The notes under the pieces were generated by a model. It made no database searches, had not been told where the DNA came from, and saw only the letters and a program-made list of their open reading frames with translations. The position numbers and the translations under genes were made by a program. A DNA stretch of 64,000 bases from Eledone cirrhosa (taxonomy: Eukaryota). Position 1 is the stretch's first letter. Every line of letters begins with the position of its first letter. Below, piece by piece: positions 1-64,000 of the stretch. The stretch lies in the NCBI GenBank assembly GCA_964016885.1, contig OZ024740.1, positions 28,954,001-29,018,000 on the forward strand, in the 5' to 3' direction.

Positions 1-2880
1 ATCAGTTACTCTGCTAACGAAAAGATAATTTACTCTGCTGACAAAAGGATCAGTTACTCTGCTAACGAAAGGATTACTTACTCTGCTAACTAAAACTTCA
101 GTTAAACTGCAAACGAAAGGATCCGTTACACTGCTAACGAAAGGATCAGTTACTCTCCTAACGAAAGTATCAGTTACTCTGTTAACGGAAGGATCAGTTA
201 CTCTGATAACGAAAGGTTCAGTTACGCTGCTAATGGAAATTTTAGTTTCTGCGCTAATGAAAGGATTAGTTACTCTGCTAACGAAAGGATCAGTTACTCT
301 GCTAATCAGAGGATCAGTTACTCTGCTGACGAAAGTTTCAGTTACTCTGCTTACGAAAGGATCAGTTACTCTGCTAACGAAAGGATCAGTTACACTGCTA
401 ACGAAAGGATAAGTTACTCTGCTAACGAAAGATTCAGTTAATCTGCTATTGAAAGGTTTAGTCACTCTGCTAAAGAAAGTTTCAGTTACTCTGCTAATTA
501 AAGGATCAGTTACTCTGCTAACGAAAAGATGAGTTATTCTGTTAAAGAAAGGATCAGTTACTCTGCTAACGAAAGGAACAGTTACTCTCCTAACAAAAGT
601 ATCAGTTACTCTCCTAACGAAAGTGTCAGTTACTCTGCTAACGAAATGATCAGTTTCTCTGCTAATGAAGGGATCAGTCACTCTTCTCACGAAAGGATCA
701 TTTACTCTGGTAATGAAAGAATCAGTTATTCTGCTAACGAAAGGATCATTTACTTTTCTAACGAAAGGTTCAGTTACGCTGCTAATGGATGTTTCAGTTT
801 CTGTGCTAATGAAAGGATCAGTTACTCTGCTTACGAAAGGATCAGTTAGTCTGCTAACGAAAGGATCACTTACACTGCTAACGAAAGGATAAGTTACTCT
901 GCTAACGAAAGATTCAGTTAATCTGCTATTGAAAGGTTTAGTTTCTCTGCTAAAGAAAGTTTCAGTTACTCTGCTAATTAAAGGATCAGTTACTCTGCTA
1001 ACGAAAAGATGAGTTATTCTGTTAAGGAAAGGATCAGTTATTCTACTAACGAAAAGATAATTTACTCTGCTAACAAAAGGATCAGTTACTCTGCTAACGA
1101 AAGGATAAGTTACTCTGCTAACTAAAGATTCAGTTAAACTGCTAATGAAAGGTTTAGTTACTCTGCTAAAGAAAGTTTCAGTTACTCTGCTAATTAAAGG
1201 ATCAGTTACTCTGCTAACGAAAAGATGAGTTATTCTGTTAAAGAAAGGATCAGTTACTCTGCTAACGAAAGGAACAGTTACTCTCCTAACGAAAGTATCA
1301 GTTACTCTGCTAATGAAAGGATCAGTTACTCTGCTAACGAAATGATCAGTTACTCTGCTAACGAAAGCATCAGTTACTCTGCTAACGAAAGGATCAGTTA
1401 CTCTCCTAACGAAAGTATCAGTTACTCTGTTAACGGAATGATCAGTTACGCTGATAACGAAAGGTTCAGTTACGCTGCTAATGGAAGTTTCAGTTTCTGC
1501 GCTAATGAAAGGATTAGTTACTCTGCTAACGAAAGGATCAGTTACTCTGCTAATCAGAGGATCAGTTACTCTGCTGACGAAAGGTTCAGTTACTGTGCTT
1601 ACGAAAGGATCAGTTACTCTGCTAACGAAAGGATCAGTTACACTGCTAACGAAAGGATAAGTTACTCTGCTAACGAAAGATTCAGTTAATCTGCTATTGA
1701 AAGGTTTAGTTACTCTGCTAAAGAAAGTTTCAGTTACTCTGCTAATTAAAGGATCAGTTACTCTGCTAACGAAAAGATGAGTTATTCTGTTAAAGAAAGG
1801 ATCAGTTACTCTGCTAACTATAGGAACAGTTACTCTCCTAACGAAAGTATCAGTTACTCTGCTAATGAAAGGATCAGTTACTCTGCTAACGAAATGATCA
1901 GTTTCTCTGCTAATGAAAGGATCAGTTACTCTCCTAACGAAAGTATCAGTTACTCTCCTAACGAATGTGTCAGTTACTCTGCTAACGAAACGATCAGTTT
2001 CTCTGCTAATGAAAGGATCAGTTACTCTTCTCACGAAAGGATCAGTTAGTCTACTAACGAACGGTTCAGTTACTCTGCTAACGAAAGGATCAGTGACTCT
2101 GCTAACGAAAGGATAAGTTACTCTGCTAAATAAAGATTCAGTTAATCTGCTATTGAAAGGTTTAGTTACTCTACTAACGAAAGGAACAGTTACTCTGCTA
2201 ACGAAAGTTTCAGTTACTCTGCCTAATGAAAGGATTAGTTACTCTGCTAACGAAAAGATCAGTTACTCTGCTAACGAAAGGATCAGTTACTCTGCTAATG
2301 AAAGGATCAGTTACTCTGCTAATGAAAGGATCACTTATTCTGCTAACGAATGGATCAGTTACTCTGCTAACAAAGTTTCAGTTACTCTGCTAATGAAAGG
2401 ATCGGTTACTCTGCTAACGAAAGGATCAGTTACTCTGCTAACGAAATGTTCAGTTACTCTGCTAATGAAAGGATCAGTTACTCTGCTAACGAAAGGATCA
2501 GTTACTCTGCTAACGAAATGTTCAGTTACTCTGCTAACGAAAATTTCTGTTACTCTGCTAATGAAAGGATCAATTACTCTGCTAACGAAAGTTTCAGTTA
2601 CTCTGCTAATGAAAGGATCATTTACTCTGCTAACGAAAGGAACAGTTACTCTGCTACCGAAAGTTTCAGTTACTCTGCTAATGAAAGGATCAGTTACTCT
2701 GCTAACGAAAAGATCAGTTACTTTGCTAACGAAAGGATCAGTTACTCTGCTAATGAAAGGATCAGTTACTCTGCTAATGAAAGGATCAGTTACTCTGCTA
2801 TTGAAAGGATCAGTTACTCTGCTAACGAAAGGATCAGTTACTCTGCTAACGAAAGGATCAGTTACTCTGCTAACGAAATG
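1..2880. repeat. 24-bp minisatellite (ATCAGTTACTCTGCTAACGAAAGG)n, ~120 units, runs off the window start
   Basis: Direct tandem periodicity; the ERISYSAN/KGSVTLLT ORFs are 8-aa repeats of this unit. Confidence 0.97.
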
Positions 2881-2949
2881 AGAAGGTTTCCATGCTATTC
2901 CTGAATAGTCACACATGTTTATAGTTATATATATTAATTAGACGAGGGG

Positions 2950-3141
2950 ATTGTTGGATTGGCAGTATCGGTAGAGGGTCTGACGTCATGCTTTCCAGCA
3001 AAGAGTTACGTCCCTTTGCGGACTGAGTGCAAATCCCGCCGAGGTTATCTTTGCCTTTTATCCTTACGGGGTCGATAAAATAAAGTACCAGTAATGTACT
3101 GTGATTTTTGCTGGCCTTGTGCCAAAAGTAGAAACAATTAT
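2950..3141 (+). mobile_element. tRNA-derived SINE
   Basis: A-box-like TGGCAGTATCGG, B-box-like GAGTGCAAATCC, body GGGGTCGATAAAATAAAGTACCAG and end GCCAAAAGTAGAAACAATTA shared with copies at 17.4, 20.2, 47.7 and 50.6 kb. Confidence 0.9.
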
Positions 3142-3671
3142 TTCTTATTTCTGTTTTTATTCACAAATTTATAGATCTTCATAATATTGATTTATTGTGG
3201 AAGGTTTCAATTATATCTTCGATTTTGTACAACAGTTGAGATTGATTAAGTTACAATACAGAACCACGAACTTTGTGACAAAAGCGCAAACAGATATACA
3301 AATACATCCCAGCTCACTCATCAAGTGACATCTAGACACACATGCATACAGAACGCACTTTCACACACAGACACAAACATACACTTAAATCAGAAACATA
3401 CATACACTTACATCAGAAACATACATACCAAACAAGACAAATACAAGAAAGCACACACCCACACACATACACTCATCCCAATGTCATATACACAAATACA
3501 CACATAGATATACCCCTTTTATATTTTCCTTTTTATCCTGTAACTGCGGATGTAGTCGTGAGGGTGCTGCAGTGATATTCGACGTTTCTTGGGGATCTCG
3601 TCCCTCTCCAGGCCTGAGCAGAGTAGATTTCATCCAAAGGACAGAAAGTGAGAAAAAGATATAAAGGAAGA

Positions 3672-3822
3672 ATCGACTCCAGTACTAGATTGGAACTTTT
3701 TTATCGACCTCGAAAGGATGAAATGCAAAGTTGATTTCGGTGGGATTTGAAATGATAGAGCAGAAAGCTGGAATGAATGTCACGAAGCGTTCTATCTGAC
3801 GTTCTAGCGACTCAATTCACCG
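3672..3822 (-). mobile_element. Diverged tRNA-derived SINE
   Basis: Reverse-complement match to SINE core (TTTTATCGACCTCGAAAGGATGAAATGCAAAGTTGA...GGGATTTGAA). Confidence 0.65.
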
Positions 3823-4019
3823 ACATATACATAGATAAACACACACATATAGCTGCTGTGATATAGGATGTTCGGTGAGAATCTCTTGACTTGATGGCAG
3901 CCATAACAGAAAATGGCGACAGATGTGAAAAATTCGAAAAACGGCAAAATGGCGATTTAATGAAACGGATATACAACGTAAAATGAACAGGGGGGGGGGG
4001 GGGTGTTGTTAATAGTTGT

Positions 4020-4975
4020 CCTGGTGGTGGTCTTGTTGGTGGTGGTGGTGGTGGTGGTTGTGGTAGTGGTAGTGGTCGGGTGGTGGTGTGGGTGGTGGTG
4101 GTGTGGGTGGTGGTGGTGGTGATGATGGTTGTGGTGGTGGTGGTGGAGGCGGTGGTGTTAGTGGTGGTGGTGGTGGTGTTTGTGGTGGTGGTGGTAGTGG
4201 TGGTCGCGTTGGTGGTGGTGGTGGTGGTGGTGGTGTTGGTGATGGTGATGATGGTCGTGGTGGTGGTAGTGGTAGTGGTGGTGGTAGTGTGGTTGTTGGT
4301 GATGATGGTTGTGGTGGTTGTGGTGGTGTTGGTGATGGTGATGGTGGTTGTGGTTATGGTGTTGGTGTTGATGGTTGTGGTGGTGGTGGTGGTGTTGGTG
4401 TTGGTGGTGGTGATGATGGTTGTGGTGGTGGTGGTGGTGGTGTTGGTGACGATGTTTGTGGTGGTGGTGGTGGTGGTGTTGGGGATGATGGTTGTGGTGG
4501 TGATGGTGGTGGTGGTGTTTCTGATGGTGATGATGGTTGATGGTGGTGGTGGTGGTGCTGGTGATGATGGTTATGTTGGTGGTGATGGTGTTGGTGATTG
4601 TGATGATGGTTGTGGTGGTGGTGGTGGTGTTGGTGATGATGGTTGTGGTGGTGGTGGTTGTGGTGGTGGTGTTGGTGATGGTGATGATGGTGGTGGTGGT
4701 AGTGGTAGTGGTAGTGGTAATGGTAGTAGTAGTGGTGGTGGTTATGGTGGCGGTGGTGGTGTTGGTGGTGGTGTTGGTGATGATGGTTGTGGTGGTGTTG
4801 GTGATGATGGTTGTGGTGGTGGTGGTGGTGGTGATGATGGTTGTGGTAGTTTGGTGGTGTTGGCGATGGTGTTTGTGGTGGTGGTGGTGGTGGTGGTGGT
4901 GGTGGTGGTGGTGGTGTTAATGGTGAGGGTGTTGGTATGGTTGATTTGTGCACTGGCGGGTGGCGGGTGGGGGTT
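4020..4975. repeat. Degenerate (GGT)n/(GAT)n trinucleotide tract
   Basis: Low complexity; poly-V/G/H/P ORFs in all frames. Confidence 0.95.
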
Positions 4976-5699
4976 GTCAATTGCCATTATCTGCAAATGG
5001 TTTCCAGATAAATGTGGTGGGGAGAGGTTAGAATATGGTTAAGGGAGGGAATTTATGGGCGTAGAGTAAGAGTAATAGAGAGAGGGGTGAGGGAGAGGAT
5101 GAGAGAGAAAGCTGAAGAAGTGAAGTAAGGAAGAAAAAATGTGTGTGTGTGGTACGTGTTTTGTGTGTGTCTGTGTGCATCTGTTATGTATTTTGGCTGT
5201 GTGTGAATGCTAGATATATGTTTCTGTATATGTGTGTAGGGTTATTTGTGTATGTGTATATAGGGTTATCTGTTTGTGTATGTGTGTGTATTGTTATATT
5301 TTGGTATGTGTGTAGTGTTATTTGTGTACGTGTGTGTAGTGTTATTTGTGTACGTGTGTGTAGTGTTATTTGTGTATGTGTGTGTAGTGTTAATTGTGTA
5401 TATGTGTGTAGTGTTATTTGTGTATGTGTGTGAAGTGTTATGTGTGTATGTGTGTGTAGTGTTATTTGTGCATGTAGGGTTATGTGTTTGTGTTTTTGCC
5501 TAATGACTGTGTAATTATATTGTGTTTGTGTGCATGTGTGTGTGTGTATCCATGTGTATCTATGTGTGTGCGTGTATTGGATACAAGGTGTGTTTGTGTG
5601 AATCCACGTGTAAGCATGTATGTAGCTATGTGCACACGTATGTCCGTTTATATACACGTGTGTACGCGAGCGAATTTTCTGTGCTTTTGTGTGTATATG

Positions 5700-7220
5700 T
5701 ATTAGTGAGTATATGTATTAGTATGTATATGTATTAGTAAGTATATGTATTAGTGAGTATATGTATTAGTATGTATATGTATTAGTATGTATATGTATTA
5801 GTGAGTATATGTATTAGTATGTATATGTATTAGTGTGTATATGTATTAGTCAGTATATGTATTAGTGAGTATATATATTAGTATGTATATGTATTAGTAT
5901 GTATATGTATTAGTGTGTATATGTATTAGTGTGTATATGTATTAGTATGTATATGTATTAGTGTGTATTAGTATGCATATGTATTAGTATGTATATGTAT
6001 TAGTGTGTATATGTATTAGTGTGTATACGTATTTGTGTGTGTATTTATTAGTGTGTATATGTATTAGTGTGTATATGTATTAGTATGTATATGTATTAGT
6101 GTGTATATATATTAGTATGTATATGTATTAGTATGTATATGTATTAGTGTGCATATGTATTAGTGAGTATATGTATTAGTGTGTATATGTATTAGTGAGT
6201 ATATGTATTAGTGTGTATGTGTATTAGTGAGTATATGTATTAGTGAATATATGTATTAGTGTGTATATGTATTAGTGTGTATATGTATTAGTGTGTATAT
6301 GTATTAGTGAGTATATGTATTAGTGAGTATATGTATTAGTGTGTATATGTATTAGTGTGTATGTGTATTAGTATGTATATGTATTAGTAAGTATATGTAT
6401 TAGTGAGTATATGTATTAGTATGTATATGTATTAGTGTGTATTAGTATGCATATGTATTAGTATGTATTAGTATGTAAACGTATAAATATAGTCACTAAT
6501 ACATAAACACACTAATACATATACACACTAATACATATACTCACTAATACATATACACACTAATACATATACTCACTAATACATATACAGACTAATACAT
6601 ATACATACTAATACATATACTCGCTAATACATATACACACTAATACTTATATGTATTAGTGTGTATATGTATTAGTATGTATATGTATGATTGAGTATAT
6701 GTCTTAGTGAGTATATGTATTAGTGTGTATATGTATTAGTGTGTATATGTATTAGTATGTATATGTATTAGTGTGTATATGTATTAGTGTGTGTATGTCT
6801 TAGTGAGTATATGTATTAGTGTGTATATGTATTAGTGAGTATATGTATTAGTGTGTATATGTATTAGTGTGTATATGTATTAATGAGTATATGTATTAGT
6901 ATGTATATGTATTAGTGAGTATATATATTAGTGAGTATATGTATTAGTGTGTATATGTATTAGTGTGTATATGTATTAGTGTGTATATGTATTAGTGAGT
7001 ATATGTATTAGTGTGTATATGTATTAGTGAGTATATGTATTAATGTGTATATGTATTAGTCAGTATATGTATTAGTGTGTATATGTATTAGTGAGTTTAT
7101 GTATTAGTGTGTATATGTATTAGTATGCATATGTATTAGCATGTATATGTATTAGTGTGTATATGTATTAGTGTGTATATGTATTAGTGTTCATATGTAT
7201 TAGTGTGTGTATGTATTAGT
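5700..7220. repeat. 16-bp minisatellite (ATTAGTGTGTATATGT)n with an internal inverted block at ~6494-6646
   Basis: Tandem units; the block CACTAATACATATACA is the reverse complement of the unit. Confidence 0.95.
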
Positions 7221-7409
7221 TTGCATATGTGAGCGTCCATATGTGTGTACGTCTGTATGTGTCGATGGTACGTAAGTGTATGTATATGTATGAGTGTATG
7301 TATGTATATATGTATATATGTATATATGTATGTATATATGTATGTATGTTCTTATGTATATATGTATGTATGCTTGTATGTATATATGTATGCATATATG
7401 TATGTATAT

Positions 7410-7610
7410 AATGAAGGAATTGTGGTATGGAACCAGATGGACCATAACGCACCAAAGTACTCAATACTTAGGGTAGAAGAGTGGGTAATAGGAACGAGTA
7501 GGACCCCGACGTCTGAGCTCAAGCCGTTTCGACGGCTAATTCTGAACTCGAGTCCTGAATTAGCCGTCCTAACGGCTTGAGCTCAGCCCTGTCGGTCCTA
7601 CTCGTTCCTA
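7410..7610. mobile_element. Fold-back remnant of a putative PLE pseudo-LTR inside (TA/TG)n
   Basis: 7487-7610 is an imperfect palindrome (ATAGGAACGAGTAGGACC...GGTCCTACTCGTTCCTAT); 7410-7540 is homologous to the reverse complement of 60308-60453. Confidence 0.55.
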
Positions 7611-8186
7611 TGTATGTATATATATATATATATGTATGTATGTATGTATGTAAGTATGTATGTATGTATGTATGAAAGTATGTATGTATGGTGATGTGTG
7701 AGCTACGGAAATCTATGTTACTGGCCATACCATTGCAGTGACATCACGGTAGTTTGTCCGAGGACAGGAGGGGGAGGTCAAGAGTTAAGGTGGTAGTTAT
7801 AGGAAGTAGGGAGAGGGAAGAGGAAGAGATGGGGAGAGGTGGTAGTGAGGAAGGAGGTATACAGAGGACATTCCTGGAAGACAGGTGTCCGTTTTTGCAA
7901 AGAGAATCGCGCAGTTCCTTCTTTCTGACTCATCCTGCTTGTCGGCGTGTGTGTGTTTGTCCTTGGTGTGTGTGTGTTTGTGTGTGTGTGTATATATGTG
8001 TGTGTGTGTGTGTGTGTGTCCTTGTGTGTACGTATTTAATATATAAATATATATATTTACATACATATTTATATGTATGTATATATATATATTCATAAAT
8101 ATATATATATATGATATATATTTGCATATGCATACATGTATATATATATATGTGTGTGTCTTTGCATATGCATATATGTATATATA

Positions 8187-8226
<40 letters not shown>

Positions 8227-8584
8227 TGTGTGTGTGTTTGTGTGTGTTTGTGTGTGTTTGTGTGTGTGTGTATGTGTGTGAAAGACAGTGTGTGTGCGTG
8301 TGTGTGTGTGTGTGTGTTTGTGTACCGATTATTTTCTCATTTCTCTTCATCTTGTCTATCATCAGCACCACTCTGTATACAACAACAACAACAACAACAA
8401 CAGGATCAACAGCAGCAGCAGCATCAACAATAACAACGACAACAATGAGAACATGAAGATCGTCAAGATCTCTTATGCCAACAAAGGAGGCTTTAGATGG
8501 TCAATTGACATGCTGGAAATAGCAATGGAATCGGCCTCGATCACAAAATCACATATCTGATGATGTTGTCCTCAGTTTCATGCA

Positions 8585-8770
8585 CAGAGGATTGTCACGA
8601 CTGGAATGTATTTGATCATAAATCTCCTCGGTTAAAGCTAATCTGGAAGTAAACAGCACATCCACACGTTGACCTAATGGAGACCCTATCTAACAAGAAA
8701 CAGCAGCCAATTCTCCCTCGATTGATACTATTTCAAAAAAAGGTATTATATATAATGTAGTTCTAGGTTG
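8585..8770 (+). mobile_element. Fragments of a second, old SINE-like interspersed repeat
   Basis: GGAATGTATTTGATCATA and AGCAGCCAATTCTCCCTC resemble, from memory, an abundant cephalopod short repeat; not verified. Confidence 0.3.
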
Positions 8771-9038
8771 CCTTAAGGGCAAACTATTCCCGAATTCGGG
8801 GATGGTTTGCTATTAAAATAACATTAAATTAGCAGCCACAACGAACCAAATCTATCATCTATTCCCTGCTTGTGTACGCAATAATCCTGTTATTTAATAT
8901 AACTAATTCTGCAATCAACACCTTGTGAAGTCGCCTAAATCTTACATTATGATCGGGTGATTAAATTAGGCCATTGCATCGTGTTTTTGCGGAATTAAAA
9001 TGTTAAAGAAATCCTCCAGCTCGACCTTCTGTTGTTGT

Positions 9039-9094
<56 letters not shown>

Positions 9095-10105
9095 ATGTAA
9101 CGGCTTCAGAGAGGGAAGATCAACCACCAGTCACATCCTGATGCCGAGGAGGTTATTTGAGGGAGCTAGAACAAAGTGCCTTCTGCAGTCATCGTTTTCA
9201 TTGACTTTAGGAAGGCCTTTGATTTTGTGGACCGTCACTGCTCTACACCAACACCAAAGCCCAAGTCATTACATCTGATGGGATGACGGAGTTCTTTGAG
9301 ATACTGGCTGGAGTGCTCCAGGGCGATGCATTGGCTCCCTACCTTTTTATCATCGCAGTAGACTAGTGTATGCGCCTTGAGCTGGAGAAACACCAGCACT
9401 CTGGCTTTACTGTAACACCAGTTCAGAGCAGGAGAGTTAAGGCGAAAAAGATATCGAATGGTGAATTTACCGACGACATAGTTTTGGTGACAGACATAGT
9501 GAAGGAGGTAAGAAGTTGATGCAGGAGATGGAGACTGTGTCGATGAGGGCGGGGCTGAGAATGAATGAAATTAAGACGAAGTATCTGGTAGAGAATATTA
9601 AGCCAGAGAAGATTACTAATGCAGGTGGGAAGCCGCTAGAATTGGTTGAGGACTTCCTGTACTTGGGAGCAAATATTGCGTGCCACAGTTTGAGATCGGT
9701 GCGGATGTCGGACCTTCGTAAAGACCTGAAGATCCGTCTCTTCATTGCTGTAGTGGAGTCTGTGCTGCTGTACGGGTCTGAGACTTGGACATTGACCAAG
9801 AAACTCACTCAGATGGTGGATGGGTGCTACACGAGAATGCTGAGGATGGCTCTGAACATTAATCAGTATACACTGAGGATGAAGAACTCAGAGCTGTACG
9901 GGAGCCTCCCACAAGTCAGCTCAAAATTTACACAGAGGAGACTGAGGTTAGCTGGACATGCTCACCGACATCCAGAGTTGACATTGCACTCAGTGCTCCT
10001 GTGGGAGCCCCTGCATGCACACACTGGAAGAGGAAGACCGACGTTAACATATGTTGATGCCCTAAGAACAAAAACTGGTCTCTTGGAAATGCAGGACATG
10101 GCAGC
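9095..10105 (+). pseudogene. RTE-superfamily LINE reverse transcriptase fragment (frameshifted)
   Basis: GFREGRST, FIDFRKAFD, GVLQGDALAPYLFII, FLYLG, VESVLLYGSETW, RRLRLAGH, GRGRP. Confidence 0.85.
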
Positions 10106-10158
10106 GATAATAAGTTTAGGAATAACCAAAGAGTGCTTAGAAATACATTGTTTTATTT

Positions 10159-10203
10159 GCTAACAGTGTTTCATCCATACCCTACGGGAGGAATCATCGG
10201 AGC
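10159..10203 (-). ncRNA. Degenerate minimal hammerhead ribozyme in a putative PLE pLTR
   Basis: Minus strand GCT-CCGATGA-TTCC..GGAT-GAAA-CACTG-TT-AGC; core CUGAUGA mutated to CCGAUGA. Confidence 0.45.
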
Positions 10204-11087
10204 TTATAAACAAAAATATATCAAAGGTTGCAGGCTCCATCGAGCTCAGTCACCAGAACAAGTGCTGTATAGAACAACACACTATACATGATAGATATAA
10301 TGTCATTAACAAATTACATCAAAAGTTTATCACATAAATGGTGCAATAGATCTTAAGGAGGTTGAGAGAGGAGAGCAAGAAATGAATGAGGATAAAAAAA
10401 CAAAACAAAGCATAGATACATCAATTCACAAGCAGTTCAAATACATGATTTACAGGCAGAGTATGAAAAGAGAAGTTGGTTAGCTGTGGTGCAGCTTTAC
10501 AGGCAGGATTGTTTATAGGAAAGATGGTACACTCCAGTAGTATCGCCTTGTAACAGGTTGATTTCTCCATATCAGGCCACCACCCTCTATCCATTGGTTC
10601 CAGTTCCAAGCATTAGGCGACATAATACCAGGTTTCCAAACACATGCATAGAGGATTTCTCCACAGAGGCAGTCTGCAACAAATACCTTAAATCAAAAAA
10701 TAGAATACAATGAAGTGGGGTAAAGTAGAGTACATGCACTGCTGGCACTCCAATGAAGAAAGTGAAAATAAAACAGGTCCCCAATATCTGCTATCTCTTA
10801 AAGTCTTCACGTTCGGTTGCGCAACCCAACGTCCCACGTGAAATACACCGTATGGCCAAGTTGGCATCGAACTAAAGTACCATACCATATGTAAATATAG
10901 CACAGTAAATGCTATTCGTAATGGCTAGTCAGTCTCGTAGACAGAAAGCGTATATAGAAAACTCCGCTTATGGAAATACCTAGGGCAGAGAGAAGGAAAA
11001 GCAGTGATGGTTACGTTAATAGTCGAGCTTATTAGAATAAGTGTAAATTGTGTGTCTGTGCACATTAATATACTTGTCAACGAAACT

Positions 11088-11295
11088 ACAAGGGAGCACC
11101 CTCTCTCTGTGCTCCTGAGGAGAAGAGTTGCACACTTTTTCGGGGGTGCGACCCCCCAAAACGCCTCCTCCCTATTGAGGACTTTATTGTTAATTTTATA
11201 TTTGTTATTGTTTTTTTTTACTCGTTCTTTTGTGTAAACTCCCCCCTTTGTATTTGTCCCCTTCTTTTGCGCCCTCGTGGCAATAAATAGAAACA
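11088..11295 (+). mobile_element. Tx1-type LINE 3'UTR-only fragment ending in (TA)n
   Basis: Matches the 3'UTR of the 36.9-37.1 kb and 52.2-52.5 kb copies (GGGAGCACCC..CTCTGTGCTCCTGAGGAGA); ends CCCTCGTGGCAATAAATAGAAA. Confidence 0.8.
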
Positions 11296-11582
11296 TATAT
11301 ATATATATATATGTGTGTGTGTGTATGTGTGTGTGTCTGTGTGTGTGTGTGTAGGTGTGTGTGTGTCTGCGTGTGTGTATGTATGTGTGTGAGGGGGTGG
11401 AGTGTATGTGTGTGAGGGGGGTGTATGTATGTGAGGGGGGTGAGGGTGTAATGACAAATCTACATAACAATTATTCTCTTCATCTCTTTCTGTCTTTATT
11501 TTATTTCTCTCGATTTTTTTCTAAATTCTTCGACGCCATTCGCTTTATTTTTTCAATTATTTCCTATCCTGTGTGTTTACGT

Positions 11583-12093
11583 TATCATCAATCACCACCA
11601 TCATCATCACCATCACCACCTTCAACACCGTCATCACCATCACCATCACCATCACCATCATCACCACCATCACTACCATCACCATCACCAACATCACCAC
11701 CATCACCAACATCATCACCATCACCAACATCACCACCACCATCATCATCACCACCATCAACATCGTCATCATCACCATCACCATCATCACCACCACCATG
11801 ATCATCACCAGCATCACCATCATCACCATCACCTTCATCATCATCACCACTATCACCATCATCACCATCATCATCACCATCACCACCATCACCATCATCA
11901 CCATCATCAGCACCATCATCACCATCATCATCACCATCATCACCACCACCATCATCATCACCATCATCGTCATCATCACCATCATCACCATCACCATCAT
12001 CACCACCACCATCATCACCACCATCATCATCATTATCATCATCACCATCACCATCATCATCATCATCATTATCATCATCATCACTATCATCAC

Positions 12094-12155
<62 letters not shown>

Positions 12156-12258
12156 CCATCATCGTCATCATCATCGTCGTCATCATCGTCATCACCATCA
12201 TCATCATCGTCATAATCGTCATCACCATCATCACTATCATCACCACCATCATCACCAC

Positions 12259-12317
<59 letters not shown>

Positions 12318-12380
12318 CTATCATAATCACCATCATTATCATCATCGTCATCACTATCAGTATCATCATCAACATCGTCA
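11583..12380. repeat. (CAT)n/(CAC)n microsatellite
   Basis: Low-complexity trinucleotide tract. Confidence 0.95.
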
Positions 12381-12560
12381 TTTTGCCATCAATGTTAATA
12401 ATAATTATTATATGCTGCCCCAGCATGGCCTCAGCCGAAAATCTGATGTGTTAGGAAGAAATGGCCGCCATATTCGAAATCAGCAGCTCAAAATTAGCTA
12501 AAAACAACAACACTTCAGCAAAAACTGTGTTGACCAGAGTAACACTTGTCCACATTATCC

Positions 12561-12601
<41 letters not shown>

Positions 12602-13004
12602 TGTGTTTCAACACACTGATGTTCTTGTTCTTGGGGGTGGGGTTTTTTTGTTGTGGGCTGGCAGTTTGGGGTATTGAGGCCGCTGGCACTACACATTCCG
12701 ATTTGATGTTTTTGCTGTTGTTGCTGTTGTTGTTGCCCCCAATGCCACCATTTTCTTACGAGAGTGGACTGAAAAGTTATTAAACTATGAAGGAGTGATG
12801 TTAGAACTGTGAAATCTTACATACATTAATTTCAACTCTTCTTAATAATAACTGCAATGTTTCTTCCCAGGGATTATGTTGAAAATAAAACACATTTGGT
12901 CATTCCATTAGAGTATCTTGGTCAGCTTATGACCATTCAGTCAACCCTCGTACTAATTTATTAAAGTAATCACATCGGTATTCCTGATATCAAATATTAT
13001 TATT

Positions 13005-13185
13005 ACTGGTAGAATCGATAACAGATTTGGACACAATGTATTGCAATATTTATTCCGGTTAAGTTCTGAGTTCAAACACTGTCATGGTCAACCAGGCTCG
13101 ATAAAATAATGAATCAATCAAGTACTTGGGTCAATATAAAAGACATTCCGCTCCCCACAAATTGCTGGCCTTATGCCAAAGTTAG
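13005..13185 (+). mobile_element. Old diverged SINE
   Basis: TTCTGAGTTCAAA B-box, TCGATAAAATAA, AATTGCTGGCCTTATGCCAAAGTTAG tail. Confidence 0.6.
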
Positions 13186-16100
13186 GTGGATTGGTAGTAT
13201 AGGTAGAGGGTCTGACACCATGTTAGGGTGGTGGATTGGCAGTATCGGTAGAGGGTCTGACACCATGCTAGGATGGTGGATTGGTAGTATAGGTAGAAGG
13301 TCTGACACCATGGTAGGGAGGTGTATTGGTAGTATAGGTAGAGGGTCTCTGACACCATGTTAGGGTGGTGGATTGGTAGTATAGGTAGAGGGTGTGACAC
13401 CATGGTAGGGTGGTGTATTGGTAGTACAGGTAGAGGGTCTGACGCCATGTTAGGGTGGTGGATTGGTAGTATTGGTAGAGGGTCTGCCACCATGTTAGGG
13501 TGGTGGATTGGTAGTACAGGTAGAGGGTCTGACAACATGGTAGGGTGGTGGATTGGTAGTATTGGTAGAGGGTCTGACACCATGTTAGGGTGGTGGATTG
13601 GTAGTATTGGTAGAGGGTCTGACACCATGGTAGGGTGGTGGATTGGTAGTATTGGTAGAGGGTCTGACGCCATGGTCGGGTGGTGGATTGGTAGTATAGG
13701 TAGAGGGTCTGCCACCATGTTAGGGTGGTGGATTGGTAGTATTGGTAGAGAGTCTGACACCATGGTAGGGTGGTGGATTGGTAGTATTGGTAGAGAGTCT
13801 GACACCATGGTAGGGTGGTGGATTGGTAATATTGGTAGAAGGTCTGACACCATGGTAGGGTGGTGGATTGGTAGTATTGGTAGAGAGTCTGACACCATGG
13901 TAGGGTGGTGGATTGGTAGTATAGGTAGAGGGTCTGACACCATGTTAGGGTGGTGGATTGGCAGTATTGGTAGAGGGTCTGACGCCATGGAAGTTCGTGG
14001 ATTAGTAGTAGTGGTAGAGGGTCTGACACCATGTTAGGGTGGTGGATTGGTAGTATTGGTAGAGGGTCTGACACCATGGTAGGGTGGTGGATTGGTAGTA
14101 TTGGTAGAGGGTCTGACACCATGGTAGGGTGGTGGATTGGTAGTATTGGTAGAGGGTCTGACACCATGTTAGGGTGGTGGATTGGTAGTATTGGTAGAGA
14201 GTCTGACACCATGGTAGGGTGGTGGATTGGTAGTATAGGTAGAGGGTCTGCCACCATGTTAGGGTGGTGGATTGGTAGTATTGGTAGAGGGTCTGACACC
14301 ATGGTAGGGTGGTGGATTGGTAGTATTGGTAGAGAGTCTGACACCATGGTAGGGTGGTGGATTGGTAGTATAGGTAGAGGGTCTGACACCATGGTAGGGT
14401 GGTGGATTGGTAGTATTGGTAGAGAGTCTGACACCATGGTAGGGTGGTGGATTGGTAGTATCGGTAGAGGGTCTGACACCATGCTAGGATGGTGGATTGG
14501 TAGTATAGGTAGAAGGTCTGACACCATGGTAGGGTGGTGGATTGGTAATATAGGTAGAGGGTCTGACACCATGGTAGGGAGGTGTATTAGTAGTATAGGT
14601 AGAGGGTCTCTGACACCATGTTAGGGTGGTGGATTGGTAGTATAGGTAGAGGGTCTGACACCATGGTAGGGTGGTGGATTGGTAGTATTGGTAGAGGATC
14701 TGACACCATGGTAGGGTGGTGCACTGGTAGTATTGGTAGAGGGTCTGACACCATGTAGGGGTGGTGGATTAGTAGTATTGGTAGAGGGTCTGCCACCATG
14801 TTAGGGTGGTGGATTGGTAGTACAGGTAGAGGGTCTGACAACATGGTAGGGTGGTGGATTGGTAGTATAGGTAGAGGGTCTGACACCATGTTAGGGTGGT
14901 GGATTGGTAGTATTGGTAGAGGGTCTGACGCCATGGAAGTTCGTGGATTGGTAGTAGTGGTAGAGGGTCTGACACCATGTTAGGGTGGTGGATTGGTAGT
15001 ATTGGTAGAGGGTCTGACACCATGTAGGGGTGGTGGATTGGTAGTATTGGTAGAGGGTCTGACACAATGTTAGGGTGGTGGATTGGTAGTATTGGTAGAG
15101 AGTCTGACACCATGGTAGGGTGGTGCATTGGTAGTATTGGTAGAGGGTCTGACACCATGGTAGGGTGGTGGATTGGTAGTATTGGTAGAGAGTCTGACAC
15201 CATGGTAGGGTGGTGGATTGGTAGTATTGGTAGAGGGTCTGACACCATGGTAGGGTGGTGGATTGGTAGTATTGGTAGAGTGTCTGACACCATGGTAGGG
15301 TGGTGGATTGGTAGTATTGGTAGAGAGTCTGACACCATGGTAGGGTGGTGGATTGGTAGTATTGGTAGAGAGTCTGACACCATGGTAGGGTGGTGGATTG
15401 GTAGTATTGGTAGAGCGTCTGACACCATGGTAGGGTGGTGGATTGGTAGTATTGGTAGAGAGTCTGACACCATGTTTGGGTGGTGGATTGGTAATATAGG
15501 TAGAGGGTCTGCCACCATGTTAGGGTGGTGGATTGGTAGTACAGGTAGAGGGTCTGACAGCATGGTAGGGTGGTGGATTGGTAGTATAGGTAGAGGGTCT
15601 GACACCATGTTAGGGTGGTGGATTGGTAGTATTGGTAGAGGGTCTGACGCCATGGAAGTTCGTGGATTGGTAGTAGTGGTAGAGGGTCTGACACCATGTT
15701 AGGGTGGTGGATTGGTAGTATTGGTAGAGGGTCTGACACCATGTAGGGGTGGTGGATTGGTAGTATTGGTAGAGAGTCTGACACCATGGTAGGGTGGTGG
15801 ATTGGTAGTATTGGTAGAGGGTCTGACGCCATGGTCGGGTGGTGGATTGGTAGTATAGGTAGAGGGTCTGCCACCATGTTAGGGTGGTGGATTGGTAGTA
15901 TTGGTAGAGGGTCTGACACCATGTTAGGGTGGTGGATTGGTAGTATTGGTAGAGAGTCTGACACCATGGTAGGGTGGTGGATTGGTAGTATTGGTAGAGG
16001 GTCTGACACCATGGTAGGGTGGTGGATTGGTAGTATTGGTAGAGAGTCTGACACCATGGTAGGGTGGTGGATTGGTAGTATTGGTAGAGGGTCTGACACC

Positions 16101-17443
16101 ATGGTAGGGTGGTGGATTGGTAGTATTGGTAGAGAGTCTGACACCATGGTAGGGTGGTGGATTGGTAGTATTGGTAGAGAGTCTGACACCATGGTAGGGT
16201 GGTGGATTGGTAGTATTGGTAGAGAGTCTGACACCATGGTAGGGTGGTGGATTGGTAGTATTGGTAGAGGGTCTGACACCATGTTAGGGTGGTGGATTGG
16301 TAGTATTGGTAGAGGGTCTGACACCATGGTAGGGTGGTGGATTGGTAGTATTGGTAGAGAGTCTGACCATGGTAGGGTGGTGGATTGGTAGTATAGGTAG
16401 AGGGTCTGACACCATGCTAGGATGGTGGATTGGTAGTATTGGTAGAGAGTCTGACACCATGGTAGGGTGGTGGATTGGTAGTATTGGTAGAGAGTCTGAC
16501 ACCATGTTTGGGTGGTGGATTGGTAATATAGGTAGAGGGTCTGACACCATGTTAGGGTGGTGGATTGGTAGTATAAGTAGAAGGTCTGACACCATGGTAG
16601 GGTGGTGGATTGGTAGTATAGGTAGAAGGTCTGACACCATGGTAGGGAGGTGTATTGGTAGTATAGGTAGAGGGTCTCTGACACCATGGTAGGGTGGTGG
16701 ATTAGTAGTATTGGTAGAGGGTCTGACACCATGGTAGGGTGGTGCACTGGTAGTATTGGTAGAGGGTCTGACACCATGGTAGGGTGGTGCACTGGTAGTA
16801 TTGGTAGAGGGTCTGACACCATGTAGGGGTGGTGGATTAGTAGTATTGGTAGAGGGTCTACCACCATGTTAGGGTGGTGGATTGGTAGTATAGGTAGAGG
16901 GTCTGACACCATCGTAGAGTGGTGGATTGGTATTATGGGTAGATGGTCTGACACCATGTTAGGGTGGTGGATTGGTAGTATAGGTATAGGGTCTGACACC
17001 ATGTTAGGGTGGTGGATTGGTAGTATAGGTAGAGGGTTGGACGTCATGCTATGGTGGTGGTTTGGTAGTATAGGTAGAGGGTCTGACACCATGTTAGGGT
17101 GGTGGATTGGTATTATTGTTAGACGGTCGGAAGCCATACTAGGGTGGTGGATTGGCAGTATCGGTAGAGGGTCTGAAACCAAGTTAGGGTTGTGGATTGG
17201 TAGTATTGATAGAGGGTCTGACGCCATGTTAGGGTGGTGGACTGGCAGTATCAGTAGAGGATCGGACCCCATGGGTGTGGACTAGCACTATCGGTAGAGG
17301 GTTGGACACGATGCTATGGTGGTGGACTGGCAGTATCGGTAGAGGGTCGGACCCCATGGGTGGTGGACTAGCAGTATCGGTAGAGGGTTGGACACGATGC
17401 TAGGGTGGTGGATTGGCAGTAGTGGTAGAGGGTCTGACACCAT
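13181..17443 (+). repeat. 45-bp minisatellite (GACACCATGGTAGGGTGGTGGATTGGTAGTATTGGTAGAGGGTCT)n, ~95 units, derived from the SINE 5' head
   Basis: 15-aa periodic ORFs (MVGWWIGSIGRGSDT); unit aligns to SINE start GGCGGTGGATTGGCAGTATCGGTAGAGGGTCGGACGCCAT. Confidence 0.95.
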
Positions 17444-17592
17444 GTTTTACAGCATAGTTACGTCCCTTTATGGTCTGAGTTCAAATCCCGCCGAGGTTAA
17501 CTTTGCCTTTTATCCTAACGGGGTCGATAAAATAAAGTACCAGTAATACACTGGGATAATTGCTGGCCTTGTGCCAAAAGTAGAAACAATTA
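17404..17592 (+). mobile_element. tRNA-derived SINE forming the 3' end of the 45-bp array
   Basis: Last array unit continues into GAGTTCAAATCCCGCCGAGGTTAAC...GTAGAAACAATTAT. Confidence 0.92.
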
Positions 17593-20205
17593 TCATAATC
17601 ATCACCATTATCATCATCGTCATCGTCATCGTTTTCATTGTCATTATCATCATCATCATCGCCATTATCATCACCTTTGTCATCTTGCCGTCCTATATTT
17701 CATATTGTTCTTATTCTCCTCGTCTTTCCCATCTTGCCATCATCGCCATCCCCATCCTCGCCATCGTTGTCATCATCATCAACATACTCATCACCTTACT
17801 CATCACCATCACCATCATCAGCGTAATCATCATCAGCATCACCATCATTATCACCACCATCATCACAATCATCATCATCATCATTACTAGCATTATCACC
17901 ATCATCAACAGCATCACCATCACCATCACCACCATCACCACCACCACCATCATCACAATCACTACCATCATCAGCATCACCATCACCATCACCACCATCA
18001 CCACCATCACCATCACCACTATCATCACCATCACCATCATCATCATCATCACCATCATCCTCCTCATCACCATCACCACCATCACCATCACCACCATCAC
18101 CACAATCACCACCATCACCACAACCACCATCATTACCACCACCTCCAACATCACCATCAAAACCACCATCACCATCACCATCACCACCATCACCACCATC
18201 ACCATCACCACCATCATCACAATCACTACCATCATCACCTCCAACATCACCATCACAACCACCACCATCATCACCATCACCACCATCACGACCTCCACCA
18301 CAATCACCACCATCACCACCACCACCACCATCACCACCATCACCATCACAACCACCAATATCATCACCACCACCACCATCACCAGCACTACCGCTACCAC
18401 CATCATCACCATCATCACCACCACCACCATTATCACCATCACCACCAACACCACCATCACCACCATCATCACCATCACCACCATCAACACCTCCACCACC
18501 ATCACCATCACCACCATCACCACCACCTCTATCATCACCACCACCACCATCACCACCTCCACCATCATCACCACCATCACCGCCACCACCACCATCGCCA
18601 TAACCACCATCACGACCTCCACCACCATCACCACTACCACCATCACCCCCGACACCATCACCACCAACACCATCACTATCACCACCACTATCACCACCAT
18701 TATCACCACCACTATCACCACCACTATCACAACCACTACTATCACCACTACCATGACCACCACTACAATCACCAGCACCACCAGCACCAGCACCACCATC
18801 ACCACCACCACTATCATCAACACCACCACCATCACCACCATCACCATCATCACCACCATCACCACCACCACTACCCCCACCATGACCATCATCACCACCA
18901 CCACCATAACCACCACCACCATCATCACCGCCACCACCATCACCACCACCACCACCACCACCACCACCACCACCACCACCACCACCACCACCATCACCAA
19001 CTCCACCACCACCACCACCATCATCACCTCCACCACCATCACCACCTCCATCATCACCACCACCATCACACCACCACTACCACCATCATCGCCATCATCA
19101 CCACCACCACCATCACCACCACCACCATCATCACCACCACCACCATCTCCACCACCATCTCCATCACCACCATCATCACCACCACCACCACTACCCCACC
19201 ACCACCATCATCACCACCACCACCATCACCAACATCACCATCATCGCCACCACCATCATCACCACCACCATCACCACCTCCACCACCATCACCACCATCA
19301 CCACCACCACCATCATCATTACCACCATCATCACCATCACGACCACCACCACTACCACACAATCACCATCATCACCACCACCAACATCACCACCACCATC
19401 ATCACCACCACCACCATCACCACCTCCACCATCATCACCACCATCACCACCTCCACCTCCATAACCACCACCACCACCACCTCCACCACCATCACACCCA
19501 CCACCATCATTACCACCATCACCACCAGCACCACTACCATCATCACCATCATCACCATCATCACCACCACCACCATCACCACCTCCACCATCATCACCAC
19601 CACCACCACCATCACCACCACCACCATCATCACCATCACGACCACCACCACTACCCCACCATCATCACTTCCACCACCATCACCACCTCCACCACCATCA
19701 CCACCACCATCATCACCACCATCACCACCACCACTACTACCATCGTCACCATTATCACCACCGCCACCATCACCACCTCCACCATAATCACCACCATCAC
19801 CACCACCACTACCACCACCGCCACCATCACCACCTCCACCACCATCACCACCATCACCACCACCACCACCACTACCACCACCACCACCACCACCGCCACC
19901 ACCATCACCACCACCACCGCCACCACCACCACCAACACCACGCCACCACCTCCACCACCATCACCACCATCACCACCATCACCACCACCACCACCACTAC
20001 CACCACCACCACCACCACCGCCACCACCATCACCACCACCGCCACCACCACCACCAACACCACGCCACCACCTCCACCACCATCACCACCATCACCACCA
20101 CCACTACCACCACCACCACCATCACCACCACCACCATCACCACCACCACCACAACCACCACCGCCATCACCTCCACCACCGTCACCACCATCACCATCAT
20201 CACCA
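17593..20205. repeat. 2.6-kb (CAT)n grading into (CAC)n tract
   Basis: Low complexity; the 738-aa poly-I/T/H ORF is an artefact. Confidence 0.95.
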
Positions 20206-20240
20206 ACGGCGTCCTTCCTCAACGCCACTTATTATTACCG

Positions 20241-20426
20241 GGCGGTGAATTGGCAGTATCGGTAGAGGGTTGGACGCCATGCTTTGACGCATAGAGTTAC
20301 GGCCCTTGCCATTCTGAGTTCAAATCCCGCCGAGGTTAACTTTGCCTTTCATCCTTATGGGGTCGATAAAATAAAGTACCAGTAATGTACTGGGTAATTG
20401 CTGGCCTTGTGCCAAAAGTAGAAACA
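20241..20426 (+). mobile_element. Full-length tRNA-derived SINE with target-site duplication
   Basis: Intact A and B boxes; TSD ATTATTACCG at 20231-20240 and 20427-20436. Confidence 0.95.
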
Positions 20427-20656
20427 ATTATTACCGGGAGGACAGCAATATATATCCAACGCCACCAGAACGTACAAACACACACATACACATAGTGACA
20501 TAAATATACACACATACACATAGATATATGTAAATATACAAATATATGTATATGTATATATATATATTTATGTATGTATATATACACTCATATATATATA
20601 CATATATATATATGATAATATATAAGAACAAAAGATGGTTAAAAGAGTTCCATGTA

Positions 20657-20723
20657 TTTTATTATGCGAATTTCAAAAACAAATATCATCATGCAATAAT
20701 ATTTGTGTCTTCATCAGATAAAA
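20657..20723 (-). ncRNA. Hammerhead ribozyme with long stem II
   Basis: Minus strand TTTTAT-CTGATGA-[AGACACAAATATTATT/GATGATATTTGTTTTT]-GAAA-TTCGCA-TA-ATAAAA; 6-bp stem I. Confidence 0.75.
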
Positions 20724-21074
20724 CAGGAAGACATGATATGAAGGTTAAAAAACACTTGTGGATAGTGCAGTTTTAAATCAACATATGAGAAGTAGTTTTA
20801 GATTGATGTGTGATATTGGGAAAAATAGTTTATTTTGAGGGGGGGGGTGGAAAGGATGACAAAGAGGAGGAGATGAGAGTAAAAAGTGGAGAGGGAGGAG
20901 TATAATGAGGAAGGATGAGAGAGGAGGAGAGATGGGTGATAGAGAGATAGCTTTTATAACTGAGAAAGATATATTGTTTTACATAGAGAGGTTGAAAACC
21001 GTTGGAAGATAATGTATAAATTAAAAGAATTTGAAAATTAACGAAGAGAAAAATAATGTAAAGTTAAGGTTTGT

Positions 21075-21250
21075 ATATTGAGGGATTTAATAATATGTGC
21101 GATGAAAAGAAAATGTTAATATGTATTAAGAATAATATTTAAGGGTTTAATAACATGTGCGATGGAAAGAAAAATTTAATATGTATTAAGAATGATATTT
21201 AAGGGTTTAATAATATGTGCGATGGAAAGAAAATGTTGATATGTATTATT
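21075..21250. repeat. 60-bp tandem repeat x3 inside the PLE 3' region
   Basis: TTTAATAA(T/C)ATGTGCGATG(A/G)AAAGAAAA recurs at 60-bp spacing. Confidence 0.85.
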
Positions 21251-21668
21251 AAAAAGAACAACAGGTAATTTAAGTAAGGATATATTGTGAGATGAGCATG
21301 AATGAGTTAGATGAAAGGGAGAAAAGAATAATGAATTGAGGATGAATAATCTAACGTCAAAAAAATGTGTATATATTTACGAAGGATTTTTACAAGGTGA
21401 TATAGAGTAAGAATGTATTGTATTATGTAATAATTGATTCTATGTTAGGCAACAGTGAAAAAAGGTACAGATTAGGGGTTAGACATTAAAAGAAAAAGAG
21501 AAGACAGGGAAGTGATAAATAGGAGCGATATAGAATGAGTAATAAGTATTATAGAATGTATAATAACCTTTGAAATAAGGTAGAAAGATGGGTATATTTT
21601 TAAAGAAATGTATATATATATATATGTGCCTTTGAGAAAAAAATTCTAAATTGATAAAGATTTGGATA

Positions 21669-22100
21669 TTAGCTGTATACTTTGTGGAATGTTTTGTGGA
21701 ATTTATGCAAGCAGATAGAAAACAAGTCAGTGCGTCTATTTATTATAGAATCTAAATTAGATATAATGGTAAATTTTTCATTTAGACAGAGATTGCAAAT
21801 TTTGGATAGAGAACTGTTCAAGTATAGAGAGGCAGAAGAAACCTTCTTCCAAAAGATGCTATATTTAATATTTTTGTCTTTCAAGGACCATATGAGTTCT
21901 GAGAGAGCCGTGTTGGTTCTTTTAAGTTTGTATTTAAAAGACGAATGATGGTTATAAAGACGAGCTTTAAAAGAGGTGGAAGTGGAGCCAAAATAGGTGA
22001 AGGAATTGGTGTCAGTTATAACTTTACATTCGTAAATTAAGTTTTTATCAAGACAATGGTTGTTGAGAGAACATTTATTTTTAACAGGGCAATTGCAATG
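21669..22100 (-). pseudogene. PLE C-terminal GIY-YIG endonuclease fragment with CxCx5Cx5C linker
   Basis: CNCPVKNKCSLNNHC, LIY..YFG.T..FKARLYNH, CNLCLNEK, INRRTDLFSICLH. Confidence 0.85.
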
Positions 22101-22189
22101 TCCTCTCAACAACCATTGTCTTGATAAAAACTTAATTTACGAATGTAAAGTTATAACTGACACCAATTCCTTCACCTATTTTGGCTCCG

Positions 22190-24189
22190 CCTTCACCACT
22201 GCCAAGGTCCAGAACCACTAGTCGACCCTCTGGGTTCAAATGTACCATCTGTGTTGCGAGACCCAGATGTTTTTGCAGCAGAATGACAACCCCACCCCCA
22301 CCTCCGGGCTGACAGAGAGATGCGTGCATCTCAAAGTCATCAAAGGTGGGGGCCAGCTGTCGCACGTTTCTGATCCGAGCCTCGCAAATAACCATCACAT
22401 CTATACGTTGTGACCTGAGGTCATTTAGAAGCATTGCTTGCTTCCAAGTTGAGCCCAGGCCACGCGCATTTAAACAGCCTACTCTTAGCATGGCCATGTT
22501 GGTGGTGAAGAGAAAAGGCACTTACCTCTCTGCGTCCCGGGTATCGGGCTGCACAATTTCCATTAGGGTGGGGGATGGGTTGTTGGGTGGGGTGGTGGTT
22601 TGTGGAGGTATAGGGGCATCAGTGTGTTGTGTGGTTGGGGAGTTTAGAGTTGTGTGGGTGTTTGGGGAAGGGGTGGGGTAGTTTTTTAGGAGGACGCGGT
22701 TAATGGGCCCGACGCAGGGGGGACCCACGTCCTCTTTAAAGTTGTTTTTTAAAGTTTTATAGGTGTCCTGTGGAGCCTTAATCATTTTGAGGTGGGGGAA
22801 ATCCCCTGCCTGGGTGAAGTTAGGCCCTTGGGTTTTTATTAGATTGTTGTTGTACACAATGTTTAACAGTTTTTTGTTTCTTGTTTATGTATGTGTATGC
22901 ATGTTTTTGTTTTTGTGTGGTGTTTTTTGTTTGCTGTTGTTGTGAGCTCTTTTGTGTTGGTGTCAGTGTTATGTTTTGGGGAGGGGTTGTTTTCATTTGT
23001 ATGTCTGAGGTGTGTTTTCTTTTTTTTCTTTTGATTGTGTGGAAGTGCTCCTCCTCGTCTGACGACGAACTAGGGTCATCTTCCGCGTTGGAGGGGAGGG
23101 GTATATTTTCGGGTTGTGTTTGCGGTGCGGGTGTTTTGGAAATTGTTTTTGTTTTTTGAGTGGGGGGGGGGATGGGTTGGACATTGTTTTGTTTTGGTTT
23201 GATCTGGTGGTTGTTTTTGTAGTGGTAGTTGTGGTGATTGTGTTGGCTGTGCAGTTGTTGGTGGTGTAGGCAGGATTGGGGTTTTCTTATTGATTTGGGG
23301 ACAGACAGCCCTCAGGTGACCTCTGGTTCCGCAGAGGTAACACGAGGGCCGCCTACCCTCAACGGTAATGTTGATGAAAATTTGATCATCCAGTATGACG
23401 CGTTCAGGGATCTGGGCGATCCTTTCGGGCGTCATTTGAACTACAAGTTCGAGGCTCGTTCCACTGAACGCGTCACCCGATGCCTTTCCCATGGACACCA
23501 GCGTGTCATCATCCAGGTTCAGGAAACCTGTCAAAACCCACCATATGTCCATAATCGGCAGGATGGTGTGGATTTTTATTTTTTGTGTTCTTCTACCCAT
23601 GTACGTAGGGTAAAAGATGTATGCGGTGGATGTGATTGGTTTGATGGACAGTTTCACTGCTGTGTCTCTGTCCTTCATGAGAATGGATAGACTCCCGTAG
23701 AGTCTATCCTTCTGAATGAAGGTGATGTCCTTCATGACGTCTTTTAAAACCAGCTCTATCTCCCTCTGTGATGGTTGAGCTGGTTTTTTGCTTTTATTCG
23801 AGATTGTCCTAAACATGACAGTGTTTAGGAGTCTCTGGCTTTTTAGTTCCGGGGGGGGGGGGGGATGGATCGTGAATGAACCATTTTCCCCGTACACTAT
23901 ATATTTTTTGGCATCTGCCAGTAGCTCCTTCGCTTTGGTTATATCTACTGGCAGATAGTCGAGGGTTTTCCTTGCCGTCTCGGCGAAGGAGAAATTTTGT
24001 TTGTTTGTGTTGCTGTTGTAGTTGGTGGTGTTGTTGTTATCATTGTTGTTGTTATTACAGTTATTGGTCTTGTTGTTGTTGTTATTGTTATTGGTGTTGT
24101 TTTCGTCCGTCGCCTTGTTGTTATTGTTGCTGTTGCTGGTGCCGCTGGTTCTTTGGTTTGTTGCCATGGCAGCGTCAAGTTGTTGGTCA
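22190..24189 (-). mobile_element. Tx1/L1-clade LINE 5' part: ORF1 (24167 to 22522, frameshifted) and start of ORF2 APE
   Basis: Zinc knuckle CYLCGTRGHLRAVC; ORF2 MAMLRVGCLNARGL..ICEAR..GGGGVVIL, cut off by the PLE at 22190. Confidence 0.9.
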
Positions 24190-24351
24190 TAGATAAATAT
24201 ACACGGGTGTGTATGATTGTGTATAGAAGATTATATTAATAAGAGGAATTCCAACTTTGTCTGATTTACTCGTTTTATTTACAATCCTTTAACATTTATA
24301 ATGGTATTATAATGAAATAGTATGATAGAATATTAAATTCTAAGTGTTAAT

Positions 24352-24390
24352 TGAACAAGTACTTTCATGCTTTCGCAATCTTCAGGTTCA
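24352..24390 (-). ncRNA. Minimal hammerhead ribozyme
   Basis: Minus strand TGAAC-CTGAAGA-TTGCGAAAGCAT-GAAA-GTAC-TT-GTTCA. Confidence 0.85.
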
Positions 24391-24728
24391 TAATATGTGG
24401 TGACAGTCAAGTTTGCAATTTTCAACTGTAATAAGATGGGTAATTTTTCTACCTTTTATACATTTTATACAGGGAAAAGTGGCTCCAGAATCCTAAGTCT
24501 TGCAAACTGTATTTCGACCAATCAGTGTGTAGTTTCACTGAATTACTAAAACTGATTGGTTTAAGCGTCACGGCTGGTTGATCATGTCTAACGATCAATA
24601 ATTAATCATATCCAAAGCATCAATTGTTTTGCTATTTTTAGAAATGATGAAAATAGCATTTTCTATTAATCATCACCATCAACCTCACTTTTATTATTAT
24701 TATTATTGTTGTTGTTGTTGTTGTTGTT

Positions 24729-24776
<48 letters not shown>

Positions 24777-24832
24777 ATTGTTGTTAGTGGTCGTAGTCAT
24801 AGTGATAGTAGAAGTAATACCCCTAAGCGTTA

Positions 24833-25477
24833 TTATTGTTCATTTAGCTTGGGTTTGAATTTATCAATAAAATTCTTTTCTTTGATTTTTCTCTTGATTT
24901 CACTTGGGCTGTGTAATTTGTAGAATGGGAATATTATAAATATTCCCTGACTACATGTTGCTAGATGGTTACTTAGGGGTATCTGACGGACATTTGGGTC
25001 TCTGATTTGTTGACGGTGTACCCGTGCACGTTCCGATAGTGCATTTCCAGTTTGACCGACATAGAGTTCTTCACAATTCGGGCATTTAATGCAGTAAATT
25101 AGATTTCTGCTTTTGCAGTTCATATTTGCATTTGGGAATATTTTTCCAGTTTTTGTTTTCATATATTGACCGGCGTGTATGGATTGACATGTGCCGCATC
25201 GACTATCATTGCATTTAGATACAGTGAATGATTGGTCTTTGTTGTTATGGTCAAACTTTGCTTTTGTTAGTAATTGCTTCAAATTTTTTGGCTGTCTTTT
25301 ACTAAGAGTCAAAGATCGATCTGTGATTAAGCCTTTTAATTCATTACTTTGAGCAATAATCGGTAGGTTTGCTTTGGCAGTGTTGAAGATATTCTGGTGA
25401 CATGGGTTGTGTGTCATTATAAATGGTATGACCAGTTCTTGGTTTCTTCTTCCTTGTGTTGTCCTAAGTTGTTGCAT
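24833..25477 (-). pseudogene. PLE GIY-YIG endonuclease C-terminal fragment
   Basis: KRQPKNLKQLL, Cx4CxxC linker (CNDSRCGTC), NLIYCIKC..C..LYVGQTG, R..H, EK.FI..F.P.LN. Confidence 0.9.
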
Positions 25478-25592
25478 GGGTATTTTTATAGCCCACTGTA
25501 TGCCATTTTATTGATAAATTCAAACCCAAGCTAAATGAACAATAATAACGCTTAGGGGTATTACTTCTACTATCACTATGACTACGACCACT

Positions 25593-25655
<63 letters not shown>

Positions 25656-25969
25656 AATAATAATAATAAAAGTGAGGTTGATGGTGATGATTAATAGAAA
25701 ATGCTATTTTCATCATTTCTAAAAATAGCAAAACAATTGATGCTTTGGATATGATAAATTATTGGTCGTTAGACATGATCAACCAGCTATGACGCTTAAA
25801 CCAATCAGCTTTAGTAATTCAGTGAAACTACACACTGATTGGTCGAAATACAGTTTGCAAGACTTAGGATTCTGGAGCCACTTTTCCCTGTATAAAATGT
25901 ATAAAAGGTAGAAAATTTACCCATCTTATTACAGTTGAAAATTGCAAACTTGACTGTCACCACATATTA

Positions 25970-26008
25970 TGAACCTGAAGATTGCGAAAGCATGAAAGTA
26001 CTTGTTCA
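25970..26008 (+). ncRNA. Minimal hammerhead ribozyme (inverted pLTR copy)
   Basis: TGAAC-CTGAAGA-TTGCGAAAGCAT-GAAA-GTAC-TT-GTTCA; palindromic stem III. Confidence 0.85.
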
Positions 26009-26124
26009 ATTAACACTTAGAATTTAATATTCTATCATACTATTTCATTATAATACCATTATAAATGTTAAAGGATCGTAAATAAAACGAGTAAATCAGA
26101 CAAAGTTGGAATTCCTCTTATTAA

Positions 26125-26155
<31 letters not shown>

Positions 26156-26217
26156 CTATATATAACGAATAAGGAAAAGCGAAGTAGTTTCAGATGTTCA
26201 AGTCCTTTAATAATAAT

Positions 26218-26291
26218 GCTGTGATATATATTTCAGTGACGACACTGGCCACACTGTTCTGTGTGCGAGTGTCGTGTCATCATCAGACAGC
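26218..26291 (-). ncRNA. Hammerhead ribozyme with extended stem II
   Basis: Minus strand GCTGT-CTGATGA-..ACGACACT..CACAC/GTGTG..AGTGTCGT..-GAAA-TATATA-TC-ACAGC. Confidence 0.8.
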
Positions 26292-27013
26292 TTGTTACAT
26301 AATAAGGTTATGTTTCCGAGGCAATCCAAATTGGATCGACATGGGAACGGATGAATTGCGTGTTTTGGGGTTTTTCATCCGCTCCCTTGTGAGTACCAAT
26401 TCACCCCCACCGGCCTGCGCAAGCGCATGTCCGAAGGACAGTCTATATTTTTACTCACCTCAATCCGAATTATCACCTGAAAAGAATTTTTTTAATTCTT
26501 TAATTTCTAATAGTTAATTTCTTAATTGTTTAATTTAATTTATAATTTCTGATATTTGATTTAGGATTTTAATTTTTATTTCCAACTCTCACTCTTAACT
26601 TCCAACGTAAAACCATGATACCTAGAATTAAGTTTATTTTCCCTTATAAGGTGATGGTCAGTCGTACCGTCAACGCTTAGTGAGGGGTAGTATTATGACC
26701 TGTAAAAACTAACACTCTCCCATCCCCTCTGGCTCTCGGCTGACTGCCACAGCCGTGATGGGTAGCAGTAAAATATGGTACAGGCATTGGTGGGCCATTG
26801 TTTTGGCTGAGAGGGTGAACTGACTAAGCGAATTTCTTTGAAATCTGCGGTGGCTAATGGTCAACTTCCTTCGGACATGCGCTTGCGCAGGCCGGTGGGG
26901 GTGAATTGGTACTCACAAGGGAGCGGATGAAAAACCCCAAAACACGCAATTCATCCGTTCCCATGTCGATCCAATTTGGATTGCCTCGGAAACATAACCT
27001 TCTAATGTAACAA

Positions 27014-27086
27014 GCTGCCTGATGATACACGACACTCGCACACAGAACAGTGTGGCCAGTGTCGTCACTGAAATATATATCACAGC
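27014..27086 (+). ncRNA. Hammerhead ribozyme (repeat copy 1)
   Basis: GCTGC-CTGATGA-long stem II-GAAA-TATATA-TC-ACAGC; one stem I mismatch. Confidence 0.75.
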
Positions 27087-28327
27087 ATTATTATTAAAGG
27101 ACTTGAACATCTGAAACTACTTCGCTTTTCCTTATTCGATATTTACTCCGTACTCTTATGTGGAAAAAGTACGTTGATGCTTGAATTGAATTGCATCAAT
27201 GTTTACCCTAATAATTTAGCTCCAATTAGTTGAGCGCTTTACGATGTAACTGATATGGTGGAGAAGAGAGTAACCAACCATAAGCTACCCCGGAAATTCC
27301 CTCTACCATGGGGATGGAAACCCCTTACACTGGACGGACATAATAGTAACTTTCGGCAGGATAAATACGCGGAAACAAATAATAGGATAAACCCCTATTT
27401 TCCTGCACCAAATCGCATGTGAACAGAAGCCCCCTCAATTCAATCTATACATGGACAGATGGACAATCATATGGATCATTTTGCATATATGTACTCTGTG
27501 TATTTGCATTTATTCACTATTGGGTCTGTTCTTTTCTTTTGTGTACTTTATGTCTGTTTTTCTTTGATTTTGTTCCATGTGATGGAAATTATGGCTGTGT
27601 ACCAGATTGACTAATGCCTGAATACTGTAGTTTGCCCTCAGTTATAATGTACGGCACTATCGTTCAATATGTGAATAGAGTAACTGTGACACTAGAATCC
27701 CTCTCAGAACTTCTTACTTAAACATCTCTCTCCATATTATTTACTCACTTCAGTCTATATTTTTACTCACCTCAATCCGAATTATCACCTGAAAAGAATT
27801 TTTTTTTAATTCTTTAATTTCTAATAGTTAATTTCTTAATTGTTTAATTTAATTTATAATTTCTGATATTTGATTTAGGATTTTAATTTTTATTTCCAAC
27901 TCTCACTCTTAACTTCCAACGTAAAACCATGATACCTAGAATTAAGTTTATTTTCCCTTATAAGGTGATGGTCAGTCGTACCGTCAACGCTTAGTGAGGG
28001 GTAGTATTATGACCTGTAAAAACTAACACTCTCCCATCCCCTCTGGCTCTCGGCTGACTGCCACAGCCGTGATGGGTAGCAGTAAAATATGGTACTGGCA
28101 TTGGTGGGCCATTGTTTTGGCTGAGAGGGTGAACTGACTACGCGAATTTCTTTGAAATCTGCGGTGGCTAATGGTCAACTTCCTTCGGACATGCGCTTGC
28201 ACAGGCCGGTGGGGGTGAATTGGTACTCACAAGGGAGCGGATGAAAAACCTCAAAACACGCAATTCATCCGTTCCCATGTCGATCCAATTTGGATTGCCT
28301 CGGAAACATAACCTTATTATGTAACAA

Positions 28328-28401
28328 ACTGTCTGATGATGACACGACACTCGCACACAGAACAGTGTGGCCAGTGTCGTCACTGAAATATATATCACAG
28401 C
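28328..28401 (+). ncRNA. Hammerhead ribozyme (repeat copy 2)
   Basis: CTGT-CTGATGA-long stem II-GAAA-TATATA-TC-ACAG. Confidence 0.8.
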
Positions 28402-29225
28402 ATTATTATTAAAGGATTTGAACATCTGAAACTACTTCGCTTTTCCTTATTCGATATTTACTCCGTCACTCCTATGTGGAAAAAGTACGTTGAGTGCTTG
28501 AATTGAATTGCATCAATGTTTACCCTAATATATCTATCTATATATATATATATATATATATGTAGCCTTGTTCCGAGTATTGAGGCCGCTGTTGCTGGCG
28601 GCCATATTGTTATTGTTAGCGTTGTTTGGTGGTGTGGGAGTTAGTGGTGGGGTTGATAATGTTATCACTGGTAATATTAACATAATTAGTATTATTGGAA
28701 TTGGTGTGTTGATAAAATAAACTACCAGTTATATACTGGTGTCGATATAATTGGCTTTCACCCCCAACCCTACCCCCGATATAGCTGTCCTTGCGTCGAA
28801 GTTAGAAATATCGGAATTGGTTGGAAAGAATATTGTTGTTGTCTGTATTGGTGGTGGTGGGGGTGGTTTTTGTGGTGATATTGTTGGTGTTGGTGATGCT
28901 GGAGAGGTTGGTGGTACGGTGTTGTTAGTGTTGTTGTTGGTGGTGTTGGTGTTTGAGGTTGCTGGTTGTGTTATTTTTATTAGTAGTAATAGCAGTGCTG
29001 ATGTTTTTATAGTATTGGTGATCGTGTTGATATTAATGATAGTTTTCTTAATAATATGGTCATGTTAATGATGTCGCTGATTGACTAACAATTAATCAAT
29101 TTTAAGCTGATGATCACACAGGTTTGTTAGAAGTGTTGGAGTTATTGGTGATGGTTGATATATTGGTGTTATTAGTAGTGGAATATTGTTTGCTGTGGTA
29201 GTAATCATATGGATTAGTGATTTCC

Positions 29226-29680
29226 AGTCACGCCACAGGTTGTTTTCAATGTACCAGCATTTTCCAACTATTTAAATATAGGCCTTAGATATATTTTAGC
29301 ATTTACATTTGTGTATAGTTACCTGTGTATAATTCCCACCATTTATTTTCTCTTTTTAATTACTAGATGTAATTATTCAAAGTTATATAATGGAAATGTA
29401 TGATTATAAATTCTTTGCTTAAATTTCCCTTCACTTATGACTAAGAAATCATTTTAGTTATATATAAGACTGCACTGTCTGCGGTGTCGTTAGATTTTGT
29501 CAATCTGATGTGTTCATTTCAAGTTAGTGTATCTAGTATCTCTAAACTGACATTATTTTTCTTTGGTTAATTCGTATGCAACTTTGTATTTCCTCTACTA
29601 TTACATCATCTTATGTTTGCCCTGTTTGCAATTAAGACAAGTTTTATTTAAAGACCTATTCTGGTAAACGTGACGTGACA
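29226..29680 (+). mobile_element. Possible decayed solo LTR
   Basis: Inverted ends AGTCACGCCAC...GTGACGTGACA and TATATAAG near 29460; no clean TSD. Confidence 0.35.
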
Positions 29681-29833
29681 TTATGTCACAGTTTCTGCTG
29701 AGTAAGCATATATTTACATATTAATTTTATACTTTCCTGCGGCGCATAAAGCTATGTTCTGGAACAATGGAAATAATGGCTCGTTCCGTCTATCATTCTT
29801 CAGTTTAGATTAATAATTTACTTGTGTTGAGAA

Positions 29834-29866
<33 letters not shown>

Positions 29867-29897
29867 CTAGCTGAGGTACCCAGCTTCGCCAAGGTTA
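29867..29897 (-). mobile_element. Helitron-like 3' terminus
   Basis: Minus strand degenerate hairpin CCTTGGC-GAA-GCTGGG followed by CTAG abutting (TA)n. Confidence 0.45.
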
Positions 29898-30012
29898 ACA
29901 AATGATAAGAGAAGACCGACAGAAGAGAAAACGTCTGTATTGAATGCATTGTCTTGTTTACAGTGTGTGTGTATTGTGTGTGTATGTGTGTATGTTTGTG
30001 TGTGTTTGTGTA

Positions 30013-30067
<55 letters not shown>

Positions 30068-30229
30068 GTGTGTGTATGTGTGTATGTATATATATATATA
30101 TATGTGTGTGTTCGTGTGTGTGTGTAAACCACCGTTGGAATCGGAGACATTGACCGCGAAACACGATGATCACTGACAATGAACTCGCAGAGAGAATCCC
30201 TTATGGCTGATTCCCAACCTGCTAGATAT

Positions 30230-33200
30230 AGTTGTCAGGTTGGTTAGCATACGTGGTATGTGTTTCTTCCTCTTTGGTGTTATAAAATTAGTATCAATAA
30301 ACTTTCCTGGATATACTCTTATCCCAATCCTGTACATACTTTCCGATTGTCATTTTCCGTTTTTTTCGTGTGATACGCGAATGAACCAATCAACAAACAT
30401 CTCGGGAAACGAAGTTGCTGATGGCTGTATTCTATCATAAATTGAATGTTTGCGTTAAGTCCTTTTGGAAGTGCTTGAAATTCTTTAAGTCTCTATACTT
30501 TCCTACCAAAGGATGAAACAATCATTCAAATATCTCGTCCAGTTATATTCTATGTGCAGGTAGGAGTTTCCGTATTTTTCTTGTACTTTTCGGTAGAGGG
30601 TGATTTCTAGGTGCCCTATGACTAGGTTAGCATAAGAGGGCACCGTTTTCGTGCCCATGGCAGTCCCAGATTTCTGTCTGTAGAATTTGTCATTAAACAC
30701 GAAGTAGTTATGTTCCAAGATAAATTTGAGCCTTTCTATTACGAATTCTTTTATGATGTGGTGTGGGAGTTCATTGGAGTAATTTTCTAGTCAGAATTAG
30801 ATTGCTTCTATTCCTATGTTGTGGGGGATATTTGAATATAGATTGATTAGATCAATAGACACTAGTAGGGTGTGTTAATTTTTAACTGTTTTGGGGGAGG
30901 TGGGTGAGCATATCAAGGTCATCCCTTATGTAGCTTTTTATGTGTTTAAGGAATGGTTTTAATAGAGTATCCAGGAAGTTGCTGTGGCTGTGGGTTTCGC
31001 AAGTGGAGCCTGCTATTATAGGTCTTAATTTGATGTCATTAGGTAAAGGAACATTGATGAATATGTCTATGGCTTCCTTGTATGCCTTACTTACTTTTTC
31101 ACTTTTGTGTATCTTAGAATACGGTAAAAAGGGCTGGATTTACTTTTGAAATCAGTGATATAGTTGTATTCCGTATCGGTAAGTCATTCTCTGTATAGGT
31201 TTATCAGAGTTTTTAGGTTTCTCGTTATTTTCTGCTGACTGTAATGTTCGACCTTTTTCGTAGTATGCTTCGTCTTCTAAAATGGAGAGCACTAGGGTTC
31301 TGTAATATTCCGTTTCCATTAGGACTACCACACTCCCTTTATCGGCCTCTTTGATTGTGATACTTTTATCGTCCTTTAATCTGGCCAAGTCATCCTATTC
31401 TTTCTTGCTGAAGTTTGGCCTACGTTTTTGTCTGTGTAGGTGTTGATATGAGTAAGTTGTGATGTGTTCACAGAATTGGTCCAGAATTATATTCTTACCT
31501 TTTGATGGGGTGTAGTTACTTCTATTTCTAGCTAGTGATTCGTCCTCATTGTACTGGTCGTGTAGTTACTCGCTGAGTCGTAATTTTCTACAGAATTATG
31601 CAATGTCTTCTTTGATTTCGGAGTAGTTTGGACGTTGGGGGGTCGGTATGTATTGGAGCCCTTTGGAGAGTATGTTGATTTGGTCAGATATTAGTTCTTT
31701 GATAGTTAAATTGATGACTTTTATTACTTTTAATCTCTCCTGTACGTCTTGTGTCATCTCGTATCCCTGTGTCTATGTACTGGGTCTAAAAAATAATTAA
31801 GGCAGTTGGGTCGGTTGCTGATGGTTAGTCGTCTCCCGAGGTTGTGTTGTTCCCTGTTATTGTTATTTATGATTCTGTTTCATGGTTGTGGGTTGATTAG
31901 AGCATCCCTATATTTCATGTACGGTTGTGAGTCCCTATATTTCATGCTCGGTTGTGGTGTTTTAGGGGCCCTACGTTGGTGATTATATCGTATGGTATGG
32001 GATAGTTGCGTATGGAAGTTGAGAGGATTGTAAGAATGAAAATTTCCTAGGTATCTCCTTATGGGAGGGAAGTTGTAATGTCCATCCTGGGGGGTAATGA
32101 TTTCATATTACTTTATTTGTTGCGTTGTTGGATTAAGAAGTAAGGGTTAGGTTTTGTCTTCTTTCTTGTTAGGGGAGGAGGTCGTGTTTTTTTTTGTTGT
32201 TTTTTTTGTTGTTGAACAGTGTCTGAGTGGTGTTTAGGTTTTCTTGTTTTTATGAACGGGTTGTTGGAAAAGTATTCTGTTTGAAAGATTCTTCCATGGT
32301 TTAAAAACCAAGTGGTGCCTTTTCCCCATGGCTGGAGGGAGTTCAGTTCCTCCTGGTTGCAATCCTCTATCCATAGTTTAGAGATCTTTTCTAGGCTGGG
32401 GCCTTGAGTCTTTTTGTTAATTTCTTGGTTGATTTCTTCATCGAAGGATTTGATTTTATCCTCATTTGTCTGAGCCCTCGATTTTAGAAGTTCAATTTCA
32501 ATTTTCCTTTTTTCCAGTGCCATTGTTTCCCTAAGTCGATTTGTGTCTCGGTTTCATCTGGAAGGGGTTTTATCTGTAGTTTGCAGGGAAGAATTAATGG
32601 TGTCGAATTGAGCCATTTCTCGTATACTTCCGCTTTGTTGTTTTGGATCATTTTCCAAAAAGAGAATTGTCTGTCTCTGAGTGATTTCTTCTATCGTGGT
32701 ACTATTCGGTTCATTTTGTTTATTGTTAGTGCATCAACCCCACATGGTTCCTCGTTCGCTTCTCCTAGGCTTGTGTTATTCGTAAAAAATGTTTTTATTG
32801 TTTCACATAGGTTTTCAAGTTTTTCGCCGATTTCGGAGGGTTTTATTTATGCTGTCGGTTTCCTCATTGTTCTCTTGGTGGTTGACTTGTCGAGTCAAGT
32901 TAGTTGAACAGTGCTAACATTGTATGTTGATTTTCCTCAGTTCCTTCAGTATCTCTGCATTTATGTTAATGGTCTTGTGTTTGTTTTTGTCGGCATTTTC
33001 TGTATCTCGTGTGGGGGATATGTTATTTAGAATGTTGAGAAGTGACACACGAGTTAGTATATATTAGGAAAATGAGAAAAAAGTAGAAAATGCTAACAGG
33101 ATTTTCTCATAGATTAACAGCAAAACATTTTTTATAACGTAATTTATAGTACCGGTTTCAGCCGATAAATATTTCGACTTCTTCATGCTACAGGAATTAT

Positions 33201-33270
33201 GATAAAAAGTATATAGTAAAATTAAGGTATATATTAATTAGACGAGGATATTAGAAAACATAGTTTACAC
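30230..33270 (-). pseudogene. Decayed Penelope-like element: 5' pLTR, N-terminal region and RT
   Basis: ITIKEADKGSVVV, NYFVFNDKFYRQKSGTAMGTK..PSYANL, WTRYLNDCF; many stops and frameshifts. Confidence 0.88.
33143..33191 (-). ncRNA. Degenerate hammerhead in the PLE 5' pLTR
   Basis: Minus strand TAG-CATGAAGA-AGTCGA..TCGGCT-GAAA-CCGG-TA-CTA; core imperfect. Confidence 0.5.
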
Positions 33271-33519
33271 GTGTATATAAAAATTCACATTTTCGTTTAT
33301 CCCCCCCCCCCCCTCTCTCTCTCCCTTGGCGGTTTGGTGGTAGTAGCAGCTAAAATAGAAGTTGGTGTGCGTGTATATATGAATGTATTTAAGACTGTAT
33401 ATATGAATAAATATATGTGTCTGTATGCAAATGTGCTTGCGTCTTTATATTTGTTTGTGTCGGCGGGCACACGTGCGTATATATGTGCAAGTATATATGA
33501 TTGTGTTTGTATATGTATG

Positions 33520-34100
33520 TGTACATGTGTATGTATACATGTGTGTATGTGTACATGTGTGTGTATGTGTACTAGTATGTACATGTGTGTATGTGTGCAT
33601 GTGTACTAGTATGTACATGTGTGTATATGTACATGTGTATATGTGTAGATGTATGTATATGTACATGTGTGTATGTGTACATGTGTGTATGTGTACATGT
33701 GTGTATATGTACATGTGTGTATATGTACATGTATGTATGTGTACATGTGTGTATATGTACATGTGTGTATATGTAGATGTATGTATATGTGTAGATGTGT
33801 GTATATGTACATGTGTGTATATGTACATGTGTGTATATGTACATGTGTGTATGTGTACATGTCTGTATATGTGTACTACTATGTATATGTATATGTAGAT
33901 GTATGTGTGTAGATGTATGTATACGTACATGTGTGTATATGTACATGTGTGCATATATGTACATGTATATATATGTACATGTGTGTATATGTACATGTGT
34001 GTATGTGTACATGTGTGTATATGTGTACTACTATGTACATGCATATGTAGATGTATGTATGTGTATGTGTGTATATGTATATGTAGATGTATGTATGTAT
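33520..34100. repeat. 16-bp minisatellite (GTACATGTGTGTATAT)n
   Basis: Tandem periodicity. Confidence 0.9.
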
Positions 34101-34214
34101 GTGTATATGTTTGTGTGTGTTGTAATTTCATGTCTATTAGATCTCGCAAAAGCTGACATTTTTGACCTAAATAAACGGCATGTTCAATATCGATTTTTGT
34201 CCCCTACTGACATC

Positions 34215-34371
34215 TCATCCCTACCCCTCTTCTCCCTCCTCTCCTCACTCCTCTCTCTCTCTCTCTCTCTCTCTTTCTTTCTCTCTCTCCCCTCCTCCAT
34301 ACCCCTCTCCTCTGTCTCTTTACTTCTCGCTCCTCTCCTCTCTCTCTTTACTTCTCTCTCCTCTCCTCACT

Positions 34372-34414
<43 letters not shown>

Positions 34415-34755
34415 CTCTCTCTCGCTCTCTCTCTCTCCTCCTTCTCCCTACCCCTCTCTTTACTTCTCTCTCTCTTTACTTCTCTCTCCTCTCCTCACTC
34501 CTCTCTCTCTCTCTTTCTTTCTCTCTCTCCTCTCCTCCCTCCTCTCTGTCAATTTATTTCTCTCTCCTCCTCTCCTCTCTCTTTTCCCCCTCACTCCCCC
34601 TCTCTCTCTCAATTTATTTCTGAATCCCCCCTCTCTCTCCTCCTCTCCTCTCATACTCCTCCATTTCCTCTCTCTCTCTTCTCCTCTCTTCCCTCCCTCT
34701 CTCTCTCCTCCTATCCTCTCTCCTCTACTACCCCCTACCCCTCTCTCTTTCTCTG
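34215..34755. repeat. (CT)n polypyrimidine tract
   Basis: Low complexity. Confidence 0.95.
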
Positions 34756-34799
34756 TTTTACAGGTGATGGCGGGGACGGTACGATGGTCGCTGCAGTGA

Positions 34800-35945
34800 T
34801 GGTGGTTGTGGTTGTTGTTGTTGTTGTTGTGGTTGTTGTTATTGTTGTTGATGCTGGAGGTAGAAATTGTCAGAGTTGTTATTGTTGTTTGTGTTGGTGG
34901 TAGTGCTAGTGGTGGTAGTGGTAGTGGTGGCAGTGCTAGTGGTGTTAGTGCTAGTGGTGGTAGTGGTAGTGGTGGTAGTGGTTGTGGTGGTAGTGGTAGT
35001 GGTAGTGGTGGTAGTGGTAGTGCTAGTGGTGGTAGTGGTAGTGGTGGCAGTGCTAGTGGTGTTAGTGCTAGTGGTGGTAGTGGTGGTAGTGGTAGTGGTT
35101 GTGGTGGTAGTGGTAGTGGTAGTGGTGGTAGTGGTAGTGGTAGTGGTGGTAGTGGTAGTGGTAGTGGTGGTAGCGGTAGTGCTAGTGGTGGTAGTTATAG
35201 TGGTAGTCGTAGTGCTAGTGGTGGTGGTGGTAGTGCTAGTATTGGTAGTGGTAGTGCTAGTGGTGGTAGTTGTAGTGTTAGTGGTGGTAGTGGTAGTGGT
35301 AGTGGTGGTAGTGGTAGTGGTAGTGGTGGTAGTGGTAGTGGTGGTAGTGGTAGTGCTAGTGGTGGTAGTGTTAGTGGTAGTGCTAGTGGTGGTAGTGCTA
35401 GTGCTAGTGGAGGTAGAGTTAGTGCTAGTGGTGGTAGTGGTAGTGCTAGTGGTGGTAGTGGTAGTGGTGGTAGTGGTAGTGTTATTGGTAGTGGTAGTGG
35501 TAGTTGCGGTAGTGGTAGTGGTAATGTTTGTAGAGGTAGTGCTAGTGGTGGTAGTGGTAGTGGTAGTGGTAGTGGTGGCAGTGGTAGTTGCGGTAGTGGT
35601 AGTGGTAATGTTTGTAGAGGTAGTGCTAGTGGTGGTAGTGGTAGTGGTAGTGGTAGTGGTGGCAGTGGTAGTGCTAGGGGAGGTAGAGGTAGTGCTAGTG
35701 GTGGTAGTGGAGGTAGTGATAGTGGTGGTAGTGGTAGTGCTAGGGGAGGTAGAGGTAGTGCTAGTGGTGGTAGTGGAGGTAGTGATAGTGGTGGTAGTGG
35801 TAGTGCTAGGGGAGGTAGAGGTAGTGCTAGTGGTGGTAGTGGAGGTAGTGATAGTGGTGGTAGTGGTAGTGCTAGGGGAGGTAGAGGTAGTGCTAGTGGT
35901 GGTAGTGGAGGTAGTGATAGTGGTGGTAGTGGTGTTGTTAGTGGT
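34800..35945. repeat. (GGT/AGT)n tract with four 66-bp higher-order units at ~35670-35930
   Basis: GTGCTAGGGGAGGTAGAGG recurs every 66 bp. Confidence 0.9.
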
Positions 35946-36266
35946 CTACCTTGGTGACGTTATTGAGTCAGAATGAACATATGCCAGAAGACAAAATGCT
36001 CTCTGTAGTTAAACACACTGTTCTTGCACGGCCATTCTTATGTTCAGCCACTTCTTCACACACACACACACATTCACACTCACACTCTCACCACAAACCT
36101 ACACACATATCACATCCGTACATACATCACACACATATACACACAAATATATGTGTGTATAGATTCATATATATATATATGTGTGTGTGTGTATATATAT
36201 ATATAAGTTATCCCGGTTTGAATCTCAGGTAACCACAGTAAGGTACTCAATACATAACAGAGTATA

Positions 36267-36380
36267 AATATTTAATATAGAAAGGCTTCTACAGGGCTAG
36301 AACTGTTTCATTCGGTAGAAACCATCATTCTACCGAATGAAATAGTTCTAGTCCTGTAGAAGCCTTTCTATATTAAATAT
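36267..36380. repeat. Near-perfect ~50-bp-stem palindrome, probable fold-back pLTR remnant
   Basis: ATATTTAATATAGAAAGGCTTCTACAGG...CCTGTAGAAGCCTTTCTATATTAAATAT between (TA)n tracts. Confidence 0.8.
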
Positions 36381-36823
36381 ATATATATATTTGGAAATAA
36401 CACGTGACAGTGAAACACTGAGGGCTGCCAACGGTAGCAGTTCGGCGTTACATTCCACAGCGGCTTGGGGCATAAACGAAATTTCCTGTTGATGACGTGA
36501 ATCCACTGCTCGATCATGGAATACCACAGGCTTACATATTACGTAAGATGGATGGATGATTTCCGATTCATAGAAACCTATCGGACGTATTGAAAAATAT
36601 CGTTCGATATGCCCAGGTCAGTTGTCTAACCTGCTTAATTGCTTCGTTGTTTTTGGTATTGTGTGGCTAGGTCTACCTGCCGCAATTTTCAATTTATCAA
36701 GGTGCCTATACGTATGTTATTACTCTAAGGCCTGCAACCTTATTGAGTGTTTTGCTGCTCATTCCTAATTGTAGGTCGTTAGCTTGGCCACAGCCAAAGC
36801 TTCGATTTTACTAAGCTTCCACT

Positions 36824-36890
<67 letters not shown>

Positions 36891-36892
<2 letters not shown>

Positions 36893-37467
36893 CTTTCTTT
36901 TTATTTGCCACCAGGGCATCAAAAGTGGGACAAGTACAAAGGGGGGACTTTACATGCAAAGGCGTCCTCAATATGGAGGGGGCAATAACAGGATATAAAA
37001 GTATAAAAATAAAATAAAATATAACAAAATAAATTTTGTAACAAAATCCTCAATAGGGAGGAGGCGCCTTGGGGGGTCGCACACACCCCCGAAAAAAGTG
37101 TTGAACCCTTCTCCTCAGGAGCACAGAGAGGGGGTGCTCCCTTGGTCTTTCATCTTCCTCACCTATAGTTTGATGTAGAGTGAAGGCCCATTCACACGGG
37201 CCATTCTCGCCACTTTCACCCATCTTTCATAAAAACGGCTGGGGTGCAGCACCTCTCTCTCCATCCTGATCCTTCTTCCGAAATGATATCGGAAGAAACG
37301 GACCAGTTGTTGGCCAGAGAGAAAGGTGTCTGACCTCAGTCCTTTCAGACGCGTCCACCATACAACCTCTTTCTCCATGGTTATTACGCACAGAAACACT
37401 GCCTCTCCTTCGTTTTTGAAGAGGGGAGGCGGCTTGATCGTTACAATAGACTCGGTGGTCAACCGGA
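36891..37467 (-). mobile_element. 5'-truncated Tx1 LINE 3' end with (TATC)n tail
   Basis: ORF2 C-terminus ..WWTRLKGL..FYERWVKVARMARVNGPSLYIKL; near-identical to 52208-52783. Confidence 0.92.
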
Positions 37468-37469
37468 GA

Positions 37470-37885
37470 TAGATAAATATACACGGGTGTGTCTGATTGT
37501 GTATAGAAGATTATATTAATAAGAGGAATTCCAACTTTGTCTGATTTACTCGTTTTATTTACAATCCTTTAAAATCTATAATGATATTATAATGAAATAG
37601 TATGCTAGAATATTAAATGTTAAGTGTTAATTGAACAAGCAGTTTCATGCTTTCGCAATCTTCAGGTTCATAATGTGTGGTGACAGTCAAATTTGCAATT
37701 TTCAACTATTGAAAATTGCAAATATTATGCAAACATTATGAACCTGAAGATTGCGAAAGCATGAAAGTACTTGTTAACATTTAATATTCTAGCATACTAT
37801 TTCTTTATAATACCATTATAAATTTTAAAGAATTGTAAATAAAACGAGTAAATCAGACAAAGTTGGAATTCCTCTTATTAATATA
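37470..37885. mobile_element. Fold-back mini-element of the Neptune-like pLTR with two inverted HHRs (37632-37670 minus, mutated; 37739-37775 plus)
   Basis: Matches 24190-24428 followed by its inverted copy. Confidence 0.88.
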
Positions 37886-37950
37886 GATATATATATATAT
37901 ATAATTTTTTATCTGTATTATTATTTACTTTTACTATATTTATCTTTCCT

Positions 37951-38020
<70 letters not shown>

Positions 38021-38256
38021 TATTTCTATCTTTCTACCTTTCCATCCTTTCATCTACATCACAACCTCATACGACAAGCAAATTCACCGTCTCCACAACA
38101 CCATCATCATAATCATCATCACCATTGTCATCATCATCATTGTCATCATCACCATTGTTATCATCATTCCCTTCACAATCATATATTCCTCATCAACTGT
38201 CATCCCCATCCCCATCATCTTCCTCCCCTCATGCTCTTCCTCCCATTCCTTCTCCT

Positions 38257-38322
<66 letters not shown>

Positions 38323-38332
38323 GAATGCTATG

Positions 38333-38662
38333 CTCTCTTCCCGGCATTTTGTTGAAAGATGGGTGAGAGAAGCAAGTATGGCCCGAATGAATGGGCCTTC
38401 TCTGAGTATGTGTCTGTAAATTAAAGGTGGAAAACTGGGAGAGGGCACTTGCCCTGGTGGTCAGGGCCACTGTGGTCTTTTAATGGGCTTTCTCCACAAA
38501 TGTCCCTTGGAAGTCTCCCCCCTATTGGGGAATTTTTCTTTGTTATTTTATTTCAACCTCTGTTTTTTTTACACGCAGAAATGCCCATTTGTACCGTCCT
38601 GTATTGTCCTGTACTGTCCTTAATGTCTACTTTATGTGAACCCTTGTGGTTAATAAAGAAAA

Positions 38663-38663
<1 letters not shown>
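38333..38663 (+). mobile_element. Tx1 3'-end fragment with (TTA)n tail
   Basis: Homologous to 44304-44630; flanked on both sides by (TTA)nTTGAATGCTATG. Confidence 0.9.
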
Positions 38664-38717
<54 letters not shown>

Positions 38718-38920
38718 GAATGCTATGGTTTACGGAGGCTCGGCTCTGTAAGGTATTGTAAATTTTGACCGCTATAACAATTGTAAATTGTTTAAAACTT
38801 TAACCAACTTGTAGACAAAAACACCCTCCTCCTCTTTCTGCCCGTTATTTGGCCCTTCGGGGTTAAATAACTGCTTATTGGGGTTTTGTGCCCAATATTT
38901 ATTTTAAACAAAAAAACAAC

Positions 38921-40984
38921 ATGGCTACGAAAAAGAATTTTCATAGGTCACTCCCACTCATTCCGTCTTCTTCTTCCTCAATCGTCACTACAGCAGAGAG
39001 AAGATTGTCTCTCTCCCTCCCTTCTCTTTCGCAAGCGACGACAGAAAAGAAAAGTCTCGTGCAAAGCGTGCAAGATTTCTCCACGACGACGACGACAACG
39101 ACGAAACAGGTGTGCGGGAAATACGAAAACCCATTTCATTCGTCTGACGTGAGGAATAATAGCAGTAGCAGCCGTAATAACAGCAGCAACAGTGACAATG
39201 AAAACAACAGTAGCAGCCGCAACAGCATCAGCAGCAGCATAAACAACAACAGCATTAGCAGCAGCAACAACAACAACAACCACAGCAACAGCGGCGGCGG
39301 CAGTAGTCGTAGTACCTGCAGCAACAACAAAAGTAACAGCAGCTCTGACGACAACAACAACCACAACAGCAGCAAAGAAAAACCAATCTCGTTTGCAGGT
39401 ATCGCGAAGAACCTGGAAACAATCCACATAACAAATGAGGAATTAGAAGAAACGAAGAAGATGGTGACAAAAACTCGACACCGAGCAATCTGCAAGGCAG
39501 CGGAAAATTTTTTCGAAACCCAACAGCACTGTATGGTCACGTACCGTACAGTAAGTACAAAATCCCGTAGGGTTGAAAGAGCCACAGAGGCTCAAATACA
39601 AAAAGCATTGGGGTCTGTGTGGCAGCGGAAAACGCACATCACCCGAGGCAAGAAATATGCCACCGTAGACGTACTTTTTGCCACACCCCAGGAGGAAAAC
39701 GCTCAAACCTTAGTGACCCTAAGGAGCGAGGAAATGGTGTTGGTGCCCTCCTACTGCGGACAAAAAATTGTGAGGGTCAAACTGACCCACGTCCCCCCAA
39801 GCCGCGTCTGTTCTCGTCGGAATCGAGGACAAAACAACTGTACTGCAAGTGCAGAAAAAAGTAAGAGAAGATTGGGTCGGCACCTCCATTGAGATGTTAA
39901 TCCAAACCAACCAGGAGTGCATCGAAGCTATCCCGGATGTGATAGGCTTCGATAACGGCACTCAACTGCCCATAAGTGTTGAGGGCAAACGCCCGAAATG
40001 CTTTCGCTGTGGATAGAAGACTCACCTCAGGGCCTTCTGCAACGAGAAGACCCTGAGAAAGGAGAAAACCCCCCTCCTTCCGAAACCGGCTTCACGGCTA
40101 CCAGCAACAGGACAAGCGGCAACCAGGAACGATAGGTCCGTGGCACCCATACCCACGCCACGGAAATCAAAAACAGCAGCAGCAGTGGAAGTATTAACAA
40201 CGACAACAGCAATACCAAATGCAGCTGCAACAGAGACTCCAGTGCAAACATCACCAACAACAACAAATGAAAGAGTGGAGCCTTACCCCTCCCCGACCTC
40301 ACAGAATCAGACATGGAGTGTGAGGTGGGAGAGGGATGGCAAAAGGTCGTAAGAAGGCACAAACGCAGAAGCAGCGCATCGTCGCCTTTGAAAAGGGAGG
40401 AAAGAAATGAAAAAAGGGTAAAGTCTACTGCAAAGAGACTCACAGCAGCAACACCACCAAGACCATCACCACCCACACTAGCACCACCATCACCACCGGC
40501 GACAACCCCACCGCCAACAACAACAACACCTTCAACACCACCACCACAAGCACCAACATCGCAAACACAACAACAAAACACACACACCCAGCAAAAACGA
40601 CAAGAAAATAGCAGAACCACACCTCACCCCCAGAAAGTCAAATGCACAGCAATAAATACACACAACAAGAAACTAATGACTTACATAATTGAACACACAG
40701 ACATTTCACAACACGACTACATAATACCAGCACCAATCAAAACGCCAACTAACATAAGACTGCTAAAAATAGCACAGAAACAATACACAAACATTAAAAC
40801 GAAATTCCCCAACGCAGTTGGTGATTTCAGAGACCTAGGAGGAACTATCAACCCAAGAGTATATTCGGACATACTCATAGAAGAGCCGACGACCAGCCGA
40901 AGGGACGATTCAACGGTCACTTCACCAGACGATCAAGTGAAAAGGGATGTAAAAACCATCCCTCCTCTACGAAAAGTACGGTAA
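38921..40984 (+). pseudogene. Tx1 ORF1 (disrupted)
   Basis: MATKK start, SFA.IA, V.YRTVS, zinc knuckle remnant EGKRPKCFRCG near 39980; homologous to ORF1 at 23-24 kb and 57-59 kb. Confidence 0.85.
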
Positions 40985-41017
40985 GTGGTCTTTCCATCTT
41001 TTCCACTCTATTTTAAA

Positions 41018-44000
41018 CATGACCTCACCCAGAATAGGCAGCATAAATGCGCGTGGCTTGGGGTCGTCATGGAAGCAGGGTCACCTGCTCAACGACCTCA
41101 GGTAACTAAACATAGATGTAGTGGACATCAGCGAGACCAGAATCTCCGAAGCACGGCCTTCGCACCGATCTTCGGCGGCTACGATGTGTACGCATCTCCC
41201 AGCCGTCCTGGATCGGAGGGAGGAGTTGCTGTGGTTTTTCGGAGAGGTTTGGATCTCGCCATACGGGCCATCTTCCTGGACCCAGAGGGTAAGTTGGTGG
41301 TGCTGGACGTGACCGGCGGAGATGGGAAAGCTTTCAGGCTAGTGGCCGTCTATACCCCGACAGGAGCAGGGCGGCCTGATTTCTTCCGGCGTCTGGAGAC
41401 CTTTATTGGAACGTCCCGCTCTTTAGTGTTAATGGGCGACTGGAACGGGATCTTAGATGCACGCTGGGACTGTGTGGGATTAGAGGATAGGGGTGGAGGG
41501 TGCAAGAGCCTCACCAACCTGCTCAGGCGTTTTGAACTGTCTGACAGGTACCGATTGGATTTCCCGAATGTGCCAATGTGGACTTGGACAAATCGCATAG
41601 GGTCATCCAGATCATATCTAGATAGAGTATTTTGTAGGGAAATAGATAGGTCTAGCATAGGCTGTCCACAATTCAAGATAGTCAGCTACACGGACCACAA
41701 ATTCGTGATCTGTGTGCTTGACTTAGATAGGCTTCATAGACGAGGACCCGGTTACTGGAAGCTAAACGCGTCCTTACCAGCGCGCAAGGCCTACAGAGAC
41801 CGGATTAGCGAACTAGTTAAGCGGGCGTTGACGGGGGCCATCGTCAACAACAAGTGGTGGTTTGCTCTGAAAAGAGCCATTAGAATAGAATCCATTAGGT
41901 TTAGTAAGGCTTTAGCAATAGAGAAAAATAGAGCAGGGGGAGAACTAGTTAGAAAATTAGACGAGGCGCTTAGCAAAGGCATTGCGACCGACGTGCTTGC
42001 GGCGAAATTGGCCCTTGACCAATTCTTGAATGCAAAGCACGAAGGCTGCGTTGTCAGAGCAAGGGTGCGTGCTCTCAGACACGAGGGGACGAAAACCGTT
42101 CAATGGGCCCGAGTGGCGGAGGCGCGTCGTGGGAACAAAGCCACGATCCGGTCTTTGGTGGACCACGACGGGCGCATGCTACTCGATCCCGGGCAAATGT
42201 GTGAAGCTTTTCAGCGACACTTCGCTCAGCTGTTCGGGGGCAGCGGTGGGCCGGGTCGAGGGATGGACTTTAGTGTCTACCTCGAAGGACTGCCGCGGCT
42301 CTCGGCCACTGAGGCGAAGTGTTGCGAAAGGCCGATAACAGCCGCTGAAGTAAGGGAGGAAATGACTGGCTGCACAAGTGGGAAATCGCCTGGTTTGGTT
42401 GGTCTGCCCTATGAACTTTACGTACAGATGCCAGACTTGTTCGGAGGCCTCTTGGCGGACGTCTACTGTAACTGGCAACAGAACGGGAGAAATCCCAGTT
42501 CTGTGAGCCGAGGAGCGGTGGCACTGCTGAGAAAGGATCCGAACAAGGGTGATAACATAGATAATTTCCGGCCCATAACACTGCTAAACACAGAGTTCAA
42601 GATTTTGGCCAAGGTGCTAGCAAAGATGTTGGCGCTTGTCGTTGGTGGTCTGGTGGGAGAGGCACAGACATGCGCCATTCCCGACAGATCCATCCACGAC
42701 AACCTCCACCTCATGCGATACATCGTAGAGAGGGTAGCTACGGAACCTGGCACGGGTGGGGCCTTGATCAATTTAGATCAGTCGAAAGCTTTCGATAGGG
42801 TCGACCATCGTTACCTAGCGGCAGTCCTGAGGGCGGCTGGCTTTGGGCCCGTCTTCAGGGGCTGGATCGCTGCCATGCACATCGACATCTGCTCTGTGGT
42901 GAGAGTGAACGGTCACCTGTCGGAACCGTTCAGCATCATGCGCTCAGTCCGCCAAGGAAGTCCGCTCTCGTCCCTCTTGTACGTATTGACTCTCGAGCCA
43001 TTAGTGCACAAACTGGAGACGTTGAGGGGCATCCCGCGCGAACTAGGATGCGGAAGATCCGTGTCAGCATATGCGGACGATGTCACCGTAGTGGTGTCGA
43101 ACGCCAAACTCATCGAGGCGATCGGCACTACACTAAGAGAATACGAAGCGGTGACAGGAGCAATGATCAACCAGGAAAAGTCAGTGGGCCTGCAGCTCGG
43201 CACCTGGAGAGGCAGGTCCATGCCGTCCAACAGCGTCGTCGGACGCTGGACCGACGGACCGGCTAAATTGCTAGGGGTCTGGTTCGGTCCGGACCTCCAG
43301 ACGGACAAAAACTGGGACGAGGTGACGAGCAGGTTGGCTTCTCTCACCCAGAAATGGGCGGAGAGGAAGCTATCCCTGAAAGGTCGAGCGTACATCGCGT
43401 CTGTCATCTGCTACCGCCTGACCGTCGTACCTTGTCCTAAGCCTCGCCTGACTGCGCTGGAGCGTTTGCTCTTTCGCTTTTTGTAGAAGGGACGCGCTCC
43501 GATGGTCAGGTGGTCTATCTGTTGTCAACACCCGCTACGTGGAGGGCTGGGCATGCCGTGGCTGATGATGCGCAGGCACGCGCTCAGGCTACGACCTCTC
43601 CACCTCTTCCTCGACGGTAATCACGTGTGGTCACCGTTTGCTAGACACGTATTTCCCCAGCTCGTTTCCTTGACGGAGCTGCAGTCCTGGGTCAAGCGAA
43701 GACCGAGAAGGAGCGCCTGGAGACTGGAATGTCTTCAGGCGCTCACAGCCCTCGACCAATCGGGCAATGTGATCGGTGGAAACTCCACCTCGGCGTTCTA
43801 TAGAGGATTAGTGGAGGGGAAGAGCGACGACGTACTTGGGGAAACTCTAGGCGTCGACGAAAATCAACTAGCCAATCTCTTCGGAAGAACTTTCGGGCCA
43901 GGGCCTATGGACAACTTCCAGAAATCTCTGGCCTGGCAGAGCTACTGAGGAGCCTTACCAGTTCGGGATAAACTCTACAGGCATGGAGGTGCCGTCAGCC

Positions 44001-44384
44001 GGGCATGCCCGAGATGCGCGCAGGGCGACGACAATTGCTGACTTGTGGGTTTATGTCGAACACCTGCTGTCGCGTTTAGGACGGATCCGGCTATCATCTG
44101 AGTCCATCGTGAGGATTGCCCCGCCCTCCTCCTTTAGCCGGGAAGTGCAGGCAGTTTTTATCTGTCTGGTGGCCATGGCGAAAGAGATAGTATGGTGGAC
44201 ACGTCTGAAAGGGCTGAAGACGAGCACTTACATCTTCGGTGATGCTCTGATTGACTTTTTCAAATTTCATTTGAAAAGGAAAATCAGAGTAGAGAGGGAA
44301 GTGCTCTCTTCCCAGCATTTTGTTGAAAGATGGGTGAGAGAAGCAAGAATGGCCCGAGTGAATGGGCCTACTCTGAGTATATAA
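41018..44384 (+). pseudogene. Tx1 ORF2: APE endonuclease plus reverse transcriptase, several stops/frameshifts
   Basis: GDWN, SYLDR, TDHK, GPGYWKLN, KSPG..GLPYE, NFRPITLLN, LDQSKAFDRV, SVRQG, YADD. Confidence 0.95.
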
Positions 44385-44659
44385 CTGTAAATTAAAGGTG
44401 GAAAACTGGGAGAGGGCACTTGCCTTGGTGGTCAGGGTCATTGTGGCCTTTTACTGGGCTTTCTCCACAAATGTCCCTCCGAAGATTGGGAAATTTTTCA
44501 TTGTTATTTTTTGTTACATCCTCTGTTTTTTGTTTTTTACACGCAGAAATGCCCATTTGTACCGTCCTGTATTGTCCTGCACTGTCCTTAATGTCTACTT
44601 TATGTAAACCCTTGTGGTTAATAAAGAAATCATTATTATTATTATTATTATTATTTTTA

Positions 44660-45350
44660 TTATTCTTTGAGTCTCAGTCATTGATGTTATTTAACTGGAA
44701 AGTTTGTTGAAATGTATATAAAGCCGCTACCTGCAGCCTCAGATATTCAGGACGTATCGGAGGGTTCTTGCTGTTCCCAGCAAGCATGCCTTTTGAAGTG
44801 TTCCAAAAAGCGGGGCGGGACCAATTTTCTTTAACCATCCTTGGAAACTCTCTGAGATAGTCCCTAGTACACCTATGACAATCGGGACCACTTTGACTTT
44901 ATGGCAGTTCCAAATCCTTTTTACCTCCCACTTTAAGTCCTGGTATCGGTTAATTTTCTCCCTCTCCTTCTCTTGCACTATCGTATCGAATGGGCAGGCC
45001 ACATCCACAATCAGACACGATCTTTTTTCCTTGTCCAAAATCACAATGTCAGGTCTATTGTGTTCCAGTTTCTTGGCCGTCTGTATCCTAAAATCCTACA
45101 GCACCTTCACCTGTTCGTTTTCTATCACCGACTCTGGCTTATGCCCATACCACTTCTCAGAATGTGGTAAATTGTTTACTTTGCATAGATGCCAGTGGAT
45201 CACCCTGCCCATCACATCATGTCTCCAGCCTTTATAGTGAGTCTGGGCTAGGTGATTACACGCGGATACAATGTGAGCCACAGTCTCCTCTCTCTATCCA
45301 CAGATCCTGCACAGTAGGCTAGCCTCCTCCTTGTAAATATGGTGTTTTAA
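44660..45350 (-). mobile_element. R4/Dong-like RLE non-LTR retrotransposon, truncated copy 1, (TAA)n tail
   Basis: CCHC (C..C..ETVAHIVSAC), RHD, NRPDI..DK..IVDVACP.D..EK..RYQDL. Confidence 0.88.
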
Positions 45351-45377
45351 ATATTATTATTATTATTATTATTTTTA

Positions 45378-46318
45378 TTGTTCTTTGAGTCTCAGTCATT
45401 GATGTTAGTTAACTGGAAAGTTTGTTGAAATGAATATCAAGCCACTATCTGCAGCCTCAGACATTCAGGACGTATCGGAGTGTCCTTGCTATTCCCAGCA
45501 AGCATGTCTTTTGAAGTGTTCCAAAAAGCGGGGCGGGGCCAATTTTCTTTAACCCTCCCTGGAAACTTTTTGAGATAGTACCTAGTGCACCTCTGACAAT
45601 CGGGACCACTTTGACTTCATGGCAGTTCCAAATCCTTTTTACCTCCCACTTTAAGTCCTGGTATCGGTTAATTTTCTCCCTCTCCTTCTCTTGCACTATC
45701 GTATCGAATGGGCAGGCCACATCCACAATCAGGCACGATCTTTTTTCCTTGTCCAAAACCACCAGGTCAGGTCTATTGTGTTCCAGTTTCTTGTCCGTCT
45801 GTATCCTAAAATCCCATAGCAACTTCACCTGATAGTTTTCTATCACCGACACTGGCTTATGCTCATACCACTTCTCAGAATGTGGTAAATTGTTTACTTT
45901 GCATAGGTGCCAGTGGATCACCTTGCCCATCACATCATGTCTCCAGCCTTTATAGTGAGTCTGGGCTAGGTGTTTACACTCGGATACAATGTGAGCCACA
46001 GTCTCCTCTCTCTCTCCACAGATCCTGCACAGTGGGATAGCCTCCTCTTTGTAAATATGGTGTTTCAGCCACTTCGTTTTGAGGGCCTGCTCTTGCGCAG
46101 CCAATATCATTCCTTCTGTAGCCTTTTTAAGGTCTCCTCTTCTCAACCAGTTCCATGTCTGTGGATCTCTGAATTCCGTTTTCTCAAAGAAGGTAATATG
46201 AAGGGATTTTTCATGAAGGTTGCTCTTTCTCCTTGTTGTTATTTCCTCCTTGGACATCCCCTGGTCTATTGTCCTCTCCTTCAGTACAATTCTGAGCATT
46301 GGCTCCTTACTATGATCT
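45378..46318 (-). mobile_element. R4/Dong-like RLE retrotransposon, truncated copy 2, (TAA)n tail
   Basis: ORF 45457-46326: AAQEQAL, CRICGEREETVAHIVSEC, RHD, LWDF.IQTD, NRPDLVV. Confidence 0.9.
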
Positions 46319-46320
46319 GT

Positions 46321-46830
46321 GTTCAAATCCCGCCGAGGTTAACTTTGCCTGTCATCCTTACGGCACGATAAAATAAGGTACCAGTAATGTACTGGGTAAT
46401 TGCTGGCTTTGTTCTTAACCCAAAAACCATTAAAAGCTCGGTGCAATGGTAGAATTGGTAGAGCTTCGGACAACATGAGACACAGAGTTAAGTACCTCTA
46501 TGTTCTGAGTTCAAATCCCGCCGGGGTTATCAATGCCTTTCATCCATACGGAGTCGATAAAATAATTGTTTCTACGTTTGGCACAAGGCCAGCAATTACT
46601 CAGTACATTACTGGTACTTTATTTTATCGACCCAATACGTATGAAAGGCAAAGTTAACCTCGATAGGATTTGAACTCAGACCGTAAAGGGTTGTAACTCT
46701 TTGCTGTAAAGTATGGCGTCCAACCCTCTACCGATACTGCTAATTAATGTACCAGTCACGTAATCGGGTCGATTTAATCGACTTTCCCCTCATCCCGAAT
46801 TGTTGGCCCTGTGCCTCAATCAGAAGCCAT
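46321..46830. mobile_element. SINE cluster: headless plus copy (46321-46432) and an older plus copy (~46440-46830) interrupted by a minus copy (~46563-46742)
   Basis: The plus copy breaks after GTCGATAAAAT and resumes at TAATGTACCAGTC. Confidence 0.8.
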
Positions 46831-47707
46831 TATAGTTAGTAGCAGAAAAGCCACCCTCGTTTTCTGCTAGCATGTGTAGTATGTATATTGATATTATATG
46901 CAAGTATATATACATGTAGATATGATACATCAAATAACATCGTAATTGACAATATGCACAGAAATTGAACGAAGACTACGTTACACTGTCTTATGTAATC
47001 AGTAACGTTATCCATGATACATTAAAAAAGACAATATTATATATAAACTGCATTCGGAGAAAATTAGTGACGGAAATACATGAATGTTTATTTAAGCGAT
47101 CGCTAACCGGAAGTGTTGACATTTGAACATTTTAAAGAAGTGAATCTTTAAATAAACAATAAAATATATTTAATCAACAGCTACGAAATTTAGTAGATAA
47201 ATTATGTAATATTCATTCATTATTTATTCAAAGTAATCCAACTTATTTTACTAATGGGATAAAAAATGATAAACCGTACGCAGTCCCGCACTCCTTACTT
47301 TATTATAGTTTAGATTATTTGCTTGTCATCTTAATGCTCCCTCATCCCGAACGGATCGGATTAGATTCCAGAGATAAATTACAGACATTATCCAAGTATA
47401 TACAACTAACGGAATCCGAATAATCTCATATTCGTGCTACCCCCAGAGACTGGAATGCATTCACAAATTGGCAGTTTGCTTTTATGAACAACCATGTAGC
47501 AGGAGAAGGTCTTCCGGTAACAGGTTTTTTTTCGTGACTACGTTTCACAAGCAGTCAGCTGGTGTACCTGCTTTCTTAATTGACGTACCTCCGTCATCAT
47601 ATTATGGTCCTTCTTGTCATATGACATATGCACAATATTTAGAGGGGTAGGTCGAGATTGGTGAGCCAGGCCAAGGTGTCATTTGCAGCATTATTGATTA
47701 GTAGATG

Positions 47708-47895
47708 GCGGTGGATTGGCAGTATCGGTAGAGGGTCGGACGCCATACTTTGACGTATAGAGTTGCGGCGCTCGCCATTCAGAGTTCAAATCCCGCCGAG
47801 GTTAACTTTGCCTTTCATCCTTACGGGGTCGATAAAATAAAGTACCAGTTATGCACTGGGTAATTGCTGGCCTTGTGCCAAAAGTAGAAACAATT
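47708..47895 (+). mobile_element. Full-length tRNA-derived SINE
   Basis: GGCGGTGGATTGGCAGTATCGG...GAGTTCAAATCC...GTAGAAACAATTA; partial TSD ATTATTGAT. Confidence 0.93.
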
Positions 47896-48206
47896 ATTGA
47901 TAAGCTCCATACCGTCTGGGACGCATCCCGAACAAAATGTACATTGCTCGATATTTTGGAACAGACAACTATCGCAACAACTTGATGATCTAAACAAATA
48001 CACCGGTGTCAACAGTATGTATGTTTTACTAGGTTTTGGTCCAATAAACTAATCCGGTGTCTTCCTAACAAATGTGCCTACGTAATCACATTTTTGGTCA
48101 ATCAGCCACTTAAACCACTCTTATATTAACGGGTGCCTCCCATCGTACAGAAGAAGCGTTAACACAGCGGAGCTTACCAAATGTAATTATTGTAATGTCC
48201 ATCCAA

Positions 48207-48513
48207 CAGGGTTGGATTTAGACCTTCGAGGCCCAGGGCACCTCAGGTTTGGGGAGCCCCTCATATATAAAAATTAGAAAATATAGCCCCCCACCCCCAC
48301 CGCAATTTTACATAACAAAGTTAGCTTGGCGCAAGTAATAGGAATTGAACAGTTATACATACAGGTATTAAATTCAATAATCCTAACCCTCCTAAAACAA
48401 AAAAGCACAGCTGGGGGCACAAATAAATTGCTACGGCCGTCGCTGGTGAGGCCCCAATCTGTAAGGGCCCCGAAGCAATTTCTCCCCCCCCCCCACACAC
48501 TACATCCGGCACT
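48207..48513. mobile_element. Possible decayed hAT-like MITE
   Basis: Ends CAGGGTTGGATTTAG / TACATCCGGCACTA resemble CAGGGCCGGATTTA-type TIRs, with subterminal GGCCC motifs. Confidence 0.35.
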
Positions 48514-48934
48514 AACGTCCAGCCTGCAACCCAATCGAGAGAGATGAAGGTAGTTGACATATCCTAGAGGTGTGGGAAAAGAACTTCGAGGACCAACCGC
48601 CACAGCAAAGGTAGAAATAATCACAAATTTCCAGCCAATCGTCGTGGTAGTGATTTCCACAGCACTTATAGCAACAATTCAGCCATGAAATAATACATAA
48701 ATTTTACATGGAGCCTAAATATCCCCTGTACAAGTCCTACAATTCCCATGCGTTACCTCTTAATAAAGCCATCGATAAGTTGCTATTCAACGGGATGTCC
48801 ACCTCGTGATTTTCTACACCAGGATGGTACCCAGCTGAGGGACCCGGGAAATATATATTCAGCAACGATCAGCAACTTCACTGAAGTTGAAAGTGACTGT
48901 CATAGCCAATCTTACAACGCCAATCATCTCAGGC

Positions 48935-50060
48935 TTCTTCTTCTTCTTCTTCTTCTTCTTCTTCTTCTTCTTCTTCTTCTTCTTCTTCTTGCGAGAGTCG
49001 TGGGGGCAAGGTCCTCAAAAACTCTTTTCAGCGACTCTTGTCAGAAGCAACCGCCTCCAGTTAATCCAGCTGGATTTCCAAGTGTGACCAGCCAAGCTCA
49101 TGGATGTTTTCCAACTACTTTGATTATGGTTATCCTCTGATTCACCTGCCGGTTGGTTTTGCGCGTAAAATCTATTCAGCGATTCTTTCCTGAGGCATTC
49201 TAACAACATGCCTGTAGAATCGGGGCTGTGATCTCTCAATTTGGAGGAGTAGTGGCACTACCTGGAGTGACTCTCTGATCACCGAGACACGAACTCTATC
49301 GAGTAACGTTGACTCATAACCAAAGATTCATAACCATAAGGGTTGGAACGAATACCGAATTGAAGATAGGGAGTTTGGCCTTTTACGCCTAGCTCTCCTT
49401 TTCTGATTAATGAATGCTGAAGCTGGCGCATTACTGCAGAGGCACCTGCAATTATTGCGCTTAATTCGGCCTCCTGCTTTCCATAACTCATAAACACGGT
49501 CCCGAGATACTTGAACTTCTCTACCTTCTTCAGTGGAACTCCTTTCACATGTAGAGTGCACAATGCAGGCTTCCTTGAGAGGACGAGTGTCTCAGTATTT
49601 GCAGCACTGATTTTCATTTCAGCTATGCAGCACTTCGCATCAAACCTATCAAGTGCCCGTCATAGGTCACCTCCTGACGAGTTAAGTAATACAATGTCAT
49701 CTGGAAATTCCAGCGGACTGATCTTACTCCTGTCAGTCGAGATACCCCTTCCAGCCCGGCTGCGCGTGTCAATCCTGTTCATGAAAATAACGAACAGGAG
49801 AGGTGACACTACGCACCCTTGGCGGAGTCCGACTCCCACATTGAATGGTTTCGATCTAGCACCATTTATCCGAACGTAAATACTCGGATATTCGTATAGA
49901 GATATCAGTGCAAGAAGAAGCTGACCCTCGATCCCATACACCCATATCACGTTTTACAGCTGGTCCCACGGAACACGGTCATATGCCTGTTCGTAGTCTA
50001 CATAGCAAGAATACACCTCTTGGGAATACTTCAAAGATTTTTCAAAGAACTCCCTCGGTG
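48935..50060 (-). pseudogene. RTE-clade LINE 3' fragment with (GAA)n tail
   Basis: GLRQGCVVSPLLF.IFM, FPDD (FADD variant), KTE.L, VEKFKYLG; (TTC)n at 48935-48990. Confidence 0.85.
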
Positions 50061-50565
50061 TCTATATTTGATCGATGTGACGTATCCTCCTCATGAAATA
50101 AAACTGAAATCAGAGGAGCCCTTCAATCCATCTTACATTTACACCCCCTGAACCACAATCGAGGTTCTGAGAAAAGGTGACTGCATTATCCTCCACTCTA
50201 AGTACATTCAGCATTGGTTCAAAGTACTACATCAAGTCACTCTTGTATATCTGATACGAAGAAGAAATAAAGCATCCATTAGAACCATTATTATCCACCC
50301 GTTTAACAAGAACAGAAATATACATTGTATAGCCCACGTTACACCTTTCATTTAAAAGCCATATTGTTTCTAACATAGGTTCAAGTGCAGAAACAGGAAA
50401 GCAGGGAACAGTCGATAGAATAGACCCTAGTAATTAACTGGCACCTAGATTTGTCAGCACAGAACTGATGACAGGTAAACTTTACCCCTGTAGAGATTCA
50501 AACGAGACAAAAAGAGACTGGAGCAAACAGCTAGGAATTTTTAAGCGCTCTAACGACTTAATAAT

Positions 50566-50751
50566 TGTTTCTACATTTGGCACAAGGCCAGCAATTACCC
50601 AGTGTATTACTGGTACTTTATTTTATCGACCCCATAAGGATGAAAGACAAAGTTAACCTCGGCGGGATTTGAACCCAGAATGGCAAGGGTCGTAACTCTA
50701 TGCGTCAAAGCATGGCGTCCGACCCTCTACCGATACTGCCAAACCACCGCC
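50566..50751 (-). mobile_element. Young SINE with 18-bp TSD, inserted next to or into an older SINE (~50365-50560)
   Basis: CTCTAACGACTTAATAAT at 50548-50565 and 50752-50769. Confidence 0.95.
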
Positions 50752-51231
50752 CTCTAACGACTTAATAATGTAAAATATTTTCTCTCATTAATCGGAAATC
50801 ATTTTCCGAGCGACCGTAAATTCTCTTAACTATTCAATAAAAATATCATTAAGATGAGGTATAGCTGCATGAAAAACAAAATGTCGCTTTTGTTCACAAC
50901 AGATGATTCTGTCATCACCACATCAAAAGAAAAAAGCCGACTGTACATTTTAAGCCTATTTGGAAATCGGGAGTCAAATGGGAAAACACCATCACCTCAT
51001 TGGCAATGTTTGGTAAGGCACAGGCATTTAAAAATAGATCAAAGTGCTTCTTCCTCTGTTTTACAGAAACATTCATACGGTACCTTATCAAAGAGTAAAC
51101 TAATTTATATTTGCCATTGCATGACCAAATTCTACCCCGAGAAATTCAAACAGGATGTCACATCATTATGCATAACTAACGATAACATAACCAAGATAAA
51201 TAAATAAATATATATACATATATATATATGA

Positions 51232-51288
<57 letters not shown>

Positions 51289-51884
51289 AGTGTGTGTATA
51301 TATGTATTTATGTATGTACGTATGTATGTAAATATATATATATATATGTATATATATATATTTCTATGGCTTTGTCTAGTTTATATGTATATACCCTTTA
51401 AATTTTATATATATATATATATATTAGAAAGATCGAGTATCGAAAAATCGGCGCACGAGTTCACGATAAACAAAATTCGAAATGAGCGGCAGAGGGCTCA
51501 ATAATTCAGATGAATCAGAGCTATAACTATCGTTAAAATACCGTCACATATAGAACAAGTCTACAATCAACCATACGATAAAAAATCGATAATAGAAGAT
51601 TCGGGACAAACAGATAAAAAATATCAATAAAACAATACATCAATAATTTAAATGAATGTAAAATCATACCCGGACCCGCTAGAAAGGTGTTAAATCTAGC
51701 TTCATGGGTTTCTGTAAATCCTTAGACTGTACTCTATCAGCTCACATATAAATATAAAAGCCTACTAGAGCAAGAGGAACGGAGTTTACTTTCTCAACGA
51801 GCTTTTTTCCTAGCGGAAAAGGGGCTAACTACCAGTGAAAAACGCACATGGCATTAGACAAGGGAGATAACCTCTATATCCGCG

Positions 51885-51944
<60 letters not shown>

Positions 51945-52032
51945 TGTATGTATGTATGTATATATATATGTATATATATACATGTATGTAACTACGTATA
52001 TATGTATATATATACGTATAGCTAGATAGATA

Positions 52033-52188
52033 AATTTCTTTACTAGCCACAAGGGCACAAAAGAAGGGGACAAATGCAAATGGGGAGTTTACATACAGGT
52101 ATATGAAAATAAAACTTTTAATACAATAACAAATAACAATTGAAATCCCCAATAGGGGGGGGGTATACAGGGGTTGTACACACCCCGA
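52033..52188 (-). mobile_element. Tx1 3'UTR fragment
   Basis: TTTCTTTACTAGCCACAAGGGC..AATCCCCAATAGGGGG homologous to 53249-53380; GATA units on both sides. Confidence 0.8.
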
Positions 52189-52207
52189 CTAGATAGATAG
52201 ATAGATA

Positions 52208-53216
52208 ACTTTCTTTTTATTTGCCACTAGGGCATCAAAAGTGGGACAAGTACAAAGGGGGGACTTTACATGCAAAGGCGTCCTCAATATGGAGGGGGCA
52301 ATAACAAGATATAAAAGTATAAAAATAAAATAAAATATAACAAAATAAATTTTATAACAAAATCCTCAATAGGGAGGAGGCACCTTGGGGGGTCGCACAC
52401 AACCCCGAAAAAAAGTGTGCAACCCATCTCCTCAGGAGCACAGAGAGGGGGTGCTCCCTTGGTCTTTCATCTTCCTCACCTATAGTCTGATGTAGAGTGA
52501 AGGCCCATTCACACGGGCCATTCTCGCCACTTTCACCCATCTTTCATAAAAACGGCTGGGGTGCAGCACCTCTCTCTCCATCCTGATCCTTCTTCCGAAA
52601 TGATATCGGAAGAAACGGACCAGTTGTTGGCCAGAGAGAAAGGTGTCTGACCTCAGTCCTTTCAGACGCGTCCACCATACAACCTCTTTCTCCATGGCTA
52701 TTACGCACAGAAATACCGCCTCTCCTTCGTTTTTGAAGAGAGGAGGCGGCTTGATCGTTACAATAGACTCGGTGGTCAACCGGATCGGTCCCACCCTTGA
52801 CAGCAGTTGTTCGACATAACCCCACAGATCTGCAATGCCCGAGCAGTGTACCAAAGCCTGTGCAACGGTTTCCTCGTCTCACGCATCTGGGACAGATCTT
52901 TTTCGAGGAGTCCCTACCCGGGCGCCCGTGTCTGTAGAGACTTTCTCGAACGGGCAGAGCCCCTCGGTAGCAGTGCCAGGCCAGGGACCTCTGGAAGTTA
53001 TCCATGGGTCCCGGGCTGAATGTCCTACCGAACAGGTTGTCCAGTTCGTCTTCCTCCATGCCTAGGGCTTCTTCGAGGGTGTCGTCGCACCTGCTAACCA
53101 CCAGCCCTCTATAGAATGACGAGGTGGATTCTCCACTGACAGCCGGGTCCGCCTACCAGAGAGCCTTGAGCGCCTGGGCACACTCGGTGTACCAGGCGCT
53201 CAGTTTTCTCGGTCTT
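52208..53216 (-). mobile_element. 5'-truncated Tx1 LINE between (GATA)n tracts
   Basis: PGPMDNFQRSLAW.CYRGALPV, CPRC, ORF2 C-terminus and 3'UTR. Confidence 0.92.
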
Positions 53217-53249
<33 letters not shown>

Positions 53250-53482
53250 TTCTTTATTAGCCACAAGGGCGCAACAAGAAAGGGGACAATACAAAGACAT
53301 GCCGGGGATTTTACATACAGTCGTGTAAAAAATATAAAAACAAACAATTTCAACAATCGAAATCCCCAATAGGGGGGAGGCGCCACAAATGGGTTGTTTA
53401 ATACCCCGTCGATAGAACAACCCTCAACTCGAGGAGCGTGTTGTGCAAGTGCTCATTTCTTCCTTTTGCTCTCTTCCTCAAC

Positions 53483-56400
53483 CTACAGGCTTATAAACAG
53501 AGAAGGCCCAATCACTCGGGCCATTTTCGCTTCATTCACCCACCTTTCAGTAAATTTACTGGGGTGCAGTGCCTCTCTCTCCACCCTGATTCTCCTTCTA
53601 AAGTGATACTTAAAGAAGGGAATCAATTGTTGTCCGGAGAGAAAGGCATCTGTCCTCAGTCCTCTCAACCTCGTCCACCATATAACTTCTTTCACCATAG
53701 CCACCGTACAGAGGAAAACCGCCTCTCTTTCGTTTTTGAAAGAGTCTGGATGTTTGATCCTTACTATGGACTCGGCAGTCAACTGTATTTGTCCCATACG
53801 CGACAGCAGTTGTTCTGCATAGTTCCACAGGTCGCTTACGCCCGGGCAGTGTACAATTGCGTGTAGAACTGTTTCAATGTCCTGCGCACATCTTGGACAC
53901 GTCCTCTTGGAAGGATCCCTGCCAGGGCGTCCGTGCCTGTAGATCTTGTCACGAACCGGTAGAGCTCCTCGGTAGCACTGCCAGGCCAGGGACCTCTGGA
54001 AGTTGTCCATAGGTCCCGGGCGGAAAGTCCTACCAAACATACTGGTGAGCTCATCGTCTTCGACGCCCAGAGTCTCTCCGAGCACGTCGTCGCCCTTGTA
54101 ACGTACAATCCCTCTATAGAATGTCGAAGTGGAGTCTCCACTGATTGCTGCGCCCGCTTGCCAGAGGACTGTGAGCACCTGAGCGCATTCAATGTGCCAG
54201 GCGCCCATCGTTTTCGGTCTTTTCTTCACCCAGGACTGCAGCTCCGTTAGCGAGACGAGCTGTGGGAAAGCCTGTCTCACAAACGGTGCCCACACCGGTT
54301 GGGGGTCGGTGAGGAATACCTGGAGATGCCGCAGCCTCAGCGCATGTTTGCGCATCATCAGCCACGGCATTCCCAGCCCTCCGTTGGAAGGGTGCTGACA
54401 GCAGACGGATCTCCTCACCAGCGGAGCCTGCTTCTTCCACAGAAACTGGAAGAGCATGCGTTCCATCTTGGCGAGGTGTTCACGGGGACAAGGCACGACA
54501 GTCAAGCGGTAGTAGATGACGGACGCTATGAAAGTGTTCGCCACCTTCGCTCGACCTTTCAAGGACAGTTTGCATTCTGCCCACTTCTGAGTGAGTGCAA
54601 ACACCTTGGCCGTGACCTCGTTCCAGTTTTTCTCCACCCGGAGGTCTGGACCGAACCAGACCCCGAGCAATTTCACCGGTCCGTCCGTTCAGCGTCCAAC
54701 GACGCTGTCGGATGTCATCGGTTTGCCTCTCCACGTACCGAGTTGCAAACCGACAGACTTGTCTGGGTTTAGTTTTGCTCCCGTCAGCGTTTCGTATTCA
54801 TTCAGTATGTTGCCGATCACCCCGATTTCCGAGGTGCTCGACACCATTACTGTCACGTCGTCGGCATAAGCCGACGCCGCTTTGCGCAGTCCCGGTTCTA
54901 GGGGGATGCCCTGCAACAGCTCCAATTTCCGCAGTAGTGGCTCTAGAGTCAATACATACAGAATGGAGGAGAGAGGGCATCCCTGTCGAATGGAACGCGT
55001 GATTGCGAACGGCTCCGATAGGTAGCCGTTCACCTTGACCCTCGAGCAGATGCTGGTGTGCATCGCCTCGATCCATCCTCTGAACACGGGACCGAAACCG
55101 GCCGCCTTGAGAACCGCTTCCAAGTATCGATGGTCGACCCTATCGAATGCCTTAGACTAATCCAAGTTGATCAGAGCCCCACCGAAGCCGGGTTTACTAC
55201 CCACCCTCTCTATGATGTATCGCATGAGGTGGAGGTTGTCGTGTATGGACCTGGTCGGGATTGCACACGTTTGCGCTTTCCCTACCAGGTTCTCGACGAC
55301 AAGCGCCAACCTCGTCGCTAGCACCTTGGCCAAAATCTGTAACTCTGTGTTGAGCAGAGTTATGGGCCTGAAGTTGTTAATTTCGTCCCCCTTGTTCTCG
55401 TCTTTCCTGATCAGCGTTACTACGCCCTTGCCTGCAGAACTGGGAATTCTCCCGTTCTGCTGCCAATTGCAGTAGACGGCTTCGAGGACGCCAGAGAACA
55501 AGTCCGACATGCCTATGTAAAATTCGTAGGGTAGACCATCTAGACCGGGTGACTTGCGTTTCCCGCAGCGGCCCAGAGCGTCCCGTATCTCAGTGTCGGT
55601 GATCGGTCTTTCGCAGAACTCGGCGTCCGTGTTCGAGAGACGCGGCAGGCCGTCGAGGTATGAACTAAAGTCCATTGCCCCGTTCGGCTCACCGTCGTTC
55701 TGCTCAAACAGTCGCGCAAAGTGCCGCTGAAAGGCCGCGCACATTTGCTTGGGGTCAAGTAGCACGCGTCCGTTTTGGTCTTTCAAAGACCGAATCGTGG
55801 ACTTGTTGCCACTTTTTGCCTCCGCCACTCGGGCCCAGCTGACAGCTTTCGCTCCTTCGTTTCCTAGAGCACGTGTTTTGCTTCTGACCACGCAGCCTTC
55901 GTGTTTCGCATCGAAGAACTGGTCCAGTGCCGTTCTCGACGCTAACACGCTAGCCGCGTTGCCACTTCTAAGTGCCGCCTCTACCTTGGCTACTAGTTCT
56001 CTTTCTATTCTGTTTTTCTCTAAGGCTAACTCTCTGCTATACCCTATCGATTCTATTCTAATTGCTTTCTTGAGAGAGTACCACCATCTATTCTTGACGA
56101 TGGCTCCCGTTAACTGTTGCTTGACTAGTTTACTTATCCGTTCACTGTAAGCTTTACGTGCCGGCAACGACACGTTCAGCTTCCAGTATCCGGGACCCTG
56201 TCTATGTATTCTATCACGGTTGACTAAGCAGACGACTCACTTGTGATCTGAATAGGCAACCATGTGCATTCGTGGACAGCTTAACATATCCTTGTCCCTT
56301 TCTCTAATGAAGAACCTATCTAAATACGATCTAGATGTCCCACTGCGGTTTACCCACGTCCACTGTGGTGCAGTCGGGAAATCCAGTCGATACCTATCGG

Positions 56401-56929
56401 CCAGTTGGAATTGGCCGATTAAAGTTTTGAGGCTGTTGCACCCCGCTCTACTGGGACATGCTCCCACATAGTCCCATCGTGCATCTAGGATACCATTCCA
56501 GTCCCCCACTAAAAGTAAGGAGCGAGACGTTCCCAGAAAAGACTCTAGACGCTTAAAGAAGTCTGGCCGTGATTGCGATTGCCCGGTCGGGGCATAAACG
56601 GCCACCAGTCTGAAGGCTCCACCTCCGATACTGTTCACGTCTAGGACTACCAGTCTACCCTCCGGGTCCAAGTGTACTTGCTGTACTCCGACGTCCAGGT
56701 TCTTCCGAAACATAACAGCCACTCCACCTCCACCTCCTGGCTGACAGAGAGATGCGTAGATCTCAAAGTCGTCGAAGATGGGGGTTAGTTGCTGCCTGTT
56801 GTGGATTCTGGACTCGGTGATGGCTATCACATCCATACTGTGTGACCTAAGGTCGTTTAAAAGTTGGCCCTGTTTCCAGGGCATCCCTAGGCCACGCACA
56901 TTCACGGTTCCACCTCGTAAACCAGCCAT
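53483..56929 (-). pseudogene. Tx1 ORF2 (APE-RT-zinc finger), single frame with three nonsense codons
   Basis: NVRGL, GDWN, SDH, KSPGLDG, FRPITLLN, RQGCPLS, YADD, CPRC..ETVLHAIVHC; stops at 56237, 55157 and 54689. Confidence 0.95.
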
Positions 56930-56970
56930 GTTGGTGAAGAAAAGTTGGAGAAAAAGGACGAAAGGTGCAC

Positions 56971-58849
56971 TTACCTTTTCGTTTCCTGGAGATCGGGTTG
57001 TTCAATCTCCATTTGGGTGCTGGATGGGGTGTTGGGTGGGGTGGGGAAACATTTTAATAGGACGCGGTTGATGGGTTTGTGGCAGGGGTTGCCCACGTCC
57101 TGTGAAAATTGAATTTTCAGGTCTTTATAGGTTTCCATAGAAACCCTTATAAGTTTAAGGTGTGGAGACGATTCTGCCTTGACGAAAGTTTTGCCCTCCG
57201 TCTCCACCTTGGGGTTTTGGGAGATGACCTCCATCAAACTCTTGTTGTTTGTGTTGATGTATGCGTATTGTTGTTTGTGTTTTTGTTGTATTGTTTTAGT
57301 TTGTTGTTCATCCGGGAGTTTTCTTTTTATGGTGGGTGCTTGTGTTTGGGGTGGTGTTGGCGCTGGTTTTGCTGATAGGGAGATGTTTGACTGTGGTGTT
57401 GTTTGTGTTGTTGTTTGTGTCTGTGGTTGTGTGTTGGTGTTGGTGATTGGAGTTTTGGGGGTTTTGTGGTGTCTCTTTTTTTGTTTTTTGGATTTCCGCG
57501 GTTCTTCCTCTTCTTCACTTAAAGAAGGAGAAGCAGCTTCATCCGTCGATGAATAATCATCGTCAGGTGTGTGGGGTAAGGGTATGTTGTGTGGTGGTGG
57601 TGGTGTTTCGGTATGTGTGTTTGTGGTAGTGTTTGATGGAGTGGGATGGAGTGGGGATGTGTTCTTCAGAGGTGTTGTCTCTGTTTTTTTCTGTTGTTGT
57701 TGGTTGAGTTTCTGTTTGTTTAGGTGTGGTTGCTCGTTTCGTCTGTCGTTGTACTTGTGGTGGTGGTGGTGGTTGTTTTGGTGTTGGTGTTGGTAATAGC
57801 GTTTTTTTTATGATGTTGCTGTTGTGTGTTTGTGGACAAGAGGCTTTTAGGTGAGATGTGCTACCACAGCGAAAGCAGTGAAATTTTCTTCCTTCTACCG
57901 AAATGTTTATTTTGTTGTTATTATCAATAACGACTCTTTCGGGTATTTTGGAGATTCTCTCCGGTTTCATTTGCAACAGAATCTCCAAATCGGTGCCCGC
58001 CCACCTTTGTCGAATGGATTTTCGTATCGAAAGTATTATGTCTGTTTCTGGCTCTACGAAGCCAGCCAAGATCCACCAGATGTTAATGCTTGGAGGTATG
58101 TTTTTTATTTTTATTTTTTGTGTCCTTTTCCCCATGTATGTAGGGAAAAAGGTGTATGCTTTTGACACTATTGGTGTCACAGAGTTTTTTGGGGCCAGTG
58201 CCTCGCTTTTAAACAGTACGGAAACACTTCCGTACTGTTTTCCTCGCTGGAGAAAATCGACATTTCCTAGAATTTCCTTGAAAGAATCTTCTATATCTGA
58301 CTGATTAACAAATGTCGGTTTTCTTGATGAATTTGACACAGTCCTAAAAGTGACTGATCGGCGGTTTGTGTCTTCCTTTATTTCAAGGGGTGAGTTAATT
58401 CTAAACCCACCTCTTTCTTCGAAAGTTACAAATTTTCTCCCTTGCTGGAGCATATCTCTTGCGTTGGAGATATCAAGATTTATAAAATCTTGTTTCTTGT
58501 TGACTGTGTCAGCAAAAGACATTTTCTTTTTTTGTGTGATGTTGTTGTTAATAATGATGTTATCGTTGTTGGAAATTTTATGTGTAGATGTATCTGTAGA
58601 GTTGTTGATGTCTTTTTCATGTGTATGTATGTCAATGGGTTTTTTTGCCGTGTTTTCCCGTGTGTTATTGTCATTTTTCTCCGCTTCGGCGGTAGAAATT
58701 GTAACATTTTCAAATGTTGATATATTTTTTTCTTTTGTGACAGTATCTATGGCAACGTCCATAGCAGCAGAAGCAGATATAACGTTAATATCTGCCTCTT
58801 TCTCTCTCTTTTCTCTATTAACGTTCTCCAGCGTTCTAGTGTTGCTCAA
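56971..58849 (-). pseudogene. Tx1 ORF1 with CCHC knuckle, at least one frameshift
   Basis: SFAD, VTFRTVS, PTYMGKRTQKIKI, CFRCGSTSHLKASC. Confidence 0.88.
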
Positions 58850-59058
58850 GTTTTTTTACTTTGTAAAATTTGATATTTTAAAACAAACTTTTAAATAAAA
58901 TTTTCGCCCCTACAGGGGCGAAAAATGGGATTACCAATCAGCTGACAATTCAGCTTGGGGGTTAATCTACAAAGTGTTGTATTTTTTTCAAACAATTAGA
59001 TCGGTTTTTTGCATAGAAATTAACAAAAAACTTACCGGCGATATTCCACACGTTAGAC

Positions 59059-59129
<71 letters not shown>

Positions 59130-59400
59130 CACATGCGCGCGCACGTACAAACTCAAAACAGAGGTTTTTCTGAAACAGTTATATTTTTGTTTGTTTAAAC
59201 CTTTAATCTGTCCTAAAATAAGGCGGTGAATCAAACTTTGTTCAGTCCTGGTGCGCGTGGCCTGTGATCCAGTCCTGGTGCGCGCGGCCTGTGATGTAAA
59301 AGGATACCCAGGACTGAAACATGTAGGGAAGAATGACCAACACACACTTTACTTCTTAGCTTCGTACGGACGTATAATAACACACACACACACGTGCACG

Positions 59401-59473
<73 letters not shown>

Positions 59474-59728
59474 ACACACACACACACACACAAAACACAT
59501 TCTTACCCATGTGCACAAGTATAGCTCCTTTTACAAAACGTTTTTTTATCATTTCAGGTTGATGCGTTACACCATCCACTTTTCTAAAAAATAAATCATA
59601 CACAAAACGCCAGCACCAACAGTTTTGCAAGAGATGTCAACATGAATGGACCTGTTATTTTTAACTACTGACATGTTTTCCAATTCCATCCCGCCTGTCC
59701 CCGCAATCTATCTTATTTCTCATTCTTT

Positions 59729-59762
59729 CTTCTGATGAAGGACTAGCGTCCGAAACGTTAAG
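59729..59762 (+). ncRNA. Minimal hammerhead ribozyme in a pLTR remnant
   Basis: CTT-CTGATGA-AGGAC TAGC GTCC-GAAA-CG-TT-AAG. Confidence 0.8.
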
Positions 59763-59907
59763 CCCCTCTACCTGCTATATCAAGCGTTAACCTAATATAT
59801 ACCTTCCATATACTGTACCGATTGTGTTGTTATTTCTGTTTACCTTTTACATACATATATCTATATATTTATATATATATGTGTGTGTGTGTGTTTGTTT
59901 GTTTGTT

Positions 59908-59984
<77 letters not shown>

Positions 59985-59995
<11 letters not shown>

Positions 59996-60215
59996 ACAAT
60001 GAAAACAAAACAAAAGTTAGAGATAGGTAGATAAGTAGCTTATTGTTTTAGGATGGTTTCAGCGAGTTAGTTGTAGTTGCCAATTAACCACTGCTATGAT
60101 AGACGATACATCGTTCTTCCACGACCAATCGACTCTCTGAAACTGTCATAACACAATAACTAATTAACTACCTATCTCTGACTTTTGTTTTGTCTTTATT
60201 GATCTAAACACGCAC
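59985..60215. repeat. Imperfect ~230-bp palindrome between microsatellites
   Basis: AAAACAAAAGTTAGAGATAGGTAG / CTACCTATCTCTGACTTTTGTTTT and TTATTGT..GGTTTCAG / CTGAAACTG..ACAATAA. Confidence 0.75.
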
Positions 60216-60250
60216 AAACAGATATATATATATATATTTTTTTCATTACC

Positions 60251-60307
<57 letters not shown>

Positions 60308-60309
<2 letters not shown>

Positions 60310-60449
60310 GCGTCCAGAAATAGCTGTCGAAACGGCTTGAGCTCTGCCGTCGAAGTTCTGACTCTTTTCTTATTACCCACTCCACTACCCAGGGTATCGA
60401 GTACTCTGGTGCGTTATGGTCCACCTGGTTCCTTACCACACTTCCTTCG

Positions 60450-60453
<4 letters not shown>
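60308..60453. mobile_element. pLTR-like fragment related to 7410-7540, inside (TA)n
   Basis: GTCGAAACGGCTTGAGCTC..GAGTACTCTGGTGCGTTATGGTCCA. Confidence 0.6.
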
Positions 60454-60502
<49 letters not shown>

Positions 60503-60504
<2 letters not shown>

Positions 60505-61475
60505 AAATTAAGATAAATCAAAATAAATTTAATCTAAATCAAAATTATGGGTGTCATGCCAGAAAGACATACGCCACATCACCCGTAAAATAAGCTCCAA
60601 GATTCTAATGAATAGGTCCGAGCATTTTATAACAACTAGAAATTGATTAACATATAAATAAACATATGAAACAATCACAGGGGATAATTTTTACAAGTGT
60701 GTAAGCACACATAGCTAGGTAGGTAACTAAATAAAGTTAACTAGAACTTCAAAAATAGATACCTTATAATATGATTAATCTTCCCTGTATATATTCCATT
60801 AAAGAAATATATTTCACCAATTAATCGAAAGGTAAACCACGGAGGCCGATACTTGGATTTTCAACAAGGAAGTAGTCCAACGATCTGTGTTTACGCATTA
60901 AGTTCAAATCAGCGACTGGCCAGTAACACGTGCTGTATCTACTAAAAATACACACATCATACCAGCTTCGTCCCAATGACGTGAATAGGATTATCGACAA
61001 CTAGAAACAGCAGTCAAGTTCTTTCAACAGAGTTAGCTCTACAATTAAGGAGCCGTATTTATATATCTATATCCAAAATTAAGATAAATCAAAATGAATT
61101 TAATCTAAATCAAAATTATGGGTGTCATGCCAGAAAGGCATGCGCCATATCACCCGTAATTAGTAGATACGGCACATGTTACTGGCCAGTCGCTGATTTG
61201 AACTTAATGCGTAAACACAGATCGCTGGACTTCTTCCTTGTTGAAAATCCAAGTATCGGCTTCTGTGGTTTACCTTTCGATTAATTGGTGAAATATATTT
61301 CTTTAATGGAATATATACAGGGAAGATTAATCATATTATAAGGTATCTATTTTTGAAGTTCTGGTCAACTTTATTTAGTTACCTACCTAGCTATGTGTGC
61401 TTACGCACTTGTAAAAATTACCCCCTGTGATTGTTTCATATGTTTATTTATATGTTAATCAATTTCTAGTTGTTA
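60503..61475. mobile_element. Non-coding element with direct (60503-60588/61074-61159) and inverted (~60630-60945/~61160-61475) repeats
   Basis: Repeats read directly; flanked by (TA)n; PLE-like geometry but no canonical HHR seen. Confidence 0.7.
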
Positions 61476-61489
61476 TATATATATATAGT

Positions 61490-61935
61490 GGCGGAACACT
61501 GGAAGGTAATATACGTAGGGGTAGAGCACTCAGTCCAAGGGACGAGTTAGGTAGAAGTGGTTACACAACAGTTAGTTCACCATACAGAGAACAATTGTTT
61601 CACCTTAGCGGATCTTCAGCTCGGGATGTGCCTGGTTATAGGAACAGGAAGGACAACCGTACGAACGCGCATGATCAGAAACCCGGTCACTTCACACAGG
61701 CAATACTAGACTTGGTGCGAGAGGTGTAAGGGAGATAACTGTGAAAGTCCGGACAATTTTAGGTTGAAAATAAAATTAAAATAAAATTAAAAATAAAATT
61801 ACAAAGAATCAGTCCGGAGCCTTGTAGTTATGCAATAGATGTTTGGTGACGTGTGGACAACGTGTGAAAAATTCATTTCTCGTGTTTAGGCAATCACTAT
61901 TGCGTAATCTCTTTAGAATAGTTATTCGTTCTTCT
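61490..61935 (-). mobile_element. 3' end of a second PLE of the CxC-linker type, with pLTR
   Basis: Minus strand ~61830-61935 translates EERITIL..CLNTRNEFFTRCPHVTKHLL, like the C-terminus of the 21.7-kb ORF. Confidence 0.7.
61587..61622 (-). ncRNA. Minimal hammerhead ribozyme
   Basis: Minus strand GAG-CTGAAGA-TCCGCTAAGGT-GAAA-CAATTG-TT-CTC. Confidence 0.75.
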
Positions 61936-61944
61936 GGTCAACAT

Positions 61945-64000
61945 CGCTCGACTCAGGCGGCTCCGGAAGATCCAACTCAGGATCCCGAGGGCGGCACGGG
62001 TGCCGGTAGCCGATGCCTTCGCTTCCTCGATTGAGAGCGCCCTGGTCTCCAATCGAGCCAGTGACTGCGAGCGGCTGTTCTATTTCGCCCCACTCGCCTT
62101 CGGCCTCCCCAGCTCTGGCGCTGACCGGGGCGGCCAGTCAACAGCAACCATCGTCAAGGCCAATCTCTCGTCATTTGGGCGAGCGCCCATTCCAAGCGTA
62201 CCCAGGGATTCCACACACCCCACCCTCAGGTACCCTCTATCCTCCACCCCCGAGGCCAGCGCCAAGCGTTTGAGTGACCAGGTAAACGCAAAGCTTATCA
62301 TGGGTGATGTCTCGGCCGCACGCAGTCAGAGTTGTTGCCTCAGAGGACACTGTCCTCCAACCCACCGAGGAGATCTTGGCTGTTCTGCGGCTCAAACACC
62401 CTGAACCACCCACTGATCTCAGACCCATACCCCCACCCGACCCCCACCTGATCCTTGTGGCTACTGATGCAGATATCATGTCCGCCATCAGGTCCTTCCC
62501 ATCTAGCAGCTGCGGAGGTGTTGATGGTCTCCGACCAGGCCACCTCAAGGAGTTGACATCCCCCCTCTCCGCTGAGGCCGGGCGCCGCCTTCTGAGTGCA
62601 TTTGTGGCGCTCACCAATAGGCTCATTCATGGTGCCCTCGACCCTTACGCCCGAGGCCTCTTTTTTTCGGCTAGCCTCACCGCTCCCAGGAAGAAAGAGG
62701 GTGGCATACGGCCCATTGCTGTGGGCAATGTCTTCCGGAGGCTGGCTGCCAAGGTGATCTGCAAGTCCGTCACACACGAACTGGATGAGGAGTTTAGTCC
62801 GGTGCAACTGGGTGTCGGCGTGTCCGGTGGCTGTGAGGGAGCCTCTCATGCAATTAGGCAGTTCTTCAGCATCTGCCCATCGGTACCGGCATCCAGGGAC
62901 TCCAGGCACCTCATTGTCAAGCTTGACATAAGGAATGCCTTTAACTCTTTACGCCGGGATCATCTGCTCGAGGCCTGCCTCAGCCGAGCCCCTTCTGCCT
63001 ACCCGCTGGCCTACCTGTCATATGGAGCCCCGAGCATGCTCCTGGCTGCTGATACGGTCATACCCTCGGCTACTGGGGTCCAACAGAGCGACCCTTTGGG
63101 ACCCCTCCTGTTCGCCCTTGGTATTGACCACATCGCCCGGAGTATCACGGCCCCTCTCAACGTTTTGTATCTGATGATGCTACGTTGGGCGGGCCCGTAC
63201 GAACGCTCTGCCAAGACCTTCAATCGGTGATCCCTGCCCTGGCGGGAATCGGCCTCCAGGTCAAGTCGGCCAAGTCGGAGGTGGTGAACGTCAGCCTCGA
63301 TGCTGAGAGACTTGCAGCCTCCGTCTTCGACGTGCGGTCCATTCTCCTCCAGTTTCAGGTGACCCCCAAAGAGGATGTCCTCATCCTCGGGTCACCGATC
63401 CACCCGCCGGCCACCGCTCCACCATTAGGTCCAGGCTTCAACTTCTCCAGACTCTAACGAGCCGACTGGGCTTGATTGACGTCCCCCCCAGCTCTCTTTC
63501 TGCTGAGGAACTGCTTTGCCATGCCGAAGCTCCTCTATACACTCCGCAGCGCTCCATGCTACACCCAGACATCTCTCCTCGCTGACCTCCATACGTGTAT
63601 CCGAGAATCAGCCGAGGGGATATGCAACGTCAAGTTTGACGACATAGGGTGGCAACAGGCCACTTTACCGGTCAGGTATGGCGGCCTAGGCCTCCGGTCC
63701 CCGATCTCACTAGCTTTTCTGGCGTAACTTTCGTCAGTAACCTCGTGCCGCGTCCTCGTCAACAGGGTTCTTCAAAACACAACAGAACCCTCTGTGTTCA
63801 GAGAACGTGAGGCCGCCTATGAGACGTGGGACCGGCTGTGCCTTAGCCCAGTAGACATCCCTCCTCCTTCGCCGCCTGTTGACGTCAAGTCCCCCAAAGC
63901 ACTTGGGATGCCATCCAGTGCAGCCTGGCCTCAGAAAGGCTCACGCGCCAGCTCGACCAGCACCGCCTTGCTTGTTTTCGTGCGGCCTCCAAACCCCACA
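61945..64000 (+). pseudogene. CRE-clade non-LTR retrotransposon RT (frameshifted, continues beyond the window)
   Basis: GGVDGLRPGHL, GGIRPIAVG..FRRL, QLGVG..GGCE, KLDIRNAFNSL.R, GVQQSDPLGPLLF, LPVRYGGLGL. Confidence 0.9.

Follow-up and report, generated by a model that had tools for sequence, protein, structure and literature searches.

The window, a 64,000-nt stretch of genomic DNA from Eledone cirrhosa, carries three LINE copies in which the first open reading frame (ORF1) ends with a stop codon placed inside a consensus 5' splice site. LINEs are taken to make both of their proteins from one unspliced RNA, and the question raised by this locus is whether the whole of ORF2 can be treated as an intron. 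The original prediction had proposed either that splicing removes all of ORF2 or that the donor is a control element bound by U1. The reading preferred here, to which a probability of roughly 45% is assigned, is that a spliced ORF1-only mRNA is used for translation beside an unspliced RNA that is used for copying.

Class and layout of the elements

By their ORF2 domains, the elements are L1/Tx1-type LINEs. Exo_endo_phos and RVT_1 were matched in Pfam searches of ORF2, together with zf-RVT slightly below the cut-off, a feature of the L1/Tx1 group, and the nearest solved structure was human L1 ORF2p (E 4e-36, with R2 at 6e-17). All seven ORF1 translations that were read contain a CCHC knuckle of the form C-x2-C-x4-H-x4-C; a Pfam search of five ORF1 pieces matched no family and an ORF1 word search gave no matches. 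Simple repeats flank the elements on both sides, (TAGA)n in the case of family C and (ATT)n in the case of family B, and the same repeats also follow most of the 3' ends that were read. Members of the Tx1 clade have an ORF1 with a CCHC zinc knuckle and prefer repeated target sequences, and the Tx1 label is plausible for these LINEs. Metagenome contigs were searched for homologous loci and none were found. The features are collected in Table 1; the window copy of family C ORF2 contains three in-frame stops.

Table 1. LINE features in the window (positions are those of the window)
Feature	Position	Strand	Remarks
Family A ORF2 stub, truncated	22183..22497	-	ATG at 22497
Family A donor GTAAGT	22520..22525	-	in 30/30 best-matching copies; 864 exact copies
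Family A ORF1 stop TAA	22524-22522	-	within donor GTAAGT
Family A ORF1	22522..24230	-	broken in window copy; CCHC knuckle
Family A 3' fragment	36890..37463	-	ORF2 stop TAG|G at 37163
Family B 3' fragment	38331..38663	+	immediately 5' of full B copy
(ATT)n target repeat	38664..38717	+	5' flank of B
Family B ORF1	38921..40984	+	broken in window copy
Family B donor GTAAGT	40981..40986	+	stop TAA 40982-40984; in 30/30 best-matching copies
Family B ORF2 (endonuclease, RT)	41019..44390	+	contains stops
T-rich stretch and CAG, B 3' UTR	44525..44546	+	candidate substitute acceptor
(ATT)n repeat	44632..44664	+	3' end of B
Family A 3' fragment	52018..53217	-	ORF2 stop TAG|G at 52480
(TAGA)n repeat	53217..53249	+	3' end of C
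Family C 3' UTR, putative terminal exon	53250..53482	-	AATAAA 224 nt past ORF2 stop
Family C ORF2 (Exo_endo_phos, RVT_1, zf-RVT)	53483..56929	-	TAG|G end at 53483
Putative family C intron	56974-53483	-	3,492 nt
Family C spacer after donor	56930..56968	-	pyrimidine-rich; no AG ahead of ORF2 ATG
Family C donor GTAAGT	56969..56974	-	stop TAA 56973-56971; in 30/30 best-matching copies; 564 exact copies
Family C ORF1	56971..58855	-	frameshifted in window copy; CCHC knuckle
Second family C donor GTAAGT	59030..59035	-	about 19 nt from 5' end; 61 exact copies
(TAGA)n target repeat	59054..59129	+	5' flank of C

The donor motif at the end of ORF1

The predicted GTAAGT was verified at each of the three ORF1 ends. 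The hexamer occurs 19 times in the window when both strands are counted, approximately once per 6.7 kb, and was present at three of three ORF1 ends. The TAA within it does close ORF1, as judged from relatives at other sites of the genome, in which this frame stays open to the locus edge over 534-542 codons. The reported Arg-TAA ending applies to the three window copies and is not general: in related subfamilies, ORF1 ends with Arg-TAG, Arg-TGA or Gly-Lys-stop or reads through the donor, and the stop is located inside the donor, just past it or about 35 nt beyond. The ORF1 ends and spacers, described as divergent, are not fully so in families A and C, which share 68.5% identity over 432 nt at this junction. 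As the elements are related, the three window donors alone are not independent observations; it is the comparison across subfamilies that indicates more than inheritance.

Approximately 13,700 ORF2 starts of these LINEs are present genome-wide. When 72 junctions were picked by ORF2 sequence alone, blind to the donor, 65 of them had a 5' splice-site consensus where ORF1 ends. The variants GTAAGT, GTAGGT and GTGAGT differ only by A or G at positions +3 and +4, and ORF1 runs through the donor in phases 2, 1 and 0. Because all three phases are used, the Arg-stop ending appears to be incidental and the motif appears to be selected as nucleotides. On a tree of 20 rows, each of which was required to have the motif at +1, +2, +5 and +6, no changes were placed at positions -1, +1, +2, +5 and +6, and 2-8 changes were placed at the flanking positions; the 108 fourfold sites had a mean of 2.5 changes and 14 of them (13%) were invariant. 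This conservation across stop codons and reading frames gives good support to the view, in line with the prediction, that the motif is under selection as a splice donor or a U1-binding site. A possible protein counterpart was seen in the three best-scoring long ORF1 homologues, which have Gly-Lys within their last 2-7 residues; at the protein level, with the codons unseen, this may be the trace of a phase-1 donor. An O. bimaculoides ORF1 homologue is without terminal Gly-Lys. The last residues of the O. sinensis ORF1 model P0017 were tested for an origin in the 3' UTR, and this idea was dropped: in the related clade, 20-35 of about 3,200-3,700 windows have higher scores, and the residues are better matched by a stretch from the N-terminus of ORF2.

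A second donor was found in most of the 5' UTRs examined. In family C it is followed by a 69-nt intron-like stretch, and branch-like and AG motifs are located 60-69 nt past the 5' UTR donors. Within family C, no spliced copies at this donor were found beside 61 5' ends.

It is quite unlikely that the motif has no nuclear role and has simply been inherited as a by-product of how ORF1 ends, or of translation termination and reinitiation. Such an origin would agree with the single ancestor of all rows, with the lack of any spliced product among the copies searched and with the constant placement of the motif shortly 5' of the ORF2 start, a possible site for a reinitiation signal. However, the motif outlasts three stop codons, three phases and the shifts in stop position, its five invariant positions stand against 13% of silent sites, and a second copy of the consensus is present in 5' UTRs that are dissimilar.

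The acceptor side and the search for spliced copies

The acceptor-like contexts at the ORF2 stops were found as described, with TAG|G in the three copies of families A and C and AAG|G in the TTA-family copy at 44395-44398. The proposal that joining an ORF1 AG to GTGA would rebuild Arg-stop holds within one family, as the fragments lacking ORF1 are family A 3' ends and the family A ORF1 end is located at 22525. The ORF2 stop is TAG in 18 of 20 rows. In family B and in L210, TAA replaces TAG and no AG is left, yet the B donor is still perfect. The numbers of changes on the tree at acceptor positions -1, +1 and +2 (1, 2 and 3, respectively) are within the range of silent sites. The predicted conservation beyond neighboring positions was seen for the GTAAGT-type donor; TAG|G is no more conserved than silent sites.

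An observation in favor of this acceptor came from the reading phase. In 11 of 17 subfamilies, with 6.7 expected, a stop in the phase matching ORF1 occurs at most three codons past the AG of the ORF2 stop (p 0.018-0.022, computed ignoring kinship). These stops are mostly outside the frame of ORF2, and TGA and TAA swap at the same place. No nearby stop was present in 6 of the 17 subfamilies, including window family C, and L200 has none in 300 nt. In subfamily K4c, TAG follows at once in the three phase-1 copies that have both ends, and the five phase-0 copies have another base there and a stop after two codons in their own phase; this pattern represents one event. According to a crude acceptor score of our own, the stop AG ranks seventh or better among about 260 AGs in 12 of 13 GATA-clade rows, 6th to 34th in the ATT clade and 18th in family A. 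A hairpin just 5' of the ORF2 stop was rejected; one double change (M5) was observed along with mismatches, and the pattern is mostly explained by the protein.

Retrocopies lacking exactly ORF2, which had been suggested as a test, were not found in a genome search of families A, B and C. For the family A junction, none of four candidate matches was spliced beside 2,657 3' ends, and none of three beside 864 donors. For the family C junction, none of eight and none of three candidates was spliced, beside 564 donors, which makes 1,428 donors for A and C together; for family B, none of twelve and none of two was spliced. The negatives for B and for the 3' ends of C, K4, I and J are without a denominator. 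No retrocopy using the family B 3' UTR acceptor candidate was found, and further acceptor-side scans yielded no spliced copies, with 7 of 8 matches in one scan judged by matched letters only. Even rare mobilization in trans should be visible in such searches, because no more than about 250 nt would separate the junction from the 3' end. L350 has the junction letters expected for a spliced family A copy and was rejected, as it contains an internal ORF2 deletion and point changes; L349 and L356-L358 have 7-nt deletions at the ORF2 stop and are not splice products. Contigs from four runs of one study, of unrecorded kind, were also read for joints. Among 15 joints listed out of 221, none was at the donor; in a second scan, 15 joints listed out of 297 included none in the LINEs, the tables being filled by SINEs located between B and C. 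One X4 contig is unspliced across the B donor (39653-41045); X4 may be DNA, and neither set of joints is evidence for or against splicing. The removal of the whole of ORF2 is indirectly supported by the stop-phase match and the rank of the stop AG, and opposed by the missing retrocopies, the silent-site level of acceptor conservation and the loss of the AG in B.

The main alternative, possible but less likely than the preferred reading, is that U1 snRNP binds the 5'-end and ORF1-end donors without a partner acceptor and with hardly any splicing, or none, and so blocks premature cleavage and polyadenylation or promotes transcription. The donor is much better conserved than the acceptor, B keeps it without an AG, and no spliced copy was found at either donor, not even at the family C 5' UTR donor, where a spliced RNA would be copied in cis. 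In 12 of 20 rows, the 550 nt preceding the donor contain A[AT]TAAA. In EVD, the donor has the additional role, as a U1 site, of preventing premature termination, and mutants support this suppression by U1 (PMC5580714). U1 sites alone would leave unexplained the stop-phase match with its stop-to-stop swaps and the 60-69 nt spacing of motifs past the 5' UTR donors, and A[AT]TAAA occurs only 0-2 times per row within ORF2.

It is also unlikely that the donor is spliced elsewhere, by a short intron fusing ORF1 in frame to ORF2, to a downstream AG in the 3' UTR or to host exons. A pyrimidine tract directly follows the donor (0.71-0.88 pyrimidine in 18 further representatives), A, B and C have AGs in the phase of ORF1 at 42-128 nt past the donor, and the CAG in the 3' UTR of B is the top-scoring AG in both B representatives by the crude score. 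The donor is missing from L106 along with roughly the next 128 nt, one base off a splice junction. A fusion RNA, however, keeps ORF2 and should be copied in cis, and no ORF1-ORF2 fusion product was found among the family C variant copies read (32 of 43 with +1 not G and 8/8 with +3 not A). The nearest introns would also be very short (42-52 nt), and not all families have their first AG in frame.

Proposed mechanism and comparison with known systems

According to the preferred reading of a spliced ORF1-only mRNA, the donor at the ORF1 end is likely joined to the AG of the ORF2 stop in part of the transcripts; U1 binding, the splice, the choice of acceptor and the two RNA pools are steps that we infer. 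The ORF1-only mRNA would be translated, and new insertions would be made from unspliced RNA alone. Family B would depend on a different acceptor, if on any. The likely gain is that a short mRNA would supply ORF1 protein in excess. In the spliced mRNA the stop would be located at the exon junction, not 3.4 kb ahead of the poly(A) signal, and nonsense-mediated decay would be avoided. A broader and more tentative proposal is an octopod-wide lineage of two-ORF LINEs with ORF2 as a regulated intron and an additional small intron in the 5' UTR. Spliced RNA would provide ORF1 protein, only fully unspliced RNA would be copied, and donor phase and first 3' UTR stop would have co-evolved with the ORF1 end kept intact. 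Such elements would be a non-LTR counterpart of the way in which retroviruses and copia divide their RNA pools.

That the donor has persisted while three stop codons and all three reading frames came into use suggests selection for U1 binding by the element itself. If ORF2 is spliced out, a LINE would have arrived by convergence at the means by which copia makes structural protein in excess, and the host would gain a splice switch that can turn mobility off while ORF1 stays on. If there is no splicing, these LINEs would provide a clear natural example of a transposon under U1 protection. Host genes may also be affected, as many of the approximately 13,700 copies with an ORF2 start beside the donor are probably located inside introns.

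The elements resemble Tx1-clade LINEs that target microsatellites in their APE endonuclease, RT, zinc-binding domain, CCHC knuckle of ORF1 and insertion into (GATA)n or (ATT)n. No conserved ORF1-end donor was found in open-licence papers on the Tx1 clade, and the open-licence literature, which excludes subscription papers and Repbase Reports, contained neither such a donor in any LINE nor a report of ORF2 as an intron. HAL1 (half-L1) is an ORF1-only form of an L1-type element; it consists of non-autonomous genomic families, whereas no ORF1-only genomic copy with the junction was found here (PMC5753468). Human L1 shares a donor in the 5' UTR and a cis preference by which RNA without protein is rarely copied. 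Its SpIREs, spliced within the 5' UTR or between 5' UTR and ORF1, have left retrocopies (one form accounts for about 1.8% of full-length insertions) and are described as dead ends (PMC5860796). Here, unlike in L1, it is the end of ORF1 that has the main donor, which is kept across frame changes, and no retrocopy was found. Further parallels are provided by LTR elements. Drosophila copia splices out all of pol (PMC5580714) and BARE has separate translated and replicated RNA pools (PMC3735527); in copia and the plant Ty1/copia elements EVD and BARE1, the donor marks where the structural ORF ends and the stop is made at or near the junction, and the copia intron is the whole pol region. These elements have one long ORF and need the splice for the Gag stop, whereas in the two-ORF LINEs analyzed here ORF1 has its own stop and the splice is putative.

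LINE families of the window

Three related LINE families, A, B and C, are present in the window together with 3' fragments, and the animal genome holding it comprises 3.0 Gb. ORF1 contains a CCHC knuckle and ORF2 encodes endonuclease, RT and zinc-binding domains, with human L1 ORF2p being the closest among solved structures. The nearest named homologues come from Argonauta and Octopus, which points to an octopod as the probable host, and structure and targets make membership in Tx1 likely. A genome-wide scan with the ORF2-start motif yielded 13,726 matches, compared with 5 for the reversed control. Elements are stacked head to tail in target repeats, about 5.9 kb apart and sometimes of different subfamilies; examples are the genome positions G000:C1:4225357-4255775 and C1:15476287-15493840 and the single locus L205, where a K4 ORF1 is joined to a B-type 3' end.

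Features located in the window, with further genomic copies (L-numbers) where these were identified
Feature	Position	Strand	Remarks
Family A, ORF1 and ORF2 stub	24230-22183	minus	
Family B element	38718-44631	plus	bounded by (ATT)n repeats
Family C element	59053-53250	minus	bounded by (TAGA)n repeats
Fragments without ORF1	52480 and 37163		3' ends of family A
Intron-like 5' UTR stretch, family C	59035-58967	minus	comparable stretches in other loci: L367-L369, L375, L376, L385, L386, L197, L207, L201, L196
Phase-2 3' UTR frame	53482-53400	minus	also L195, L209, L283
Hairpin, 5 bp	53522-53505	minus	22-40 nt before end of ORF2 stop
GIY-YIG frame, Penelope-like	24833-25507	minus	adjoins element A
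Similar-looking frame and inverted repeat	21669-22200		after family A ORF2 stub
Other non-LTR fragment	62286-63230	plus	RVT_1 match
Other non-LTR fragment	45457-46338	minus	
Other non-LTR fragment	9465-10163	plus	
Long minisatellite array	13185-17444		45-nt unit x95
Long minisatellite array	1-2878		24-nt unit x120
Short repeats, probably SINEs	about 46000-51000		very high depth; they dominate sequencing run X4

The donor at the end of ORF1

The original prediction read ORF2 as a possible intron between a GTAAGT donor at the ORF1 stop and a TAG|G acceptor at the ORF2 stop, and every site it named is present in the window. For each family, the 30 loci that match best all have an intact donor motif; being ranked by identity, they show the family state only. 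The ORF2-start motif served to choose 88 loci (30 taken as the first matches in order, the rest by motif variant, never by donor), and of the 72 distinct junctions read from them, 65 contain GT[AG][AG]GT. GTAGGT is found in subfamilies E, G, I and most J copies, and GTGAGT in F. Four of the seven junctions without a donor are one base off the consensus in families that have it, two were lost through truncation or deletion, and the remaining one, L200, reads GTAATT. Exact donor contexts number 864 for family A and 564 for family C; beside these intact family C copies, 43 have a changed +1 G, and 8 keep +1 but differ at +3.

Conservation of GTAAGT beyond its surroundings was borne out across subfamilies. 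In a tree of 20 representatives, which had to carry the motif at +1, +2, +5 and +6, no change occurred at donor positions -1, +1, +2, +5 and +6 (inclusion of L200, which was left out, adds one at +5). Positions +3 and +4 underwent A<->G changes only, a variation that U1 pairing tolerates. The donor flanks changed 2-8 times, and the 108 fourfold sites of ORF2 in the same tree changed 2.5 times on average, 14 being invariant. A pyrimidine-rich tract follows the donor (0.71-0.88 in 18 rows). The expected Arg-stop inside the donor held for A, B, C and E-I, where ORF1 crosses the donor in phase 2, and failed for K4 and M5, which cross it in phase 1 and end in Gly-Lys-stop, as well as for J and part of K4c, which read through it in phase 0, the J stop following 12 codons later. 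Judged from these comparisons, the donor is selected as a nucleotide sequence, and it is unlikely that the motif is a by-product. At the protein level, Gly-Lys occurs in the last 2-7 residues of the three best-scoring ORF1s among eight homologues, including Argonauta and O. sinensis, which is what a phase-1 donor would encode; the O. bimaculoides ORF1 model has no terminal Gly-Lys.

In 6 of 6 J copies (L181, L185, L197, L207, L249, L260), ORF2 opens with ATA in place of ATG, and a -1 shift makes it overlap the ORF1 TAG; translation might begin at a non-AUG codon or involve a frameshift. In the copy L092 (G000:C5:21848334), an ORF1 resembling that of family C ends precisely at the donor, and an unrelated tandem repeat comes next.

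The ORF2 stop as a putative acceptor

The acceptor is less certain than the donor. The ORF2 stop is TAG in 18 of the 20 tree rows, with G next in 17. As to the predicted conservation of YAG|G, the 1, 2 and 3 changes at -1, +1 and +2 fall inside the silent-site range, and TAG is replaced by TAA in B and L210. Among about 260 AGs ranked by a crude acceptor score with weights of our own, the stop AG comes seventh or better in 12 of 13 GATA-clade rows, but it takes only 18th place in A and places 6 to 34 in the ATT clade. The best-scoring AG in both B rows lies 158-164 nt into the 3' UTR. Splicing of the donor to an acceptor other than the stop AG is rather unlikely.

The best indirect sign for use of the stop AG is a frame match. 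Eleven of the 17 subfamilies (A, E, G, H, I, J, K4a, K4b, both K4c forms and M5) have a stop in the donor phase of ORF1 at most three codons past this AG, versus 6.7 expected (p = 0.018 exact, 0.022 by permutation), which is only suggestive because the subfamilies are kin and independent phase changes number about four. The spliced ORF1 protein would equal the unspliced one in A, E, G, H and I, and TGA and TAA are exchanged at one position outside the ORF2 frame between I and its neighbours and between K4a and K4b. No match is seen in C, F, three A-like groups and L200; in family C, spliced ORF1 would gain 27 codons. The phase-2 frame in the C and F 3' UTRs starts with a basic run whose spacing and several residues are, by eye, kept between subfamilies, and it would add a new basic tail to spliced ORF1. 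The hairpin near the ORF2 stop, which shows one double change (in M5), would be removed by splicing and might belong to the ORF2p recognition site.

Second donor, search for spliced copies and known systems

Some 20-90 nt from the 5' end, a second donor (GTAAGT, GTGAGT or GTAGGT) is present in A (3/3 copies), C (2/2 and the window copy), K4a (2/2), J (2/2), K4b, G, E and single copies of F and I; M5 and B lack it, and 5 of the 20 stretches examined yielded no 5' end. Counted by eye, a T-rich AG lies 67, 69 and 60 nt past it in A, C and J, respectively, accompanied by a branch-like motif in C and J. These intron-like stretches of 60-69 nt stand in otherwise dissimilar 5' UTRs.

Retrocopies lacking exactly ORF2, proposed as a trace of splicing, were not found in families A, B, C, F, K4, I and J by scans that demand exact flanks, which older copies escape. 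On the donor side, family C gave no junction among 3 matches lacking A at both +3 and +4, 8 lacking A at +3, and the 32 read of 43 lacking G at +1. Spliced copies numbered 0/3 in A and 0/12 and 0/2 in B. On the acceptor side, 0/4 were spliced in A, beside 2,657 3' ends, and I and J had no match. Acceptor-side matches in C and F turned out to be three small deletions, and the eight in K4 have ORF2 letters upstream; none is a spliced copy. The copy L106 (G000:C2:135302699) lacks the donor and the sequence up to about 128 nt downstream; this gap differs by one base from a splice junction at a YAG|G in the ORF2 start that is common to A, B and C. Cis preference lowers the expected number of spliced retrocopies, according to the available text of PMC5860796; nevertheless, capture should be easy for a junction lying some 250 nt before the 3' end. 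Thus either splicing seldom or never takes place, or the copying pool excludes spliced RNA. The 5' UTR stretch, whose loss would be passed on by copying in cis, is never missing either (0 beside 61 family C 5' ends), which fits both. U1 protection without splicing is the main alternative account of the donor, though a less likely one.

The donors, their conservation, the stop-AG context and the absence of retrocopies are observed; we infer, with a probability of roughly 0.45, that splicing of ORF2 gives an ORF1-only mRNA and that the unspliced RNA is copied. U1 would bind both donors and part of the RNA would be spliced, losing ORF2; spliced RNA would be translated into ORF1 protein, the stop codon falling at the junction, and unspliced RNA would yield ORF2 protein and also serve as template. 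Since ORF2 splicing, U1 protection and splicing elsewhere all count towards it, versus the by-product alone, the donor very probably acts in the nucleus.

No report of this donor and ORF2-intron arrangement in a LINE was found in the open-access literature; TART has introns in antisense RNA only, as stated in the accessible part of PMC1636488. Unlike L1 SpIREs and HAL1 (the latter from the portion available of PMC5753468), the LINEs described here left no genomic ORF1-only copy, and unlike copia, EVD and BARE they are not members of those LTR families. If spliced, they would work like copia, where an intron spanning all of pol is removed from the Gag RNA. In its proposed working, the donor would resemble EVD, where the U1 site of the Gag splice also blocks premature termination (both from the accessible text of PMC5580714), and the separation of RNA pools would resemble that of BARE, as far as described in the available part of PMC3735527.

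Follow-up and report, generated by a model that had tools for sequence, protein, structure and literature searches.

Human L1 proteins bind the RNA that encoded them, and human L1 5'UTRs stay mostly unspliced despite a conserved 5' splice site, or donor (PMC5860796). Spliced copies (SpIREs, about 2%) lose promoter sequence and are dead ends; the splice sites in human L1 are read as a cost (PMC5860796). A different arrangement is found in Penelope of Drosophila virilis and in Chlamys-3_cRei, where a short 5'UTR intron is retained in inserted copies; in Penelope this intron is 75 bp long and overlaps the internal promoter (PMC8557442). Such retention through reverse transcription in Penelope-like elements is described there as highly unusual and of unknown significance (PMC8557442). 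Among Tx1 elements, the families Kibi, Koshi and those of crocodilians target microsatellites: (TC)n, (TTC)n, and (TTCC)n or (TTTC)n, respectively (PMC4494074).

A literature search that covered listings of papers and the papers cited here found no description of a 5'UTR intron or a conserved donor in Tx1 elements. A repeat annotation of Octopus vulgaris (2026) lists 13 L1-Tx1 families in one table, and the strings "intron" and "splic" are absent from its main text (PMC13282606); "splic" likewise does not occur in PMC7140322.

The window, the 64,000-nucleotide stretch of DNA analysed here, is repeat-rich animal DNA, and the closest named relatives of its LINE proteins come from Argonauta and Octopus, which makes an octopod the likely host. 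It holds two L1/Tx1-type LINEs, one on the minus strand (53249..59063) with (TCTA)n on both sides, the other on the plus strand (38719..44631) with (ATT)n on both sides. The initial annotation described both as full-length copies, which is right for their extent and not for their reading frames. In the minus copy, ORF1 (57563..58849), with its CCHC knuckle, has a frame change, and ORF2 (53483..56929), encoding AP endonuclease, reverse transcriptase and zinc finger, has three in-frame stops; in the plus copy (ORF1 start and first frame at 38921..39892) stops and frame changes interrupt both ORFs. Pfam finds Exo_endo_phos, RVT_1 and zf-RVT, a C-terminal zinc finger, in ORF2, whose best solved relative is human L1 ORF2p (E 2e-99; R2 reaches only 1e-34). 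The zinc knuckle CX2CX4HX4C is present in the ORF1 sequence; the Pfam zf-CCHC match is weak in the window ORF1 (E 0.049) and above cut-off in two homologues. Between the two copies, ORF2 is 67% identical over 929 amino acids, with 166 of 319 four-fold sites identical, and the ORF1 cores are 26% identical. The label Tx1 is our presumption from the initial annotation and the architecture; the trees contained unnamed relatives only.

These are two-ORF APE-type LINEs flanked by microsatellites, as are the Kibi, Koshi and crocodilian families, but the repeats here are (TCTA)n and (ATT)n, and leader introns go unmentioned in the accessible text on those Tx1 families (PMC4494074). The same microsatellite borders each full copy on both sides, and the 3' ends of other copies, at a few loci, enter such repeats. 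Identity as Penelope-like elements, which would bring GIY-YIG, a single ORF and a pseudo-LTR, was considered and rejected: both copies have an AP endonuclease and two ORFs, and the GIY-YIG domain at 24833-25477 belongs to a different element.

Several neighbours deserve mention in their own right. Tx1-like 3' ends from several families are stacked in microsatellites at 52020-53486 (minus strand), 36880-37168, 38331-38686 and 11150-11310; they share a CCC-TATT-GGGG-like stem and CCCTTGTGG before AATAAA, and about 10 nt of this 3' stem are missing from the full plus copy. On the minus strand, the stretches 22135-24188 and 24189-26161 show a third Tx1-like element, with an ORF1 core 44% identical to that of the minus copy, whose leader has given way, from about 21 nt upstream of the ATG, to the Penelope-like element that carries the GIY-YIG domain. 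A related end lies at 37469-37918, beside another Tx1 piece. A 714-bp non-LTR fragment, likely of R4/Dong type, and its tandem duplicate (94%) lie at 44634-46065, inside the plus copy's (ATT)n tail and in the opposite orientation.

All motifs that the initial annotation had placed in the two leaders are indeed there. In the minus copy, a putative 28-nt exon 1 (59036..59063) ends at the 5' splice-site motif CCG/GTAAGT (59030..59038; slashes mark the boundary), whose donor G, at 59035, lies 28 nt from the 5' end (~59063); the motif matches 8 of 9 positions of the consensus. This donor opens a putative 69-nt GT-AG intron (58967..59035) with a branch-like A, within CTAAT, at 58996, 29 nt before the acceptor G (58967). 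In the plus copy, the putative GT-AG intron (38748..38814) is 67 nt long. Its donor, GTAAGG at 38748, aligns with that of the minus copy and lies 29 nt from the 5' end (~38719), giving a putative exon 1 of 29 nt; this donor is weak (5 of 9 matches) and predicted to pair with exon 1. With the alternative donor AAG/GTATTG at 38753, and the acceptor TTGTAG/A at 38814, the segment would be 62 nt. Both acceptors are TAG. The pyrimidine tract is weak in both copies, and no branch site is shared between them, CTAAT being present in the minus copy only.

These sites stand out against their surroundings. GTAAG occurs 71 times in the window, counting both strands, and is followed 60-75 nt downstream by YYNYAG in 3 cases, 2 of which are these leader sites, under a rule chosen after the sites had been seen. 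In shuffled UTRs, donor and acceptor both fall within 5 nt of these places at rates of 0.00035 and 0.0001.

The initial annotation regarded the two 5'UTRs as dissimilar in sequence, and on this point it was mistaken: they are colinear and nearly gapless homologues, with 121 of 198 aligned columns identical (61%), an alignment score equalled by 1 of 2000 shuffles and, for the first 100 nt, by none of 2000. The shared design is therefore inherited, the two copies are not independent witnesses, and the correct null is descent. Identity is concentrated at the donor (5/5), the acceptor (7/8) and the region of the shared hairpin (22/31), as compared with the flanking segments (14/28 for exon 1, then 15/27, 18/30, 11/36 and 29/52) and with the four-fold sites of ORF2 given above. 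When neutral descent was simulated at 52-70% identity, donor and acceptor were kept in 0.7-5.8% of runs, and donor, acceptor and hairpin together in 0.001-0.24%. Descent alone thus gives a p of 0.007-0.06 for donor plus acceptor in these related copies. That the motifs arose by chance in AT-rich leaders and are shared by descent only is very improbable; the overall likeness of the leaders would suit such a history, as would that of the 3'UTRs (145 of 211 identical), but joint retention with the hairpin at no more than 0.24% argues against it. The intron interior also retains blocks between the two copies, e.g., AATTGTTT. Searched with a profile built from both UTRs, neither the window nor 80 metagenome loci yielded a third copy.

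Downstream of the acceptor each leader forms a hairpin: in the minus copy at 58899..58926, with a 10-bp core at 58901-58924 (z -3.9; 1 of 200 shuffles as good), and in the plus copy at 38844..38871, with 12 bp and a C-UUCG-G loop (z -4.2; 0 of 200). The two are one homologous stem in register. Comparison of its 12 pairs, plus against minus, finds 6 constant, 4 changed on both sides and 1 on a single side; the remaining pair is broken in the minus copy. The covariation check proposed with the initial annotation thus came out in part: 4 of 12 pairs show two-sided change, as against none in slid controls, but with two rows the shuffle test is not significant (33 of 500). Placed ahead of ORF1, this shared hairpin likely works at the RNA level, either in translation or in the binding of ORF1p. 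A second hairpin in the minus copy, which the initial annotation had not marked, starts at the acceptor G (58930..58967) and is without counterpart in the plus copy. Its predicted stability is -13.2 kcal/mol with the letters of the window copy and -19.6 kcal/mol with those of other contigs at 58937 and 58938, positions at which nearly all contigs differ from the window copy.

The start of ORF1 in the minus copy is a separate matter. The counterpart of the plus-copy ATG in the alignment is a TTG at 58849, with an ATG in the same frame at 58762, and no change of this TTG to ATG appears among the 40 variant rows listed in the comparison described next; a non-AUG start and an extended leader are candidate readings. 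A 12-bp hairpin lies immediately 5' of the minus-strand ATG at 58762.

Other copies of the minus family were sought in contigs from four of the five listed sequencing runs (506, 515, 33 and 3 contigs), compared with 58300-59075 only, so that the comparison bears on the minus copy. CCG/GTAAGC, together with two or three changes in exon 1, is found in 9 contigs of run X3 and 1 of run X4 (loose ends at 59030). Ten contigs of run X3 stop matching at 58973, just within the acceptor end of the segment, whose interior is variable among family copies at 58974-59000. Loose ends in runs X1 and X4 keep TTTGTAG with changed flanks, and one loose-end consensus in run X3 has TGTAA at the acceptor. No change falls on GT, AG or the shared hairpin among the 40 variant rows listed, with a further 56 rows and 122 loose ends outside that listing. 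No intron-less joint across the segment was seen in the contigs of the four runs; contigs show presence rather than absence, and with an exon 1 of only 28 nt rare intron-less copies would still be compatible with this result.

More distant relatives come from a scan of genome contigs, which gave 52 loci; a single record, labelled a bacterial metagenome-assembled genome (MAG), accounts for 42 (L081-L122). That record (G001) holds 17 contigs of LINE arrays with 71 endonuclease matches and ORF2 mostly open. In these loci two-ORF LINEs ending in AATAAA are arrayed head to tail, an organization that points to host DNA in the bin; L081-L122 are thus likely animal DNA within a bacterial MAG bin. This sister clade is 45-46% identical to the window elements in ORF2, and its ORF1 is homologous (22-25%; E 4e-8 to 1e-13). 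From 54 anchors, one too short, 49 distinct places were obtained, of which 3 precede 5'-truncated copies, leaving 46 full leaders. Exactly one sense GTAAG is present in 44 of these 46; the other two, both copies of the L119 family, have none. A caveat is that shuffling alone yields a GTAAG in 7-34% of leaders. The 44 copies amount to two or three lineages, since all come from one record, have ORF2 91-99% identical and may be tandem-duplicated. Strongly different leaders on such similar ORF2 sequences suggest, from the sequences compared, that 5' modules may have been swapped.

The leaders fall into two groups. Group B (13 copies, 6 types) has the donor G/GTAAGA or A/GTAAGA, which opens a U-rich segment of 175-197 nt ending in YAG/G in all 13 (12 CAG, 1 TAG); there is a tract with 9-12 pyrimidines in 13, in leaders that are U-rich throughout. 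An exact 13-nt complement of the donor lies 47-65 nt downstream in 9 of 13, the donor is predicted to be fully paired in 5 of 6 types, and, like the minus family, these leaders have a predicted stem starting at the acceptor; the acceptor G, being part of that stem, could be conserved without splicing. Group A (31 copies) has an invariant AAA/GTAAGT, lying in 26 of 31 about 33-38 nt from a 5' end inferred from the truncated-copy junctions of one type, compared with 28-29 nt in the window copies. Before a C-rich/G-rich hairpin, which shows no two-sided change in 5 sequences, 4 of 31 have TAG (64 nt), 16 only AAG (66 nt) and 11 no AG; the last have a YAG further downstream. The intron-like design is therefore shared more widely than the initial annotation could say, extending to other copies of the minus family and to a clade at 45% ORF2 identity. 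Of the donor/acceptor spacing that it expected other full-length copies to conserve, the donor is the constant part; 27 of the 31 copies in group A have no fixed acceptor. The feature is real, its conservation reaches beyond the window, and its recurrence in a similar place at this distance further weighs against chance.

Two further features of the sister clade are noted. A hairpin over the ORF2 stop is followed by GTRAGT (L085:3026-3056 and equivalents). In 15 of 16 types the TRA follows the reading frame of ORF2, which it terminates in 2, and the motif was for that reason set aside as support; in L119 the TRA is out of frame, and CAG/GTAAGT is nevertheless present. This may be a second U1 site. 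A short stem also directly precedes the ORF1 ATG and takes in its A (L085:4021-4041 and equivalents), where the variants TAGCTG/CAGCTA, TGGCTG/CAGCCA and TGGTTG/CAACTA, read by eye, keep the pairing.

Beyond the sister clade no enrichment is seen. An ORF1 word search gave no match; scans of loci with ORF1 found none in genome or viral contigs, and those with a piece of the minus ORF2 found none in either. The 80 metagenome loci are distant, and in the tree none groups with the window elements. In 28 of these distant loci with an ORF1 candidate, intron-like pairs upstream of ORF1 number 2 sense and 3 antisense, both sense matches being unconvincing on inspection; in 16 with at least 150 nt upstream, GTAAG is found in 5 sense and 5 antisense, a frequency that speaks for chance occurrence in those leaders. 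Without enrichment in distant L1-like loci, the feature belongs to this lineage rather than to LINEs at large.

What does the GTAAG do? The 67-69-nt segments have GT-AG ends with a near-consensus donor, like those of a U2-type intron, and the group B segments also run from GT to AG. The letters around GTAAG vary by lineage (CCG, TCT, AAA, TCG or TAA before; T, G, C or A after). On sequence evidence, GTAAG likely opens an intron. The reading that we prefer, to which we give even odds, is that the leader carries a conserved U1-type 5' splice site opening a weak, mostly retained intron, the full-length RNA serving as both message and template. U1 would bind the cap-proximal GTAAG, and splicing would be inefficient, lowered where predicted stems cover the donor (group B, plus copy) or start at the acceptor (group B, minus family). 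The cap-proximal donor may benefit transcription or protect the transcript from early polyadenylation. A spliced copy, once inserted, would lose leader sequence that probably holds the internal promoter and would become a dead end, as in human L1.

The strongest competitor, which we nonetheless regard as unlikely, is that the conserved blocks belong, as DNA motifs, to an internal promoter, their likeness to splice sites a by-product. Retention of AATTGTTT in the interior fits such motifs, and in the sister clade the interior repeats TTGTT, which we take to resemble SOX-type sites. The unfixed acceptor of group A and the lack of any intron-less copy would also be expected, and a precedent exists in human L1, whose donor lies in a RUNX3 site (PMC5860796). 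But the letters flanking GTAAG differ among lineages within the tolerance of a splice site, and in group B the YAG in 13 of 13 copies and the 13-nt complement of the donor in 9 of 13 are easier to read at the level of RNA. Nor does a promoter exclude an intron, as Penelope illustrates (PMC8557442). The weak intron remains our preferred reading.

A constant donor with a variable acceptor could also mean that the site binds U1 and is never spliced, guarding an A-rich transcript from early polyadenylation or controlling the poly(A) site of the preceding copy in head-to-tail arrays. Foamy virus suppresses polyadenylation through U1 at a donor, with RNA structure gating access (PMC3694450), and both the sister elements and the plus copy lie directly behind the AATAAA of another copy, the latter behind the 3' end of another family member (38331-38663). 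We hold this to be distinctly improbable, since both group B and the window families conserve the acceptor, and the minus copy has no element directly in front.

The initial annotation went further, assigning the role of template to unspliced RNA and that of message to spliced RNA. That conclusion does not follow from retention of the intron, which the cis preference and dead-end spliced copies seen in human L1 would also explain. A model with efficient splicing for translation and a separate pool of unspliced template has attractions: in the minus leader splicing would remove an 8-codon upstream ORF; the segment is retained in all copies examined, as the intron is in Penelope (PMC8557442); and for the LTR element BARE, distinct pools of RNA have been reported (PMC3735527). 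Yet L1 proteins act in cis and spliced L1 RNA inserts (PMC5860796), so that intron-less copies would be expected, and among the 44 sister copies there are none. The search for copies lacking the intron that the initial annotation had called for likewise found none in the contigs of the four runs, in the sister leaders or in 133 sequences, where 0 of 101 possible spliced junctions were present; in BLAST of two leaders against the sister genome, none of the matches listed (26 and 40, with 40 of 64 and 40 of 70 candidates scored) was a deleted form. Moreover, both ORFs lie wholly downstream of the segment, so that unspliced RNA would be translatable, and upstream ATGs would persist in the plus leader after splicing. 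A division of labour between two RNAs is thus unlikely, and this model merits about as little credence as a U1 site that is never spliced.

Other roles for the leader were tried and rejected. For a 5' ribozyme (HDV-like or hammerhead), neither the window nor 5 sister loci gave any Rfam match, and a strongly folded ribozyme-like 5' end is not in evidence, the first 96-97 nt folding like shuffles (z -0.03 and -0.66). Escape from HUSH is a poor purpose for so short a segment: a small artificial intron was unprotective, and protection rose with intron length (PMC8770142).

Comparison with the described systems now gains in detail. Like human L1, these are L1-type LINEs with a conserved 5'UTR donor, and in human L1, where the RNA is mostly unspliced, masking of the donor by structure has been proposed (PMC5860796). 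The human donor, at about +98 within the RUNX3 site, uses distant and changing acceptors (PMC5860796), whereas in the window a near-consensus donor at about +29 opens a compact segment of 67-69 nt, and the arrangement recurs at 45% ORF2 identity. Of the systems considered, the layout is closest to that of Penelope, with a short, intron-like 5'UTR segment retained in inserted copies. The parallel drawn in the initial annotation is borne out by the 75-bp 5'UTR intron of that element (PMC8557442). Unlike Penelope-like elements, which have GIY-YIG, pseudo-LTRs and demonstrated splicing, the window elements are two-ORF LINEs of APE-RT type that carry a poly(A) signal, and their intron is putative. 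A bolder version, in which a widespread Tx1/L1 lineage keeps a true structure-gated 5'UTR intron through retrotransposition, regulated splicing setting the shares of message and template as a Penelope-like trait in a cis-acting LINE, strikes us as unlikely, slightly more so than the promoter explanation.

The leaders are 200-470 nt long, and natural variants exist that have or lack a fixed acceptor or a stem masking the donor, so that the proposal is testable with small reporters. If it is true, a LINE lineage has preserved a donor near the cap over a deep evolutionary split, along with an entire short intron in some of its branches, which would imply purposeful use of the host U1 or spliceosome.
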